Position numbers and translations under genes: made by a program
Part shown: positions 1-64,000 of the stretch, in pieces
How the letters are laid out: the number at the start of each line of letters is the position of its first letter
Position numbering within the stretch: the first letter of the stretch is position 1
Notes under the pieces: generated by a model
Database searches by the model: none
The model's input: the letters and a program-made list of their open reading frames with translations, nothing else
What the model was told of the DNA's origin: nothing
NCBI GenBank assembly: GCA_032718475.1
Contig: JAUCBJ010007358.1
Coordinates: 1-64,000 of the forward strand
Source of the DNA: Nemertoderma westbladi
Lineage: Eukaryota > Animalia > Xenacoelomorpha
Direction of reading: 5' to 3'
DNA length: 64,000 nucleotides

Positions 1-3000
1 AACCCAATCTCCCGGGAATATCCAGTGGGTGAATGGTCGCGCACGGATTGGTTTCGACTAGTGTAGTGAATCAAATACTTGTCATAGACTAAAAGCAGAT
101 TTAATATCTAGAAGACATCTTAATTTGGTGGGTTAAACTGCCAAAGGTCTGAAAGCGCGAACACAAGGTCACTGGAGATATGAAGTTTAGTGGGTCGAAT
201 ATTGCACTTTTTATAGACAAACATCCCCTTTTCATCATGGGCTTGGGTAGGGGGTTATATTTGAAGATGAATTCATCTAATTCTATGTCCCATTCAATGC
301 CGAGTACACGGTGATCCACATCCTCGGAATACATTTTATTGTTGTCCAGTCGGATTTCCTCCGGAAACTTTTCCATAAGTTTTTTGTCATGGGATCTGAA
401 CTTCACGAGAGGAAAACCACCATTCTTTAAACATTCCACCATCCCCATCGCTAGCTGATATGCCTCATCAACATTATCGGCGCCGGCGCATCCGTCGTCC
501 ACGTAGAAGCATCGTCGGATGGATTCTATGACGGTTGGAGGGAACTCGTTTTCGCACATAGTCGCCGTTTTCTTCAGCATGTCACTACATGCTACCGGCG
601 AGTCCTTAGCGCCGAAGATCCTGATGATCATGCGCATTACGTCTACATCCTTCAATGTGAGTTGACTTATCTCCTGTGGAGTTAATGTTTTATCCGTCCA
701 TAATATACATAGACAGTCTGAGTCTCTTGGTAGTGTTCGGACCTGATCATGAACCTGATCAACACGCCGATGAGTGTACTGTATATGTTGGGCCCTGTAT
801 AAAGTTGGCTGTTCAGGGATTCACCTTGATACATAGCAGCGGCATCATTGGCTACTCGGATTTTACCGCCCTTCCGGGCTTCTACCACATAGTGGGTTGG
901 GAGATAATATGTTCTTTTACCCCCTTGCAGTTCATTCCGGGGTACCATTTCCGCTAATCCATCTTCTAGATATCCTTTGATTACATTATTATATTTCTCC
1001 TTTATCTCGGGTTGGTCGTTCAACCGGCGTAGGATTCCTTTAAGTCGCCTAAGGGCCATGTTGGCATTATTCGCCATCGGTTTATTTGGGTCTTTCCATA
1101 GCATGGGTGAACACCAGTGTCCGTCTTTGAACGTGGCCTGATCAAGGACATCAATACAATATTGATCCTCCTCGGACGGGTTCTCGTCCTTTTCAGCGAA
1201 CTCTTGGGTCTCTAGATTAAAGTATTTGGTCATCTCCTGCTGGGTTTTCTCGGTCTCAAGGAACAAATCCGTCAGTAGCTGTACAATAACCCACGGAGGT
1301 TGCATTCTCTTTAATCTGACGTTTAGGAAGGTATGTATAGGTGTCTGTAGTCTCCTACTTGTTTAATGGTTTTAGAGTGTAGTAGGCATCTTTCATGGAA
1401 TCCGAGAATTCCTGGATGTTCTGTGGGTCCCCCAGGGATCCCGCGTCCTGTATCAGTTTCTCGAGAGTTTTATTAATTATAGTCCCGATATTTCCGTATC
1501 TTTTGTCTAGAGTTTTCCATGCGTCATAGTATGCTTCATGAGATCCTCCCTCAAAATATGCAATGATTCGGCATGGTTTGTCGCCCAGGTATTGGGATAA
1601 ATATACCAGTTTTTGTGCGTCGGCTATATCCGTGGACCCAATCAGGGCGAAGAACCGTTTCTTGAATCTGAGGTAATCGACGGGGTCTCCTTCGAAGGTG
1701 AGGATCTCCATCTTGGGCATGGCCAGGCGGTTTTCCAATGCCCGGATGATGCCGACGTCATCTGAACTGGGATGACTAGGAGGGTTATAGTTATTGGCAC
1801 TCTCTCCCATGCACGATGGATCGACGAGAGGTGGAGTTTTGATGATGACGCGATTACGGATTTGTGGTGTGGATGTAAACGGGTTGTTGTTTCGGGGGGT
1901 GGTGTCCCGTTCCGAGTCCTTTTCAGGCTCGTACTTGGGAACGCTCGGGACCGTGGGGTTGGCTGGGAAATAAGGTTCCTCATTCTTAAGCGTAACCAAC
2001 CGGTGGGGGATGAAATACCGCTGCTTGTGCCGATAACGTAGACTGTATGATTGGCGGGAACTCGGGTTTCGGAGGTTTCACCACCGGTGGCGTAAATGAC
2101 TTCTCTAATTCCGGGACCGGGATCGGTTCATAGTTCTGTTCTATACCCCTTTCCCAGTCCTCATATAGTTGAAGATCCCGTTCTATGAGTGCGGCTTCGT
2201 ATTCCGCGAGTTTCGCAATATCTGCATTATTTTTGTGGATAAGAATCGCTTGGGCCTCGGCATGTTGTTTACGCATTTCTGCCTCCATTTTACGTTGTTC
2301 GGCCTCCTGTTCGGCCTGTTGTTCGGCCTCTCGTTTACGTTGTTCGGCCTCTCGTTTACGTTGTTCGGCCTCCTGTTCGGCCTCTCGTTTACGTTGTTCG
2401 GCCTGTTGTTTGGCCTCTCGTTTTTGCATTTCGGCTGCTAATACATCTTGCTCGACTTGCAGTTGAACATATTCATCTTCCATCCGGGCTTTGAGGGCCA
2501 ATGCCCTCTGTTCTCATAGCTGATCTCGGAGTGGCTGTCCCCCTTGAGAACTGCGTGCTGACCCGGATATCTCGCTCCTAGCGCTGGAGTTCTGGTGCCT
2601 TGAGGACCCCGTTCTCTGTCGATGAATTGCTGTCCTGGTGCTGGAGGTTCGCACTGATTCTGCGCCTGTTCTTTCCGCTCTCTTATAGTATTGTTCCTCG
2701 TAGCCTCTCACGAGGCTGAGGGTCCTCCGGTGTTGTTTGCGGAACTCATCTAGATGTACAATGTGTTCTTCTAGTCTGGGGTAGTTTACCTGATCGGTGG
2801 CGGGAATGAGTTCTTGATACGCCTGTATCATCCTCTCATATCATTGTAGGATACTTCGGATATTCTGAAGCTGAGTTTGTATCTCGTTGAGGGGGGTTTC
2901 GACTCCCCTTAGTTGTTTCTCTATACGTTGATATGCTCGAGTGACTCCGCCTTTGAGAGCGCCTAGTCGACGGGTCATGTTCTTGACGTTCGGTACCTCG

Positions 3001-3062
3001 TCGGCTTCCGAGTCTGTGTGGGTGTCCATCTCATCGGTGTCGGAGACGTTGTTCGTCGTCAT
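1..3062 (-). mobile_element. Decayed Bel/Pao LTR retrotransposon (gag and RT/RNase H remnants), runs off the window start
   Basis: Collinear broken ORFs at 2841-3062, 2514-2831, 1986-2501, 1355-1999 (gag-like F.GDP.DY..F...KL.YL), 682-1305 (YYLPTHYVV..KIRVANDAAA..SLNSQLYTGP) and 101-655 (IFGAKDSP..FYVDD..RVLGIEWD..IFDPL). Stops and frameshifts are present, and the protease region appears deleted. Confidence 0.88.
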
Positions 3063-3835
3063 TCTAGTGCCTTGTTGATAGCTAGATATGCGATGTCGTA
3101 AAATAGTTCTTCGTAGCTCTCGTACTCAGCTTGGACTACCCGAATGGTAATCCTGAATCGTCCGACGTTCGTTCCTTGTACTTCAACTTCGACGTGCCAG
3201 ATTCCTGGCTCAACTTGGATTATGTCAATGGGTGTGATCGATACTTCCATTCCCTGTTAACGACTCTCTATATGTGATCTGCCGACTACGAGTTTATTAG
3301 ATCGAGTATGTTGATTGATTAAACCACGCATTTGTCTTAACTCAAATACCAGAGTTTCCTCGTAGTGGGTGCTGGGTAAGCATGGAGAGAGTTTGAAGAG
3401 TATTGTAGGATTCCCAACTTCCACCAGTTGAAGTTGGCCGCGTCTTATTCTCAATTTTGTTGCCGCTATTCCCGACACCATGGGGGAAAACGCCGATGCT
3501 GGAGGCGGAACTTTTCAGACCACGGAATCCTGGCCAGTCACCGGATATTGGTAGTGGAGAAGGAATACGTTCTTAAATGCAAGATTGCGGTTGAGGAAAA
3601 GTTTCATTGGTTGGATATACTCTTTAATGTAACTTCCCTACAGTTGAACCTTGATTGAGAATAAGTTGGGCTTCCCCAAACCAATATACACCCAATATTC
3701 ACAATAATATAACACGACAATATAAATCCCTACAGTATATTATTTAATTAGCCACTGTTCGCTCAGATTTTAGCCTAACTAATGTTCCCCGATTTTCCCT
3801 CGGTCCTAGTCTTGGTGCCGTGGTGTCGCTGTCAG

Positions 3836-4118
3836 TCGACCCTGTTGCGTGTCCGTCCCACCCTTCCCGAACCCCTAAGGGATCGGTCATCAGGAACCAG
3901 TACGGCTTGGCTAAGGGTCGGTCCAGTCGGTAGACCCTGTCGCGTATCCGTACCACCCCTCCCGAACCCCGAAGGGATCGGTCATCGGGAACCAGTACGG
4001 CTTGGCTAGGGGTCTGTCATGTCGGTGGACCCGTTCGCGTGTCCGTCCCACCCCTCCCGAACCCCGAAGGGATCGGTCATCGGGAACCAGTACGGCTTGG
4101 CTAGGGGTCTGTCGGTTC
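3836..4118. repeat. Three tandem copies of a 95-bp unit, probably in the LTR/5' region of the Bel/Pao element
   Basis: cagtacggcttggcta recurs at 3898, 3993 and 4088. Confidence 0.85.
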
Positions 4119-4129
4119 ATCGCAGAGAC

Positions 4130-4250
4130 CCATATATCGGATCTATAAAGTAATAAAGTAACTACAGCAGGGATATATATCGGATCTATAAAGTATTAAA
4201 GTAACTACAGCAGGGATATCGGATGTATAAAGTAAATATAAAGTAACTGC
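4130..4250. repeat. About three copies of a ~44-bp unit
   Basis: atatcggatctataaagta..aaagtaactacagcagg repeated. Confidence 0.75.
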
Positions 4251-4264
4251 AACTGCACCTTTAT

Positions 4265-4443
4265 GGGTGTTTGGAGCTCATTCACCCCATTATTGTGGAC
4301 TTGTATAGGACAGAGAGAGTCCCACAAGAAATGAAAACAAATAAGTTGGTGCCAGTTCCCAAGAAGGGCAACCTAACACTCTATGGTTCTTTTCGGGGAA
4401 TCTCATTGATCTCGATTGCTGTAAAGCTATACAATAGGATTAT
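4265..4443 (+). mobile_element. RTE-clade LINE (family 1) RT fragment, continued at 7092-7350
   Basis: LVPVPKKGNL...FRGISLISIAVKLYNRI. The uninterrupted copy at 8250-8290 shows that the sequence ending near 4443 is normally contiguous with taaatcgcatcaggg, found here at 7092. Confidence 0.85.
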
Positions 4444-4532
4444 ATATCTCCCAATCTCCCAAAGATTCTCGCCAATATTATTCTGTTATTGCCTACTGCA
4501 ATACTGAATTTTATATTTGATTTATATGGTAT

Positions 4533-5582
4533 TTGATATCTGATTTATATGGTATATGGTATTTTATATTGTATTTGATGCCTACTGTCAGCAGAATGCC
4601 TACCAACAGCAACACCACGTCTAACACGGCATCTAGCCGTAGCAGCCAGGATAAAAGGCGATCCAGTCTCGCTGCTCCAAAAAATTGTAGTTCAAAACAC
4701 AAGCCTTCTGATTGGTTTACGACAAAGGTAGAATGCTCATGTTGCCTTAACACATGGACTGAAATGGAAATTCGAGTTGGTGATGACTACTCTTCTCGAT
4801 CATTTACATGTGGCTTCTGCTCTGCAGCAATTATATCGGACCTAAAGCGTAAATTTATGGACGAACTTGATTCTGAAACCCAACGTCTGGTGCAAACAAT
4901 CCGCGATGAAAAGTCTGATATTGTATCGAATCTCGATGCAACCCGTTCTGAGCTAGAGACCAGGGTTGAAGAAATAGAGAAAGTCGTTGCTGATTTGCAA
5001 ACTAGCGAGTCTGATACCAATGCTATCCTTGGCAATGGTGATGTTGATATCGATTGTGATAGCCCTACTGATTCCTCATGGGTCAATGTTGTCCGTAAGA
5101 ACCGTTCTGTCATCAAAGAGCTGCAAAGGAAAGTTGAAACCAGGCAAACCACTCATCCTCCGGTTAATACAACCGACATACAGAAGGTGATATTAGACAC
5201 TGAGCAACGAAAGCACCATGTTCTTATAAGAGGACTTCCTGGAGATGGACAACCCAATACACAAACCCAGCGTCAAGTAGATAACAAATACCTAGAGGAC
5301 TCCTTAAACGAAAAGTTGAACTACCATGGTATCTCCCGTCTAGGTCGTCCCAGGGATGATGGTAAACCACGCCCACTTCGGCTGATCTTCTCAACAAGTG
5401 ATGAGGCTAATAAGCTAATTGCTAGACGTTACTTTTTGCACAATAACACAAAATACTACTTTGACCGTGACCTATCGCGTTTTGAACAAGAACAGGCCTA
5501 CAAGCAGCGGCAGAAACGACGGAATCAAATGCACTCCTCACCGAATAGCAACACCACACCTTTAGCTAACCAAGTCGATTGA
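4533..5582 (+). CDS. LINE (CR1/L2-type) ORF1p-like protein: PHD-like Cys cluster, coiled coil, RRM-like C-terminus
   Basis: 349-aa open frame with CSCC..W..CGFC, a heptad-rich segment, RKHHVLIRGLP, RLGRP..KPRPLRLIF and DRDLS..EQ. It is directly followed by a CR1 ORF2 C-terminus. Confidence 0.75.
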   Translation: MISDLYGIWYFILYLMPTVSRMPTNSNTTSNTASSRSSQDKRRSSLAAPKNCSSKHKPSDWFTTKVECSCCLNTWTEMEIRVGDDYSSRSFTCGFCSAAIISDLKRKFMDELDSETQRLVQTIRDEKSDIVSNLDATRSELETRVEEIEKVVADLQTSESDTNAILGNGDVDIDCDSPTDSSWVNVVRKNRSVIKELQRKVETRQTTHPPVNTTDIQKVILDTEQRKHHVLIRGLPGDGQPNTQTQRQVDNKYLEDSLNEKLNYHGISRLGRPRDDGKPRPLRLIFSTSDEANKLIARRYFLHNNTKYYFDRDLSRFEQEQAYKQRQKRRNQMHSSPNSNTTPLANQVD

Positions 5583-6200
5583 CTAGCTCATTCCCTTCCA
5601 TATCTTCCATACCTTCCATATCCGGAGCGACTGCGTCGCTTGGGACTACCTACTCTGGAATACCGACGTTCTCGCGCGGACCTTATTCAATTATATCGCA
5701 TGCTAACGGGTGTTGATGCTGTCGATTGGCAGAGTTTCTTCTCCTTATCGTCAACTGTCTGACGCGGTAACTCTTTAAAACTCACCAAACCGACCGTCCG
5801 TCTGAAAATCCGGGCCGATTCGTTCCACTTCCGAGTCATATCTCCCTGGAATGCTCTTCCTGATGTGGTTGTTACTTCCCCAAGTGTGAATATATTCAAA
5901 TCGAACTTAAATGACCATTACAACTCTGCTACTAAGTTCTACCCATCCTGGTGGAATTAATCTAATCTAATCCACTTGTTCACATAATCTATCTAACTCA
6001 TAATTACTGTAAATCTTATTTTGCCGTATATTTTATTAATCTTATTTTAACTTCAGTTTTTTTTTTTACCGCTTTTTATTTTTATTGAATTTCTACCGTT
6101 TTACTTTACTACTTATTTTATTTAATTTTCCCATTGGTTAAAAATTGTATATCGTATTTCCCCAGTTGCCCTATTTTTACTCACATGCTATGCAATCTGT

Positions 6201-6728
6201 ATGAGGCGCCGTTAACGCCAAAAGGTCAGCAATAATATTAAAGGTTTTAAAAAGAATATTAGAGAATTTCAAAACATATTTTCGGCCGAAATTTCGGCCG
6301 AAATATTTTATTACATTTTCAGCTCTTCCATTTGATAACATTTTCGGTCGAAATTTCGGCCGAAATTTCGGCCGAATTCTCGACCGAAATATTTTATTAC
6401 ATTTTCCGCTCTTCCATTTGATAACATTTTCGGCCGAAATTTCGGCCGAAATTTCGGCCGAAATTTCGGCCGAAATATTTTATTACATTTTCAGCTCTTC
6501 CATTTGACGAGATTTTCGGCCGAAATTTCGGCCGAAATTTCGGTCGAGATTTCGGCCGAAATTTCGGTTGAGATTTCGGCCGAAAATTACATCAAATGAA
6601 AGAGCTGAAAAAATGTAATAAAATATTTCGGCCGAAATTTCGGCCGAAAATATGTTTTGAAATTCTCTAATATTCTTTTTAAAACCTTTAATATTATTGC
6701 TGACCTTTTGGCGTTAACGGCGCCTCAT
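6201..6728. mobile_element. Palindromic MITE with internal TTCGGCCGAA repeats
   Basis: Near-perfect long TIRs (atgaggcgccgttaacgccaaaaggtcagc / gctgaccttttggcgttaacggcgcctcat). Flanks are caatctgt and aaatctgt (possible 8-bp TSD), or alternatively a TA TSD. Confidence 0.88.
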
Positions 6729-7091
6729 AAATCTGTTATGCATTAATCTTTTATCTTCATGTATTTGTATCGTTTTACTATTGTACTGTATCTGTTTTAT
6801 TTAATTATCCATTCTCAGTTGTTTTTCTTACCTTTTTTTTTAATGAATTTGTACTGTTTTACTTTACTTTTGTAGGCCTACCTAATTTATTTTATTTTCC
6901 AGTAGTTATACAATTTAACACCGTATAGATTACTTCTATGTCATTAATTTTTATCTATTTTATCTAGATAGTCCACGTGATGTAATTTTTATATTTTTAA
7001 AGTTTAATTTCCGCTTACATATCGTGATTTATGGGACCCTATAAGTTCTCAACTTTCTTGTTCCTGTAACTTTTAATAATAATAATAATAT

Positions 7092-8505
7092 TAAATCGCA
7101 TCAGGGATCCCATTGAGAGACTGCTCCGTGGAAATCAGAATGGGTTCCGTAAAGGTCGTGGGACCATGGAGCCCATTTTGGCACTTAGAAGGATAATTGA
7201 AGAGTTATCAATAAAGAAAGACAGGTATCTGGCTGTTATCTTTGTTGACTTCTTCAAGGCCTTTGATTCAGTCTCTCGCTCACGTATGTTCAGCATACTT
7301 TCATTATATGGGATTCCTGATGAAATTATTGCAGCAATCATATCAGTATTGTGGCCAAGGTAAGACTTAGTCTGCGTGCTAGCAGAACAACGAAATCTGC
7401 CTTGCCGCGGCATGACTGGTCCTCTCTGTTGCAACAGCCAAGTGTGAGATCCAGCTTCACACTACAGCAGAGCAACAGGTATGAGGTTCTTGCCTCTGAG
7501 GCGGCAGATCACTGTGAGGGCTATACTGCCTTCACAGAAGCAGTTAATTTAGCTGCTGCAGGAACAGTTCCTGTATACCCTCGAAACAGGAAAGGGGCCC
7601 CCTGGACTGACAAACAAAATTCAGAAGTGCCGAAATGACCTCTACAAGGCGCAGAAAGAGTCCCGACTCAAACAGACTACAGCGGCCAAGAATGCAGTTA
7701 AGGCTGCATCTAGGTCCCTGAACAGGCAGTACTCTGTTAATCTACAGGAGCTAATAAACCAACAGGTTGATGCCATCAATGATGCTGACGACAGCAGGCA
7801 ATCATCCCAGGCATGGAAATCGATTAACTTGCTTACTCGGCGGAAAAGCCAACCAACCACCAAGATTAAGGCTGAATCACCAGCCGATCGCCTCAATGGT
7901 TGGAAGGCCCACTTTGAAAAGCTCCTCAATAATGACAGGGTATTACCTGATAACTTTATAGAAGTAAAAGTGTCTGAGTCTGTAATCCCAGATATTCCCA
8001 TTGGCGATATCTCCTTTGCAGAAGTGAAGGCGGCTACAAAGAGCATTAAGACCAATCGTGCCAGTGGAGTAAATGGTGTTCCCCCTGAGGTCTTAAAAAT
8101 ACCTGAGTGTTTAAAGCTCATCTATCCCATGTACCGAACAACAAGAGTCCCACAAGAAATGAAAACAAATAAGTTGGTGCCAGTTCCCAAGAAGGGCAAC
8201 CTAACACTCTATGGTTCTTTTCGGGGAATCTCATTGATCTCGTTTGCTGCAAAGCTATACAATAGAATTCTATAAATCGCATCAGGGATCCCATTGAGAG
8301 ACTGCTCCGTGGAAATCAGAATGGGTTCCGTAAAGGTCGTGTGACCATGAACCCATTTTGGCACTTAGAAGGATAATTGAAGAGTTATCAAAAAAGAAAG
8401 ACAGGCATCTGGCTGTTATCTTTGTTGACTTCTTCAAGTCCTTTGATTCAGTCTCCCGCTCCATACTTTCATTATATGGGATTCCTGATGAAATTATTGC
8501 AGTAT
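7092..8505 (+). mobile_element. Rearranged RTE family 1 fragments (RT continuation, then a second copy of linker plus RT N-terminus)
   Basis: QNGFRKGR..ILALRRIIEE..FVDFFKAFDSV; NRASGVNGVPPEVLK..PKKGNL..FRGISL. The RT segment is present twice (7092-7340 and 8273-8500). Confidence 0.85.
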
Positions 8506-8763
8506 CAGATCACTGTACGATGGTTGTGTCTACTAGGGATTCGACAGGGCTAAAATTTCATCCGGAGCCGGAGACCGGAGGTTTCTCCGGGTTACAATAT
8601 GAGCTCCGGCCGGAGCAGGAGTCGTAGCCGGAGGTTTGGTGATTTATAATTCCAGTGTATTATTATAGTAGACATAGACAGATATGTGTTCATGAGACAG
8701 GGTGGGAGGGGGATTTGATGCAAATTCGTACTCGGCGAATTAATATTGTTAAATTATAAATTA

Positions 8764-10752
8764 AGTTCGGGCTGAAGGGCCACTTTTGTATATCAAAAGT
8801 GGCCCTATTGCGACTTGGGGGGTATTAAAAAGTGGCCCTTTAGCCCATTTTTGACCCTTTAGCCCGAAACCGCAAACGGGCTTGGATGGCCCTTTGTGTA
8901 TACGGTTCTTCTAAAAAGTTATGCACCTTCGTTTTATTACTAAATGAAAACACAATTTCCGGGCCACTTACCAAAATGTATAAAATGGAATTAGGGCCAA
9001 AAAAGTCAAAAGGGCCAAAATTTGCCAAAATTGGCCCTCTCACTGTCTGGAATAATATATCACAGGCCCGAACTGAGCTTACTTTATAGGAAGGGCCATA
9101 AAGAAAGAGCCAAAACAGGAGATAAAGAAAGGGCCATAACAGGCCCTATTTGATGTGACTTCATAACAAATTTATCAAATTAGGTGAGAAGGAAACGGGC
9201 CGAACTGAAAATGAGATAAATAACATTAGGGCCATTATACAGTGACCCTTTTTAAATCCAATTTGATCCTACAAATAAACTTGTTTCAAAATTGATTTAT
9301 TAAATAAAATGACCCGAAGAAGGGGCCACTTTTACCATCATAAAGAATGAGATTAACAACATTAGGGCCATAAATATACATTGATTAAAATGGCCCGATT
9401 TCAATCCAAATTGATTAGTACCTAATCAAATTAACTGAAAAAATTATTAATTAGCGGTATTAGTCGAAGTCGATATCAACCTTATCTTGCACATACGGGC
9501 TGGAGCATTCGCGCAGCACGAGACTTACGTGAAATATTCGAGAACACAAAATCATTTTAACATTGAGTAAGGCAGCATCAGGAGTTGAGGAGTTAAATAA
9601 TATGAATAGCAGTATATGGAAGCAAATAGTAAAATACTACAGTTACATTTATTTTGTAACACTATATCGCTCTATATTTTATTAACGAATTTAGCAACAA
9701 AAAGTACCATTTTAAGAAAAAAATTACGTATTACACGGGAAAAAAAACGTAGAACATTTCTTTTTTCAATATTCTCTCGACCCTTTATTAACCTCGCTGG
9801 CGCTCGGTAAATAAAATGCCTCGAGAATAATGAAAAAAGATCTACTTTTTTTCCAATGTAATAAATAATTATTTTGTAGCACCAATTCACATCCCCTGTG
9901 TCGGGAATCGAGAGTAGTTATTTCGCGTTCGCGGATCTGAGCTGTGATGGCCCGCTTTGTTGACTTCTTTCGACCCCGTAGAGTAGCCTCGGCGACAAAC
10001 TCACCAATAATTTCTAATTATGCAATGCTCCTAGGTCCCTCCTGCCAAATTTCAGATGGATTCTGACGGTTGGTTCTATAATTACACAGCTACTTCTACG
10101 TTTCTGTCAATTCGCCTCCCTAGCGGCAAACAAGTGAACTTTAAAGTCTGTCTGTGTTTATAATTTCTACTTAAGCAACGGCGATAACTGCCCGTTGAAG
10201 ACATGGGAACTTGAAAGTCTAACCGTACAGTACATAAAATATGTTCAAACAAAAATAATGTTTATTAAAATCTACATTATTTTAGTTTACTTAACTGTGG
10301 TAATTACATTATTGCAAGTCTTACAATTCATGTTACTATTCATGTCATTTTTTGAGAAAGTTTGACTGGCCCATTTGTTTCAAAATTGATTTATTAAATT
10401 AAATGAACGGGAAAAGGGCCACCTTTACTATCATAAAGAATGAGATGATTTGCATCCAAATTGATCTTACAAATAAACTGAACTGTAAGAATGAAGAGAA
10501 ATAAGATAGGGCCATTGAGTTATATAGGTACACTATACCTACATATCTCACTATATAGATATACAAGTTGGCCCTTTCGCTCGTTTTTTCATCTTTATGT
10601 ATGTATATTAAAATGGTATATGTAGGAACATATATACACAAGATATGTAGATATACTAATGGCCCTTTTTACTTCCATTATATTCTGTGTTATATAGGTA
10701 CATAATACCCTTCATTTCAAAGATACATATCTATGGCCCTTTAGGCCGAACG
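8764..10752. mobile_element. Putative non-autonomous DNA transposon rich in GGCCC motifs
   Basis: Imperfect inverted ends (gttcgggctgaagggcca / tggccctttaggccgaac), many gggcc/ggccc motifs, and an internal duplicated block (~9280-9355 vs ~10375-10450). Confidence 0.45.
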
Positions 10753-10805
10753 TACAGTACATATATTTATATATATTTATATAAATTTTATTAACTCACT
10801 CCAAA

Positions 10806-11478
10806 AAGACCAAAATTGTGACAGTTAACTTTGAAAGTCCTCAGCAAGTCTCTGATCGGATGAGCATAAGCTCAAAGGATGGTATGCTTGAGCATGTGGA
10901 CGACTTCTGTTACCTGGGATCATGGATCCGGAAGTCAGGTGAGGACCTTCGAATACGTAAGGGAAAGGCATGGGCAGCCTTGAATAGGCTTTCCACGATT
11001 AGGAAGTCACCGAGAATTAATCGGAAACTTAAGGTCCGATTATTTAGAGCAGCAGTAGTTCCAGTACTCCTCTATGGGAGTCCATGCTGGGCTCTAACTG
11101 CTGAGGACACCAAATCTCTGGATGGCACATTCACAAGAATGCTACGCCGGGTTCATTGTGTCAAGTACAATGCACACATCTCCAACCAGACACTATATAA
11201 CATTGGAGGTGTCTCATTGGTTCCCCCAAGCTTGACACTAGAACAAAATCGCCTCCGCTTTGCAGGACATTGCTTCCGCCGTGAGGACCAGCCAGTGCAT
11301 AATCTTGTACTTTGGCAGCCTCATGGAGTGAATAAGCATGGTGGACAGCCCATGACTTTCTTGAGACGCATCTTAAAGGACACTGGCCTTGAAGATGCGG
11401 ATGATCTAGCAAATGTCATGGGTGATAGGGAGTTGTGGCGGCGCAACTTTGTCGACAAGCCGGCACAGCATTCTCAAT
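10806..11478 (+). mobile_element. RTE family 1 LINE 3' fragment (RT C-terminus); tail resumes at 12373-12412
   Basis: VDDFCYLGSWI..RLFRAAVVPVLLYGS..RLRFAGHCFRR. Near-identical to 33494-34165 in inverted orientation. A (TAG)n tail lies at ~12402-12410. Confidence 0.9.
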
Positions 11479-11488
11479 ATGTAACATA

Positions 11489-12370
11489 CACCATGTCCTG
11501 GAATATAGTGTCGTTATTCTGGTACATGGACGACCCCCCCCCCCCAAAAAAAATTTGTCTACTTGGGTCTTTGGTCTTTATTTTGTACTCTACCAATTGC
11601 ATGAAATTTAAAACAGAGATAGTTTCACCTCCCTCCTCCTTACTGGGAGAGCCAGAATTTTTATTTTTGCTTTCAATCTTTAGCTACAAGCGTTTAAAAA
11701 AAGTGTCTCCAGCGATATCACACCAGTTACACCACAGTTATTCTTTAACCTTATAGAGATTAGTTGATATTGACCGAAAGCTGGCCTGGCCATGCAAGGA
11801 TTCCAAATATGTATTACAATCTGAATTTCGTCGTAAAATAGCGGAGATGGCGTTCTAAAGTTGCATGGCTTTACACCTGCGCGATGCTATTTTTATTCTA
11901 CACACCATTTCCTATAATAGAACATTGTTTATCCCATACGGACCTGGGCGACAATACAATAACTCAAACAAAGTGTTCCAGGTTAATTTGTTACATAGAA
12001 TAAATAGCCACGCGCCGCCGGCGCAAAGCCATGCAACTTTAGAAAGCTCATATCTCTTGTGATACATATTTGGAATCCTTGCATGGCCAGCTTTCGGTCA
12101 ATATCAACTAATCTCTATAAGGTTAAAGAATAACTGCGGTGTAACTGGTGTAATATCGACGGAGACACTTTTTTTAAACGCTTGTAGCTAAAGATTGAAA
12201 GCAAAAAAAAAATTCTGGCTCACCCGCAGTCAGTGGTAGGGAGGTGAAACTATCTCTGTTTCAAATTTCATGCAATCTCATTAAGATTTGTAGAAAATAT
12301 GTGGGGGGGGGGGGGGGGGGGGGGGGGTACCTGAATAACACCAACTATACATGTATTCCAGGACATGGTG
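11489..12370. mobile_element. TA-flanked foldback MITE (Tc1/mariner-like ends) inserted in the RTE 3' UTR
   Basis: TA|caccatgtcctggaata ... tattccaggacatggtg|TA. Long internal inverted arms at ~11595-11870 and ~12030-12275. Confidence 0.85.
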
Positions 12371-14782
12371 TATATAATGCAGCTGCAATGAATCACGCCG
12401 ATAGTAGTAGTTAGTTAAGTTCATTACAACAGCCACAATCGAATATTCTGCCAGATTACAGGTAAATAATTAGAAAATATAGGGTTTTCCTACGTTATAG
12501 AGAATTTATAAAAATAAATCATTAATTTTGGGCATTTGTAAAACGAGGATACCAGCAAAATCCGCGGATCCTGTTGCGGATACCATAGAAGCAATGACGG
12601 ATCCCAGTAGGATCCGCGGATCCTAGAAACCACGGATCCGCGGATCCAATAATAGTCTATGGTATCCGCATTATACAAATTTGTAAAACGCGGATCCCAT
12701 AGAAAACCATTAAGGCAGCGGATCCCATAGACACCATTGAATAACCTTTACATGTCTCTTATGGTGTCCGCTGTTTACAAATTTGTAAAGAGCGGATCCC
12801 GTTCAAACAATGCAATTGCTTGATTCTGTATGTAGGGCAATTGTAGGCCTACATACTCATACAGACATACCTTCATACCAGCATACAGACAGACAGTAGA
12901 TTCGCTACCGGTACCGCGGTACCACACTGTTATCAGACTCAACATCAATTTGTTAGTAAGAAATGGGAGGACATTTAATGTTTAGAATTATGGCCCTCTA
13001 ACGACACATCGGAAAACTCCGGACGGAATACAGTCCTTTTAGCATTTCAAAATCGTAACGACGACGACAACTATTTTATAAAATTGACCCACCCCCCTAA
13101 CAGTGAAAATTCGCTAAGGCTCCGCCAACTTCGTGGCTCGCCCCACATATTGTTCTTATTTTTTTATAATAACATTTCAGGACATTCTAGAAACAATAAT
13201 TATATTTCAATTGATGTGTTTTATATTTTTGACTTTGACTTGGTAGTGTGAACGCGGTCTAAGGAAGAGATGCGCCCTAAAATTAAAGTGTCGAAATTAA
13301 GTATAATGAGTTTTAGGCTACTTCATCGGATGGGCGTATATTCTAATGTCTGTAGATGAGATGGGGGGGGGGGGGGGGGGGGGGAGAGGAGGGGGAACTG
13401 TCGACATAATCGAAATTCATCCCTCTCCAGGGGAAATCGACGCTAATCACACCAGATTACTCTCAAAAATAAAACTATCCTGTTCTATTGACTTTAGTTT
13501 ATTGTTTTGGTTAGAATAACGTACTATTGTAACCTGCTCCCTTTCTTTAATTGATATTTAACATCGAGACAGACATTAAGCTCGCCGAGATGGGATTTGA
13601 GGCAACCCCCCCCCCCCCCCCCCTAATTTCAAATTTACCCTAATATTTAATTTTTGATAGCGTGCAACACAATCAAATTCTTTGACTAGATGCTTTTTTA
13701 TTATAAAGTTATATCCGGTTCACCCCTATTCGCCATATATAGTATGTTATACATAGTTATAAGAACCCTATGAGATTAGAGACATTCTGAAAAAGCCGCG
13801 AAGGATTATAGAGTCAGGCTATCACAATCGTATGAAGTAGATTATCGCAACAATGCAAGTAAATAAATAGTTATTTCATTATTGTCATTCGTTATTTCTA
13901 TGTTTGATTAGACATCGATGTTTTGTTTCGACAAATATATTGATATACAAAATAAACTAAAATATCACTGTATTTTTTTTATATAAATCACGAATATAAA
14001 CGAGACCAAACAGTAAATTACAATAATAATATAATATATAACCATATCCAGCTATTTCTCTTTCTCATCTACATTCAGCATATTTGGAATCCTTGTTAAT
14101 TAAGTCTACCACCTATTTCACAGTAACCAACGATTGCTATAAGGTTGAGGAAAAAGGACTGGTGCAATATCGACGGAGACACTTTTTAAACGATTGCATC
14201 TAAAGAATGAAAGTGAGAATAAAAATTATGATTCACACCGCTAAAGGGTGAAAAGTGGCGAAACTATTTTGACTTTGAGTTATTCTTTTCATGATACAAA
14301 TTAACAGGAAGATGACATAATACATAATTTATAAGTAAGACATCATTAAATTTCAATTTATTAAAGAAATTAATACTGATAAATAAATAATTTTTTTATT
14401 AATTAACTTAATTACCGTACCTATTGTATCATACATAATAATATTTTACCAGATTAACTATTAGATTTAAAATTATATCTAGGGCCTGAAGCGGTTAATT
14501 TTTCAGTCAACCGGTTAACCATTTCCAATTAACCGGTTAAAAAGTAGAATGTTTGTGGTACAATGGTGCAACATACATACTATGAAACTGAAAGTTATAT
14601 CGCTGACAATCCCTAACTTAAGCTACAGTACCGGTATGTATATTTTTATGTAAGCTAAGCTAAGAGGTATAGGCCTATAGCAGTTGTACTGCAGCAGACT
14701 GTCAGACCTTTTCACTTTGCGGGCTTACTGCATAGCTACGGCTTGCTCGCTTATTATTATTATTATATGCTTAACTGTTAAC

Positions 14783-16274
14783 CAAGGCCTACTAGAGAAA
14801 CAGGCCTGGAATCCGAGATCAAGCCAATTCTATTGAAGGCCTAATAATCCAATGTGTGTGTGTGTGTGACCGGAGCTCTACAGCCCGCATTTCTAAACCA
14901 ATCTGATCGAGTAAGGTATCAAACGAAGCGGAATTGTCATACGATGCTCACCGCACAAAAACATTTTGGTATTCTAGAACATTATTTAGCTATTAATAGC
15001 TATTATTGTAAATTGCAATTTTTCATGTGTAAACCATAGGCTATTATATACTACTACTTCTACTTGGGACTACGTTAGGAGGACAAGCTGGCCGCCGCTA
15101 GCGCTATTCTAGAACATAGATAAATAAAGGTAATAGGATTTATTAATAATATAAATATAATAATAATAAACTGGAATATAATTTTTTTGATGAAATGGAT
15201 GAACCCACCGCAAAAATCGGTCGGTCTGCATGTTAGTAATTGATGTCCTGTTGTAATTTCACAAGAACTCTTAAGTAATATAATAATAATATGTACTGCT
15301 TAAGAATTACACTCAAGAGTTAAAAAAATATTAAATATAGTTATAGTATAGGTTTATAGCATTCACTTCATTGTCGGTCAACGTGATGTCAACACACGAG
15401 GAACACTTGTGCTTCCCAAGTTCACTTGAACATTCAACCTCCAGTTCTGTGTATAGTTTCGCTCGATCAATGCGGTGGGTAAAGAAAACTTCGGCTACGC
15501 TTATATGGAATTTCCCCCAGCAGATTGGCGAAAGTGCCCAAATTAATTAAAATTATAATTAATTAAAATAAATTTAAATAAATTAATTTATTAATTAAAT
15601 TAATTAATTTTATCGTTGGCAAGGAAATCCGACATCTCGTCAATATCCGGATTGCGTTTAGAAGAACTTGCGCGCGTCGTTGAGCGTGGAGGAGCTGGAG
15701 GCGTTGGGATGGAGAGCAGAGGAACATTTGGGAATACCGACGGCGGTTCCGCCGGCACTGGGTATCTCCCGGAATGATGTTTCGTTGTCATCTCTTCGGG
15801 CCAGTGCTTCCGACAAACTCCCATGAAACTCGTAACCTTGCACGGATCTACGATATTCGGAAGTTGCCGCAACCACGTTTGCAATTCCACAGGATCTTTC
15901 GGAAACGCGTAGACCGTAATCGGTGAGGAATTCTCCTCCCCGTCGTCCATACCGGTCAGTTTATCCTTCGCGTTCGCATAACCAGTTCTGCAACCGCCGA
16001 CGGAACACTTCCTTCCCATCGAGTTAACGGTCGTACAGTCGTATCAGGTTGTCACTTTGGTAGTTTATTCGGGTAGACACTCGTGTATTCAGGTAAACAC
16101 TCGAGCAGTCAGGTAGGAAGAGTAAACGATAACATTAATTCAGTGCAGTAGGTAGTTCAAGATTTGTAAACTATAGCAGTAGGCCTATAGGCTTACAGTA
16201 TACCGGTATCAGAATTCTAGGCCTTCAATAATGAAGGCCTGTAGGCTGGCTGCCAGGCCTGTTTCTCTAGTAGG
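14783..16274 (-). mobile_element. P-element/THAP9-like DNA transposon derivative
   Basis: Left end CAAGGCCTACTAGAGAAACAGGCCTGG, right end CCAGGCCTGTTTCTCTAGTAGG. An 8-bp direct repeat ctgttaac lies at 14775-14782 and 16275-16282. Contains a THAP ORF. Confidence 0.7.
15600..16019 (-). pseudogene. THAP zinc-finger domain, N-terminal remnant of a transposase
   Basis: MGRKCSVGGC...FPKDP....W......VCRKHW...PPSVFP matches the C2CH THAP signature. The frame ends in an AT-rich stretch with no catalytic domain. Confidence 0.8.
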
Positions 16275-16808
16275 CTGTTAACTCCATACATATAATTGTT
16301 TAATTAAAGGTCTAATTCAATTTCATTTTGTGAATATGTATGTCATTAAGATTAATTTTAAATAATTAATTATTTTATTTGTCGGTGCAATTATTTGGAG
16401 TGCAATTACATTACATTACATAGGCCTTGCTGTTAACTAACTACATAATTAAGGCCTAACTACTGTACCGGTATTTGCATTGAATGAAAGGGATCCGCTC
16501 TTTACAAATTTGTAAACAGCGGACACCATAAGAGACATGTAAAGGATATTCAATGATGTCTATGGGATCCGCTGCCTTAATGGTTTGCTATGGGATCCGC
16601 GTTTTACAAATTTGTATAATGCGGATACCATAGACTATTATTGGATCCGCGGATCCGTGGTTTCTAGGATCCGCGGATCCTACTGGGATCCGTCATTGCT
16701 TCTATGGTATCCGCAACAGGATCCGCGGATTTTGCTGGGATCCTCGTTTTACAAGGGTACATTAATTTTGGCCACTTGTGATGGGAATCATCCATATTCT
16801 TTAAAGTT

Positions 16809-16998
16809 TCATACTAACTTCACTTCCGATCTGGTATCGGACTGTTTGTCGAACAAGGAGCCCAGTAGGGTGATATTGGATGCGTTATCAGCCATGGACG
16901 GCGTGTTGGGGCGAGCCACATTCTCGGCTAGAGACAACGTCACACTCACTGAATCCTGATGGACATTCGCTCTGAACTTCCTTGAATCTTTCACTCGG
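16809..16998 (-). CDS. RNF19A: RNF19-like exon 10 (putative last coding exon)
   Basis: Acceptor tatttttag|C in phase 2. Encodes RVKDSRKFRANV..SMADNASNITLLGSLF..VKLV*; the DNAS...GS motif resembles the RNF19 C-terminal region as I recall it. A further exon cannot be excluded. Confidence 0.7.
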
Positions 16999-17274
16999 CT
17001 AAAAATAATACAATATTGTAATAATAATAAGTAATTCATATGGATCTAGATTGGCGTAGTGGTGGTTAAGGAAGGGTATGGTATTCCAGTGAGAGAATAA
17101 AATAAATTAAACATAGTTTTATTCTATCTAGTATTAGTTGGACAACGAAATTAAGTTATTCCAAAGAATCTTAAATGTTATTCCATATTACTACTACTAC
17201 TAGTGGAACGAGTCATGGGGGATAGGGAGTTGTGGCGGTGCAACTTTGTCGATAAGCCGGCACAGCATTCTTAA

Positions 17275-19476
17275 GGGCGGTATCACCACAAATCTATTTT
17301 TTTTTATTTTTATAGCTACTGTTCTTGAAACTTAAACACAATTATCTGTGATCTTTAACTAAGAAAACTGAGTAGGGATACCTTAGCAAACCATTTTGTT
17401 CTGAAAATATGGGACTTTTTGTGCAAGTCGGTTTTTTTCAAAATTTGTAAAGAATTTGAATATTTTTAAGAAAAATATCTCATGTAGAAGGATCTGTAGT
17501 ACCAAATGGGTTGCAGTTCTCGGTCCAAGAGTTTGGCCCATTGAACCTTGGGTTGCAGTTCTCGGTCCAAGAGTTTGGCCCATTGAACCTTGGGTTGCAG
17601 GTCTCGGTCCAAGAGTTTGGCCCATTGAACCTTGGGTTGCAGTTCTCGGTCCAAGAGTTTGGCCCATTGAACCTTGGGTTGCAGTTCTCGGTCCAAGAGT
17701 TTGGCCCAATGAACCTTGGGTTGCAGTTCTCGTTCCAAGAGTTTGGCCCAATGAACCTTGGGTTGCAGGTCTCGGTCCAAGAGTTTGGCCCATTGAACCT
17801 TGGGTTGCAGTTCTCGGTCCAAGAGTTTGGCCCATTGAACCTTGGGTTGCAGTTCTCGGTCCAAGAGTTTGGCCCATTGAACCTTGGGTTGCAGGTCTCG
17901 TTCCAAGAGTTTGGCCCATTGAACCTTTGGTTGCAGGTCTCGGTCCAAGAGTTTGGCCCATTGAACCTTGGGTTGCAGGTCTCGTTCCAAGAGTTTGGCC
18001 CATTGAACCTTGGGTTGCAGGTCTCGGTCCAAGAGTTTGGCCCATTGAACCTTGGGTTGCAGGTCTCGTTCCAAGAGTTTGGCCCATTGAACCTTTGGTT
18101 GCAGGTCTCGGTCCAAGAGTTTGGCCCATTGAACCTTTGGTTGCAGTTCTCGGTCCAAGAGTTTGGCCCATTGAACCTTGGGTTGCAGGTCTCGTTCCAA
18201 GAGTTTGGCCCATTGAACCTTGGGTTGCAGGTCTCGGTCCAAGAGTTTGGCCCATTGAACCTTGGGTTGCAGGTCTCGGTCCAAGAGTTTGGCCCATTGA
18301 ACCTTGGGTTGCAGGTCTCGGTCGAAGAGTTTGGCCCATTGAACCTTGGGTTGCAGGTCTCGGTCCAAGAGTTTGGCCCATTGAACCTTGGGTTGCAGTT
18401 CTCGGTCCAAGAGTTTGGCCCATTGAACCTTGGGTTGCAGGTCTCGGTCCAAGAGTTTGGCCCATTGAACCTTTGGTTGCAGGTCTCGGTCCAAGAGTTT
18501 GGCCCATTGAACCTTGGGTTGCAGGTCTCGGTCCAAGAGTTTGGCCCATTGAACCTTGGGTTGCAGGTCTCGGTCCAAGAGTTTGGCCTATTGAACCTTG
18601 GGTTGCAGGTCTCGGTCCAAGAGTTTGGCCCATTGAACCTTGGGTTGCAGGTCTCGGTCCAAGAGTTTGGCCCATTGAACCTTGGGTTGCAGTTCTCGGT
18701 CCAAGAGTTTGGCCCATTGAACCTTGGCTTGCAGGTCTCGGTCCAAGAGTTTGGCCCATTGAACCTTGGGTTGCAGGTCTCGGTCCAAGAGTTTGGCCCA
18801 TTGAACCTTGGGTTGCAGTTCTCGGTCCAAGAGTTTGGCCCATTGAACCTTGGGTTGCAGGTCTCGGTCCAAGAGTTTGGCCCATTGAACCTTGGGTTGC
18901 AGGTCTCGGTCCAAGAGTTTGGCCCATTGAACCTTGGGTTGCAGGTCTCGGTCCAAGAGTTTGGCCCATTGAACCTTGGGTTGCAGGTCTCGGTCCAAGA
19001 GTTTGGCCCATTGAACTTAGGTTCACCCCTTTATGGGGGTTTCAGTATGTTCGGGCTTTATTTCGGGCATATATTTTGTGATAGACAAAGAGAAGCAGTT
19101 ACATAATGGATCATAGAACATCCAAATGGACATATTTTACAAAACCAATACACACGATTGTTGCCCTAGAGATGCTGAACATTTTGGTATGTTTGATAAA
19201 AACTGTGTGAAAAAATAAAAAGTGGTAGAGAAATTAGTGATGGAAAATGTCAAATTCGGCAAACTGAGAAAAAGGTTGTTTTTATACAGAGAGTCATGAA
19301 TATTAGCAATAAATTATGTTGGTGAAAAGTTCTGTTTTGCGTTGGAATATTATTCAATGGTGAAAACCGATGTCACCACATGAAAGCCCTTCTATCAAAC
19401 CACAAAATTAGAAGAAATTTTTTTTTAATTTTCAGAAAATTTGAAAATTTTGCAGTCGCAGGGGGTGATACTCCCC
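17275..19476. mobile_element. TTAA-flanked non-autonomous DNA transposon (Kolobok-like purine termini) carrying a 42-bp array
   Basis: TTAA|GGGCGGTATCACC ... GGTGATACTCCCC|TTAA. It interrupts an RTE 3' UTR whose uninterrupted form (agcattcttaatgcac..) is seen near 29370. Confidence 0.75.
17507..19017. repeat. 42-bp minisatellite, ~36 copies
   Basis: Unit tgggttgcaggtctcggtccaagagtttggcccattgaacct. Confidence 0.97.
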
Positions 19477-19597
19477 TTAATCCACGCTGCATTGGGCTTG
19501 GCAATTATGGATTGCATGGTGGTGACAAAATACTTTTGTTAAGCTGGCATAGCATCTCAGTGTGCAGTTTCAATGCAGCAGGCCGATTATAGTATAT

Positions 19598-20822
19598 AGT
19601 AGTAGGTCGAGCGAGCTCGGACAGTGGAAATGAGATCCTTCCAGGTTTCCCGATTCCCCAACTACTACTAGATCGAGCGAAATCGGACAGTGGAAATGAG
19701 ATCCTTCTAGGCTTCCCGATTCTCCATAGTTGTCGCAATTTCCAATTTCGTTTCTCCCAAGTTCGGTATCCCTTTCAAGTTGATCTATATATGTTATGGC
19801 AGGTCGTCCACGACTACGCTTTCCATGAGTTGGTTGCCAGAAAAGTAGATCTGGTATGACCTCGTCTTTACTTCGCCAGCAGTGCCCACTGAATCTTAAT
19901 CTGCGTTCACGGAGGGTGGTTGATACAGGTGGTATTGTACCATAAAGCTCGGCGTTTGTCATGTGTTGTCTCCAGCTGATGTTTAGGGCTGCCCTTAGTA
20001 GTCTTGTGTAGCAACCATCAATCCGTTGTTCAAGTGATTTAGTCAGTGTCCAGGTCTCACCCCCGTATAAAAATACACTTTCCACTGTGGCTCGAAAGAA
20101 CTTAGTCTTCAGGTGCCTGGAGAGATCTGATTTCCAGATGGTATCCATTTTTGATAGAGCTACCCAAGCCTTTGCTTTCCTAACTTCTATGTCCTTTTTG
20201 CTACTCTCTATCCATGATCCAAGGTACTGGAAGTCATCGACCTTCCTTAGTTGATAATTATCAATGGTTGTCAAGTTCCCATCAACATTAAAGGTCATGA
20301 ATTCGGTCTTTGTAGCATTTATATGCAATCCAACCTCCTTAGCAGCCCTCTCCACTTTATTTAGTAGAAGCTGTGCATCTACTAGCGTATTAGAGATCAG
20401 GGCGATGTCATCCGCAAAATCGGTTTCTGTGACTGTAGTTGCCGGATATCTACTACTTCTGCGTTCTTGAAGTGTGAATCCCAGATCTTCACCCTTCGTG
20501 GCCGTCCTCATTGCGTAATCCAGCACAATTACAAATAGTAATGGTGCTAATGTGTCACCTTGCAGTACGCCAGCCAGGATTGAGAAAAACTCAGTTTCAC
20601 CATCTGGTGAGAGTACCTGCGCTTCTGTGTCACAATATAACAATCCAATGCCAGCAACAATTACTTCTGGTATTCCATAAGATCTTAGGATTTCAAGCAT
20701 TTTACCTCTATGGATGGAGTCGAATGCCTTCTTGAAGTCCACAAAAGTCATGACTGCGGGGAGATTCTTTGACTTAATTCCTTCAATCAGTCTCCGTAAC
20801 GCAAGTATCTGAGCTATTGTTA
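19598..20822 (-). mobile_element. RTE family 2 LINE, 5'-truncated, with duplicated 3' end
   Basis: ORF 19570-20751: FVDFKKAFDS..GVLQGDTLAP..FADDIAL..FQYLGS..RLRFSGHCWR. (TAG)n tail, with a ~60-bp 3' terminal segment present twice (~19600-19730). Confidence 0.93.
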
Positions 20823-20898
20823 ACTATTATTATTAATTAGCTATTGCTCACCTTGGGTATCTATAAGGGGGGGGGGGGGGGGGTGTGTTTGCGCTCAC

Positions 20899-21115
20899 CT
20901 TGGGTATCTACCAGGGGGGGAGTGTGTGTGCATTCCAGCTGAACTGCCACACAAGGACCCGGTTAGACTGGAACCCGCTATGGCAGTCATCGAGGCCGCG
21001 TCGTAATTTTCTTTCTCTTTCGGGAAGACCTGACTGCCGCTGGATTGGGTTGTCGCTCCCAGTGATACCTGGTCGCCATGGGCAACCCCGGCTGCTGAAG
21101 GCTTATAGGAATCTC
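20899..21115 (-). CDS. RNF19A: RNF19-like exon 9
   Basis: ttttag|GA...CCAAG|gtgagc. Encodes DSYKPS..DAASMTAIAGSSLTGSLCGS.., resembling the RNF19 Ser/Gly-rich motif. Confidence 0.85.
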
Positions 21116-21188
21116 CTAAAATAATAGGGGCTAGAATTAATAATATAATATCTTCAGATACTAAAATACAATGTCATGAGAAACTCTC

Positions 21189-22951
21189 TTGCAGTTACAT
21201 AAACTATCCTTTACTATTGCAGTCACATAAACTAACCTTTACTATTGCAGTCACATAAACTAACCTTTACTATTGCAGTCACATAAACTACCCTTTACTA
21301 TTGCAGTCACATAAACTATCCTTTACTATTGCAGTCACATAAACTAACCTTTACTATTGCAGTCACATAAACTAACCTTTACTATTGCAGTCACATAAAC
21401 TAACCTTTACTATTGCAGTCTCATAAACTAGCCTTTACTATTGCAGACACATAAACTAACCTTTACTATTGCAGACACATAAACTAACCTTTACTATTGC
21501 AGTCACATAAACTAGCCTTTACTATTGCAGTCACATAAACTAGCCTTTACTATTGCTGACACATAAACTAACCTTTACTATTGCAGTCACATAAACTACC
21601 CTTTACTATTGCAGTCACATAAACTAACCTTTACTATTGCAGTCACATAAACTAGCCTTTACTATTGCTGACACATAAACTAACCTTTACTATTGCAGTC
21701 ACATAAACTACCCTTTACTATTGCAGTCACATAAACTAACCTTTACTATTGCAGTCACATAAACTAGCCTTTACTATTGCAGTCACATAAACTAGCCTTT
21801 ACTATTGCTGACACATAAACTAACCTTTACTATTGCAGTCACATATACTACCCTTTACTATTGCAGTCACATAAACTAACCTTTACTATTGCTGACACAT
21901 AAACTAACCTTTACTATTGCTGACACATCAACTAACCTTTACTATGGCAGTCACATAAAGTAACCTTTACTATTGCAGACACATAAACTAGCCTTTACTA
22001 TTGCAGTCACATAAACTAACCTTTACTATTGCAGTCACATAAACTAGCCTTTACTATTGCAGACACATAAACTAGCCTTTACTATGGCAGTCACATAAAT
22101 TAACCTTTACTATTGCAGTCACATAAACTAACCTTTACTATTGCAGTCACATAAACTAGCCTTTACTATTGCAGACACATAAACTAGCCTTTACTATGGC
22201 AGTCACATAAACTAGCCTTTACTATTGCAGTCACATAAACTAACCTTTACTATTGCAGTCACATAAACTAGCCTTTACTATTGCAGTCACATAAACTAAC
22301 CTTTACTATTGCAGTCACATAAACTAGCCTTTACTATTGCAGACACATAAACTAGCCTTTACTATGGCAGTCACATAAATTAACCTTTACTATTGCTGAC
22401 ACATAAACTAACCTTTACTATTGCAGTCACATAAACTAACCTTTACTATTGCAGTCACATAAACTAACCTTTACTATTGCAGTCACATAAACTAGCCTTT
22501 ACTATTGCAGACACATAAACTAGCCTTTACTATGGCAGTCACATAAATTAACCTTTACTATTGCAGTCACATAAACTAGCCTTTACTATTGCAGACACAT
22601 AAACTAACCTTTACTATTGCAGTCACATAAACTAACCTTTACTATTGCAGTCACATAAACTAACCTTTAATATATTGTAGTTACATAAACTAACCTTTAC
22701 TATTGCAGACACATAAAGTAGCCTTTACTATTGCAGTCACATAAACTAGCCTTTACTATTGCAGTCACATAAACTAACCTTTACTATTGCAGTCACATAA
22801 ACTAGCCTTTACTATTGCAGTCACATAAACTAACCTTTACTATTGCTGACACATAAACTAACCTTTACTATTGCAGTCACATAAACTAGCCTTTACTATT
22901 GCAGTCACATAAACTAGCCTTTACTATTGCAGTCACATAAACTAACCTTTA
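21189..22951. repeat. 28-bp minisatellite (~63 copies) containing the exon 8 donor site
   Basis: Unit aaactaacctttactattgcagtcacat; minus strand reads TAAAG|GTTAGTTTATGTGACTGCAATAG. Confidence 0.97.
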
Positions 22952-23114
22952 TTTAGATAATAAGACGAATCCGGTGTATTCGGTGTCTGGTCCTCGAAGC
23001 CGAACCGAACTGCGGTGTCGGCTATAGAGGTGGTGACGTCACAACCGCCCGAACGACAAAGTGATATTGGGACCACCCCGTAGACATAGGCTAATAGAAT
23101 GGGGACCCCGATTC
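22947..23114 (-). CDS. RNF19A: RNF19-like exon 8
   Basis: tattag|GA...AAAG|gttagt. Encodes [25 protein letters not shown], a conserved RNF19 motif. Confidence 0.95.
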
Positions 23115-23210
23115 CTAATAATTGAATAAAGTGGAACAAATATAAAGTAAAGTAAAGTAATAACTGGAGTCCCTATCTATAACGGTTAGAGCGATGTTTT
23201 GTTTACGTAC

Positions 23211-23340
23211 CAACAGTAAGTGCAGCAATAACTGGAGTTACTATAACGCTGGCGGTGACACCTGCAGTTATAGCGATGTTCCGACGATGTTTAGAATGCC
23301 CAGATATTATTCGCAAAGTACTAGGAAACCGCGCGTGAAT
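23211..23340 (-). CDS. RNF19A: RNF19-like exon 7 (start of second hydrophobic segment)
   Basis: gtttag|ATT...GTTG|gtacgt. Encodes IHARFP..SKHRRNIAITAGVTASVIVTPVIAALTV. Confidence 0.93.
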
Positions 23341-23520
23341 CTAAACAAATAGAAAATAGTTTATTAGTATAATTATTAATTAAGCATTTCGCTTTATGAC
23401 AACAGGAAAATTAATATGATTGAAAATTAATTAATTAAAAATTAATGGACATTGAATGATACCAAAATATGTAAAACGTAAAAACTAAATTACGTTAAAG
23501 ATTGTCAAATAGAATAAAAA

Positions 23521-26500
23521 CAATGGAAGCAGTGGAAGCAATGGAAGCAGTGGAAGCAATGGAAGCAGTGGAAGCAGTACAAGCAGTGGAAGCAATGGAA
23601 GCAGTGGAAGCAATGGAAGCAGTGGAAGCAATGGAAGCAGTGGAAGCAATGGAGGAAGTGGAAGCAATGTAAGCAGCGGAAGCAGTGGAAGCAATGGAAG
23701 CAGTGGAAGCAATGGAAGCAGTGGAAGCAATGGAAGCAGTGGAAGCAATGGAAGCAGTGGAAGCAATGGAAGCAGTACAAGCAGTGGAAGCAATGGAAGC
23801 AGTGGAAGCAATGGAAGCAGTGGAAGCAATGGAAGCAGTACAAGCAGTGGAAGCAATGGAAGCAGTGGAAGCAATGGAAGCAGTGGAAGCAATGGAAGCA
23901 GTGGAAGCAATGGAAGCAGTGGAAGCAATGGAGGAAGTGGAAGCAATGTAAGCAGCGGAAGCAATGGAAGCAATGGAGGCAGTGGAAGCAATGTAAGCAG
24001 CGGAAGCAGTGGAAGCAATGGAAGCAGTGGAAGCAATAGAAGCAGTGGAAGCAATGGAGGCAGTGGAAGCAATGTAAGCAGCGGAAGCAGTGGAAGCAAT
24101 GGAGGCAGTGGAAGCAATGGAAGCAATGGAAGCATTAGAAGCAATGTAAGCAGCGGAAGCAATGTAAGCAATGGAAGCAGTGGAAGCAATGGAATAAGTG
24201 GAAGCAATGGAAGCAATGGAGGCAGTGGAAGCAATGTAAGGAGTGGAAGCAGTTGTGGAAGCAATGTAAGCAGTGGAAGCAATGGAAGCAATGTAAGCAG
24301 TGGAAGCAATGGAAGCAGTGGAATAAGTGGAAGCAATGGAAGCAATGGAGGCAGTGGAAGCAGTGGAAGCAATGGAAGCAGTGGAAGCAATGGAGGCAGT
24401 GGAAGCAATGGAGGAAGTGGAAGCAATGTAAGCAGCGGAAGCAGTGGAAGCAATGGAAGCAGTGGAAGCAATGGAAGCAATGGAGGCAGTGGAAGCAGTG
24501 GAAGCAATGGAAGCAGTGGAAGCAATGGAAGCAGTACAAGCAGTGGAAGCAATGGAAGCAGTGGAAGCAATGGAAGCAGTGGAAGCAATGGAAGCAGTGG
24601 AAGCAATGGAAGCAGTGGAAGCAATGGAAGCAGTACAAGCAGTGGAAGCAATGGAAGCAGTGGAACCAATGGAAGCAGTGGAAGCAATGGAAGCAGTACA
24701 AGCAGTGGAAGCAATGGAAGCAATGGAAGCAATGGAAGCAGTGGAAGCAATGGAAGCAGTGGAAGCAATGGAGGAAGTGGAAGCAATGGAGGCAGTGGAA
24801 GCAGTGGAAGCAATGGAAGCAGTGGAAGCAATGGAGGCAGTGGAAGCAATGTAAGCAGTGGAAGCAATGGAAGCAGTGGAAGCAATGGAGGAAGTGGAAG
24901 CAATGGAGGCAGTGGAAGCAATGTAAGCAGCGGAAGCAGTGGAAGCAATGTAAGCAGCGGAAGCAATGGAAGCAGTGGAAGCAATGGAAGCAGTGGAAGC
25001 AATGGACGCAATGTAAGCAATGGAAGCAGTGGAAGCAATGGAGGAAGTGGAAGCAATGTAAGCAGCGGAAGCAATGGAGGCAGTGGAAGCAATAGAAGCA
25101 GTGGAAGCAATGGAAGCAGTGGAAGCAGTGGAAGCAATGGAAGCAGTGGAAGCAATGGAGGAAGTGGAAGCAATGTAAGCAGCGGAAGCAGTGGAAGCAA
25201 TGGAAGCAGTGGAAGCAATGGAAGCAATGGAGGCAGTGGAAGCAATGGAAGCAGTGGAAGCAGTATAAGCAATGGAAGCAGTGGAAGCAATGGAAGCAGT
25301 GGAAGCAATGGAGGAAGTGGAAGCAATGTAAGCAGCGGAAGCAATGGAAGCAGTGGAAGCACTGGAAGCAATGGAAGCAGTGGAAGCAATGGAAGCAGTA
25401 TAAGCACTGGAAGCAATGTAAGCAGCGGAAGCAATGGAAGCAGTGGAAGCAATGGAAGCAATGTAAGCAATGGAAGCAGTGGAAGCAATGGAAGCAGTGG
25501 AAGCAATGGAGGCAGTGGAAGCAATGGAAGCAGTGGAAGCAGTGGAAGCAATGGAGGAAGTGGAAGCAATGTAAGCAGCGGAAGCAGTGGAAGCAATGTA
25601 AGCAATGGAAGCAGTGGAAGCAATGGAAGCAATGGAAGCAGTGGAAGCAGTATAAGCAGTATAAGCAATGGAAGCAATGTAAGCAATGGAAGCAGTGGAA
25701 GCAATGGAAGCAGTGGAAGCAATGGAAGCAGTGGAAGCAGTATAAGCAGTGGAAGCAATGGAGGAAGTGGAAGCAATGTAAGCAGCGGAAGCAGTGGAAG
25801 CAATGGAAGCAGTGGAAGCAATGGAAGCAATGAAGGCAGTGGAAGCAATGGAAGCAGTGGAAGCAGTATAAGCAGTATAAGCAATGGAAGCAATGTAAGC
25901 AATGGAAGCAGTGGAAGCAATGGAGGAAGTGGAAGCAATGTAAGCAGCGGAAGCAATGGAAGCAATGGAAACAGTGGAAGCAATGGAGGAAGTGGAAGCA
26001 ATGTAAGCAGCGGAAGCAGTGGAAGCAATGTAAGCAATGGAGGCAGTGGAAGCAATGGAGGCAGTGGAAGCAATGGAGGCAGTGGAAGCAGTGGAAGCAA
26101 TGGAAGCAGTGGAAGCAGTGGAAGCAATGGAAGCAGTGGAAGCAATGGAGGCAGTGGAAGCAATGTAAGTAGTGGAAGCAGTGGAAGCAATGGAGGCAGT
26201 GGAAGCAATGTAAGCAATGGAGGCAGTGGAAGCAATGGAAGCAGTGGAAGCAATGGAAGCAATGAAGCAGTGGAAGCAATGGAAGCAATGAAGCAGTGGA
26301 AGCAATGGAAGCAGTGGAAGCAATGGAAGCAATGGAGGCAGTGGAAGCAGTGGAAGCAATGGAAGCAGTACAAGCAGTGGAAGCAATGGGAGCAGTGGAA
26401 GCAATGGAAGCAGTGGAAGCAATAGAAGCAGTGGAAGCAATGGAGGAAGTGGAAGCAATGTAAGTAGTGGAAGCAATGTAAGCAATGGAGGCAGTGAAAG

Positions 26501-27118
26501 CAATGGAAGCAGTGGAAGCAATGGAAGCAGTACAAGCAGTGGAAGCAGTGGAAGCAATGGAAGCAATGGAAGCAGTACAAGCAGTGGAAGCAATGGGAGC
26601 AGTGGAAGCAATGGAAGCAGTGGAAGCAATAGAAGCAGTGGAAGCAATGGAGGAAGTGGAAGCAATGTAAGTAGTGGAAGCAGTGGAAGCAATGGAAGCA
26701 GTGGAAGCAGTATAAGCAGTATAAGCAATGGAAGCAATGTAAGCAATGGAAGCAGTGGAAGCAATGGAGGAAGTGGAAGCAATGTAAGCAGCGGAAGCAG
26801 TGGAAGCAATGGAAGCAGTGGAAGCAATGGAAGCAGTGGAAGCAATGGAGGAAGTGGAAGCAATGTAAGTAGTGGAAGCAGTGGAAGCAATGGAAGCAAT
26901 GGAGGAAGTGGAAGCAATGTAAGTAGTGGAAGCAGTGGAAGCAATGGAGGAAGTGGAAGCAATGGAAGCAGTGGAAGCAATGGAGGAAGTGGAAGCAATG
27001 TAAGTAGTGGAAGCAGTGGAAGCAATGGAAGCAATGGAGGAAGTGGAAGCAATGTAAGTAGTGGAAGCAATGGAAGCAATGTAAGCAGCGGAAGCAATGG
27101 AAGCAGCGGAAGCAATGG
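23521..27118. repeat. 9-bp-period minisatellite (~400 units) with higher-order variant patterns
   Basis: Alternating gcaatggaa / gcagtggaa, with variants such as gcaatgtaa, gcagcggaa and gcagtacaa. Confidence 0.97.
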
Positions 27119-27129
27119 TGCAGTGAGAC

Positions 27130-27561
27130 AGGGGGGGGGGGGGGGGGGGGGGCTGGACGCAAATTCAATCTTGGCAAATTAATATCCCGCCTCAGATGTT
27201 AAATTCTCAATTTAGGGAAAGGAGCAGGTTACAGTGGCACGTTATTTTAACCAAAACAATAAACTCAACACAATAGAACAGGTTACAGTTTTACTTTTGA
27301 GAGTAATCATCTTTTATTTGGGTCGAATTTCCCCTGGAGAGGGATGAATCTTTATTGCATCGAAAGTCCCCCCTATCTGGATTTTTGACCAAACTTCGGA
27401 ATCTTTCTAAACCTTTGACAGACCACATGTTAACCATGTTGGGTTTAATTTCTTGAATGATTAACCGCGTTATTAGCCATCAAAAATTAGACGACGACGA
27501 CAGATAACTCGTTAATGGTACCCCTATGCTAAGGCTTCGCTCACTTCGTGGCTTGCCCCAC
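27130..27561 (+). repeat. Dispersed repeat family (related copies ~13380-13645 inverted, ~61550-61830, ~63165-63230 inverted; 3' part also ~13050-13146)
   Basis: Shared aatttagggaaaggagcaggttacagtg..aaccaaaacaataaact block, and shared gctaaggct.cgc..acttcgtggct.gccccaca end. Class not determined. Confidence 0.7.
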
Positions 27562-27959
27562 AGCGGTAAGACAATAAACAACTTTATTGTATTCAGTCGT
27601 TGTATCCACTAAGACGACTGTGTACTCTATGGTAGGTAAGTCGTGGTGTAATTAACCTTATTATTAGATTTGTTTGGAATTAAAAATAAGAGCTCAATAA
27701 ACCACATTAAATTTGGCCCGTAAAACAAAACATAATTAAAGACAGTCGGAAACAAGTTTGGTTTGGCTACCTATTACAATTATAGTAACTCGGGATATAA
27801 TATAGTGTGGCGGGGGGGGGGTACTGGGTACAGTCCAAAATCTACAGTATAATAAGACATTACATACAATATAATACATAATAAATCATATTTACAATAT
27901 CGATATTACAATATAAACTAACAATTTATTTTACTAGTAATAATGTTTTACATTTCGAC

Positions 27960-28988
27960 ATGATATTTTTAGACCACATTGACGGTCGCAGACTGTGTGT
28001 CATAGGGGAGGTCCCGGAGAGGTGTCCTGTCTGCGACGACGCCCTTACGAGTTACTGCAGTCTATCGATGCCACCCTACAGTATCCCGAGCCCCTTCATT
28101 AACGCCCACCGAGCACCACCCTGCGCTCTGGTAATCCGCCCCACCGCCAACGACCAGACTTTCCTCCGCGGGTACACCCCGGGCGACCTGCTACACATCG
28201 GGGTCACTGACTCCAACCGAATGGTCTACAGTTTCAACCACAACGGAGTCGAGGTCGACACACTCAGTACCGAAGGACCACAGCCGTGGGCCTCGTGTGT
28301 GGTCGCCGATATACCAGCAGTTGGGTCTAACACCAACCTAGATAGAACACTCAGATACTCTCTGCACGACCCCCATTGGTTCAGTCACACATACAAACCA
28401 ACCAATCACAACTGCTTAGATTACATCGCGACAATGCTATTGGACACCGGGATACTTAAAGTTAACCACACAGCAGACAATCAATCCGATATGCTAAACT
28501 ATTTGTTAACTGAGGTAATTAAACCAAAGTTGACCCATTGCTACAAATATATACACCTTCACAGAGAGATCGAGGACTTTGGTTACTGTATAGTTGATGT
28601 GAGAAGTCACAACAGTAAACCAACTGGGACGGCGTGTCAAGAACACAGTAGAACTTCCTCAATGAGTTATCGATTGAAATCCAAGAGCGTTGGTTCGGTA
28701 AGTCTTGCCAATAGTTCTGGAGTTGATTTAAATGATTATGGAGGTAATTCTAACAGCAAAAGAAACACATCGCATGATAAACAGGTAAATGTTACTGGAG
28801 AGGCAGAGACTACGGATAGTTCGGGAGACTTACAAGAAATGGGAATGAGGCCGAACAATTTGAATTGCTTTGAAGTTGGGTCGAGGAATAGCTCCATAGT
28901 ATACGCCGATGTACATAGAAGTCTTAATGAAACTAATAGTGAAGACTTTAAGTTGTTTAATAAAACAGAAGATTCGACTTGGTTATAG
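27960..28988 (+). CDS. MKRN2OS: MKRN2 opposite-strand protein-like (DUF4796); intronless, nested antisense in RNF19 intron 6
   Basis: 342-aa ORF with CPVC..IPSPFINAH..CALVIRPT..TFLRGY..DLLHIGVTDSNRMVYSF..W..W...Y....HNCLDY, matching the motif order I recall for MKRN2OS. Low-complexity C-terminal extension. Confidence 0.85.
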   Translation: MIFLDHIDGRRLCVIGEVPERCPVCDDALTSYCSLSMPPYSIPSPFINAHRAPPCALVIRPTANDQTFLRGYTPGDLLHIGVTDSNRMVYSFNHNGVEVDTLSTEGPQPWASCVVADIPAVGSNTNLDRTLRYSLHDPHWFSHTYKPTNHNCLDYIATMLLDTGILKVNHTADNQSDMLNYLLTEVIKPKLTHCYKYIHLHREIEDFGYCIVDVRSHNSKPTGTACQEHSRTSSMSYRLKSKSVGSVSLANSSGVDLNDYGGNSNSKRNTSHDKQVNVTGEAETTDSSGDLQEMGMRPNNLNCFEVGSRNSSIVYADVHRSLNETNSEDFKLFNKTEDSTWL

Positions 28989-29144
28989 AAGTTGATTCTA
29001 TAAACATCGATCTACATTATTTACTAGCTGCGGAAAACCCCGCTGGGGAGCCTTAATATAAATTAGTGGGGGATGGGGGGGGGGGGGGGGGGGTCACCAT
29101 ACTGTGGGGCGAGTCACCATGCAGTACAATAAGGTACTACTCAC

Positions 29145-29307
29145 CCTTCTCCCAACGTATATTGGAACTCCTATAATCATTGCCGGTACCGCGACACCGG
29201 CTATTAAACCAATACCGACCGGCGCTCCAATTAAAGTTCCCAATTGCCATAAAATCTTCTTCTTTCGACTCCAAGGCTTCTTCCCCCAAAAAGTACAGCC
29301 GGAAGGA
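29145..29307 (-). CDS. RNF19A: RNF19-like exon 6 (first hydrophobic segment)
   Basis: tttcag|T...AGG|gtgagt. Encodes [55 protein letters not shown]. Confidence 0.97.
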
Positions 29308-29637
29308 CTGAAAATAAAAACGTAAAGAAAATATATGCGATACGAAATATATTTAATAAATAGCCGGCATAGCATTCTTAATGCACAATTCATTCGGGCT
29401 CGCGCATGCCATTAGGTGGAGGCAAATATATTTTTGTTACGCCAGCAGTCTGTAGTATCTTAATGTGCAGCTTCAATGCAGCAGGCCAATTATAGTTGTA
29501 GTAAATATAACGGGCTGAATAGTGAATGTATACAGATTGAAAATGAGCCTAAACCAGAAGATTCTGGTAAAATTGGGTTTGTAACAAGAAGAACAACCCA
29601 ATCCCGGATCGAATAAAACTTAAATAAATGTTCTCAC

Positions 29638-29779
29638 CTTAAATAATGCAGATCTGAGATTTCTTTCATACAGAGCCAACAGAATTCTAAAGAGCAGATC
29701 GCGCATGTCATATGGTTGCATGATCCATCGTCCATCTTTACAATAAAAGCATTGCAGCGGGGACATGACTTAATCTCAC
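29638..29779 (-). CDS. RNF19A: RNF19-like exon 5 (RING2/Rcat with catalytic Cys)
   Basis: ttacag|GT...TTAAG|gtgaga. Encodes [46 protein letters not shown]. Confidence 0.97.
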
Positions 29780-30002
29780 CTGTAATATAAAGTATAATCA
29801 ATATCACCTATGATATAAAGTTTCATGTCACAATTTCAGATAGTGGCACTCATTAACCGTAAATGAATAAAGTTTTCTCCAACGCTAATTTTTTGCATCG
29901 ATTATTTATTGTTTTCGTTAGAAATCACCGACAATTTCATACGTTAAATATATCATGTTTAAGGATCAGTACTACCACCTGGGTTGAAGTTCTCGGTCCA
30001 AG

Positions 30003-31563
30003 AGTTTGGCACAATGGACCCAAATATGTAGGCTATAGTTTGGCACAATGGACCCGGATATGTAGGCTATAGTTTGGTACAATGGACCCGGATATGTAGG
30101 CTATAGTGTGGCACAATGGACCCGGATATGTAGGCTATAGTTTGGCACAATGGACCCGGATATGTAGGCTATAGTTTGGCACAATGGACCCGGATATGTA
30201 GGCTATAGGTTAGCACAATGGACCCGGATATGTAGGCTATAGTTTGGCACAATGGACCCGGATATGTAGGCTATAGTTTGGCACAATGGACCCGGATATG
30301 TAGGCTATAGTTTGGCACAATGGACCCGGATATGTAGGCTATAGTTTGGCACAATGGACCCGGATATGTAGGCTATAGTTTGGCACAATGGACCCGGATA
30401 TGTAGGCTATAGCTTGGCTGAATGGACCCGGATATGCAGGCTATAGTTTGGCACAATGGACCCGGATATGTAGGCTATAGTTTGGCACAATGGACCCGGA
30501 TATGTAGGCTATAGTTTGGCACAATGGACCCGGATATGTAGGCTATAGTTTGGCACAATGGACCCGAATATGTAGGCTATAGTTTAGCTGAATGGACCCG
30601 GATATGTAGGCTATAGTTTGGCACAATGGACCCGGATATGTAGGCTATAGTTTGGCACAATGGACCCGGATATGTAGGCTATAGTTTGGCACAATGGACC
30701 CGGATATGTAGGCTATAGTTTGGCACAATGGACCCGGATATGTAGGCTATAGCTTGGCTGAATGGACCCGGATATGCAGGCTATAGTTTGGCACAATGGA
30801 CCCGGATATGTAGGCTATAGTTTGGCACAATGGACCCGGATATGTAGGCTATAGTTTGGCACAATGGACCCGGATATGTAGGCTATAGTTTGGCACAATG
30901 GACCCGAATATGTAGGCTATAGTTTAGCTGAATGGACCCGGATATGTAGGCTATAGTTTGGCACAATGGACCCGGATATGTAGGCTACAGTTTGGCACAA
31001 TGGACCCGGATATGTAGGGGTAGGCTATAGTTTGGCACAATGGACCCTGATATGTAGGGGTAGGCTATAGTTTGGCACAATGGACCCTGATATGTAGGCT
31101 ATAATTGGCACAATGGACCCGGATATGTAGGGGTAGGCTATAGTTTGGCACAATGGACCCTGATGTGTAGGCTATGGTTTGGCACAATGGACCCGGATAT
31201 GTAGGCTATAGTTTGGCACAATGGACCCGGATATGTAGGCTATAGTTTGGCACAATGGACCCGGATATGTAGGCTATAGTTTGGCTGAATGGACCCGGAT
31301 ATGTAGGCTATAGTTTGGCACAATGGACCCGGATATGTAGGCTATCGTTTGGCACAATGGACCCGGATATGTAGGCTATAGTTTGGCACACTGGAACCGG
31401 ATATGTAGGCTATAGTTTGGCTGAATGGACCCGGATATGTAGGCTATAGTTTGGCACAATGGACCCGGATATTTAGGTTACAGTTTGGCACAATGGACCC
31501 GGATATGTAGGGGTAGGCTATAGTTTGGCACAATGGACCCGGATATGTAGGCTATAGTTTGGC
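30003..31563. repeat. 34-bp minisatellite, ~46 copies
   Basis: Unit agtttggcacaatggacccggatatgtaggctat. Confidence 0.97.
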
Positions 31564-33452
31564 CGACCCAGCCAGACTCCGACCCATCCAGACTCCGACC
31601 CAGCCAGACTCCGCCCCAACCAGACCCCTCCCAACCAGACTCCGACCCAGCCAGACTCCGACCCAACCAGACCCCGACCCAGCCAGACTCCGACCCAGCC
31701 AGACTCCGAGCCAACCAGACTCCGCCCCAACCAGACCCCGACCCAACCAGACCCCGATCCAACCAGACCCCGACCCAACCAGACCCCGACCCAACCAGAC
31801 TCCACCCCAACCAGACCCCGACCCAACCAAACTCCGACCAAACCAGACCCCGACCCAGCCAGACCCCGACCCAACCAGACCCCGACCCAACCAGACCACA
31901 ACCCAAACAGACCCCGACCCAACCAGACCCCGACCCAACCAGACCCCACCCAACCAGACCCCGACACAACCAGACTCCGCCTCAACCAGACCCCGACCCA
32001 GCCAGACTACGACCCAACCAGACCTCGACCCGCCCCAACCAGACCCCGACCCGCCCCAACCAGACCCCGACCCGCCCCAACCAGACTCCGACCCAACCAG
32101 ACTCAGACCCAATCAGACCCCGACCGAACCAGACCCAACCAGACCCCGACCCAGCCAGACTCCGACCCAACCAGACTCCGACCCAGCCAGACTCCGACCC
32201 AACCAGACCCCGACCCAACCAGACCCGCCCTAACCAGACTCCGACACAACCAGACCCCGACCCAGCCAGACTCCGACCCAACCAGACTCCGACCCAACCA
32301 GACCCCGACCCAACCAAACTCCGACCCAACCAGACCCCGATCCAACCAGACCCCGACCCAACCAGACCCCGACCCAACCAGACTCCGCCCCAACCAGACC
32401 CCGACCCAACCAAACTCCGACCAAACCAGACCCCGACCCAACCAGACCCCGACCCAACCAGACCACAACCCAAACAGACCCCGACCCAACCAGACCCCGA
32501 CCCAACCAGACCCCACCCAACCAGACCCCGACACAACCAGACTCCGCCTCAACCAGACCCCGACCCAACCAGACCCCGACCCAACTAGACTCCGACCCAA
32601 CAAGACCCCGACCCAACCAGACCCCGAATACCAACCAGAGCCCGACCCAACCAGACCCCGACCCAACCAGACCCCGACCCAACCAGACCCCGACCGAACC
32701 AGACCCCGACCCAACCAGACCCCGACCCAACCAGACCCCGACCCAAACAGACCCCGACAACCAACCAGACCCCGACCCAACCAGACCCCGACCCAACCAG
32801 ACTCCACCCCAACCAGACCCCGACCCAACCAAACTCCGACCAAACCAGACCCCGACCCAGCCAGACCCCGACCCAACCAGACCCCGACCCAACCAGACCA
32901 CAACCCAAACAGACCCCGACCCAACCAGACCCCGACCCAACCAGACCCCGACCCAACCAGACCCCGACCGAACCAGACCCCGACCCAACCAGACCCCGAC
33001 CCAACTAGACTCCGACACAACAAAACCACGACCCAACCAGACACCGACCCAACCAGACTCCGACCCAACCAGACCCCGACCCAACCAGACGCCGACTCAA
33101 CCAGACCCCGACCCAACCAGACTCCAACCCAGCTTGACCCCGACCCAACCGTCAGAATTCGACCCAACCAGACTCCGACCCAACCAGACCCCGACCCAGC
33201 CAGACTCCGACCTAACCAGACTCCAACCCAGCTTGACTCCGACCCAACCAGACTCCGACCCAACCAGACTCCGACCCAGCTTGACTCCGACCCAACCAGA
33301 CCCCGACCCAACCAGACTCCAACCCAGCTTGACCCCGACCCAACCAGACCCCGACCCAACCAGACCCCGTTCCAACCAGACCCCGACCCAACCAGACCCC
33401 GCCCCAACCAGACTCGCCCCAACCAGACCCCGACCCAGCCAGACTCCGACCC
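31564..33452. repeat. 17-bp C-rich minisatellite (~110 copies), related to the 47-bp array and the exon 4 end
   Basis: Unit accagaccccgacccaa / gccagactccgacccaa. Confidence 0.96.
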
Positions 33453-34370
33453 TACTACTACTAGGATCGGCATGCTGCATTGCAGCTGCATTTTTAAGAA
33501 TGCTGTGCCGGCTTGTCAACAAAATTGCACCGCCACAACTCCCTATCACCCATGACACTTGCTAGATCATCCGCATCTTCAAGGCCAGTGTCCTTTAAGA
33601 TGCGTCTCAAGAAAGTCATGGGCTGTCCACCATGCTTATTCACTCCATGAGGCTGCCAAAGTACAGAATTATGCACTGGCTGGTCCTCACGGCGAAAGCA
33701 ATGTCCTGCAAAGCGGAGGCGATTTTGTTCTAGTGTCAAGCTTGGGGGAACCAATGAGACACCTCCAATGTTATATAGTGTCTGGTTGGAGATGTGTGCA
33801 TTGTACTTGACACAATGAACCCGGCGTAGCATTCTTGTGAATGTGCCATCCAGAGATTTGGTGTCCTCAGCAGTTAGAGTCCAGCATGGACTCCCGTAGA
33901 GGAGTACTGGAACTACTGCTGCTCTAAATAATCGGACCTTAAGTTTCCGATTAATTCTCGGTGACTTCCAAATCCTGGAAAGCCTATTCAAGGCTGCCCA
34001 TGCCTTTCCCTTACGTATTCGAAGGTCCTCACCTGACTTCCGGATCCATGATCCCAGGTAACAGAAGTCGTCCACATGCTCAAGCATACCATCCTTTGAG
34101 CTTATGCTCATCCGATCAGAGACTTGCTGAGGACTTTCAAAGTTAACTGTCAAAATTTTGGTCTTTCTGGAGTTAATAAAAAGACCAACACTAGAATCAG
34201 CATGTTCTAATGAGCTGAGGAGCCGTTGGGCTCCCTCTAGTGATTCTGAGAGTACTCCTAAGTCATCAGCAAAGTCTAGATCAGTTAGGTACTTGGCAGG
34301 ATTTCCTCGACTTTTGGAGCCAGTAGGTGGAGTTATCATCACCCCATCATCATTATGATGATCTAAGGAT
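33452..34370 (-). mobile_element. RTE family 1 LINE, 5'-truncated
   Basis: ORF 33494-34342: LTDLDFADDL..FCYLGSWI..RLRFAGHCFRR. (TAG)n tail at 33452-33463. Confidence 0.92.
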
Positions 34371-35897
34371 GTACTGGTCAGTACCTTATTTCATATAATT
34401 GACAGCGCAACATATTAATTTTACACATACAGAATAGAATATATTGCATTCCGTTCTGCAGTTGCTTACCATTGTTATACTTATCAGAGGGAGAAATGTT
34501 TATTGGCCAGTTGATTCAAAACGCTAATAGGATATGAGGTTGTTATATTGCTAGGCTGTAGGCTACAGTGAACATGTGTTTGCTTAGTTAAGAGTCGTAG
34601 CGTATTCTGATTGGTTAGTTAGTTTATATTCCCCTATTGTAATAATTGTAGATGCCATATAGTTGATTATACGCGGTATATAAATCCGAGAAATATTGCA
34701 ATATGCAGTGTGTGTAGCATTCTTCCAATATTTTACAGTACCTGCAGTTTTGTCTGTGATGTGAGCAATATTTAGATTATATTTTACTCGGTGTGCCTGG
34801 ACTACTTATGTGATATAATGTGTTGTAGTGTACAAGTACTCGATATTTCGTGAATATTTTATTGTGCATTGCGTTTGATAACTGCAACTACAAACAGGAT
34901 TAAAGCCGTTGGGACCAGTTTCAATAATCGTAGCGTTACCCTATTAGAGCTGTAAGTATATCCTTATATTAATTCTATATTAGACGTTATTCAATATATT
35001 ACTATTCATGTTATATTTATGTACATTCAACCACGTTTTCAGCCGCCATTAGTTATCCAGCCCGTGTCCCTAGTATCACTTTATCTAAATGTCCCCACAT
35101 CAAAGATAGACCGCTATATTTCCCTTTCTGATCCCGTTGTTGTCTTAAGTCACTGCCACACTCAACCCGACTCAACTCTACCCTATACCCAAAACAAACA
35201 TTTATTGCCAGACCAGTCCGAGTCTTTGTGCTTCACCCTAAGCTACCATTTTATATCTTACTTACTTACTTACTGGTAGCTACAATAGTGGGTCGCCACT
35301 ATTGGCTACAGTAGTTTCCAGGCCGTAGTATAATTAAAGAAGCACATTGTAACATATTTATTTAAATCCTTCCCGTTTCGTTTTCGCGCGGCGAAGCTGG
35401 AATGACCTTATAAATTTGTTACGGGTGGTCTGGCAACCGCTACTTATAATTAGGCCCTCGCTTTGGTTGCGCAGCCGAGCGAGGACCATTTCTCTTTGTA
35501 TTTGTAGACAACGTATCGCGATACAACCCTAGCAGCACACACCCACGCCACATTATATATATTTGTTTCTAGCCAATTTGGTTATGTAGGTATCGTAATT
35601 GTATATAGTTTGTATTGAAACACGACCATAATCATTTGTAACAATAAGTGTATATAATTTTAGAAATTACACAATATTTTAGAATTTTGATATCAAATAA
35701 GTAACTAATAATTACTGTTATACTGTATATTCGGTCCTTTTCATTAATTTCATGTCATTATTAACCAACTAACAAGATTGAGTTAAATATCGTCATCATT
35801 GTCAACTGTACTCTGCTTGTTAATTAAGTCACTACGACGTATACATAATAATAAATTTTGTTGCAGTAAAGGAAAAATAATATTTAATTAAAATAAA

Positions 35898-38800
35898 ATG
35901 TCAGATCATTACAGTACTAGTGCTGCATTGAGTTCCTCATGCGATTCGCAATCAGAAGATTTGTGCTGGGACGATGCTGCAATGGAACTCACCCCAGCAG
36001 AAAGGTCCCATTCAGATTCATTAGCAGCATCTCAAACAGAACGTCAAGCTAATGAAATAGAGCAGCAGTGCTCTACAGTGTCTGTATCAGACACACAAAA
36101 TCAACACCAAGACGACCCTAGGAATTTATTCGAAACCAGACAGGCTCCCGACAATACCATGCTTCGAAGGTCTACCCGTCTACCAACCAGGAACTACAGC
36201 TCAGCTGTCAATCATGAGCAACAAGTTGCCATTCGAAGACGATTGGCAGCTTATAAAGGGAGCCTTACTCAACTTTATAAATCTGAACAGCGCCTGAGTC
36301 AGAGTGATTTATATTTAACCCCATTAGCTGTATTTAGAACGCATGTGCATAGCATGGAATTGAGCTGGAAAAATATAGAAAGAAGTTACAAAGCGTTGGT
36401 GACTCTATGTCTTGAAGATGGGGATGATCGATTAGCATTAGATTACGACCAAGATTTACAGATTGCTGAGAACAATTTTTTCCAACACATGCGAATCGCT
36501 GAGGAACTAAATGACCAGGCCCAAATTTCACAGCAATCAAAAATTTTAAATGCAACCGTTTCAGTAACCAACAGGCCTCATATTCCACTTGTCACCACTG
36601 TGGATTCAATAAATGCAGTCCTTCCTGTAACTGCTGATTTGGTCACAGCTGCCCTGGAACAATCTGGAATAAATTTACCCTACGATGGGTTATCCCCAGC
36701 CACAGCTCAATCAGCTGGTACTGTAGTAATAGGAGAACGCCCCAAAGGCCAGAACACCCCCGCTAAAGCCTTATCCTTTATTCATGCAGGTACAGGTGTG
36801 AACGCAAGTACAGATCAACCCGAAACTCAGTTAAATAGAGATGTACATGGGTGGCTTAATTCGAATCACAATAACAGCCAGTCACAAATAAGTATACCCC
36901 TTGAGCCCAAATCTAAGGAATTCCAAAGGATACAAGGTGAGTTCGATACTGCAGTGGCACAAGGAACCATTGAAAAATATTCTTATCGAACTCTAAAGGG
37001 TTTAAGACGAGAAAATGAATTACAAAATGAAATTGTCCCTAATGATTCCGTCTCCAATGTAGGAAGTAGGTATCATAAACGAGCTACTTCAAAGGCATCA
37101 TCCAAGGTGTCACGAGTCACCCAATCTGAAACGGGAAGGTCTAACATTATGGCTGCCCGCAGAGAAGCTGAGCTTCTATCTTTAAAAGCAGAGATGGGGA
37201 AGGAGGCAGAAGAGATGAAACTTCTTGAGCAAAGCAGACTCGATGCTCACCGCGCTGAGCATGAGCATCAAGAGCGAGCATTAAAGGTGAAAGTAAAGTT
37301 ACAGGAAGCTAATGACAATGCAAAATTAGCCAGGGCCAGATTAAAATTATTGGAACGGGATGCTGTATTAAGGGATTTCGCCCAAAATAAATCTGGGGAA
37401 AAAATTCAGGAAACAAAAAATTCGCGAATATCGATAGACCCTGATGTTCCATGTGCCAATGCAAGTATTTCTATTAGTGACAACATTAATGTGATACCGG
37501 TACCTGTTAGTAGTGTTAGTGTTAGTAGAGTGCAAATGGAGCGGAGTGCTGAAGTACCAAATGGACGTATGGGTGGAAGTGGAGTTGGTACACCTGTTCG
37601 TGCGACTGTTGAAGTGTGTAATGCAGCCAGTGGAAAAAGTAATGTACCGAAATTTATGTTAGTGGATAATGGTGTAGCAGGTACTAGTTACATTAGCCCT
37701 AGTTATCAACCCAAAAATGATCCTAATGTTTTAGATAAAATTTCAAAATATCAGCCATCGAATGTTAATGAAAATGAATCAGTTCAGCTTGATAATGATG
37801 CTTCGGTGTCTATCGATGTTCATAATTGCCAAAATAAAGCCACTGCAGTAAACCGAACTGCACCTCACTCTGGGAATGTCAGTACATTCCCCGATACTGT
37901 AGGGAATTCCAAAGATCACTCTATAAAATTGACTGAGCATGAGCTTGAACAGCCCAAAATGGATAACTTAGAGCCGAGATTACACATTCAAGCGAAAGGT
38001 GGGTCAGTGTCTTTGGGCCACACGCAGTCGACACCTGGCCTAAAAGTGAAATCGATTAGAGTGGCACGGTACCATACATCCTACTCAGATGCACCACAGC
38101 ATAACTGTTTTGAATATGTTGATACTCCTGTAAAGCATTCAAACTTTATTGCATCTACAGCAAGGTCATTGAACCCAATTAAACGACCAGTAACTGGAAG
38201 GGCAGCCGAACTTGACACAATTATTGAAGAGAAACAAGATGGCAATGACCAGGAATGTGCTGCATGCTTGCAAGGAGGGCCTCTTGCAGCAGTACACTAC
38301 AACCCACGTGGCACCCCATATCATTTGCAAGCTGGCCCAAATCCAATAGCCATTCCACACCCTGTACCAGTGTTTAAATCTCGTATCCAACCACCATTCC
38401 TACCTCGACCATACGGGAGCAATGGCATAAGAGCAACTCAGGAGCATTCCTTGGTAAAACCCCCTTTAGTGCCTGCTCCCATTTATGTACCTGCAAAGCA
38501 GACTACAGAATTATCAACTGTGCTTAATCCTGCAGCCATCGTCAGCCCAGTGCTGTCTGAGCCAGAACCTATATATATTAGTTGCAATTCACAAAGACAG
38601 GTCACAAACGTTTACTCTCCCGACCAACAACAACCACAGAATATGTTCGAACCCGATGATCACAAGCAGTCAGTTACCATGGCAACACAAACAGAATCTC
38701 ATGGTAGGAAAGCGAGTGGAGAACAAGACAGAAATTACAACAAAGTAATTATTTCCAGTCCTAGAAAGATAACCAAAGTAAGAGAACATGAGGTGGATAC

Positions 38801-41800
38801 AGATATGCCTGACGAACCTGAACATTCAAGTTCCAGAAGCAATGAAATATGTGACAGTAGGGTAAGAGGTCGGCTAATTTCTAAGGCTGATACTATTTTA
38901 GCTCAGATTCTGGGTACACACAACGATTCGAACTCTAATTCAATCCTTGGCACTGGCGCAGTTACAAATAATATAGGACAGTCAACAACTACAGAATCAG
39001 TTTGGAAAAATGTTGTTATGCGTTTAACATTGCCACCACAAATTCCAGAACCATTCACTGGTAATCCTATTGAGTTTGTCAGCTTCATTCAAACCTTTTA
39101 TGACAGAGTTCATGTCCATGACATTACAGACTCTGAAAGACTTAATTACCTGTTACAATATACCCGTGGAACACCACATACTGCTATTCGGAAGGTGAAA
39201 GGGCTGCAGTCTGGATATGCTAAAGCCTTGGAAATACTAAATGACCGTTATGGAAATTCATTACAAATAGTTGATAAGACAATATCCCAACTCGTTGATA
39301 TCTCTCGCCTGGGTGATAATGATATCATTGGATTGAGAGAATTGGCTGATAACCTCATGCAAGCAACACAGTTATTGGAACAAATGGGACGGTCTAATGA
39401 AATGAATAGTGTAGAGCATATGAAAAGAATAATAAGTGTCTGCCCCACTCATGTGCAGTATAAATGGCAAAAACGTGTTCATGAATTAAAAATGATCCAT
39501 AAGAGACAACCAACTTTCAATGATGTAGTACAGCATATTGAATGGTCAGCAGGAGTGTCCTGTAACTCAGTATTTAAAGTCAATAGAAAGGCTATCGAAG
39601 ATTCCACATCATCATCTCAAGGATATGGCAAGGGCCAGAACAAGGATCGGGGAGGCAATAATAAAACAACATTTCGTCCACCAAATGATGGATCACAACA
39701 CAATTCCTTTGAGAATTTGCCAGGGAGGCTGGGATTTCCACAACATCCCCGTGCAACCATGTTACTCACTGATACCCATTACGGAAATACCAATCAACAA
39801 CCCTATGGAGTAAATCAAGGCTACACCCATATGTCAGAAAATGGACCATATCCTTTGCATCATGTTGCACCACCACCTTTATCAAATCCAGACTATCGAC
39901 ATCAGCCACTGACGGCACGATTTCAATCTCCAATGCAACTACAACAAACCTATCGTAAACCTGTATTAAACCCAAATAAACAGCAACAACCCAATAAGAA
40001 TCATACAAATCCAACAGGTCCATCTATAGTCAGACCTTTCAAGGAGGCAGCATACAAGTGCATTTACTGTGGTGGAATTGGTCACCGAATATATTCATGT
40101 GGATCCTTCATGAAACTGAACCTAGGGGAAAGGCAGAAACATGTTGAAAGCAACAATTGGTGCACTAATTGTCTAGGAATGCACCTCACAGAAAAATGTC
40201 AGTCGAAAGCAACATGCACAAAATGTGGTAGAAACCACCATACTCTACTCCACCCACTGAGCAGTACACCAGCTCATCAATCAATGCATCCTAAGCCACG
40301 GGAAGGTGAAATTGGTCTTCTTGTAAATACAGAATATCTGGGAGCTATGGTACCAGTTATTCCTGTACTGATTAAGTTTATGGATAGAATTCCTATCACT
40401 ACCTTCGCCATATTGGATGGAGGATCTACCACCTGTTTCTTGGATAAAGGAGTAGTGGATTTGATGAACATTCCATCAGAAAAAAGGTTCATAAAAGTAA
40501 ATACATTATTAGAAAATGGTGTTCTTGTCGAAATAGCTAGAACTCAGTGTACAATAAGCGCTATGCTACCGGGATATCATGGGGAACTAGTTATGAACAA
40601 TATGAATGTTCACGAAAGCATGCACTTTGACACACAATTACCTGACTCAAGGATGATTGATTGGCCCCATTTTTATAACATTAGAGATAAATTAGACTAC
40701 CCACCTGTCGATGTTCATAAGATTTCTGTGATTTTGGGAAGCAATGTACCAGCAGCACACATACGGACTGCACAGTGCTGGGGGAGTGATGTGAATAAAC
40801 AACCCTTTGCGATAGAAGGCATATTTGGATGGTGTGTGACTGGTCCTAGACTTTGCTATATAGAGGAGTCAATGCAAGCCTGTGTGGGGGAAGTGATGGA
40901 CAACCCTTCACTAATAGAAACATTGAACAAACCAATATACGATCCAATAAATTATCCAATAAGTACCGATCCTGATAATGATCTTTACACACAGTTGGCA
41001 CACTTTTGGAGCCAAGAGGGACAAGGCTTTACAACACCTGAAGGTAAGGTGTACAAAACTGAAAGTGATAAGAGAGCTATAAATCTCCTAGAGAAGGCCG
41101 TACTTTTGCCAACTGGGCATTACCAGGTACCACTGTTATTCAAACATGAAGACCGACAGTTAATAAATAACAAACCACTCGCTATTGCAAGATTGAAAAG
41201 TCTGACAAAAAGATTTGCCACAAACCCAGGAAGAGAGAACGAGTACAGAGAAATTTTGGAGGATTATATAGCAAAAGGTTATGCTAGAAAGTTAGAGACT
41301 GAGGAGCTTGCAGATGATCATAATGCATATTATCTCCCTCATCACTATGTAGTAAATCCAAATAAAGATAAGATTCGAATTGTGTTCGATGCAGCTGCAA
41401 CATACAAAGGAATGTCTTTGAACTCACAACTTCTGGAAGGACCAAATGCTACCAACGACCTATTAGGCGTACTGATGAGATTTAGGCAGGATAAAATTGC
41501 ATTTTCCTGTGACATTGAATGTATGTTCTATCAAGTAAACACGACTGAAGAAGATTCTAATAGCCTAAGATTCTTATGGTATGACAAGGATTCAAAGAAA
41601 CGCGATCCTGATGTATACAAAATGGTTGTTCAGATATTTGGAGCACGTTCATCCCCATGTTCCGCCTGCTCAATGGTGCGAAAGACCGCGAAAGATAATA
41701 TTCAAGACTTCTCCCCACAAGTAATAAAGACTATACTTAGTGGTTTCTATGTCGATGATGGGATGAAATCGACTGGATCAGTTAATGAAGCTTATGAGAT

Positions 41801-41867
41801 CGCAACTGGTTTAATCGAATGCTTGAAGAAAGGTGGTTTTAATCTAACAAAATTTAAAAGCAATTAG
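35898..41867 (+). pseudogene. Bel/Pao gag-protease-RT polyprotein portion (1989 aa to premature stop)
   Basis: Gag core (FTGNPIEF..RLNYLLQY), three Cys/His knuckles (CIYCGGIGH..C, CTNCLGMH..C, CTKCGRNHHTLLH), protease AILDGGS, RT YYLPHH..RIVFDAAA..FYVDD. Confidence 0.92.
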
Positions 41868-44670
41868 CGGGAACTTCTTGATAAGCTTCCACAAACGAAG
41901 AGAGCTGACCCAAACCTAGACCTTGACCTCGACAAACTCCCTACAACCCGGGCATTAGGTGTTAAGTGGGACACGGAGGCAGATACCTTCAGTATTAAAG
42001 TCAGCCCAAGAAAGTTTCCAACTACAAAACGGAATTGTTTATCTAGTTTGGCATCTATTTATGACAAATTAGGATTAGTTGCTCCTGTATTACTTATCGG
42101 CAAGAGATTTATGCGGGAGTTGTCCATATCAACCCCTAGCTGGGATACCCAATTGGATGTTGAGTTTCTTACACGTTGGAACGAATGGAGTCGCCAGTTG
42201 GACTGTTTGAACGAACTCTCATTACCCCGTGCTTATTTTTCGAATCGCTTGAGTTCAGATCGCATAGAACTCCATATATTTTGTGATGCCTGTGAGACTG
42301 GATTAGGAGCTGTTGCATACCTGCGTCAACTTAGGAGAGCTTTGACAGAAGAAACACCAAATACCATTATCAATGAAAGTTGCAAACAACCGCAATATGA
42401 AGTATCGACAGCATTTGTACTGGCAAAAACCAGAACTGCGCGAAAGAAGTTTGTTTCTATACCCCGAAAGGAGTTGCAATCTTGTGTTCTTGCCACTAGA
42501 ATGTCAATCATAATACATGATGAAGTAGAACTATTTATAAATGCGACACATTTTTGGAGTGATTCCAGAACGTCGTTACAATACATAGCAAACCAGGATA
42601 AAAGGTACCCAACCTACATAATTAATAGAGTCGGTGAAATCGTCAAGAGTACTAATCCAAATCAATGGCATCATGTGAAGGGAATAGACAATGTAGCTGA
42701 CATGGCCAGTCGTGGGGCGTTCCCACTAGACTTCATTGATAAGTTTGACCTATGGTCAAAAGGACCCCAATTCTTACAAACTGATGAACTAGAATGGCCA
42801 AATGCTACTCAGCAATATACTGGTAAGGACTTGGATCCTACTGCTGAAATAAAATCTAAACGCAAAGTTAATGACATGGGCCCACGAGACGATATAGAAC
42901 CTATCCCTACTAGTTCGATAGACTATGCACAATTACATTCAATTGATGTGATGATAACAATCGAAACACCTACAAATACCACAAATCTGTTACTAGACAA
43001 GCTGCTTTCATATTATGGAGATTGGATTCCTTTGATTAGAACTGTTGCTTGGTTGGTGCGTTTTAAAATGTGGTATATTCGCTCATTTCGCTTAAGACGT
43101 AGTCTTAAGCAAAGGTTAATACCAAAGAAGAAGATTAAGGTACTACCGAAATCATTATGTTCTAATGCAAAGTCAGTCAATGATAAAGAAGGAACAGTGA
43201 AGCCTGTGAACAAACCCAAGAAAAAACAAACGATACAAGTTGTGAAACGCGATGTGTTAAACTCTCTGCCAAAACCAGCACCAAAATCACAGTATCCTCT
43301 AACATTAGCCGAGGTGCAGGATGCACGTGTCCTTGTATTGAAATATTCACAACAAAAGACATATCCAACTTAACTAGCAAGTTTGAAAGTGAACAAACCC
43401 ATACACAGAAACAGCAACATATTTAAGTTATGTCCCTTTCTAGGAGAGGATGGCCTAATACGTATGAACAGCCGATTGGTGAAGACACCAACAAACCCTG
43501 ATATGGCACAACCCATAATCCTATCCTCCAGTTGCCCAGTGACCAGGTTGATAGTGAGGTATACACATTCAGAGAACATGCACACAGGCAGAGATCATAC
43601 TTTGGCGATAGTAAGACAAATTTATTGGATTGTGGGGGGACCTGCAAAGCTCGCAACCCAACGCCACTTAACCAAATAATGGCACCTCTACCCATCGATC
43701 GCATTACAGCATTTGAACCCTGCTTTACCTACACTGGTGTTGATTATTGGGGATTTATGCTTGTACAACAGGGCAGAAGATCTGTGAAGATGTGGGGCGT
43801 AATTTTTACTTGCCTAGTCTCTCGAGCCGTTGCACTAGACTTAGCGGAAGATCTATCTGCAAGCACATTCATAAACTGCTTCCGTAGATTTGTCTGCCAA
43901 TATGGAAATGTAAAACTACTCAGATCCGACAATGGAACAAATTTCGTCGGAGCCGAAACCGAATTATCTGACGCAATCGACCACTGGGACGTTTCACGAA
44001 TTCAACACAACTTAGGCCCTCAAACGAAATTTGAGTTCCAAGTACCTTATGCACCTCACACATCTGGAGTTTGGGAACGATTGAATCGGCCTGCTAAGGA
44101 CGCTTTACGTGTTGCCCTAGGAAACAAGCTAGTCACCGAAGGCGTAGTGAGAACAGCACTCGCTGAGGCAGCAAGAATTATGAACTCAAGACCGCTCTGT
44201 AAAGTAACAGATGATCCGACTGCCGACCAGGTACTGACACCAAACGACTTGTTATTACGTAAGATAGTTTCACCTTGCCCTGGGGTATATGAGGAGGGTG
44301 ATATATATTGTCGAAAGACCTGGAAGCAGGCACAGGCATTGACTGAAATATTCTGGGATAGATGGCTTCTAGAATACTTACCGCTGTTGCGAGAAAGACA
44401 AAAGTGGTTCACTAAGAAAAGAAACCTACAACCAGGCGACCTTGTACTTCAAATGACAGACACAAAGAATAGACGAACGTGGATCACCGGGGTGATAGAC
44501 TCTGTAAATCTAGGATCCGACGGTTGTGTTAGATCAGCACAAGTTAGGTGTGGCGGCACAATCTACTCTAGACATGTCACAAAGCTATGCTTGCTCGAGG
44601 CGACAATTACAGAGGAAGAAACTGACGCAAAACGAGCAAATGAGGACTCAGCAGATTCGTCTGTAAATTC
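41868..44670 (+). pseudogene. Bel/Pao RNase H and integrase portion (broken)
   Basis: In frame after the stop: RALGVKWD..LHIFCDA..SIPRKEL..FWSDS..NVADMASRG. Integrase: TGVDYWG..SDNGTNF..GVWERL..NSRPL..FWDRWLLEYLPLL. Confidence 0.9.
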
Positions 44671-46040
44671 GACTCCCCAATACTTACTAGACATTGTTAG
44701 AGACCCCGACCCAACCAGACTCCCCAATACTTACTAGACATTGTTAGAGACCCCGACCCAACCAGACTCCCCAATACTTACTAGACATTGTTAGAGACCC
44801 CGACCCACCCAGACTCCCCAATACTTACTAGACATTGTTAGAGACCCCGACCCAACCAGACTCCCCAATACTTACTAGACATTGTTAGAGACCCCGACCC
44901 AACCAGACTCCCCAATACTTACTAGACATTGTTAGAGACCCCGACCCACCCAGACTCCCCAATACTTACTAGACATTGTTAGAGACCCCGACCCAACCAG
45001 ACTCCCCAATACTTACTAGACATTGTTAGAGACCCCGACCCACCCAGACTCCCCAATACTTACTAGACATTGTTAGAGACCCCGACCCAACCAGACTCCC
45101 CAATACTTACTAGACATTGTTAGAGACCCCGACCCAACCAGACTCCCCAATACTTACTAGACATTGTTAGAGACCCCGACCCAACCAGACTCCCCAATAC
45201 TTACTAGACATTGTTAGAGACCTCGACCCAACCAGACTCCCCAATACTTACTAGACATTGTTAGAGACCCCGACCCAACCAGACTCCCCAATACTTACTA
45301 GACATTGTTAGAGACCCCGACCCACCCAGACTCCCCAATACTTACTAGACATTGTTAGAGACCCCGACCCAACCAGACTCCCCAATACTTACTAGACATT
45401 GTTAGAGACCCCGACCCACCCAGACTCCCCAATACTTACTAGACATTGTTAGAGACCCCGACCCAACCAGACTCCCCAATACTTACTAGACATTGTTAGA
45501 GACCCCGACCCAACCAGACTCCCCAATACTTACTAGACATTGTTAGAGACCCCGACCCAACCAGACTCCCCAATACTTACTAGACATTGTTAGAGACCCC
45601 GACCCAACCAGACTCCCCAATACTTACTAGACATTGTTAGAGACCCCGACCCAACCAGACTCCCCAATACTTACTAGACATTGTTAGAGACCCCGACCCA
45701 ACCAGACTCCCCAATACTTACTAGACATTGTTAGAGACCCCGACCCAACCAGACTCCCCAATACTTACTAGACATTGTTAGAGACCCCGACCCAACCAGA
45801 CTCCCCAATACTTACTAGACATTGTTAGAGACCTCGACCCAACCAGACTCCCCAATACTTACTAGACATTGTTAGAGACCCCGACCCACCCAGACTCCCC
45901 AATACTTACTAGACATTGTTAGAGACCCCGACCCAACCAGACTCCCCAATACTTACTAGACATTGTTAGAGACTCCGATCCAGCTAGACTCCCCAATACT
46001 TACTAGACATTGTTAGAGACTCCGATCCAGCTAGACTCCC
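44671..46040. repeat. 47-bp minisatellite (~29 copies) made of the exon 4 3' end plus its donor site
   Basis: Unit ctccccaatacttactagacattgttagagaccccgacccaaccaga; minus strand reads ..GTCTCTAACAATGTCTA|GTAAGTATTGGGGAG. Confidence 0.97.
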
Positions 46041-46415
46041 TTGTATGCGGCCACCAAAAGCGTCTCGCCCCCTTCTCGCTGCTTCGCACGTCATATTTGG
46101 GTGCCAGAATTGTTTGCAATGGTAACAGAAGCAGGTGTCGCACCCCGGACGTCCACACACAATGCGGGGACAACTGGCGCATCCGGTTGCGATAACAGCG
46201 TAACCGCAATCGGGTGTGGGGCACCATCGGCAGTCCGGGTCCGTAGCCAGAAGTCGACGGAGGGTGAACTCCTCGTACTTAAGGAATACCGAGGAGGAAT
46301 CCACGCCGAGGATCGCCTTTATATCGTTGGGATGGAGACGTTCCGAGCATTCCGGACAGCTGATGTTGGTACGGCTCTCCGAGATCTCGATACGGATGTA
46401 TTGCTGGATACAGTC
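46004..46415 (-). CDS. RNF19A: RNF19-like exon 4 (end of RING1 plus IBR)
   Basis: ctttag|GAC...TCTA|gtaagt. Encodes [85 protein letters not shown]. Confidence 0.97.
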
Positions 46416-49400
46416 CTAAAGGGGGGGGGGGGGGGGGGGGTGTAAATGGAAGGATACAGTCCGAAATGGGGGATTCCCGATTGTAAATGGAAGGGTACAA
46501 TCCTAAAGGTGGGAGTGTAAATTAAAGGATGCAGCCCTAAAGGGGGGGGGGGGGGAGTGTAAATGGAAGGATACAGTCCTAAAGGGGGGAGTGTAAATGG
46601 AAGGATACAGTCCTAAAGGGGGGGGGGGGGGGAGTGTGAATGGAAGGATACAGTCCTAAATAGGGGAGTGTAAATGGAAGGATACAGTCCTAAGGGGGGG
46701 GGGGGTAAATTGAAGGATACAGTCCTAAATAGGGGAGTGTAAATGGAAGGATACAGTCCTAAAGGAGGGAGTGTAAATGGAAGGATACAGTCCTAAATAG
46801 GGGAGTGTAAATGGAAGGATACAGTCCTAAATAGGGGAGTGTAAATGGAAGGATACAGTCCTAAAGGTGGGAGTGTAAATGGAAGGATACAGTCCTAAAG
46901 GGTGGGGGGGGGGGGAGTGTAAATGGAAGGATACAGTCCTAAATAGGGGAGTGTAAATGGAAGGATACATTCCTAAATGGGGGAGTGTAAATGGAAGGAT
47001 ACAGTCCTAAATAGGGGAGTGTAAATGGAAGGATACAGTCCTAAATAGGGGAGTGTAAATGGAAGGATACAGTCCTAAAGGAGGGAGTGTAAATGGAAGG
47101 ATACAGTCCTAAATAGGGGAGTGTAAATGGAAGGATACAGTCCTAAATAGGGGAGTGTAAATGGAAGGATACAGTCCTAAAGGAGGGAGTGTAAATGGAA
47201 GGATACAGTCCTAAATAGGGGAGTGTAAATGGAAGGATACAGTCCTAAATAGGGGAGTGTAAATGGAAGGATACAGTCCTAAATAGGGGAGTGTAAATGG
47301 AAGGATACAGTCCTAAATAGGGGAGTGTAAATGGAAGGATACAGTCCTAAATAGGGGAGTGTAAATGGAAGGATACAGTCCTAAATAGGGGAGTGTAAAT
47401 GGAAGGATACAGTCCTAAAGATGGGAGTGTAAACGAAAGGATGCAGCCTTAAAAGGGGGGAGGGGGGGGGGGGGGTGTAAATGGAAGGATACAGTCCTAA
47501 AGGTGGGAGTGTAAATGGAAGGATACAGTCCTAAAGGTGGGAGTGTAAATGGAAGGATACAGTCCTAAATAGGGGAGTGTAAATGGAAGGATACAGTCCT
47601 AAAGGAGGGAGTGTAAATGGAAGGATACAGTCCTAAATAGGGGAGTGTAAATGGAAGGATACAGTCCTAAAGATGGGAGTGTAAACGAAAGGATGCAGCC
47701 TTAAAAGGGGGGAGGGGGGGGGGGGGTGTAAATGGAAGGATACATTCCTAAAGGAGGGAGTGTAAATGGAAGGATACAATCCGAAATGGGTGATTGTAAA
47801 TGGAAGGATACAGTCCTAAAGGTGGGAGTGTAAACGAAAGGATGCAGCCTTAAAGGGGGGGGGGGGGGGGGGGGGTGTAAATGGAAGGATACATTCCTAA
47901 AGGAGGGAGTGTAAATGGAAGGATACAGTCCTAAATAGGGGAGTGTAAATGGAAGGATACAGTCCTAAATAGGGGAGTGTAAATGGAAGGATACAGTCCT
48001 AAATAGGGGAGTGTAAATGGAAGGATACAGTCCTAAAGATGGGAGTGTAAACGAAAGGATGCAGCCTTAAAAGGGGGGAGGGGGGGGGGGGGGTGTAAAT
48101 GGAAGGATACAGTCCTAAAGGAGGGAGTGTAAATGGAAGGATACAGTCCTAAATAGGGGAGTGTAAATGGAAGGATACAGTCCTAAATAGGGGAGTGTAA
48201 ATGGAAGGATACAGTCCTAAATAGGGGAGTGTAAATGGAAGGATACAGTCCTAAAGGGGGATAGTAAATGGAAGGATACCCGATACAGTCCTAAAGGGGG
48301 GAGTGTAAATGGAAGGATACAGTCCTAAATAGGGGAGTGTAAATGGAAGGATACAGTCCTAAAGGAGGGAGTGTAAATGGAAGGATACAGTCCTAAATAG
48401 GGGAGTGTAAATGGAAGGATACAGTCCTAAATAGGGGAGTGTAAATGGAAGGATACAGTCCTAAATAGGGGAGTGTAAATGGAAGGATACAGTGGAAGGA
48501 TACAGTCCGAAATGGGGGGATTGTAAATGGAAGGATACAGTCCTAAAGGAGGGAGTGTAAATGGAAGGATACAGTCCTAAATAGGGGAGTGTAAATGGAA
48601 GGATACAGTCCTAAAGATGGGAGTGTAAACGAAAGGATGCAGCCTTAAAAGGGGGGAGGGGGGGGGGGTGTAAATGGAAGGATACATTCCTAAAGGAGGG
48701 AGTGTAAATGGAAGGATACAATCCGAAATGGGTGATTGTAAATGGAAGGATACAGTCCTAAAGGTGGGAGTGTAAACGAAAGGATGCAGCCTTAAAGGGG
48801 GGGGGGGGGGGGGGGGTGTAAATGGAAGGATACATTCCTAAAGGAGGGAGTGTAAATGTAGGGGGTGTAAATGGAAGGATACAGTCCTAAAGATGGGAGT
48901 GTAAACGAAAGGATGCAGCCTTAAAAGGGGGGAGGGGGGGGGGGGTGTAAATGGAAGGATACAGTCCTAAAGGAGGGAGTGTAAATGGAAGGATACAGTC
49001 CTAAATAGGGGAGTGTAAATGGAAGGATACAGTCCTAAATAGGGGAGTGTAAATGGAAGGATACAGTCCTAAATAGGGGAGTGTAAATGGAAGGATACAG
49101 TCCTAAAGGGGGATAGTAAATGGAAGGATACAGTCCTAAAGGGGGGAGTGTAAATGGAAGGATACAGTCCTAAATAGGGGAGTGTAAATGGAAGGATACA
49201 GTCCTAAAGGGGGGGGGAGTGTAAATGGAAGGATACAGTCCTAAATAGGGGAGTGTAAATGGAAGGATACATTCCTAAAGGAGGGAGGGTAAATGGAAGG
49301 ATACAGTCCTAAAGATGGGAGTGTAAATGGAAGGATACAGTCCTAAATAGGGGAGTGTAAATGGAAGGATACATTCCTAAAGGAGGGAGTGTAAATGGAA

Positions 49401-52385
49401 GGATACAGTCCTAAATAGGGGAGTGTAAATGGAAGGATACAGTCCTAAAGGGGGGGGGAGTGTAAATGGAAGGATACAGTCCTAAATAGGGGAGTGTAAA
49501 TGGAAGGATACATTCCTAAAGGAGGGAGGGTAAATGGAAGGATACAGTCCTAAAGATGGAGTGTAAATGGAAGGATACAGTCCTAAATAGGGGAGTGTAA
49601 ATGGAAGGATACATTCCTAAAGGAGGGAGTGTAAATGGAAGGATACAGTCCTAAATAGGGGAGTGTAAATGGAAGGATACATTCCTAAAGGAGGGAGTGT
49701 AAATGGAAGGATACAGTCCTAATAGGGGAGTGTAAATGGAAGGATATAGTCCTAAAGGGGGGGGGGAGTGTAAATGGAAGGATACAGTCCTAAATAGGGG
49801 AGTGTAAATGGAAGGATACATTCCTAAAGGAGGGAGGGTAAATGGAAGGATACAGTCCTAAAGATGGGAGTGTAAATGGAAGGATACAGTCCTAAATAGG
49901 GGAGTGTAAATGGAAGGATACATTCCTAAAGGGAGGGAGGGTAGAATGGAAGGATACAGTCCTAAAGATGGGAGTGTAAATGGAAGGATACAGTCCTAAA
50001 GGGGGGGGGGAGTGTAAATGGAAGGATACAGTCCTAAATAGGGGAGTGTAAATGGAAGGATACATTCCTAAAGGAGGGAGGGTAAATGGAAGGATACAGT
50101 CCTAAAGATGGGAGTGTAAATGGAAGGATACAGTCCTAATGGGGGGAGTGTAAATGGAAGGATACAGTCCTGAAGGGGGGAGTAAATGGAAGGATACAGT
50201 CCTAAAGGATGGAGTGTAAATGGAAGGATACAGTCCTAAAGGGGGGGAGTGTAAATGGAAGGATACAGTCCTAAAGGGGGGGGGGAGTGTAAATGGAAGG
50301 ATACAGTCCTAAATAGGGGAGTGTAAATGGAAGGATACAGTCCTAAATAGGGGAGTGTAAATGGAAGGATACATTCCTAAAGGAGGGAGGGTAAATGGAA
50401 GGATACAGTCCTAAAGATGGGAGTGTAAATGGAAGGATACAGTGCTAAAGGGGGGAGTGTAAATGGAAGGATACAGTCCTAAATAGGGGAGTGTAAATGG
50501 AAGGATACAGTCCTAAATAGGGGAGTGTAAATGGAAGGATACAGTCCCAAATAGGGGAGTGTAAATGGAAGGATACAGTCCTAAATAGGGGAGTGTAAAT
50601 GGAAGGATACAGTCCTAAATAGGGGAGTGTAAATGGAAGGATACAGTCCTAAATAGGGGAGTGTAAATGGAAGGATACAGTCCTAAAGGTGGGAGTGTAA
50701 ATGGAAGGATACAGTCCTAAATAGGGGAGTGTAAATGGAAGGATACAGTCCTAAATAGGGGAGTGTAAATGGAAGGATACAGTCCTAAATAGGGGAGTGT
50801 AAATGGAAGGATACAGTCCTAAATAGGGGAGTGTAAATGGAAGGATACAGTCCTAAATAGGGGAGTGTAAATGGAAGGATACAGTCCTAAATAGGGGAGT
50901 GTAAATGGAAGGATACAGTCCTAAATAGGGGAGTGTAAATGGAAGGATACAGTCCGAAATGGGGGATTGTAAATGGAAGGATACAGTCCTAAAGATGGGA
51001 GTGTAAATGGAAGGATACAGTCCTAAAGATGGGAGTGTAAATGGAAGGATACAGTCCTAAATAGGGGAGTGTAAATGGAAGGATACAGTCCTATATAGGG
51101 GAGTGTAAATGGAAGGATACAGTCCTAAATAGGGGAGTGTAAATGGAAGGGTACAGTCCTAAATAGGGGAGTGTAATTGGAAGGATACAGTCCTAAATAG
51201 GGGAGTGTAAATGGAAGGATACAGTCCTAAAGATGGGAGTGTAAATGGAAGGATACAGTCCTAAATAGGGGAGTGTAAATGGAAGGATACAGTCCTAAAT
51301 GGGGGAGTGTAAATGGAAGGATACAGTCCTAAATAGGGGAGTGTAAATGGAAGGATACAGTCCTAAATAGGGGAGTGTAAATGGAAGGATACAGTCCTAA
51401 AGGGGGGGAGTGTAAATGGAAGGATTCAGTCCTAAATAGGGGAGTGTAAATGGAAGGATACAGTCCTAAATAGGGGAGTGTAAATGGAAGGATACAGTCC
51501 TAAAGGGGGGGAGTAAATTGAAGGATACAGTCCTAAAGATGGGAGTGTAAATGGAAGGATACAGTCCTAAATAGGGGAGTGTAAATGGAAGGATACAGTC
51601 CTAAATAGGGGAGTGTAAATGGAAGGATACAGTCCTAAAGGTGGGAGTGTAAATGGAAGGATACAGTCCTAAAGGGTGGGGGGGGGGGGAGTGTAAATGG
51701 AAGGATACAGTCCTAAATAGGGGAGTGTAAATGGAAGGATACAGTCCTAAATAGGGGAGTGTAAATGGAAGGATACAGTCCTAAATAGGGGAGTGTAAAT
51801 GGAAGGATACAGTCCTAAATAGGGGAGTGTAAATGGAAGGATACAGTCCTAAATAGGGGAGTGTAAATGGAAGGATACAGTCCTAAAGGTGGGAGTGTAA
51901 ATGGAAGGATACAGTCCTAAAGGGGGGGGGGGGGGGGAATGTAAATGGAAGGATACAGTCCTAAATAGGGGAGTGTAAATGGAAGGATACATTCCTAAAG
52001 AGGGGAGTGTAAATGGAAGGATACATTCCTAAAGAGGGGAGTGTAAATGGAAGGATACAGTCCTAAAGAGGGGTGTAAATGGAAGGATACACTCCTAAAG
52101 GGGAGGGGGGAGGGAGAGTAAATAGAAGGATACACCCCTAAGCGGGGGGGGAGTAAATGGAAGGATACAGTCCTAAATAGGGAAGTGTAAATGGAAGGAT
52201 ACAGTCCTAAATAGGGGAGTGTAAATGGAATGATACACTCCTAAAAGGGGGGGGGGGTGTAAATGGAAGGATACAGTCCTAAAGGGGGGAGTGTAAATGG
52301 AAGGATACAGTCCTAAAGGGGGGGGGGAGTGTAAATGGAAGGATACAGTCTTAAAGAGGTGGGGGGGTGTAAATGGAAGGGACAG
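46406..52385. repeat. 34-bp minisatellite (~170 copies) made of the exon 4 acceptor site; fills intron 3
   Basis: Unit tgtaaatggaaggatacagtcctaaataggggag; minus strand reads CTCCCCTATTTAG|GACTGTATCCTTCCATTTACA. Confidence 0.97.
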
Positions 52386-52407
52386 TTAGTGCGGACTATA
52401 AACTAAC

Positions 52408-52586
52408 CATGCACGACCTGTGTTCGCAGGTAACAACATTAGCGAAGTTGCTCTTGGGTTGATTGGTTAGACATAAAGGGCATTCATCGGTAGCTGATGG
52501 AGAGAATGTCTCGGTACGGGAAGGTTTCCGGCTCTTAGAGCTACTGATTGATGGCGGGTGGGTGGAATATGTAGAAGACAGTTCGC
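52408..52586 (-). CDS. RNF19A: RNF19-like exon 3 (start of RING1)
   Basis: taacag|GC...TGCATG|gttagt. Encodes ..DECPLCLTNQPKSNFANVVTCEHRSCM. Confidence 0.95.
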
Positions 52587-52719
52587 CTGTTAAATATAAA
52601 CAAACTGGATTTAATAGTCAGGTCAGGTCCCCAGATCCTGCTACCACTATGGCAGTAATGTGGTATTACCTGTAGCTGTCAGCCCAGTAGGGCAGGCCCG
52701 ATAAGCATAGCCTATTCAT

Positions 52720-55700
52720 TATTTAGTTGATCAAGAGTGGGTTGGTTTTAGCCCCGTCAACTAAATAAGTCATTGAGGGCTATAGCGCCTCGGGCACCAT
52801 TGAAGGCAAAGGCCTGATACGCATCTGCAATAGAGATGATAAACGCCCCGCCCTGTCTATACTGGATGCTCCTCTACCAGTGTTAGGTAACCTAACCCTG
52901 GAGGCACACTTGGTTCAGGGTGTAACAAATGGACCCCTACAGTCGGCAGCAGGGCTGTAGGCCATGATAGGCGGAAGGTAATCAACCAACGGCTAGACAT
53001 GCTGACAAGGTCGGCGGAAGGTAATCAACCAACGGCGACCTACTGCGAAGACGCTTGTAGGAGTTGCGACCATAAGCGGTTTACTCTCGCAACTGAAAGA
53101 TATGAGTATGAGAACCCTCCAGGAGAAATACCGGCTCGGTCGTCGCCCGGGTCAACAAGGACCGCGTCCCTCAGTGGTACACCAGGCTGGGGTCGATAAG
53201 TTGGCTACTAGAACAAATGACAGAGAAGAAAGAAGAACCAACCTGTTGAAATGTAAAAAGACACTAAAGATTGCTACAATGAGCGCACGCATGCTGAAAG
53301 CACATAGCAAACAGGGTGACATGGTCGCTCTGGCAATGGAGTATAACATCGACATCATCTGCATCCAAGAACATCGGATTTGTCATGAAGACACTGCCAT
53401 GAAGTACAATGACATTGGAAATGGATGGACGTTAGTAACAAGCTCAGCAGTAACAAACTCGGCCAATGCATCAATTGGTGGAGTAGGAATTCTGCTAAGC
53501 CCATTTGCACTTAAGACCCTAAACAACATCGAATCTATAAATTCCAGGGTTATGATCGCAACATTTGATGGGAATCCCAAGGCAACAGTTATATGTTGCT
53601 ACAGTCCAACCAATTCCTCAGAGCCAGAACAAGCAGTCAAGTTTTATGAAGAACTGACTGGACTTATTAAGGACATCCCGAAACACAATGTTAAAGTCAT
53701 TGCTGGTGACCTGAATGCGCAAATTGGCCCAGAAGAAATCAAGGGTTACACACTATAACACCAGTTCTAACAGAAATGGGTACTTACTTTTAGACCTAAT
53801 GGAAGAATGTGAATTGATACCAACAAACAACACATTCGAAAAGAGTAAGGGGAAGCTATGGACCTTTCAATACCCTAATGGAACCAAAGCACATCTGGAT
53901 TACATGCTTATAAACAAAAAGTGGAGAAACAGCATGATCAACTGCGAGGCATACAGCTCGTTCAACCTAATTGGTTCGGACCACAGAATTGTGACTGCAG
54001 AGATCAGACTCAGTTTGAGAGCCAGCAAACCCAGGACAAGCAAGCAAATCAAATATGACTGGGAGAAACTCAGAACTGACAATGCTGTAAAGGATGCTTA
54101 TACAGTAGAAGTTCAAAACCGCTTTGAAGCACTTCAGTCAATGGATGAAGACCAATCCACCAATTCAATATACCAGAATATAATAACAGCCCACAAGGAA
54201 TCAGCTAAGAGGCATATCCCCCAGAAACCCAAACGAAAACAGTATGTGCCATGGCAAAACTTGTTACTTGTAAGAGAGACGATCTTAAGGAGGGGGGGGG
54301 GTAGCGCATTTTCTCACCAAAAAGACGAATTTTTGAAACATATCCTATCTGATGCAGAATTTCATGCTGAATCCAAATATGGAAACCGTTTTCCGATATC
54401 TTGCTTAGTTTTCGAGATATCTGGGATAGAAGATACTGGCTCCGATATATCGCGATATCGGTAAAGGCGATGAAGTTTGGGGTTTGCATTCAATTTATGC
54501 AAATTTCTCTGCTCAGTGTGCCAATTGGATGTCATTGGAAATGGATGGACGTTAGTAACAAGCTCAGCAGTAAGAAATTCGGCCAATGCATCAATTGGTG
54601 GAGTAGGAATTCTGCTAAGCCCATTTGCACTTAAGACCCTAAACAACACCGAATTTATAAATTCCAGGGTTATGATCGCAACATTTTATGGGAATCCCAA
54701 GGCAACAGTTATATGTTGCTACAGTCCAACCAATGCCTCAGAACCAGAACAAGCAGTCAAGTTTTATGAAGATCTGACTGGACTTATAAAGGACATCCCG
54801 AAACACAATGTAATATGTTATAATATAATATAATATTATATAATATAATAAAGCGAGTGAATTAGATGAAATCTCAGCGGAGGTATGGAAAACCGGAGTG
54901 CTAAACAGACCATTATTGAATGTTTGCAACCGGATGTTAAAAGGGGAAAAGCCACCACCAATTTGGACTAAAGGTCAACTAAAGCCTCTCCCCAAGAAAG
55001 GAGACCTCGGCATACCAACAAACTATCGTGGGATCTGTCTGCTTGTGGAAGCTGCCAAAATATACAATAAAATGATTCTATATAGGATTAGGCCTAACAT
55101 AGAGAAACTACTCCGTAAGAGCCAAAACGGATTTCGACCAAGCAGATCAACAATAGCTCAGATACTTGCATTACGGAGACTGATTGAAGGAATTAAGTCA
55201 AAAAATCTCCCCGCAGTCATGACTCCATCCATAGAGGTAAAATGCTTGAAATCCTAAGAGCTTATGGAATACCAGAAGTAATTGTTGCTGGCATTGGATT
55301 GTTATATTGTGACACAGAAGCGCAGGTACTCTCACCAGATGGTGAAACTGAGTTTTTCTCAATCCTGGCTGGCGTACTGCAAGGTGACACATTAGCACCA
55401 TTACTATTTGTAATTGTGCTGGATTACGCAATGCGGACGGCCACAAAGGGTGAAGATCTGGGATTCACACTTCAAGAACGCAGAAGTAGTAGATATCCGG
55501 CAACTACAGTCACAGACACCGACTTTGCGGATGACATCGCCCTGCTCTCTAATACGCTAGCAGATGCACAGCTTCTACTAAATAAAGTGGAGAGGGCTGC
55601 TAAGGAGGTTGGATTGCATATAAATGCTACAAAGACCGAATTCATGACCTTTAATGTTGATGGGAACTTGACAACCATTGATAATAATCAACTAAGGAAG

Positions 55701-56283
55701 GTCGATGACTTCCAGTACCTTGGATCAAGGATAGAGAGTAGTAAAAAGGACATAGAAGTTAGGAAAACAAAGGCTTGGGTAGCTCTATCAAAAATGGATA
55801 CCATCTGGAAATCAGATCTCTCCAGGCACCTGAAGACCAAGTTCTTTCGAGCCACAGTGGAAAGTGTATTTTTATACGGGGGTGAGACCTGGACACTGAC
55901 TAAATCACTTGAACAACGAATTGATGGTTGCTACACAAGACTACTAAGGGCAGCCCTAAACATCAGCTGGAGACAACACATGACAAACGCCGAGCTTTAT
56001 GGTACAATACCACCTGTATCCACCACCCTCTGTGAACGCAGATTGAGATTCAATGGGCACTGCTGGAGAAGTTAAGACGAGGTCATACCGATCTACTTTT
56101 CTGGCAACCAACTCATGGAAAGCGTAGTCGTGGACGACCGGCCATAACATATATAGATCAACTTGAAAGGGATACTGAACTTGGGAGAAACGAAATTGGA
56201 AATTGCGACAACTATGGAGAATCGGGAAGCCTGGAAGGATCTCATTTCCACTGACCGAGTTCGCTCGACCTAGTAGTAGTAGG
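52720..56283 (+). mobile_element. RTE family 2 LINE, long but rearranged copy (5' region, APE endonuclease, foreign insert, duplicated EN piece, RT, tail); 5' boundary approximate
   Basis: EN motifs CIQEHR, CYSPT, AGDLNAQIG, HLDYML, SDHRIV. 54530-54810 duplicates 53410-53690. RT motifs PKKGDL..NYRGI, GVLQGD, FADD. (TAG)n tail at 56271-56282. Confidence 0.92.
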
Positions 56284-56410
56284 ATTTAATTAATTTAATT
56301 TAATTAAACCAATAGCGATAAGTCAACAAATCAAAGGACATATTATTATGGAGTTACGCCTCCCTGCGAATATAATATAATAGTTTGCAGGCACTCTCAC
56401 TCCCACCTAC

Positions 56411-56555
56411 CGGCATTGGATTGTGCGCTGATACTCTGGGCCGAATCATCAGACGGGACCCTCGGACGTCTAGACGGTCGCCTAGAGAACAACCGACGGA
56501 GTGAGAACTGGATGTCGTTACTGATAAACGAGTTGTTTCTACGGGTTCTACGTTC
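56411..56555 (-). CDS. RNF19A: RNF19-like exon 2
   Basis: ttatag|GAA...GCCG|gtaggt. Encodes ERRTRRNNSFISNDIQFSLRRLFSRRPSRR..; phases fit exons 1 and 3. Confidence 0.8.
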
Positions 56556-56572
56556 CTATAAAATAAATGCAG

Positions 56573-57313
56573 GTGGAGTGTATGAGTGGGAATGTATGAG
56601 TGGGAGGTTTACTGTGGGAGTGTATGAGTGGGAGTGTATGAGTGGGAGTGTATGAGTGGGAATGTATGAGTGGGAATGTATGAGTGGGAATGTATGAGTA
56701 GGAGGTTTACTGTGGGAGTGTATGAGTGGGAGTGTATGAGTGGGAGTGTATGAGTGGGAATGTATGAGTGGGAATGTATGAGTGGGAGGTTTACTGTGGG
56801 AGTGTATGAGTGGGAATGTATGAGTGGGAGGTTTACTGTGGGAGTGTATGAGTGGGAGTGTATGAGTGGGAGTGTATGAGTGGGAATGTATGAGTGGGAA
56901 TGTATGAGTGGGAGGTTTACTGTGGGAGTGTATGAGTGGGAATGTATGAGTGGGAGGTTTACTGTGGGAGTGTATGAGTGGGAGTGTATGAGTGGGAGTG
57001 TATGAGTGGGAGTGTATGAGTGGGAATGTATGAGTGGGAGGTTTACTGTGGGGTGTATGAGTGGGAGTGTATGAGTGGGAGTGTATGAGTGGGAGTGTAT
57101 GAGTGGGAGGTTTACTGTGGGGTGTATGAGTGGGAGTGTATGAGTGGGAGTGTATGAGTGGGAATGTATGAGTGGGAATGTATGAGTGGGAGGTTTACTG
57201 TGGGGTGTATGAGTGGGAATGTATGAGTGGGAGGTTTACTGTGGGGTGTATGAGTGGGAGTGTATGAGTGGGAGTGTATGAGTGGGAGTGTATGAGTGGG
57301 AGGTTTACTGTGG
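56573..57313. repeat. 14-bp minisatellite just upstream (in transcript) of the exon 2 acceptor
   Basis: Unit gtgggagtgtatga with an interspersed gtgggaggtttact variant. Confidence 0.95.
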
Positions 57314-57689
57314 AAGAGTATTGTAGTTTGTGATAAAGGATGGGGGGGAATCCATATAGAATAGTGTTACAACGGGATGAGGATAGATACATATCTTCTT
57401 AATGGGATACAGAAAAATAAAAATTATCGGTATTCGAATACATTCATAATTCTCTAATATTTCTACTTCTGTTTACAATTCTATAGTTGCACAATATAAG
57501 ACATTTCACTAATCATATCGATAACAATAAAAATGCTACTATTAAGGGCAGGGGACATACACCTAAATCCAGGGCCAAGTCATCAGGGGGGGGGGGGGGG
57601 GGGGGAAGAATGATCCAATACATACAATAAAGGAATAATAACAATCAAATAGGGATGGGCTAATTATGGTTCAAATTAATAGCCGAAGT

Positions 57690-58458
57690 TTAGGGAAAAA
57701 TATTGATGAACTTAGACAGGTCTTGCTGGGATCCAATAATGTAATAGTATTAGCCGTATTAAAAGTAATGGCTGAAGCGCCATGTTAATGACAGGCTTAT
57801 TTCAATACAAGGGTACAAAGTATATAGAAGGGATCGTAAATCAAAAAGGGGTGGGGGGGGGGGGGGGTTAATTTACATACCGGAAAATTTTAATTTTAAA
57901 ATAAGATAAGATATTAAATCATGCAATAGCCTTGAATATATATGGATAGAACTAGATAACCTATTAATATGTACTTTATATAAACCGCCAAGGAAAAAGA
58001 CAAATACATTTATTAGCCAATTAGAAGATGAACTCGAACATGCATTAACTCTAGAACCAAAGATGAAAATACTTATACAAGGAGACTTTAATATAAATTT
58101 ATTATGTAAAAATCCAAATCCGAGTACTCAGCTATTATAAGAATTAGCAATATTGTATATGTATACACTTTAGAAACACAAATAAACCCGTATTACAAAA
58201 ACAACCGCAACGCTCATTGACCTGGTAATGACAAATATTGATAAGAAAATTATACAACAAACTATCATTTTTCCGTGTGAGTTTTCCGATCATGATCATA
58301 CACTAACAAAATTAAACTACGTAGTTAGAGACAGGATAGAACACAAAAGGCAATGGATAGAATACCGTGATTTTACTAATTTTAGAGAAAGCGAGTTCTT
58401 AGCAGAGATTCACAGAATAACATGGGAAAAAATATACTGGGAAACAAATGTACAGTAG
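57690..58458 (+). mobile_element. Old CR1/L2-type LINE endonuclease remnant
   Basis: Broken frames give GYKVYRRDR..GGG, LEYIWIEL, LYKPP, QGDFNINLL, TATLIDLVMTN and FSDHD. Confidence 0.75.
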
Positions 58459-58604
58459 AGTTGAAACAGAGACCTGTCACTGATCTCTGGATTCTCCGGG
58501 CAATTCTTCTCCGGATAGGTCTCTGGTTCCGGGGTATTATCATTTACCTTGTATCACTTTGAGTTTTAATGAATAAAAGAGATAAAACTTAACTTTAAAC
58601 TTAA

Positions 58605-61062
58605 CATATAGAATAGTGTTGCAATGGGATGGGGATCCATATAGAATAGTGTTGCAATGGGTCGGTCCATATAGAATAGTGTTACAATGGGTCGGTCCAT
58701 ATAGAATAGTGTTGCAATGGGTCGGTCCATATAGAATAGTGTTGCAATGGGTCGGTCCATATAGAATAGTGCTGCAAGGGGTCGGTCCATATAGAATAGT
58801 GTTGCAATGGGTCGGTCCATATAGAATAGTGTTGCAATGGGATGGGGATCCATATAGAATAGTGTTGCAATGGGTCGGTCCATATAGAATAGTGTTGCAA
58901 TGGGTCGGTCCATATAGAATAGTGTTGCAATGGGTCGGTCCATATAGAATAGTGTTGCAATGGGTCGGTCCATATAGAATAGTGTTGCAATGGGTCGGTC
59001 CATATAGAATAGTGTTGCAATGGGTCGGTCCATATAGAATAGTGTTGCAATGGGTCGGTCCATCCATATAGAATAGTGTTGCAATGGGTCGGTCCATATA
59101 GAATAGTGTTGCAAAGGGCTGGGGTCCATATAGAATAGTGTTGCAATTGCAATGGGTCGGTCCATATAGAATAGTGTTGCCATGGGTCGATCCATATATA
59201 ATAGTGTTGCAATGGGTCGGTCCATATAGAATAGTGTTGCAATGGGTCGGTCCATATAGAATAGTGTTGCAATGAGTCGGTGTCGGTTCATATAGAATAG
59301 TGTTGCAATGGGTCGGTCCATATAGAATAGTGTTGCAATGGGTCGGTCCATATAGAATAGTGTTGCAATGGGTCGGTCCATCCATATAGAATAGTGTTGC
59401 AATTGCAATGGGTCGGTCCATATAGAATAGTGTTGCCATGGGTCGGTCCATATAGAATAGTGTTGCAATGGGTCGGTCCATATAGAATAGTGTTGCAATG
59501 GGTCGGTCCATATAGAATAGTGTTGCAATGGGTCGGTCCATATAGAATAGTGTTGCAATGGGTCGGTCCATCCATATAGAATAGTGTTGCAATTGCAATG
59601 GGTCGGTCCATATAGAATAGTGTTGCAATGGGTCGGTCTATATAGAATAGTGTTGCAATGGGTCGGTCCATATAGAATAGTGTTGCAATGGGTCGGTCCA
59701 TATAGAATAGTGTTGCAATGGGTCGGTCCATCCATATAGAATAGTGTTGCAATGGGTCGGTCCATCCATATAGAATAGTGTTGCAATTGCAATGGGTCGG
59801 TCCATCCATATAGAATAGTGTTGCAATTGCAATGGGTCGGTCCATATAGAATAGTGTTGCCATGGGTCGGTCCATATAGAATAGTGTTGCAATGGGATGG
59901 GGATCCATATAGAATAGTGTTGCAATGGGTCGATCCATATAGAATAGTGTTGCAATGGGTCGGTCCATATAGAATAGTGTTGCAATGGGTCGGTCTATAT
60001 AGAATAGTGTTGCAATGGGTTGGTCCATATAGAATAGTGTTGGCATGGGTCGGTCCATCCATATAGAATAGTGTTGCAATTGCAATGGGTCGGTCCATCT
60101 AGAATAGTGTTGCAATGGGTCGGTCCATATAGAATAGTGTTGCAATGGGTCGGTCCATATAGAATAGTGTTGCAAGGGGTCGGTCCATATAGAATAGTGT
60201 TGCAATGGGTCGGTCCATATAGAATAGTGTTGCAATGGGTCGGTCTATATAGAATAGTGTTGCAATGGGTTGGTCCATATAGAATAGTGTTGGCATGGGT
60301 CGGTCCATCCATATAGAATAGTGTTGAAATTGCAATGGGTCGGTCCATATAGAATAGTGTTGCAATGGGTCGGTCCATATAGAATAGTGTTGCAATGGGT
60401 CGGTCCATATAGAATAGTGTTGCAATGGGTCGGTCCATATAGAATAGTGTTGCAATGGGTCGGTCCATATAGAATAGTGTTGCAATGGGTCGGTCCATAT
60501 AGAATAGTGTTGCAATTGCAATGGGTCGGTCCATATATAATAGTGTTACAATGGGTCGGTCCATATAGAATAGTGTTGCAATGGGTCGGTCCATATAGAA
60601 TAGTGTTGCAATTGCAATGGGTCGGTCCATATATAATAGTGTTGCAATGGGTCGGTCCATATAGAATAGTGTTGCAAAGGGCTCGAGTCCATATATAATG
60701 TGTTGCAATGGGATATTGGATCCATATAGACAGAGAGTGCTACTGTTACAACGGGATGGGGGTCCATATTAATAGTGTTGCAACGGGATGGGGATCCGTA
60801 TCAATAGTGTTGCAACGAGATGGGGATCCATATCAATAGTGTTGCAACGAGATGGGGATCCATATCAATAGTGTTGCAACGGGATTGGGATCCATATCAA
60901 TAGTGATGCAACGAGATGGGGATCCATATCAATAGTGTTGCAACGAGATGGGGATCCATATCAATAGTGCTGCAACGGGATGGGGATCCATATCAATAGT
61001 GTTGCAACGGGTTGTGGATCCGATCCATATAGACTAGTGTTGCAACGGGATTGGGTCCATTC
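58605..61062. repeat. 30-bp minisatellite (~80 copies), more diverged toward 61 kb
   Basis: Unit ccatatagaatagtgttgcaatgggtcggt. An orphan copy lies at ~57350-57385. Confidence 0.96.
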
Positions 61063-62058
61063 CATATGCACTGCATTACGGACAATATGAACATTGTATT
61101 CTTCATTACGTTCAATATAAACAATATATGGAATAATAAAACTTTGATAAGTTAGACCTGCAGACACATATTTGTACCGGTACCGGTACTGATGGATTTA
61201 CCACAGCAAAACTGTCTAGACAGTAAAATAAACCATGAAAGTGTTTAATTGTTGATCAAAGCAAAAGCCAAAAGCATGCACAAAAATTTCCTTCACACAA
61301 AATATAAAGTTAGAAGTCCATCCATATTGACGTCTACTAAATAGCAACGTTTCAACAGCAGAAGCGTCTGCAAAGCGCAAAACTCCAAAGAAAGATTCCC
61401 TGATTACCGGAGATATTGTCATTAAAGACAGACTGACAGACAAATGGTCACGAAGTTAGAACAATTGCGAACCAACAAATTACAATTTATCTAAAATCAT
61501 GGGTCACAATAATTGTCCGGGTTGCAATTGGAGACAGGCAGACAGGAGGGAAACTGGACGCAAATCCCATCTTGGCGATAAAATCCCGCCTCAATACAAA
61601 TTTTTCAATTTAGGGAAATGAGCAGGTTACAGTGACACGTTACTTTAAGCAAAACAATAAACTAAACACAATAGGACAGATTAAATATTTATACAGTTTA
61701 CAGATTTACATCGAATTTCCCCATGAGAGGGATGAATTTTTATTGCGTCCAGCCCCCCCCCCCCCCCTCCCCACCACCCCTCCTCCCCCCAGCCCCCCCC
61801 CCCCTCCCCTATCTGCGAAATTGCCCGGACACCACTGACACATATGAAATAGAGACAGTCAGGGAGGTGGGATCAGGATCTGAGGTGGATAAAAACGAAA
61901 CCGGATTTAGCATTTAGCACGTTAAAATGTGAAAGAATGTGATAGTGTCTGCCGAATGAGATATGACAGTATGACGTGATGTCAGAATAAGGTGGTTTAG
62001 TTAGGCTATTCATTTAATGGAACCGTCAGTTATTAATAAATTACATTTTTTTACTAAC

Positions 62059-62307
62059 CATTATGGGGCTGTTGTTGCGACGAAAATTGATTCCATTGTC
62101 ACTGACTTCAACGTTCACGTTGTTTTTACTTCCAACACCTGTGACTCCATTGTTGTGACTTTTAAACGGCTCACCAATGTCACAGTAATCGGTTGCGCTG
62201 CTGCTTCTAGACACACCAGGAGCAGCACCCAACGTGGAGGTACCGGTACCACCAGATGCTGAACCCAATGTTGTAGCTGTTGGCCGACAACAAACCTCGC
62301 CCTGCAT
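62059..62307 (-). CDS. RNF19A: RNF19-like putative first coding exon
   Basis: ATG at 62307, 83 open codons, donor ATG|gttagt in phase 0 matching exon 2. Low-complexity sequence, so there is no homology support. Confidence 0.6.
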
Positions 62308-62994
62308 AATGTATAGGAGGTGATAGGCCTACCGGAAATCAGAAATTATATCGCGTTTTGTCTGAATCCAGAATCAATCAGTTCAGCCTCAGCATAACAC
62401 CAGACTGCCAGAACGAGAACAGTAGAGTGTACCGAGTAGTGCATAGTGAGTAGACCTACCTGTCCTGTAGCCTACCGTATGACTGTATGTCTGTATGACC
62501 GTTAGCAGTTAGTGCAGTAGTGCTGTAGTGGTAGCAGTGGACTGTCTGAGTGTCTGCCTGTGGCTGTCAGGCTGTGGGTCTACATGTGGTAATAATCGGT
62601 TTCAACTTTCATTCAAGGCCCTCCGGCCTCCAGTCTGCCAGTGTCCAGGCAAGGCTCGAGTCGGGGATTTTTAGCCTATACAGGCTGAAGGGCGAAGGGC
62701 CTAGTGCTGTAGTCGTGTAGTTGTAGTGTAGGCCTATGCTGCTATGAATTTCGTAACCAAACTACTGCTACAGTGCTGTAGCCTGTAGGCAGGTAGGCCT
62801 ACTGCTATTCCAGTATTCGAAATAATTAGAAACTGGCTGACTGGCAACAGCAACGAACCGACGAACAGGGCAATAATAATTAGGCCTATTAAACGGTCCT
62901 ACTAAAAACCGCAACTTACCGCAATTTACCGCAACTTACCGCAATTTACCGCAACTAACCGCAATTTACCGCAACTAGTTGTTATTTTCAAGCA

Positions 62995-63065
62995 GCTGCA
63001 TGGTCCAGTGGCGAAATTCCTGGGCTTCCAATTAGGAGGCCCCGGTTCGATCCCTTGCTGCCTTG
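62995..63065 (+). pseudogene. tRNA-Gly-like pseudo-tRNA cassette
   Basis: A box tggtccagtgg, cttcca loop, ggaggccccggttcgatccc B box. The acceptor stem is degenerate. Confidence 0.55.
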
Positions 63066-63390
63066 ACAGCTTGACAGTGCAGCACTGTTTTCTGTTTGTG
63101 CAGTGTTTTAAAAACGGTCCTACGAATTACCCCAAACCAGAATAGGCCCCTACCCCGAAATACTTGTTTTTCACTCTCGTTTATTGTTTTGGTTAGAAAA
63201 ACTTGCCACTGTAACCTGCTCCTTTCCCTCACTGTTTCTAAACATTGTTGTCCTATTTTGGGGTAGGCCTAATTCGTAGGACCCTCTAACAGTCTAATGT
63301 TAACATATCTTGGTTTTATATTGATCATACTGTCATATTACAGCATTAATTATAAATTTTGTCGTTTTTAAAACACTGCAAAAACAGCGT

Positions 63391-63462
63391 TGCCTGGTCA
63401 AGGGATCGAACCAGGGCCTCCTACGTGGAAGCGCAAGGTTTGTCACCACTAGACCACGAGGC
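63391..63462 (-). pseudogene. tRNA-Gly(TCC)-like pseudo-tRNA cassette
   Basis: GCCTCGTGGTCTAGTGGTGACAAACCTTGCGCTTCCACGTAGGAGGCCCTGGTTCGATCCCTTGACCAGGCA has A and B boxes, a 6/7 acceptor stem and an irregular anticodon loop, followed by TTTTT. Confidence 0.6.
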
Positions 63463-64000
63463 AGCTTGAAAATGACAATTAGTGATTAGTTGCGGTAAAT
63501 TGCGGTAAGTTGCGGTAAATTGCGGTAAGTTGCGGTAAATTGCGGTTAGTTGCGGTAAATTGCGGTTTTTACTGTTTTAGTAGGACCCCTATTACAGTAT
63601 TAAATGAAAAAGAAGAATTAAATTTCCAAAACAAAGGCTCAAAAAAAGTATTTTGGGGTAATTAAGTAATTCTAAACTATTTTGGGTTTGGGGTAGTTTT
63701 ATACTGTTTTGAGGTCTTGGCTGCTTGGGGTGGTTTGGGGTAATTCGTAGGACCAGGACCGAAAAATCATCAGAGAATTAGGCCTACTGCTGTACTGAAT
63801 TAGCCTAGGCTAATCTTGTCTGCTAATACTGTAATCAATCATCAATCATGATTTATGATCAAACTGTCACTGTCAACAAACTGTCACTGTCCTGCCAAGG
63901 CATTCAAGGCTGCAAGGGTGAAGGACAGGGCCACACAGCAAGGTAAAACGAACTTAGATCCTGCAAGGTCAGACTTTGATGAACATAGATCTTTGCGAAC

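What the first reader, a model, noticed from the sequence alone, without database searches (positions are those of the whole stretch)
20846..52407. Splice-junction-seeded tandem amplification: one gene repeatedly copies its own splice sites into its introns
Seen: at least 5 of the 18 splice junctions of the RNF19-like gene are tandemly duplicated, with units straddling the exon/intron border and the array extending into the intron. They are the exon 4 acceptor (34 bp, ~170 copies), exon 4 donor (47 bp, ~29), exon 8 donor (28 bp, ~63), exon 9 donor (2) and exon 5 acceptor (2). The units are unrelated to each other, so these are independent events, and the coding frame stays intact. Established: tandem duplication is a recognised route to intron growth and gain, and duplicated splice sites normally compete. 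Inference: this lineage has a mutational process biased to exon borders (for example R-loop or repair slippage), and/or a way to pick the authentic site among dozens to hundreds of near-identical decoys. The two-copy cases look like early stages of the same process. I cannot tell whether this has been described for this taxon.
Basis: partly seen in the sequence, partly recalled or inferred. Interest (0 to 1): 0.88.

Follow-up and report, generated by a model that had tools for sequence, protein, structure and literature searches.

The report
Splice-junction "mirage" minisatellites in RNF19 gene
In an animal ubiquitin-ligase gene, five exon edges have been copied head-to-tail with their splice signals into the neighbouring introns (one about 170 times), a kind of repeat already named "mirage" in lancelets and known from human genes, and the cell likely uses only the real site next to each exon.

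Summary
Observation confirmed. A ten-exon RNF19-like gene (minus strand, intact 633-aa frame) has tandem copies straddling 5 of 18 junctions: exon 4 acceptor (34 bp, about 170), exon 4 donor (47 bp, 29), exon 8 donor (28 bp, 63), exon 9 donor (2), exon 5 acceptor (2). I add an eroded echo of the exon 7 end and a 16-bp daughter array of the exon 4 donor unit. The kind is known: amphioxus "mirages" and human F7/CBS/ABCA7 donor VNTRs; this scan also noted it before on other DNA (8 listed notes, unchecked). Every decoy leads to a premature stop. One spliced contig uses the exon-proximal exon 5 acceptor, and its length leaves room for at most 123 extra bases upstream. Best reading: ordinary short tandem duplications in once-tiny introns (57-93 nt), which selection lets grow only intron-ward, with proximal-site choice and decay of wrong transcripts hiding the decoys. 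Against a pure null: junction hits (5, about 0.3-1.1 expected) stay in excess after transposons are stripped, though the gene was chosen after the fact. Read-level support for the three large arrays and the organism's identity remain open. New member of a known kind; the 170-copy acceptor array is a good test case.

The parts
16809..62307 (-). RNF19-like RBR ubiquitin ligase gene, 10 coding exons, 633 aa
   Evidence: intron 5 spliced out in a contig of run X3
46406..52385 (-). Exon 4 acceptor array: 34-bp unit (24 intron + 10 exon bases), about 170 copies, 99% of intron 3; the true (last) copy has the longest unbroken pyrimidine run (23) of all 165 AG sites and the unit before it has lost its AG
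52351..52407 (-). 57-base unique remnant of intron 3 with the donor and the CTAAC branch-like motif (52391-52385), 5.97 kb from the true acceptor
44671..46040 (-). Exon 4 donor array: 47-bp unit (37 exon + 10 intron bases), 29 copies; copies 1-2 equal the exon, copies 3-29 differ from it at about 4 bases
31563..33452 (-). 16-bp array (about 118 copies), daughter of the exon-derived part of the 47-bp unit, no splice site, now 11.2 kb away behind a Pao/BEL element and a LINE
   Evidence: core found 27 times in the 47-mer array, 70 times here, nowhere else in the window
29772..29821 (-). Exon 5 acceptor doublet, period 28, 19 of 22 identical; upstream copy keeps its AG
   Evidence: present without gaps in a contig of run X2; proximal AG used in the spliced contig of X3
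23146..23248 (-). Echo of the last about 38 bases of exon 7 (23248-23215) inside intron 7 (23184-23146); decoy donor absent.
   Evidence: (0 of 1000 shuffles)
21189..22951 (-). Exon 8 donor array: 28-bp unit (5 exon + 23 intron bases), 63 copies, 96% of intron 8
20846..20931 (-). Exon 9 donor doublet, second donor 47 bases downstream

Best explanation
These are 'mirage' minisatellites: five 28-47 bp units that span an exon edge are tandemly repeated into the intron, likely born as ordinary short tandem duplications in introns that were then probably only 57-93 bases long, and the decoy sites are likely ignored or their products destroyed. Steps. (1) Shown: the genome region makes tandem arrays freely; 20.9 of 43.6 kb of intron is tandem repeat and six of nine large arrays hold no junction. 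(2) Inferred: birth by slippage or flap realignment at short microhomologies; one is visible at the 34-mer (ACTGT..CC on both edges), none at the 28-mer. (3) Inferred: a unit across a junction regenerates one complete exon edge, so it is tolerated; selection removes anything that grows into the exon, so arrays extend only into the intron, and the copy anchored in the exon cannot be lost. (4) Inferred: unequal exchange expands and homogenises the array, leaving divergent edge units; retroelements then insert into it. (5) Partly shown: the exon-proximal site is used. For donors this follows the first-site rule shown for human F7. For the acceptor, exon definition helped by the longest pyrimidine run and the loss of the nearest AG is the likely cause. 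All decoys give premature stops, so nonsense-mediated decay would remove leaks.
For: Five junctions by two tests. Introns 3, 7 and 8 shrink to 57, 57 and 73 bases without their repeats, and both 57-base remnants have GT, CTAAC and a pyrimidine-rich end; a duplication born in them would straddle a junction in 68%, 100% and 39% of placements. The 16-mer daughter array cut off by a Pao element and a LINE suggests arrays came before 9.8 kb of intron 4 insertions. Two other arrays grow from copies of one interspersed element. Premature stop for 164 of 164 other AGs in intron 3, 28 of 28, 62 of 62 and 1 of 1 decoy donors and the E5 decoy. The E3/E4 join keeps the RING1 spacing of all 8 homologues shown. 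A 2572-base spliced contig ends its match exactly at the proximal E5 acceptor and has 1015 bases upstream against 892 predicted coding bases. Precedent: PMC3087553, PMC3902484, PMC1557585, PMC5954066.
Against: The excess at junctions is not removed by the null: 5 observed against 0.46 (all introns, P 7e-5) or 0.95-1.11 (transposons stripped, P 0.002-0.004); an event-based test with a 2-3-fold retention advantage still gives P 0.001-0.016. The discount for choosing this gene after the fact cannot be computed from one window. Short introns raise the conditional, not the per-base, chance of straddling. Microhomology is clear for one unit only. Site use was seen directly at one of the five junctions; the 123-base slack does not by itself exclude the acceptors at -87 and -121. 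All nine large arrays lie inside the gene (P about 0.015), which hints at a role of transcription. Ancestral intron lengths are reconstructed from this sequence, not from relatives.
Confidence: 0.6

Rival explanations
1. Same repeats, but tandem duplications are born preferentially at exon edges (polymerase pausing or R-loops at splice sites, or nucleosome-phased lagging-strand flaps).
For: Earlier AI notes report the pattern in other invertebrate genomes (unchecked, not independent support).
Against: One gene, chosen because it shows the pattern. No fixed breakpoint register. Sense-strand G-richness is mixed: +0.89 and +0.23 for the donor arrays, -0.77 for the acceptor array. Six of nine large arrays hold no junction.
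Confidence: 0.27
2. The arrays are functional: decoy sites tune RNF19 output by sending part of the transcripts to decay, or act as recursive-splicing points.
For: Every decoy gives a premature stop; in human ABCA7 one-unit retention occurs and array length affects splicing (PMC5954066, passages). The 28-mer has AG|GT in 34 of 63 units.
Against: Premature stops follow trivially from intron sequence behind a donor; 29 of 63 28-mer donors and some acceptors have decayed; the 34-mer has no GT after its AG; no conservation data.
Confidence: 0.06
3. The large copy numbers are assembly artefacts.
For: No read-level test of the three large arrays is in hand.
Against: 54 distinct pieces among 154 in intron 3, higher-order periods of 102-147 bases and divergent edges; the E5 doublet is present in a second sample; a daughter array lies 11 kb away.
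Confidence: 0.05

Closest known systems
Amphioxus 'mirage' minisatellites (Adh3, globins BflGb6 and BflGb9, troponin C, PGBD5; PMC3087553 section 16 read, PMC3902484 one passage read; Canestro 2002 not held, known only through their citation)
   Same: Tandem units spanning exon-intron boundaries, both donor and acceptor sides, units of 10-160 bp, many but not all keeping AG/GT, divergent edge units, normal splicing reported.
   Different: Scale: about 170 acceptor copies filling 99% of a 6-kb intron against 3-6 units in BflGb6. The host does not appear to be a lancelet: no named protein above 73% identity among the 120 listed of 1002 hits.
Human donor-spanning VNTRs: F7 intron 7 (37 bp), 6-16, CBS intron 13, lamin B2, PDGF (PMC1557585, abstract and Introduction read); ABCA7 intron 18 (25 bp, up to about 427 units; PMC5954066, passages read)
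   Same: First unit spans the donor; identical pseudo-donors follow; first site used, sometimes with leakage to the next one or two.
   Different: One array per gene there, five or six events in one gene here; those cases are donor-side only.
Microhomology-mediated tandem duplication (PMC13167724, passages read)
   Same: Short duplications at microhomologies, mostly neutral, depleted from coding sequence.
   Different: The paper's text has no occurrence of 'exon', 'intron' or 'splice'; microhomology is clear here for one unit only.
Intron gain by tandem duplication (Rogers model, as summarised in PMC3087553)
   Same: Duplication of splice-site-bearing sequence.
   Different: Here existing introns grow; no new intron or exon is seen to arise from a repeat unit.

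Membership tests
mirage minisatellite | Tandem unit spans an exon-intron boundary | tested here: met
   5 of 18 junctions
mirage minisatellite | Donor or acceptor side may be duplicated, copies lie in the intron | tested here: met
   3 donors, 2 acceptors
mirage minisatellite | Unit of minisatellite size (10-160 bp in amphioxus) | tested here: met
   28, 28, 34, 47, 47 bp
mirage minisatellite | Many but not all copies keep AG or GT | tested here: met
   148 TTTAG|G among about 170 units; 34 of 63 GT; 29 of 29 GT
mirage minisatellite | Homogenised interior, divergent edge units | tested here: met
   first 34-mer unit and the one before the exon lack the AG; 47-mer copies 1-2 differ from 3-29
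mirage minisatellite | Normal splicing is not disturbed | tested here: inconclusive
mirage minisatellite | Length polymorphism or somatic instability | not tested
   no read data on the large arrays
F7-type donor VNTR | First unit spans the donor, identical pseudo-donors follow | tested here: met
   28 identical decoys at E4, 29 identical 9-base decoys among 62 at E8
F7-type donor VNTR | Only the most upstream donor is used | tested here: inconclusive
   indirect only: E4 decoys would repeat 31-mers in an unbroken contig; E8 +28, +56 and E9 +47 not excluded this way
Intron gain by tandem duplication | A new intron or exon is formed from the duplicated units | tested here: not met
   each intron keeps a unique donor or acceptor end; no repeat-derived exon in the frame; intron positions in relatives could not be compared

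The most novel reading that the evidence does not exclude
Tandem duplications are born several-fold more often at exon edges than elsewhere, as a general property of invertebrate genomes, and are a main engine of intron growth; and the spliceosome here finds the last of about 165 acceptor AGs although the intron's only full CTAAC motif lies 6 kb upstream, in front of all decoys, which would show acceptor choice from the exon side rather than by scanning from that branch point.
Probability: 0.25. Interest if true: 0.7.

Novelty: new member of a known kind. Interest (0 to 1): 0.36.

Why it matters
The kind of repeat is known, so the finding does not open a new class. Its value is as an extreme natural experiment. 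Intron 3 is a 57-base intron end followed by about 170 near-identical acceptors, the mirror of the F7 donor case that was used to work out donor choice; I found no acceptor array of this size in the held papers (searches; limited library). The gene also shows what look like stages of one cycle (doublet, large array, daughter array, eroded echo without its donor). Whether junctions are truly favoured sites of birth is an open and cheaply testable genome-wide question. Practically, such arrays can mislead gene annotation and read mapping.

Tried and rejected
No whole genome is held, so the genome-wide test could not be run; the scan holds no other notes on this genome. No RNA holder listed by record; run X3, labelled DNA by guess, behaves as RNA (spliced joint, no cover of unique intron bins). 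No read-level test of the three large arrays or of the E4, E8 and E9 junctions is in hand. Taxon: 120 listed homologues are at most 73% identical; the nested gene found no hit among 46 candidates; a quick tree of 31 rows (30 picked of 121 proteins held) puts the protein on a long branch with two other long branches, which is uninformative (careful search unfinished). Rfam: 0 matches. Branch-point spacing as the discriminator (TTTAC 16 bases before most decoy AGs, 28 before the true one) was considered but is weak, because RNA-supported intron 5 also has TTTAC at 16 bases. Weakening of the nearest decoys (two GC donors at E8) is within chance (29 of 63 lack GT). R-loop bias: sense-strand G-richness is mixed. 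Recursive splicing: no GT behind the 34-mer AG. cDNA-guided origin: units contain intron bases and breakpoints are not at the junction. Short introns as the whole explanation: rejected as insufficient. Canestro 2002 is not held. No supplements were opened; those of PMC3087553 hold the mirage alignments and could bear on copy-number comparisons.

Full report
Gene. The window holds a ten-exon gene on the minus strand from 62307 to 16809, with nine GT-AG introns and one open frame of 633 residues. Exon 4 carries an IBR domain and finds 1002 proteins, the named ones among the 120 listed being RNF19-type RBR ligases at 64-73% identity. The joins E3/E4, E5/E6, E6/E7 and E7/E8 fall in gap-free conserved sequence in the 8 homologues shown. 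The host is an animal without a close named relative in that list; a quick tree left it on a long branch, so the taxon is open.

Observation. Intron 3 (5992 bases) is a 57-base unique start followed by about 170 copies of a 34-base unit made of 24 intron and 10 exon bases. It holds 165 AGs beyond its first 20 bases, 148 in the context of the true acceptor. The exon 4 donor is repeated 29 times in a 47-base unit (37 exon bases), all with the same nine-base site. The exon 8 donor is repeated 63 times in a 28-base unit (5 exon bases); 34 keep GT. The exon 9 donor has one copy 47 bases on. The exon 5 acceptor has one degenerate copy 28 bases upstream (19 of 22; 0 of 5000 shuffles).

Additions. The last 38 or so bases of exon 7 are echoed inside intron 7 without a second donor (0 of 1000 shuffles); I read this as an old straddling duplication whose decoy donor was deleted, but a non-tandem copy is equally possible. 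The 16-base array at 31563-33452 descends from the exon-derived part of the 47-mer: its core occurs only in these two arrays (27 and 70 times). A Pao/BEL-type element and a LINE lie between them, which suggests the array came first. Without tandem and interspersed repeats introns 3, 7 and 8 measure 57, 57 and 73 bases, and both 57-base remnants carry a CTAAC motif.

Which site is used. In one search (4 of 6 listed runs laid on 27160-29990) run X3 gave a 2572-base contig at depth 1313 that skips intron 5 exactly and matches 29145-29307 and 29638-29779. It stops at the exon-proximal exon 5 acceptor, so the decoy there is not used in this dominant form. It has 1015 bases upstream of exon 5 against 892 for exons 1-4 and 1252 downstream of exon 6, which would end 42 bases after an ATTAAA. 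This leaves no room for the arrays. Use of any of the first three exon 4 decoy donors, or of acceptors 240 or more bases upstream, would repeat 31-mers and should break such a contig (that contigs break at repeated 31-mers is my inference from how they are built). The nearer acceptors (-87 to -197), the first two exon 8 decoys and the exon 9 decoy are not excluded by this argument. All decoys give premature stops: 164 of 164, 28 of 28, 62 of 62, 1 of 1 and the exon 5 copy. The exon 9 decoy's stop lies only 43 bases before the last junction and might escape decay (50-base rule recalled). The true exon 4 acceptor has the longest unbroken pyrimidine run of the 165 (23 bases; three others have 20-22) and the unit before it has lost its AG. 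The exon 5 doublet is present without gaps in a contig of run X2. The large arrays have no read-level check; their internal variety (54 distinct pieces of 154, higher-order periods) argues against an artefact.

Is it more than chance? The introns are 48% tandem repeat (20.9 of 43.6 kb), and six of nine large arrays hold no junction; two of those grow from one interspersed element. After collapsing arrays, 2.6% of intron positions lie in a duplicated unit, so 0.46 of 18 junctions are expected against 5 (P 7e-5). Stripping transposons raises this to 0.95-1.11 (P 0.002-0.004). An event-based test gives 0.28-0.70 expected, and P 0.001-0.016 on transposon-free sequence if straddling events are kept 2-3 times longer (the factor is my assumption). 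Given birth in introns 3, 7 or 8, straddling is expected in 39-100% of placements, but that does not remove the per-base excess. So my starting null does not fully account for this gene. The main discount is that the gene was picked for showing the pattern, and one window cannot measure that. All nine large arrays are inside the gene (P about 0.015).

Mechanism. Shown: anatomy, frame, premature stops, use of one proximal acceptor. Inferred: birth as short tandem duplications (microhomology visible at the 34-mer only; general mechanism in PMC13167724, passages), one-way growth and anchoring by selection, expansion by unequal exchange, first-site choice at donors, exon-side choice at acceptors, decay of leaks. 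Against splice-site-guided birth: no fixed breakpoint register and mixed strand composition. I give this 0.6, biased birth 0.27, function 0.06, artefact 0.05.

What is known. PMC3087553 (section 16 and passages) describes tandem repeats spanning exon-intron boundaries, donor and acceptor side, in amphioxus globins and Adh3, names them mirages and reports normal splicing. PMC3902484 (one passage) adds troponin C and PGBD5. PMC1557585 (abstract and Introduction) lists five human genes with donor-spanning minisatellites and shows that identical downstream donors do not compete in F7. PMC5954066 (passages) has a donor-containing VNTR of up to about 427 units with one-unit retention. PMC2812944 (outline and section 9) covers minisatellites changing gene structure. 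Searches turned up no genome-wide test of junction enrichment and no acceptor array of this size; the library lacks most subscription papers. The scan's own notes list eight similar cases in other genomes; they are unchecked and came after I had reached the mirage reading.

Verdict. Real, correctly described, and a new member of a known kind. What remains of interest is the size of the acceptor array and the unexplained excess at junctions. Interest 0.36.

Noticed in passing
window 27885-28988 (+): Nested antisense gene in intron 6: open frame of 367 codons with DUF4796_C (MKRN2OS-like is my recalled label); covered by a 941-base contig in run X3.
   Followed up: partly
window 35892-44670 (+): Pao/BEL-type retroelement (DUF1759, DUF5641) in intron 4, with stops in its long frame; no pair of long terminal repeats found, its 3' coding end abuts the 47-mer array.
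   Followed up: partly
window 56575-57302: 14-bp array ends 19 bases before the exon 2 acceptor; its unit holds a CTCAT branch-like motif, so it may be an array of branch points.
   Followed up: no
window 17507-19023 and 30003-31563: A 42-bp and a 34-bp array grow in different registers from two copies of the same interspersed element (shared 75-base flank, 85%).
   Followed up: partly
window 23521-27118 and 58605-61051: Two further large intronic arrays (9/18-bp and 30/32-bp) with no junction in the unit.
   Followed up: no
window 19518-20821, 53006-56283, 33453-34420, 10786-11477: Recent LINE fragments, pairs 95-97% identical, with short TAG-repeat tails.
   Followed up: no
window 15600-16043 (-): THAP-domain frame downstream of the gene, probably a DNA transposon remnant.
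   Followed up: no
window 6200-6729, 11596-12276, 62908-63556: Fold-back elements with long inverted arms, two with 10-12 bp internal repeats.
   Followed up: no
window 44671-46040: The four bases by which 47-mer copies 3-29 differ from the exon make them richer in G runs; G runs could favour the upstream donor (recalled from mammals, untested).
   Followed up: no

What the first reader, a model, noticed from the sequence alone, without database searches (positions are those of the whole stretch)
46406..52407. A 6-kb intron made almost entirely of its own 3' splice site
Seen: apart from ~25 nt after the donor, intron 3 is ~170 copies of pyrimidine tract + TTTAG|GACTGTATCC, identical to the true acceptor plus the first 10 exon bases. 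Only the last AG (46416-46417) gives an intact RING1. The true site has a ~21-nt C tract. The nearest upstream copy has lost its AG (TTTCG at ~46461-46465) and the next few copies are diverged. Established: 3' splice site choice usually takes the first AG after the branch point. Inference: correct splicing here needs exon definition or suppression of ~170 decoys, or stepwise re-splicing.
Basis: partly seen in the sequence, partly recalled or inferred. Interest (0 to 1): 0.8.

Follow-up and report, generated by a model that had tools for sequence, protein, structure and literature searches.

The report
Giant splice-acceptor "mirage" fills RNF19 intron
In an animal ubiquitin-ligase gene, the end of one intron plus the first ten bases of the next exon is repeated about 170 times and fills a 6-kb intron, yet the assembled RNA is spliced at the last, real copy, likely because splice sites are paired across the exon; it is an unusually large example of a repeat type already known from lancelets.

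Summary
Observation confirmed, with small corrections. Intron 3 (52407-46416, minus strand, 5,992 nt) of an RNF19-type RBR ligase is a 57-nt lead plus 169 units of about 34 nt. 154 decoy junctions keep the AG; 123 match the true TTTAG|GACTGTATCC exactly. All 166 other AGs give premature stops. One RNA-like run holds a 2,572-nt contig joining exon 3 to the true acceptor with no inserted base, and exon 4 to the first of about 29 donor copies: both exon borders are amplified and the innermost pair is used. Two DNA-like runs hold the junction and array words at high depth, so an assembly artefact is unlikely. Recursive splicing is not supported (no AG|GT among 167 AGs). The true tract is U-poorer than every decoy, and both array edges are diverged, so the local cues look weak. 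Best reading: a 'mirage' minisatellite (amphioxus Adh3/globins; human F7 VNTR is the donor-side equivalent), tolerated by exon definition (inferred), perhaps with NMD clean-up. The scan noted this kind before in other genomes (8 notes; those giving a count report 3 to about 35 copies). New here: the size, and decoys from 95 nt after the donor that still lose.

The parts
62059..62336 (-). RNF19 exon 1, ending in ATG|GT; the 5' end is approximate
56411..56555 (-). RNF19 exon 2
   Evidence: X1 contig joint 52585-56410 skipping 3,824 nt, CT..AC
52408..52586 (-). RNF19 exon 3, first half of RING1, ends ATG|GTTAGT
46416..52407 (-). Intron 3, 5,992 nt, almost wholly the acceptor array
   Evidence: skipped by the X1 contig (record positions 1969/1970 adjacent)
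52351..52407 (-). 57-nt lead: donor, about 21 nt of non-repeat sequence with the intron's only CTAAC, then a diverged partial unit ending TTTAA; likely relic of the original short intron
   Evidence: ancestry inferred
46416..52350 (-). 169 tandem units, modal length 34 nt: 10 nt of exon-4 head plus 24 nt of intron end (TTTAC, pyrimidine tract, AG)
52313..52314 (-). First decoy AG in the true register; using it would define a 95-nt intron
46462..46466 (-). Nearest upstream junction, AG lost (TTTCG)
46421..46440 (-). 20-nt C run of the true acceptor; last TTTAC A lies 28 nt from the intron end
46416..46417 (-). True 3' splice-site AG, the one used in the spliced contig
46004..46415 (-). RNF19 exon 4 (412 nt): second half of RING1 and IBR
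44671..46003 (-). Mirror donor array at the start of intron 4: 47-nt unit, 28 further CTA|GTAAGT copies; the first donor is used
29638..29779 (-). RNF19 exon 5 (RING2)
   Evidence: loose end of the X1 contig before 46002 is exon 5
21189..22946 (-). Second donor array of the gene, intron 8: 28-nt unit, about 63 copies, 29 with AAAG|GTTAGT and 22 with AAAG|GCTAGT
   Evidence: exon 8/9 borders from homology and frame, not from RNA

Best explanation
Intron 3 of this RNF19 gene is a minisatellite made of its own intron-exon boundary (a 'mirage'), the assembled RNA is spliced at the last copy, and this is likely because the spliceosome first pairs sites across exon 4, where the last AG and the first donor are the closest pair. 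Shown: the anatomy, the spliced junctions in one RNA-like run, a premature stop after every decoy, array words at high depth in two DNA-like runs. Inferred origin: a short intron of about 57 nt duplicated its last 24 nt plus 10 exon bases, probably by slippage at an ACTGT-CC microhomology between intron lead and exon head, then grew by unequal exchange, leaving higher-order blocks and diverged edges. Inferred tolerance: only the last copy is followed by real exon sequence and by a donor at the shortest distance (412 nt against 499 nt or more); any leak to decoys would make stop-containing RNA that NMD would remove. The array most likely has no selected function.
For: Spliced contig of run X1 (2,572 nt, depth 1,313): exon 3 base 52408 = record 1970 and exon 4 base 46415 = record 1969, so nothing is inserted; exon 4 lies on it with 0 other letters and 0 gaps and continues into exon 5 from the first donor. 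Both borders of exon 4 are amplified (154 AG-keeping decoys upstream, 28 donor copies downstream) and the innermost pair is used; in human data sites closest across the exon are preferred when flanking introns are long (PMC9225289, passages), and only the most upstream donor is used in the F7 VNTR (PMC1557585, abstract and Discussion). The exon head is ancestral coding sequence: D at this position in 104 of 120 homologues, next to the Cys that the search motif fixed, so the array copied the exon. The true acceptor is not locally stronger in U content: 3 T in the 20 nt before the AG against 4-9 in all 154 decoys (8 in 111) and 10-14 in the gene's other eight acceptors. Edge divergence is symmetric, as described for mirage clusters (PMC3087553). 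No significant fold at the 3' end (z -1.08).
Against: Exon definition itself was not tested; the supporting rules come from human data, and there the exon-side preference for 3' sites is only a weakening of the upstream preference. Exon 4 is long (412 nt), and five TTTAG decoys in the true register lie within 250 nt of donor 3, where intron definition should favour them. The AG-free stretch before the true site is the longest of 166 and the C run the longest before an AG, which fits some local tuning. RNA evidence is one run, held as assembled contigs that drop rare forms and reflect steady state. The run is labelled 'DNA?' and is taken as RNA from its GT-AG joints.
Confidence: 0.65

Rival explanations
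1. Leaky choice with clean-up: decoys, above all those within 250 nt of donor 3 that are transcribed first, are used often, and the products are destroyed by NMD, so only correct mRNA accumulates. Array length would then set RNF19 output. Not exclusive of the best explanation; it differs in how large the leak is.
For: All 166 non-authentic AGs give a premature stop far upstream of later junctions. The first in-register decoy would define a 95-nt intron, a size at which upstream acceptors are preferred in human data.
Against: In the F7 VNTR, pseudo-sites that would not cause a stop are also unused, so NMD does not explain silence there. Amphioxus RT-PCR suggested no interference with splicing.
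Confidence: 0.18
2. Local tuning by selection: the true acceptor wins through its own signals, namely loss of the nearest AG (87-nt gap) and a 20-nt C run bound by a poly(C)-binding protein, and these were selected after the array arose.
For: Longest AG gap of 166 and longest C run before an AG both sit at the true site. Long C runs (11 or more) go with AG loss in 7 of 14 interior units against 6 of 153 others. C-rich tracts can be enhanced by alphaCP/PCBP in mammals (PMC4797308, abstract).
Against: TTTCG also occurs at 4 interior junctions, and the 7 long-C units without AG look like copies of one higher-order block. The 5' edge is as diverged as the 3' edge. Seven interior units have long C runs with an intact AG. 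C/G runs of 12 or more occur 11 times outside this intron, so they are a general feature of this DNA. This could not explain the mirror choice at the donor array.
Confidence: 0.12
3. Stepwise (recursive) removal: exon 3 is spliced to a decoy and re-spliced along the array.
For: Regularly spaced acceptors; each unit has a GT four bases after the AG.
Against: Ratchet points are juxtaposed acceptor and donor (PMC8605326, search listing). 0 of 167 AGs is followed by GT. Use of the +5 GT (ACT|GTATCC, far from the gene's donors) would leave 4 nt in the mRNA; the contig has none.
Confidence: 0.02
4. Assembly artefact or silent gene copy.
For: No contig spans the array, so its exact length rests on the assembly; X2 and X3 may be the source of this DNA.
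Against: 58 distinct unit types in ordered blocks. X2 and X3 contigs carry the C-tract/exon junction and stop at the array edges; summed depth on the unit is 1,775 against 14.1 on exon 4 (X2) and 1,187 against 5.55 (X3). For the donor array the X3 ratio is 22.2 against 21.9 expected from the window. X2 differs from the window at 52546 and 56391, so it is another haplotype that also holds array words. The gene is spliced in X1.
Confidence: 0.03

Closest known systems
Amphioxus 'mirage' minisatellites (Adh3, troponin C, globins BflGb6/BflGb9, PGBD5; PMC3087553 and PMC3902484, passages read)
   Same: Tandem copies spanning an intron-exon boundary; BflGb6 has the same acceptor-side layout (intron 3' end plus exon 5' part); many but not all units keep the splice signal; mRNA is spliced normally; edge units escape homogenisation; both borders can be affected.
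   Different: 169 units here against 3-6 (BflGb6) and 2-7 (PGBD5); the array is nearly the whole intron and starts 21 nt after the upstream donor; one exon is amplified on both sides. Adh3 copy numbers could not be read. No closely matching amphioxus protein was among the 120 best hits; the phylum is unresolved.
Human F7 intron 7 37-bp VNTR (PMC1557585; abstract and Discussion read)
   Same: A VNTR whose end unit spans the exon border; identical pseudo-sites stay silent and the exon-proximal site is used. The 47-nt and 28-nt donor arrays of this gene are direct analogues.
   Different: Donor side, five to nine sites; there the pseudo-sites were shown to be functional by mutation, which is untested here. 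Here the acceptor side, where the decoys are transcribed before the real site.
Recursive splicing / ratchet points (search listing only)
   Same: Acceptor-like sites inside a long intron.
   Different: Needs AG|GT; absent here (0 of 167).
RNF19A/B (Dorfin) RBR E3 ubiquitin ligases
   Same: Host gene: exon 4 is 62-73% identical to the 120 best hits, the named ones mostly RNF19A/B or RBR-type; IBR domains; open frame across ten predicted exons.
   Different: The protein is ordinary; only the introns are unusual.

Membership tests
Mirage minisatellite | Tandem repeat whose unit spans an intron-exon boundary | tested here: met
   Unit = 24 intron nt + 10 exon nt; 169 units; 148 copies of the junction 12-mer with at most 1 mismatch in intron 3, 0 for the other eight acceptors in their introns
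Mirage minisatellite | Many but not all units keep the splice signal | tested here: met
   154 decoy junctions keep AG, 14 have lost it, 1 fragment
Mirage minisatellite | mRNA is spliced at the authentic site | tested here: met
   X1 contig, one run, steady state
Mirage minisatellite | Length instability between haplotypes | tested here: inconclusive
   Donor-array depth ratio 3.3 in X2 against 22.2 in X3; one acceptor-array 31-mer about 43x in X2 against 97 copies of the likely same word in the window. Contig depth is not a copy number and library bias is not excluded
Mirage minisatellite | Homogenised interior, diverged edges | tested here: met
   Unique units 8/10 and 6/10 at the edges, 27/149 inside
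F7-type pseudo-site VNTR | Pseudo-sites are functional when the authentic site is mutated | not testable with these tools
   Needs minigenes
Recursive splicing (ratchet points) | AG directly followed by a donor GT | tested here: not met
   0 of 167
Intron gain by tandem duplication of an AG/GT proto-splice site (as summarised in PMC3087553) | Both donor and acceptor of the intron come from the duplicated unit | tested here: not met
   The donor lies outside the array and has 0 copies in the intron; the array enlarged an intron, it did not create one
Distant-branch-point exon with AG exclusion zone (PMC1431707) | Long AG-free zone with the branch point at its 5' end | tested here: inconclusive
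   87-nt AG gap, but a TTTAC lies 28 nt from the intron end; branch point not mapped
RNF19 RBR ligase (host gene) | RING1-IBR-RING2 followed by hydrophobic segments | tested here: met

The most novel reading that the evidence does not exclude
In this lineage, boundary-anchored minisatellites turn roughly 60-100-nt introns into multi-kilobase ones (introns 3 and 8 have only about 57 and 100 nt left when reduced to one unit; 4 of 9 large arrays touch or span an exon border), forcing a switch from intron to exon definition. The array length varies between individuals and acts as a splicing VNTR, setting how much RNF19 transcript leaks to decoys and NMD, and the last units carry a signature of selection against leak.
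Probability: 0.15. Interest if true: 0.6.

Novelty: new member of a known kind. Interest (0 to 1): 0.32.

Why it matters
It is a ready-made natural test of how a 3' splice site is chosen: 154 near-identical acceptors are transcribed first, five of them within 250 nt of the donor, and the one 6 kb away is used. With the mirror donor array on the same exon, it separates exon definition from intron definition, first-come choice and NMD clean-up more sharply than the published cases read here, which have 2-9 copies. It also warns that ab initio annotation and short-read mapping will fail at such genes. The kind of repeat is known and has turned up repeatedly in this scan, so it is an extreme example, not a new mechanism.

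Tried and rejected
No whole genome is held, so genome-wide frequency of such arrays could not be measured. No RNA holder was listed as such; X1 was recognised as spliced only by laying it. X1 shows no cover on the unit body (bin 46455-46475: 0, where X2 and X3 have 944 and 444) and none on 52300-52406 (its bin depth of 330.5 equals the exon-3 share). This would fit little decoy-containing RNA at steady state, but contigs show presence, not absence, and tables were cut, so it is not used as evidence. The 92 short X1 records near the C run (the seven shown are 31 nt with 3-4 mismatches) are low-complexity and uninformative. X4 barely covers this locus (2 records) although it is the same sample as X2; unexplained. 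A simulation of contig depth from the window's own 31-mers did not reproduce the tool's laying (173 against 22 on the donor array), so the summed depths are not calibrated copy numbers. A tree of 33 rows (the window's RBR region plus 32 of 120 hits, most fish left out; quick method) left the gene on a long branch outside the starred vertebrate, echinoderm and spiralian sets; phylum unresolved. RNA structure as a mask for decoys: not supported (z -1.08, 341 nt tested). A first motif count failed through a faulty pattern and was redone. The original Adh3 mirage paper is not held and is cited second-hand.

Full report
Gene. The window holds an RNF19-type RBR ubiquitin ligase gene on the minus strand. 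Exon 4 (46415-46004) is 62-73% identical to the 120 best of 996 hits, the named ones mostly RNF19A/B or RBR-type ligases, and carries a Pfam IBR domain. Ten predicted exons give one open frame of about 580 codons. A quick tree leaves it on a long branch outside the supported vertebrate, echinoderm and spiralian sets, so the phylum is unresolved. No whole genome is held.

Observation. Intron 3 runs 52407-46416 (5,992 nt, phase 0, splitting RING1 at HRSCM|DCIQ). It consists of a 57-nt lead and 169 units, modal length 34 nt, 58 distinct types, the modal one 58 times. A unit is the first 10 exon bases plus the last 24 intron bases. 123 decoys match TTTAG|GACTGTATCC exactly (0 in 200 shuffles); 154 keep the AG, 14 have lost it and one unit is a fragment. 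All 166 AGs other than the last lead to a premature stop. The first copies are as diverged (unique units 8 of 10 at the 5' edge, 6 of 10 at the 3' edge, 27 of 149 inside) and TTTCG recurs at four interior junctions.

Real and expressed. Three runs of one organism hold exon 4. Run X1, labelled 'DNA?', has a 2,572-nt contig (depth 1,313) that skips intron 2 at a CT..AC joint and whose loose ends lead from exon 3 into exon 4 and from exon 4 into exon 5; I take it as RNA. Exon 3's last base and exon 4's first base are adjacent in the record (1970, 1969): the true AG is used and nothing is inserted. Runs X2 and X3 behave as genomic: contigs cover exon 4 with the C tract and stop at the array edges, and array words lie at 100-200 times the exon's depth when summed (not a calibrated count). 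For the neighbouring donor array the X3 ratio (123.4/5.55 = 22.2) matches the window's mean word count (21.9), which supports the assembly, while X2 gives 3.3, a hint of length polymorphism. X2 differs from the window at two places near exons 2-3. X2 and X3 may be sources of this DNA.

The other border of exon 4 is amplified too: intron 4 opens with a 47-nt array holding 28 more copies of the donor, and the contig uses the first. Intron 8 opens with about 63 copies of a 28-nt unit spanning the exon-8 donor (29 with GT, 22 with GC), and the exon-9 donor is duplicated once. Of nine large arrays in the gene, three span a splice site and one ends 20 nt from one, against 1.8% of array-free intron DNA within 25 nt of an exon (binomial P about 1e-5). 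That test is post hoc, on one gene, and overstates the case, because introns 3 and 8 shrink to about 57 and 100 nt with one unit left, like intron 7 (96 nt): an array born in a short intron must touch an exon.

Origin (inferred). The exon head encodes D-C; D is present in 104 of 120 homologues beside the RING1 Cys, so the array copied the exon border. The lead contains ACTGTCCC just before the repeated intron part and the exon begins GACTGTATCC, a microhomology that would seed a slippage duplication; it could also be a decayed first copy. Higher-order blocks and diverged edges point to growth by unequal exchange.

Mechanism. Each unit has a branch-point-like TTTAC (167 copies), so the first-AG rule (PMC1431707, passages) does not choose between copies. 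The true tract is not better by U content: 3 T in 20 nt against 4-9 in all 154 decoys and 10-14 in the gene's other eight acceptors. No fold hides the decoys. What is unique to the last AG is the exon behind it and the shortest distance to a donor (412 nt, next 499). Using the innermost acceptor and the innermost donor is the pattern reported for exon definition in human genes, clear for donors and weaker for acceptors (PMC9225289, passages). I put this at 0.65. The awkward fact is that five in-register TTTAG decoys lie within 250 nt of donor 3, where intron definition should favour them. Leak with NMD clean-up (0.18) cannot be excluded from steady-state contigs. Local tuning (0.12) has the longest AG gap (87 nt, 1 of 166) and the longest C run for it, with PCBP-type binding as a possible route (PMC4797308, abstract), but C/G runs of 12 or more occur 11 times elsewhere in the window. 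Recursive splicing fails its sequence test: 0 of 167 AGs is followed by GT.

What is known. Tandem repeats spanning exon-intron borders are described in amphioxus as 'mirages' (Adh3, globins, troponin C, PGBD5); BflGb6 has the same acceptor layout with 6 and 3 units, and splicing was reported as normal (PMC3087553 and PMC3902484, passages; their supplements were not read; the Adh3 paper is not held). The human F7 VNTR is the donor-side case with five to nine sites (PMC1557585, abstract and Discussion). In ten searches I saw no published boundary array near 170 units, but most hits were seen only as listings, the library lacks most subscription papers, and Adh3 copy numbers are unknown to me. 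Earlier notes of this scan list eight such arrays or gene cases in other genomes, those giving a count with 3 to about 35 copies (unchecked, consulted after I had reached the mirage reading); none is noted for this genome.

Verdict. Real, spliced correctly in the one RNA-like run, a new and very large member of a known kind. Its value lies in being a sharp natural test of acceptor choice. Interest 0.32.

Noticed in passing
window 44671-46003: Donor-side mirage of exon 4; from unit 2 on, part of the exon copy is replaced by a motif that matches the 16-nt unit of the array at 31563-33452. Depth ratio 3.3 in X2 against 22.2 in X3 hints at a strong length polymorphism.
   Followed up: partly
window 21189-22946: About 63 x 28-nt array spanning the exon-8 donor; 29 copies keep GT, 22 read GC; use of any of the 29 GT copies would give a stop. 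RNA junction not checked.
   Followed up: partly
window 20850-20898: Single duplication of the exon-9 end plus donor, separated by a 17-nt C run.
   Followed up: partly
window 23115-23210: The 96-nt intron 7 carries three blocks (9, 8, 12 nt) matching the second half of exon 7 in order: a decayed duplication of the exon end.
   Followed up: partly
window 29975-30010 and 17507-19023: The end of the 34-nt array at 30003-31563 continues into sequence that matches the 42-nt unit of the array at 17507-19023, so different arrays appear to arise from pieces of one dispersed element.
   Followed up: no
window 52600-56300: Intron 2 is filled by high-copy LINE-like fragments (endonuclease- and RT-like ORFs, recognised by eye) with very high depth in X2-X4.
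   Followed up: no
window 15603-16043: 147-aa minus-strand ORF with a C-x4-C start and a later C-x2-H that looks like a THAP-type zinc finger (recalled resemblance, not tested).
   Followed up: no
window 685-3125 and 43502-44734: Fragments that look like BEL/Pao LTR retrotransposon gag/pol and integrase (recalled resemblance, not tested).
   Followed up: no
whole window: 24 C/G runs of 12 nt or more (13 in intron 3, 11 outside) and no A/T run of that length.
   Followed up: no
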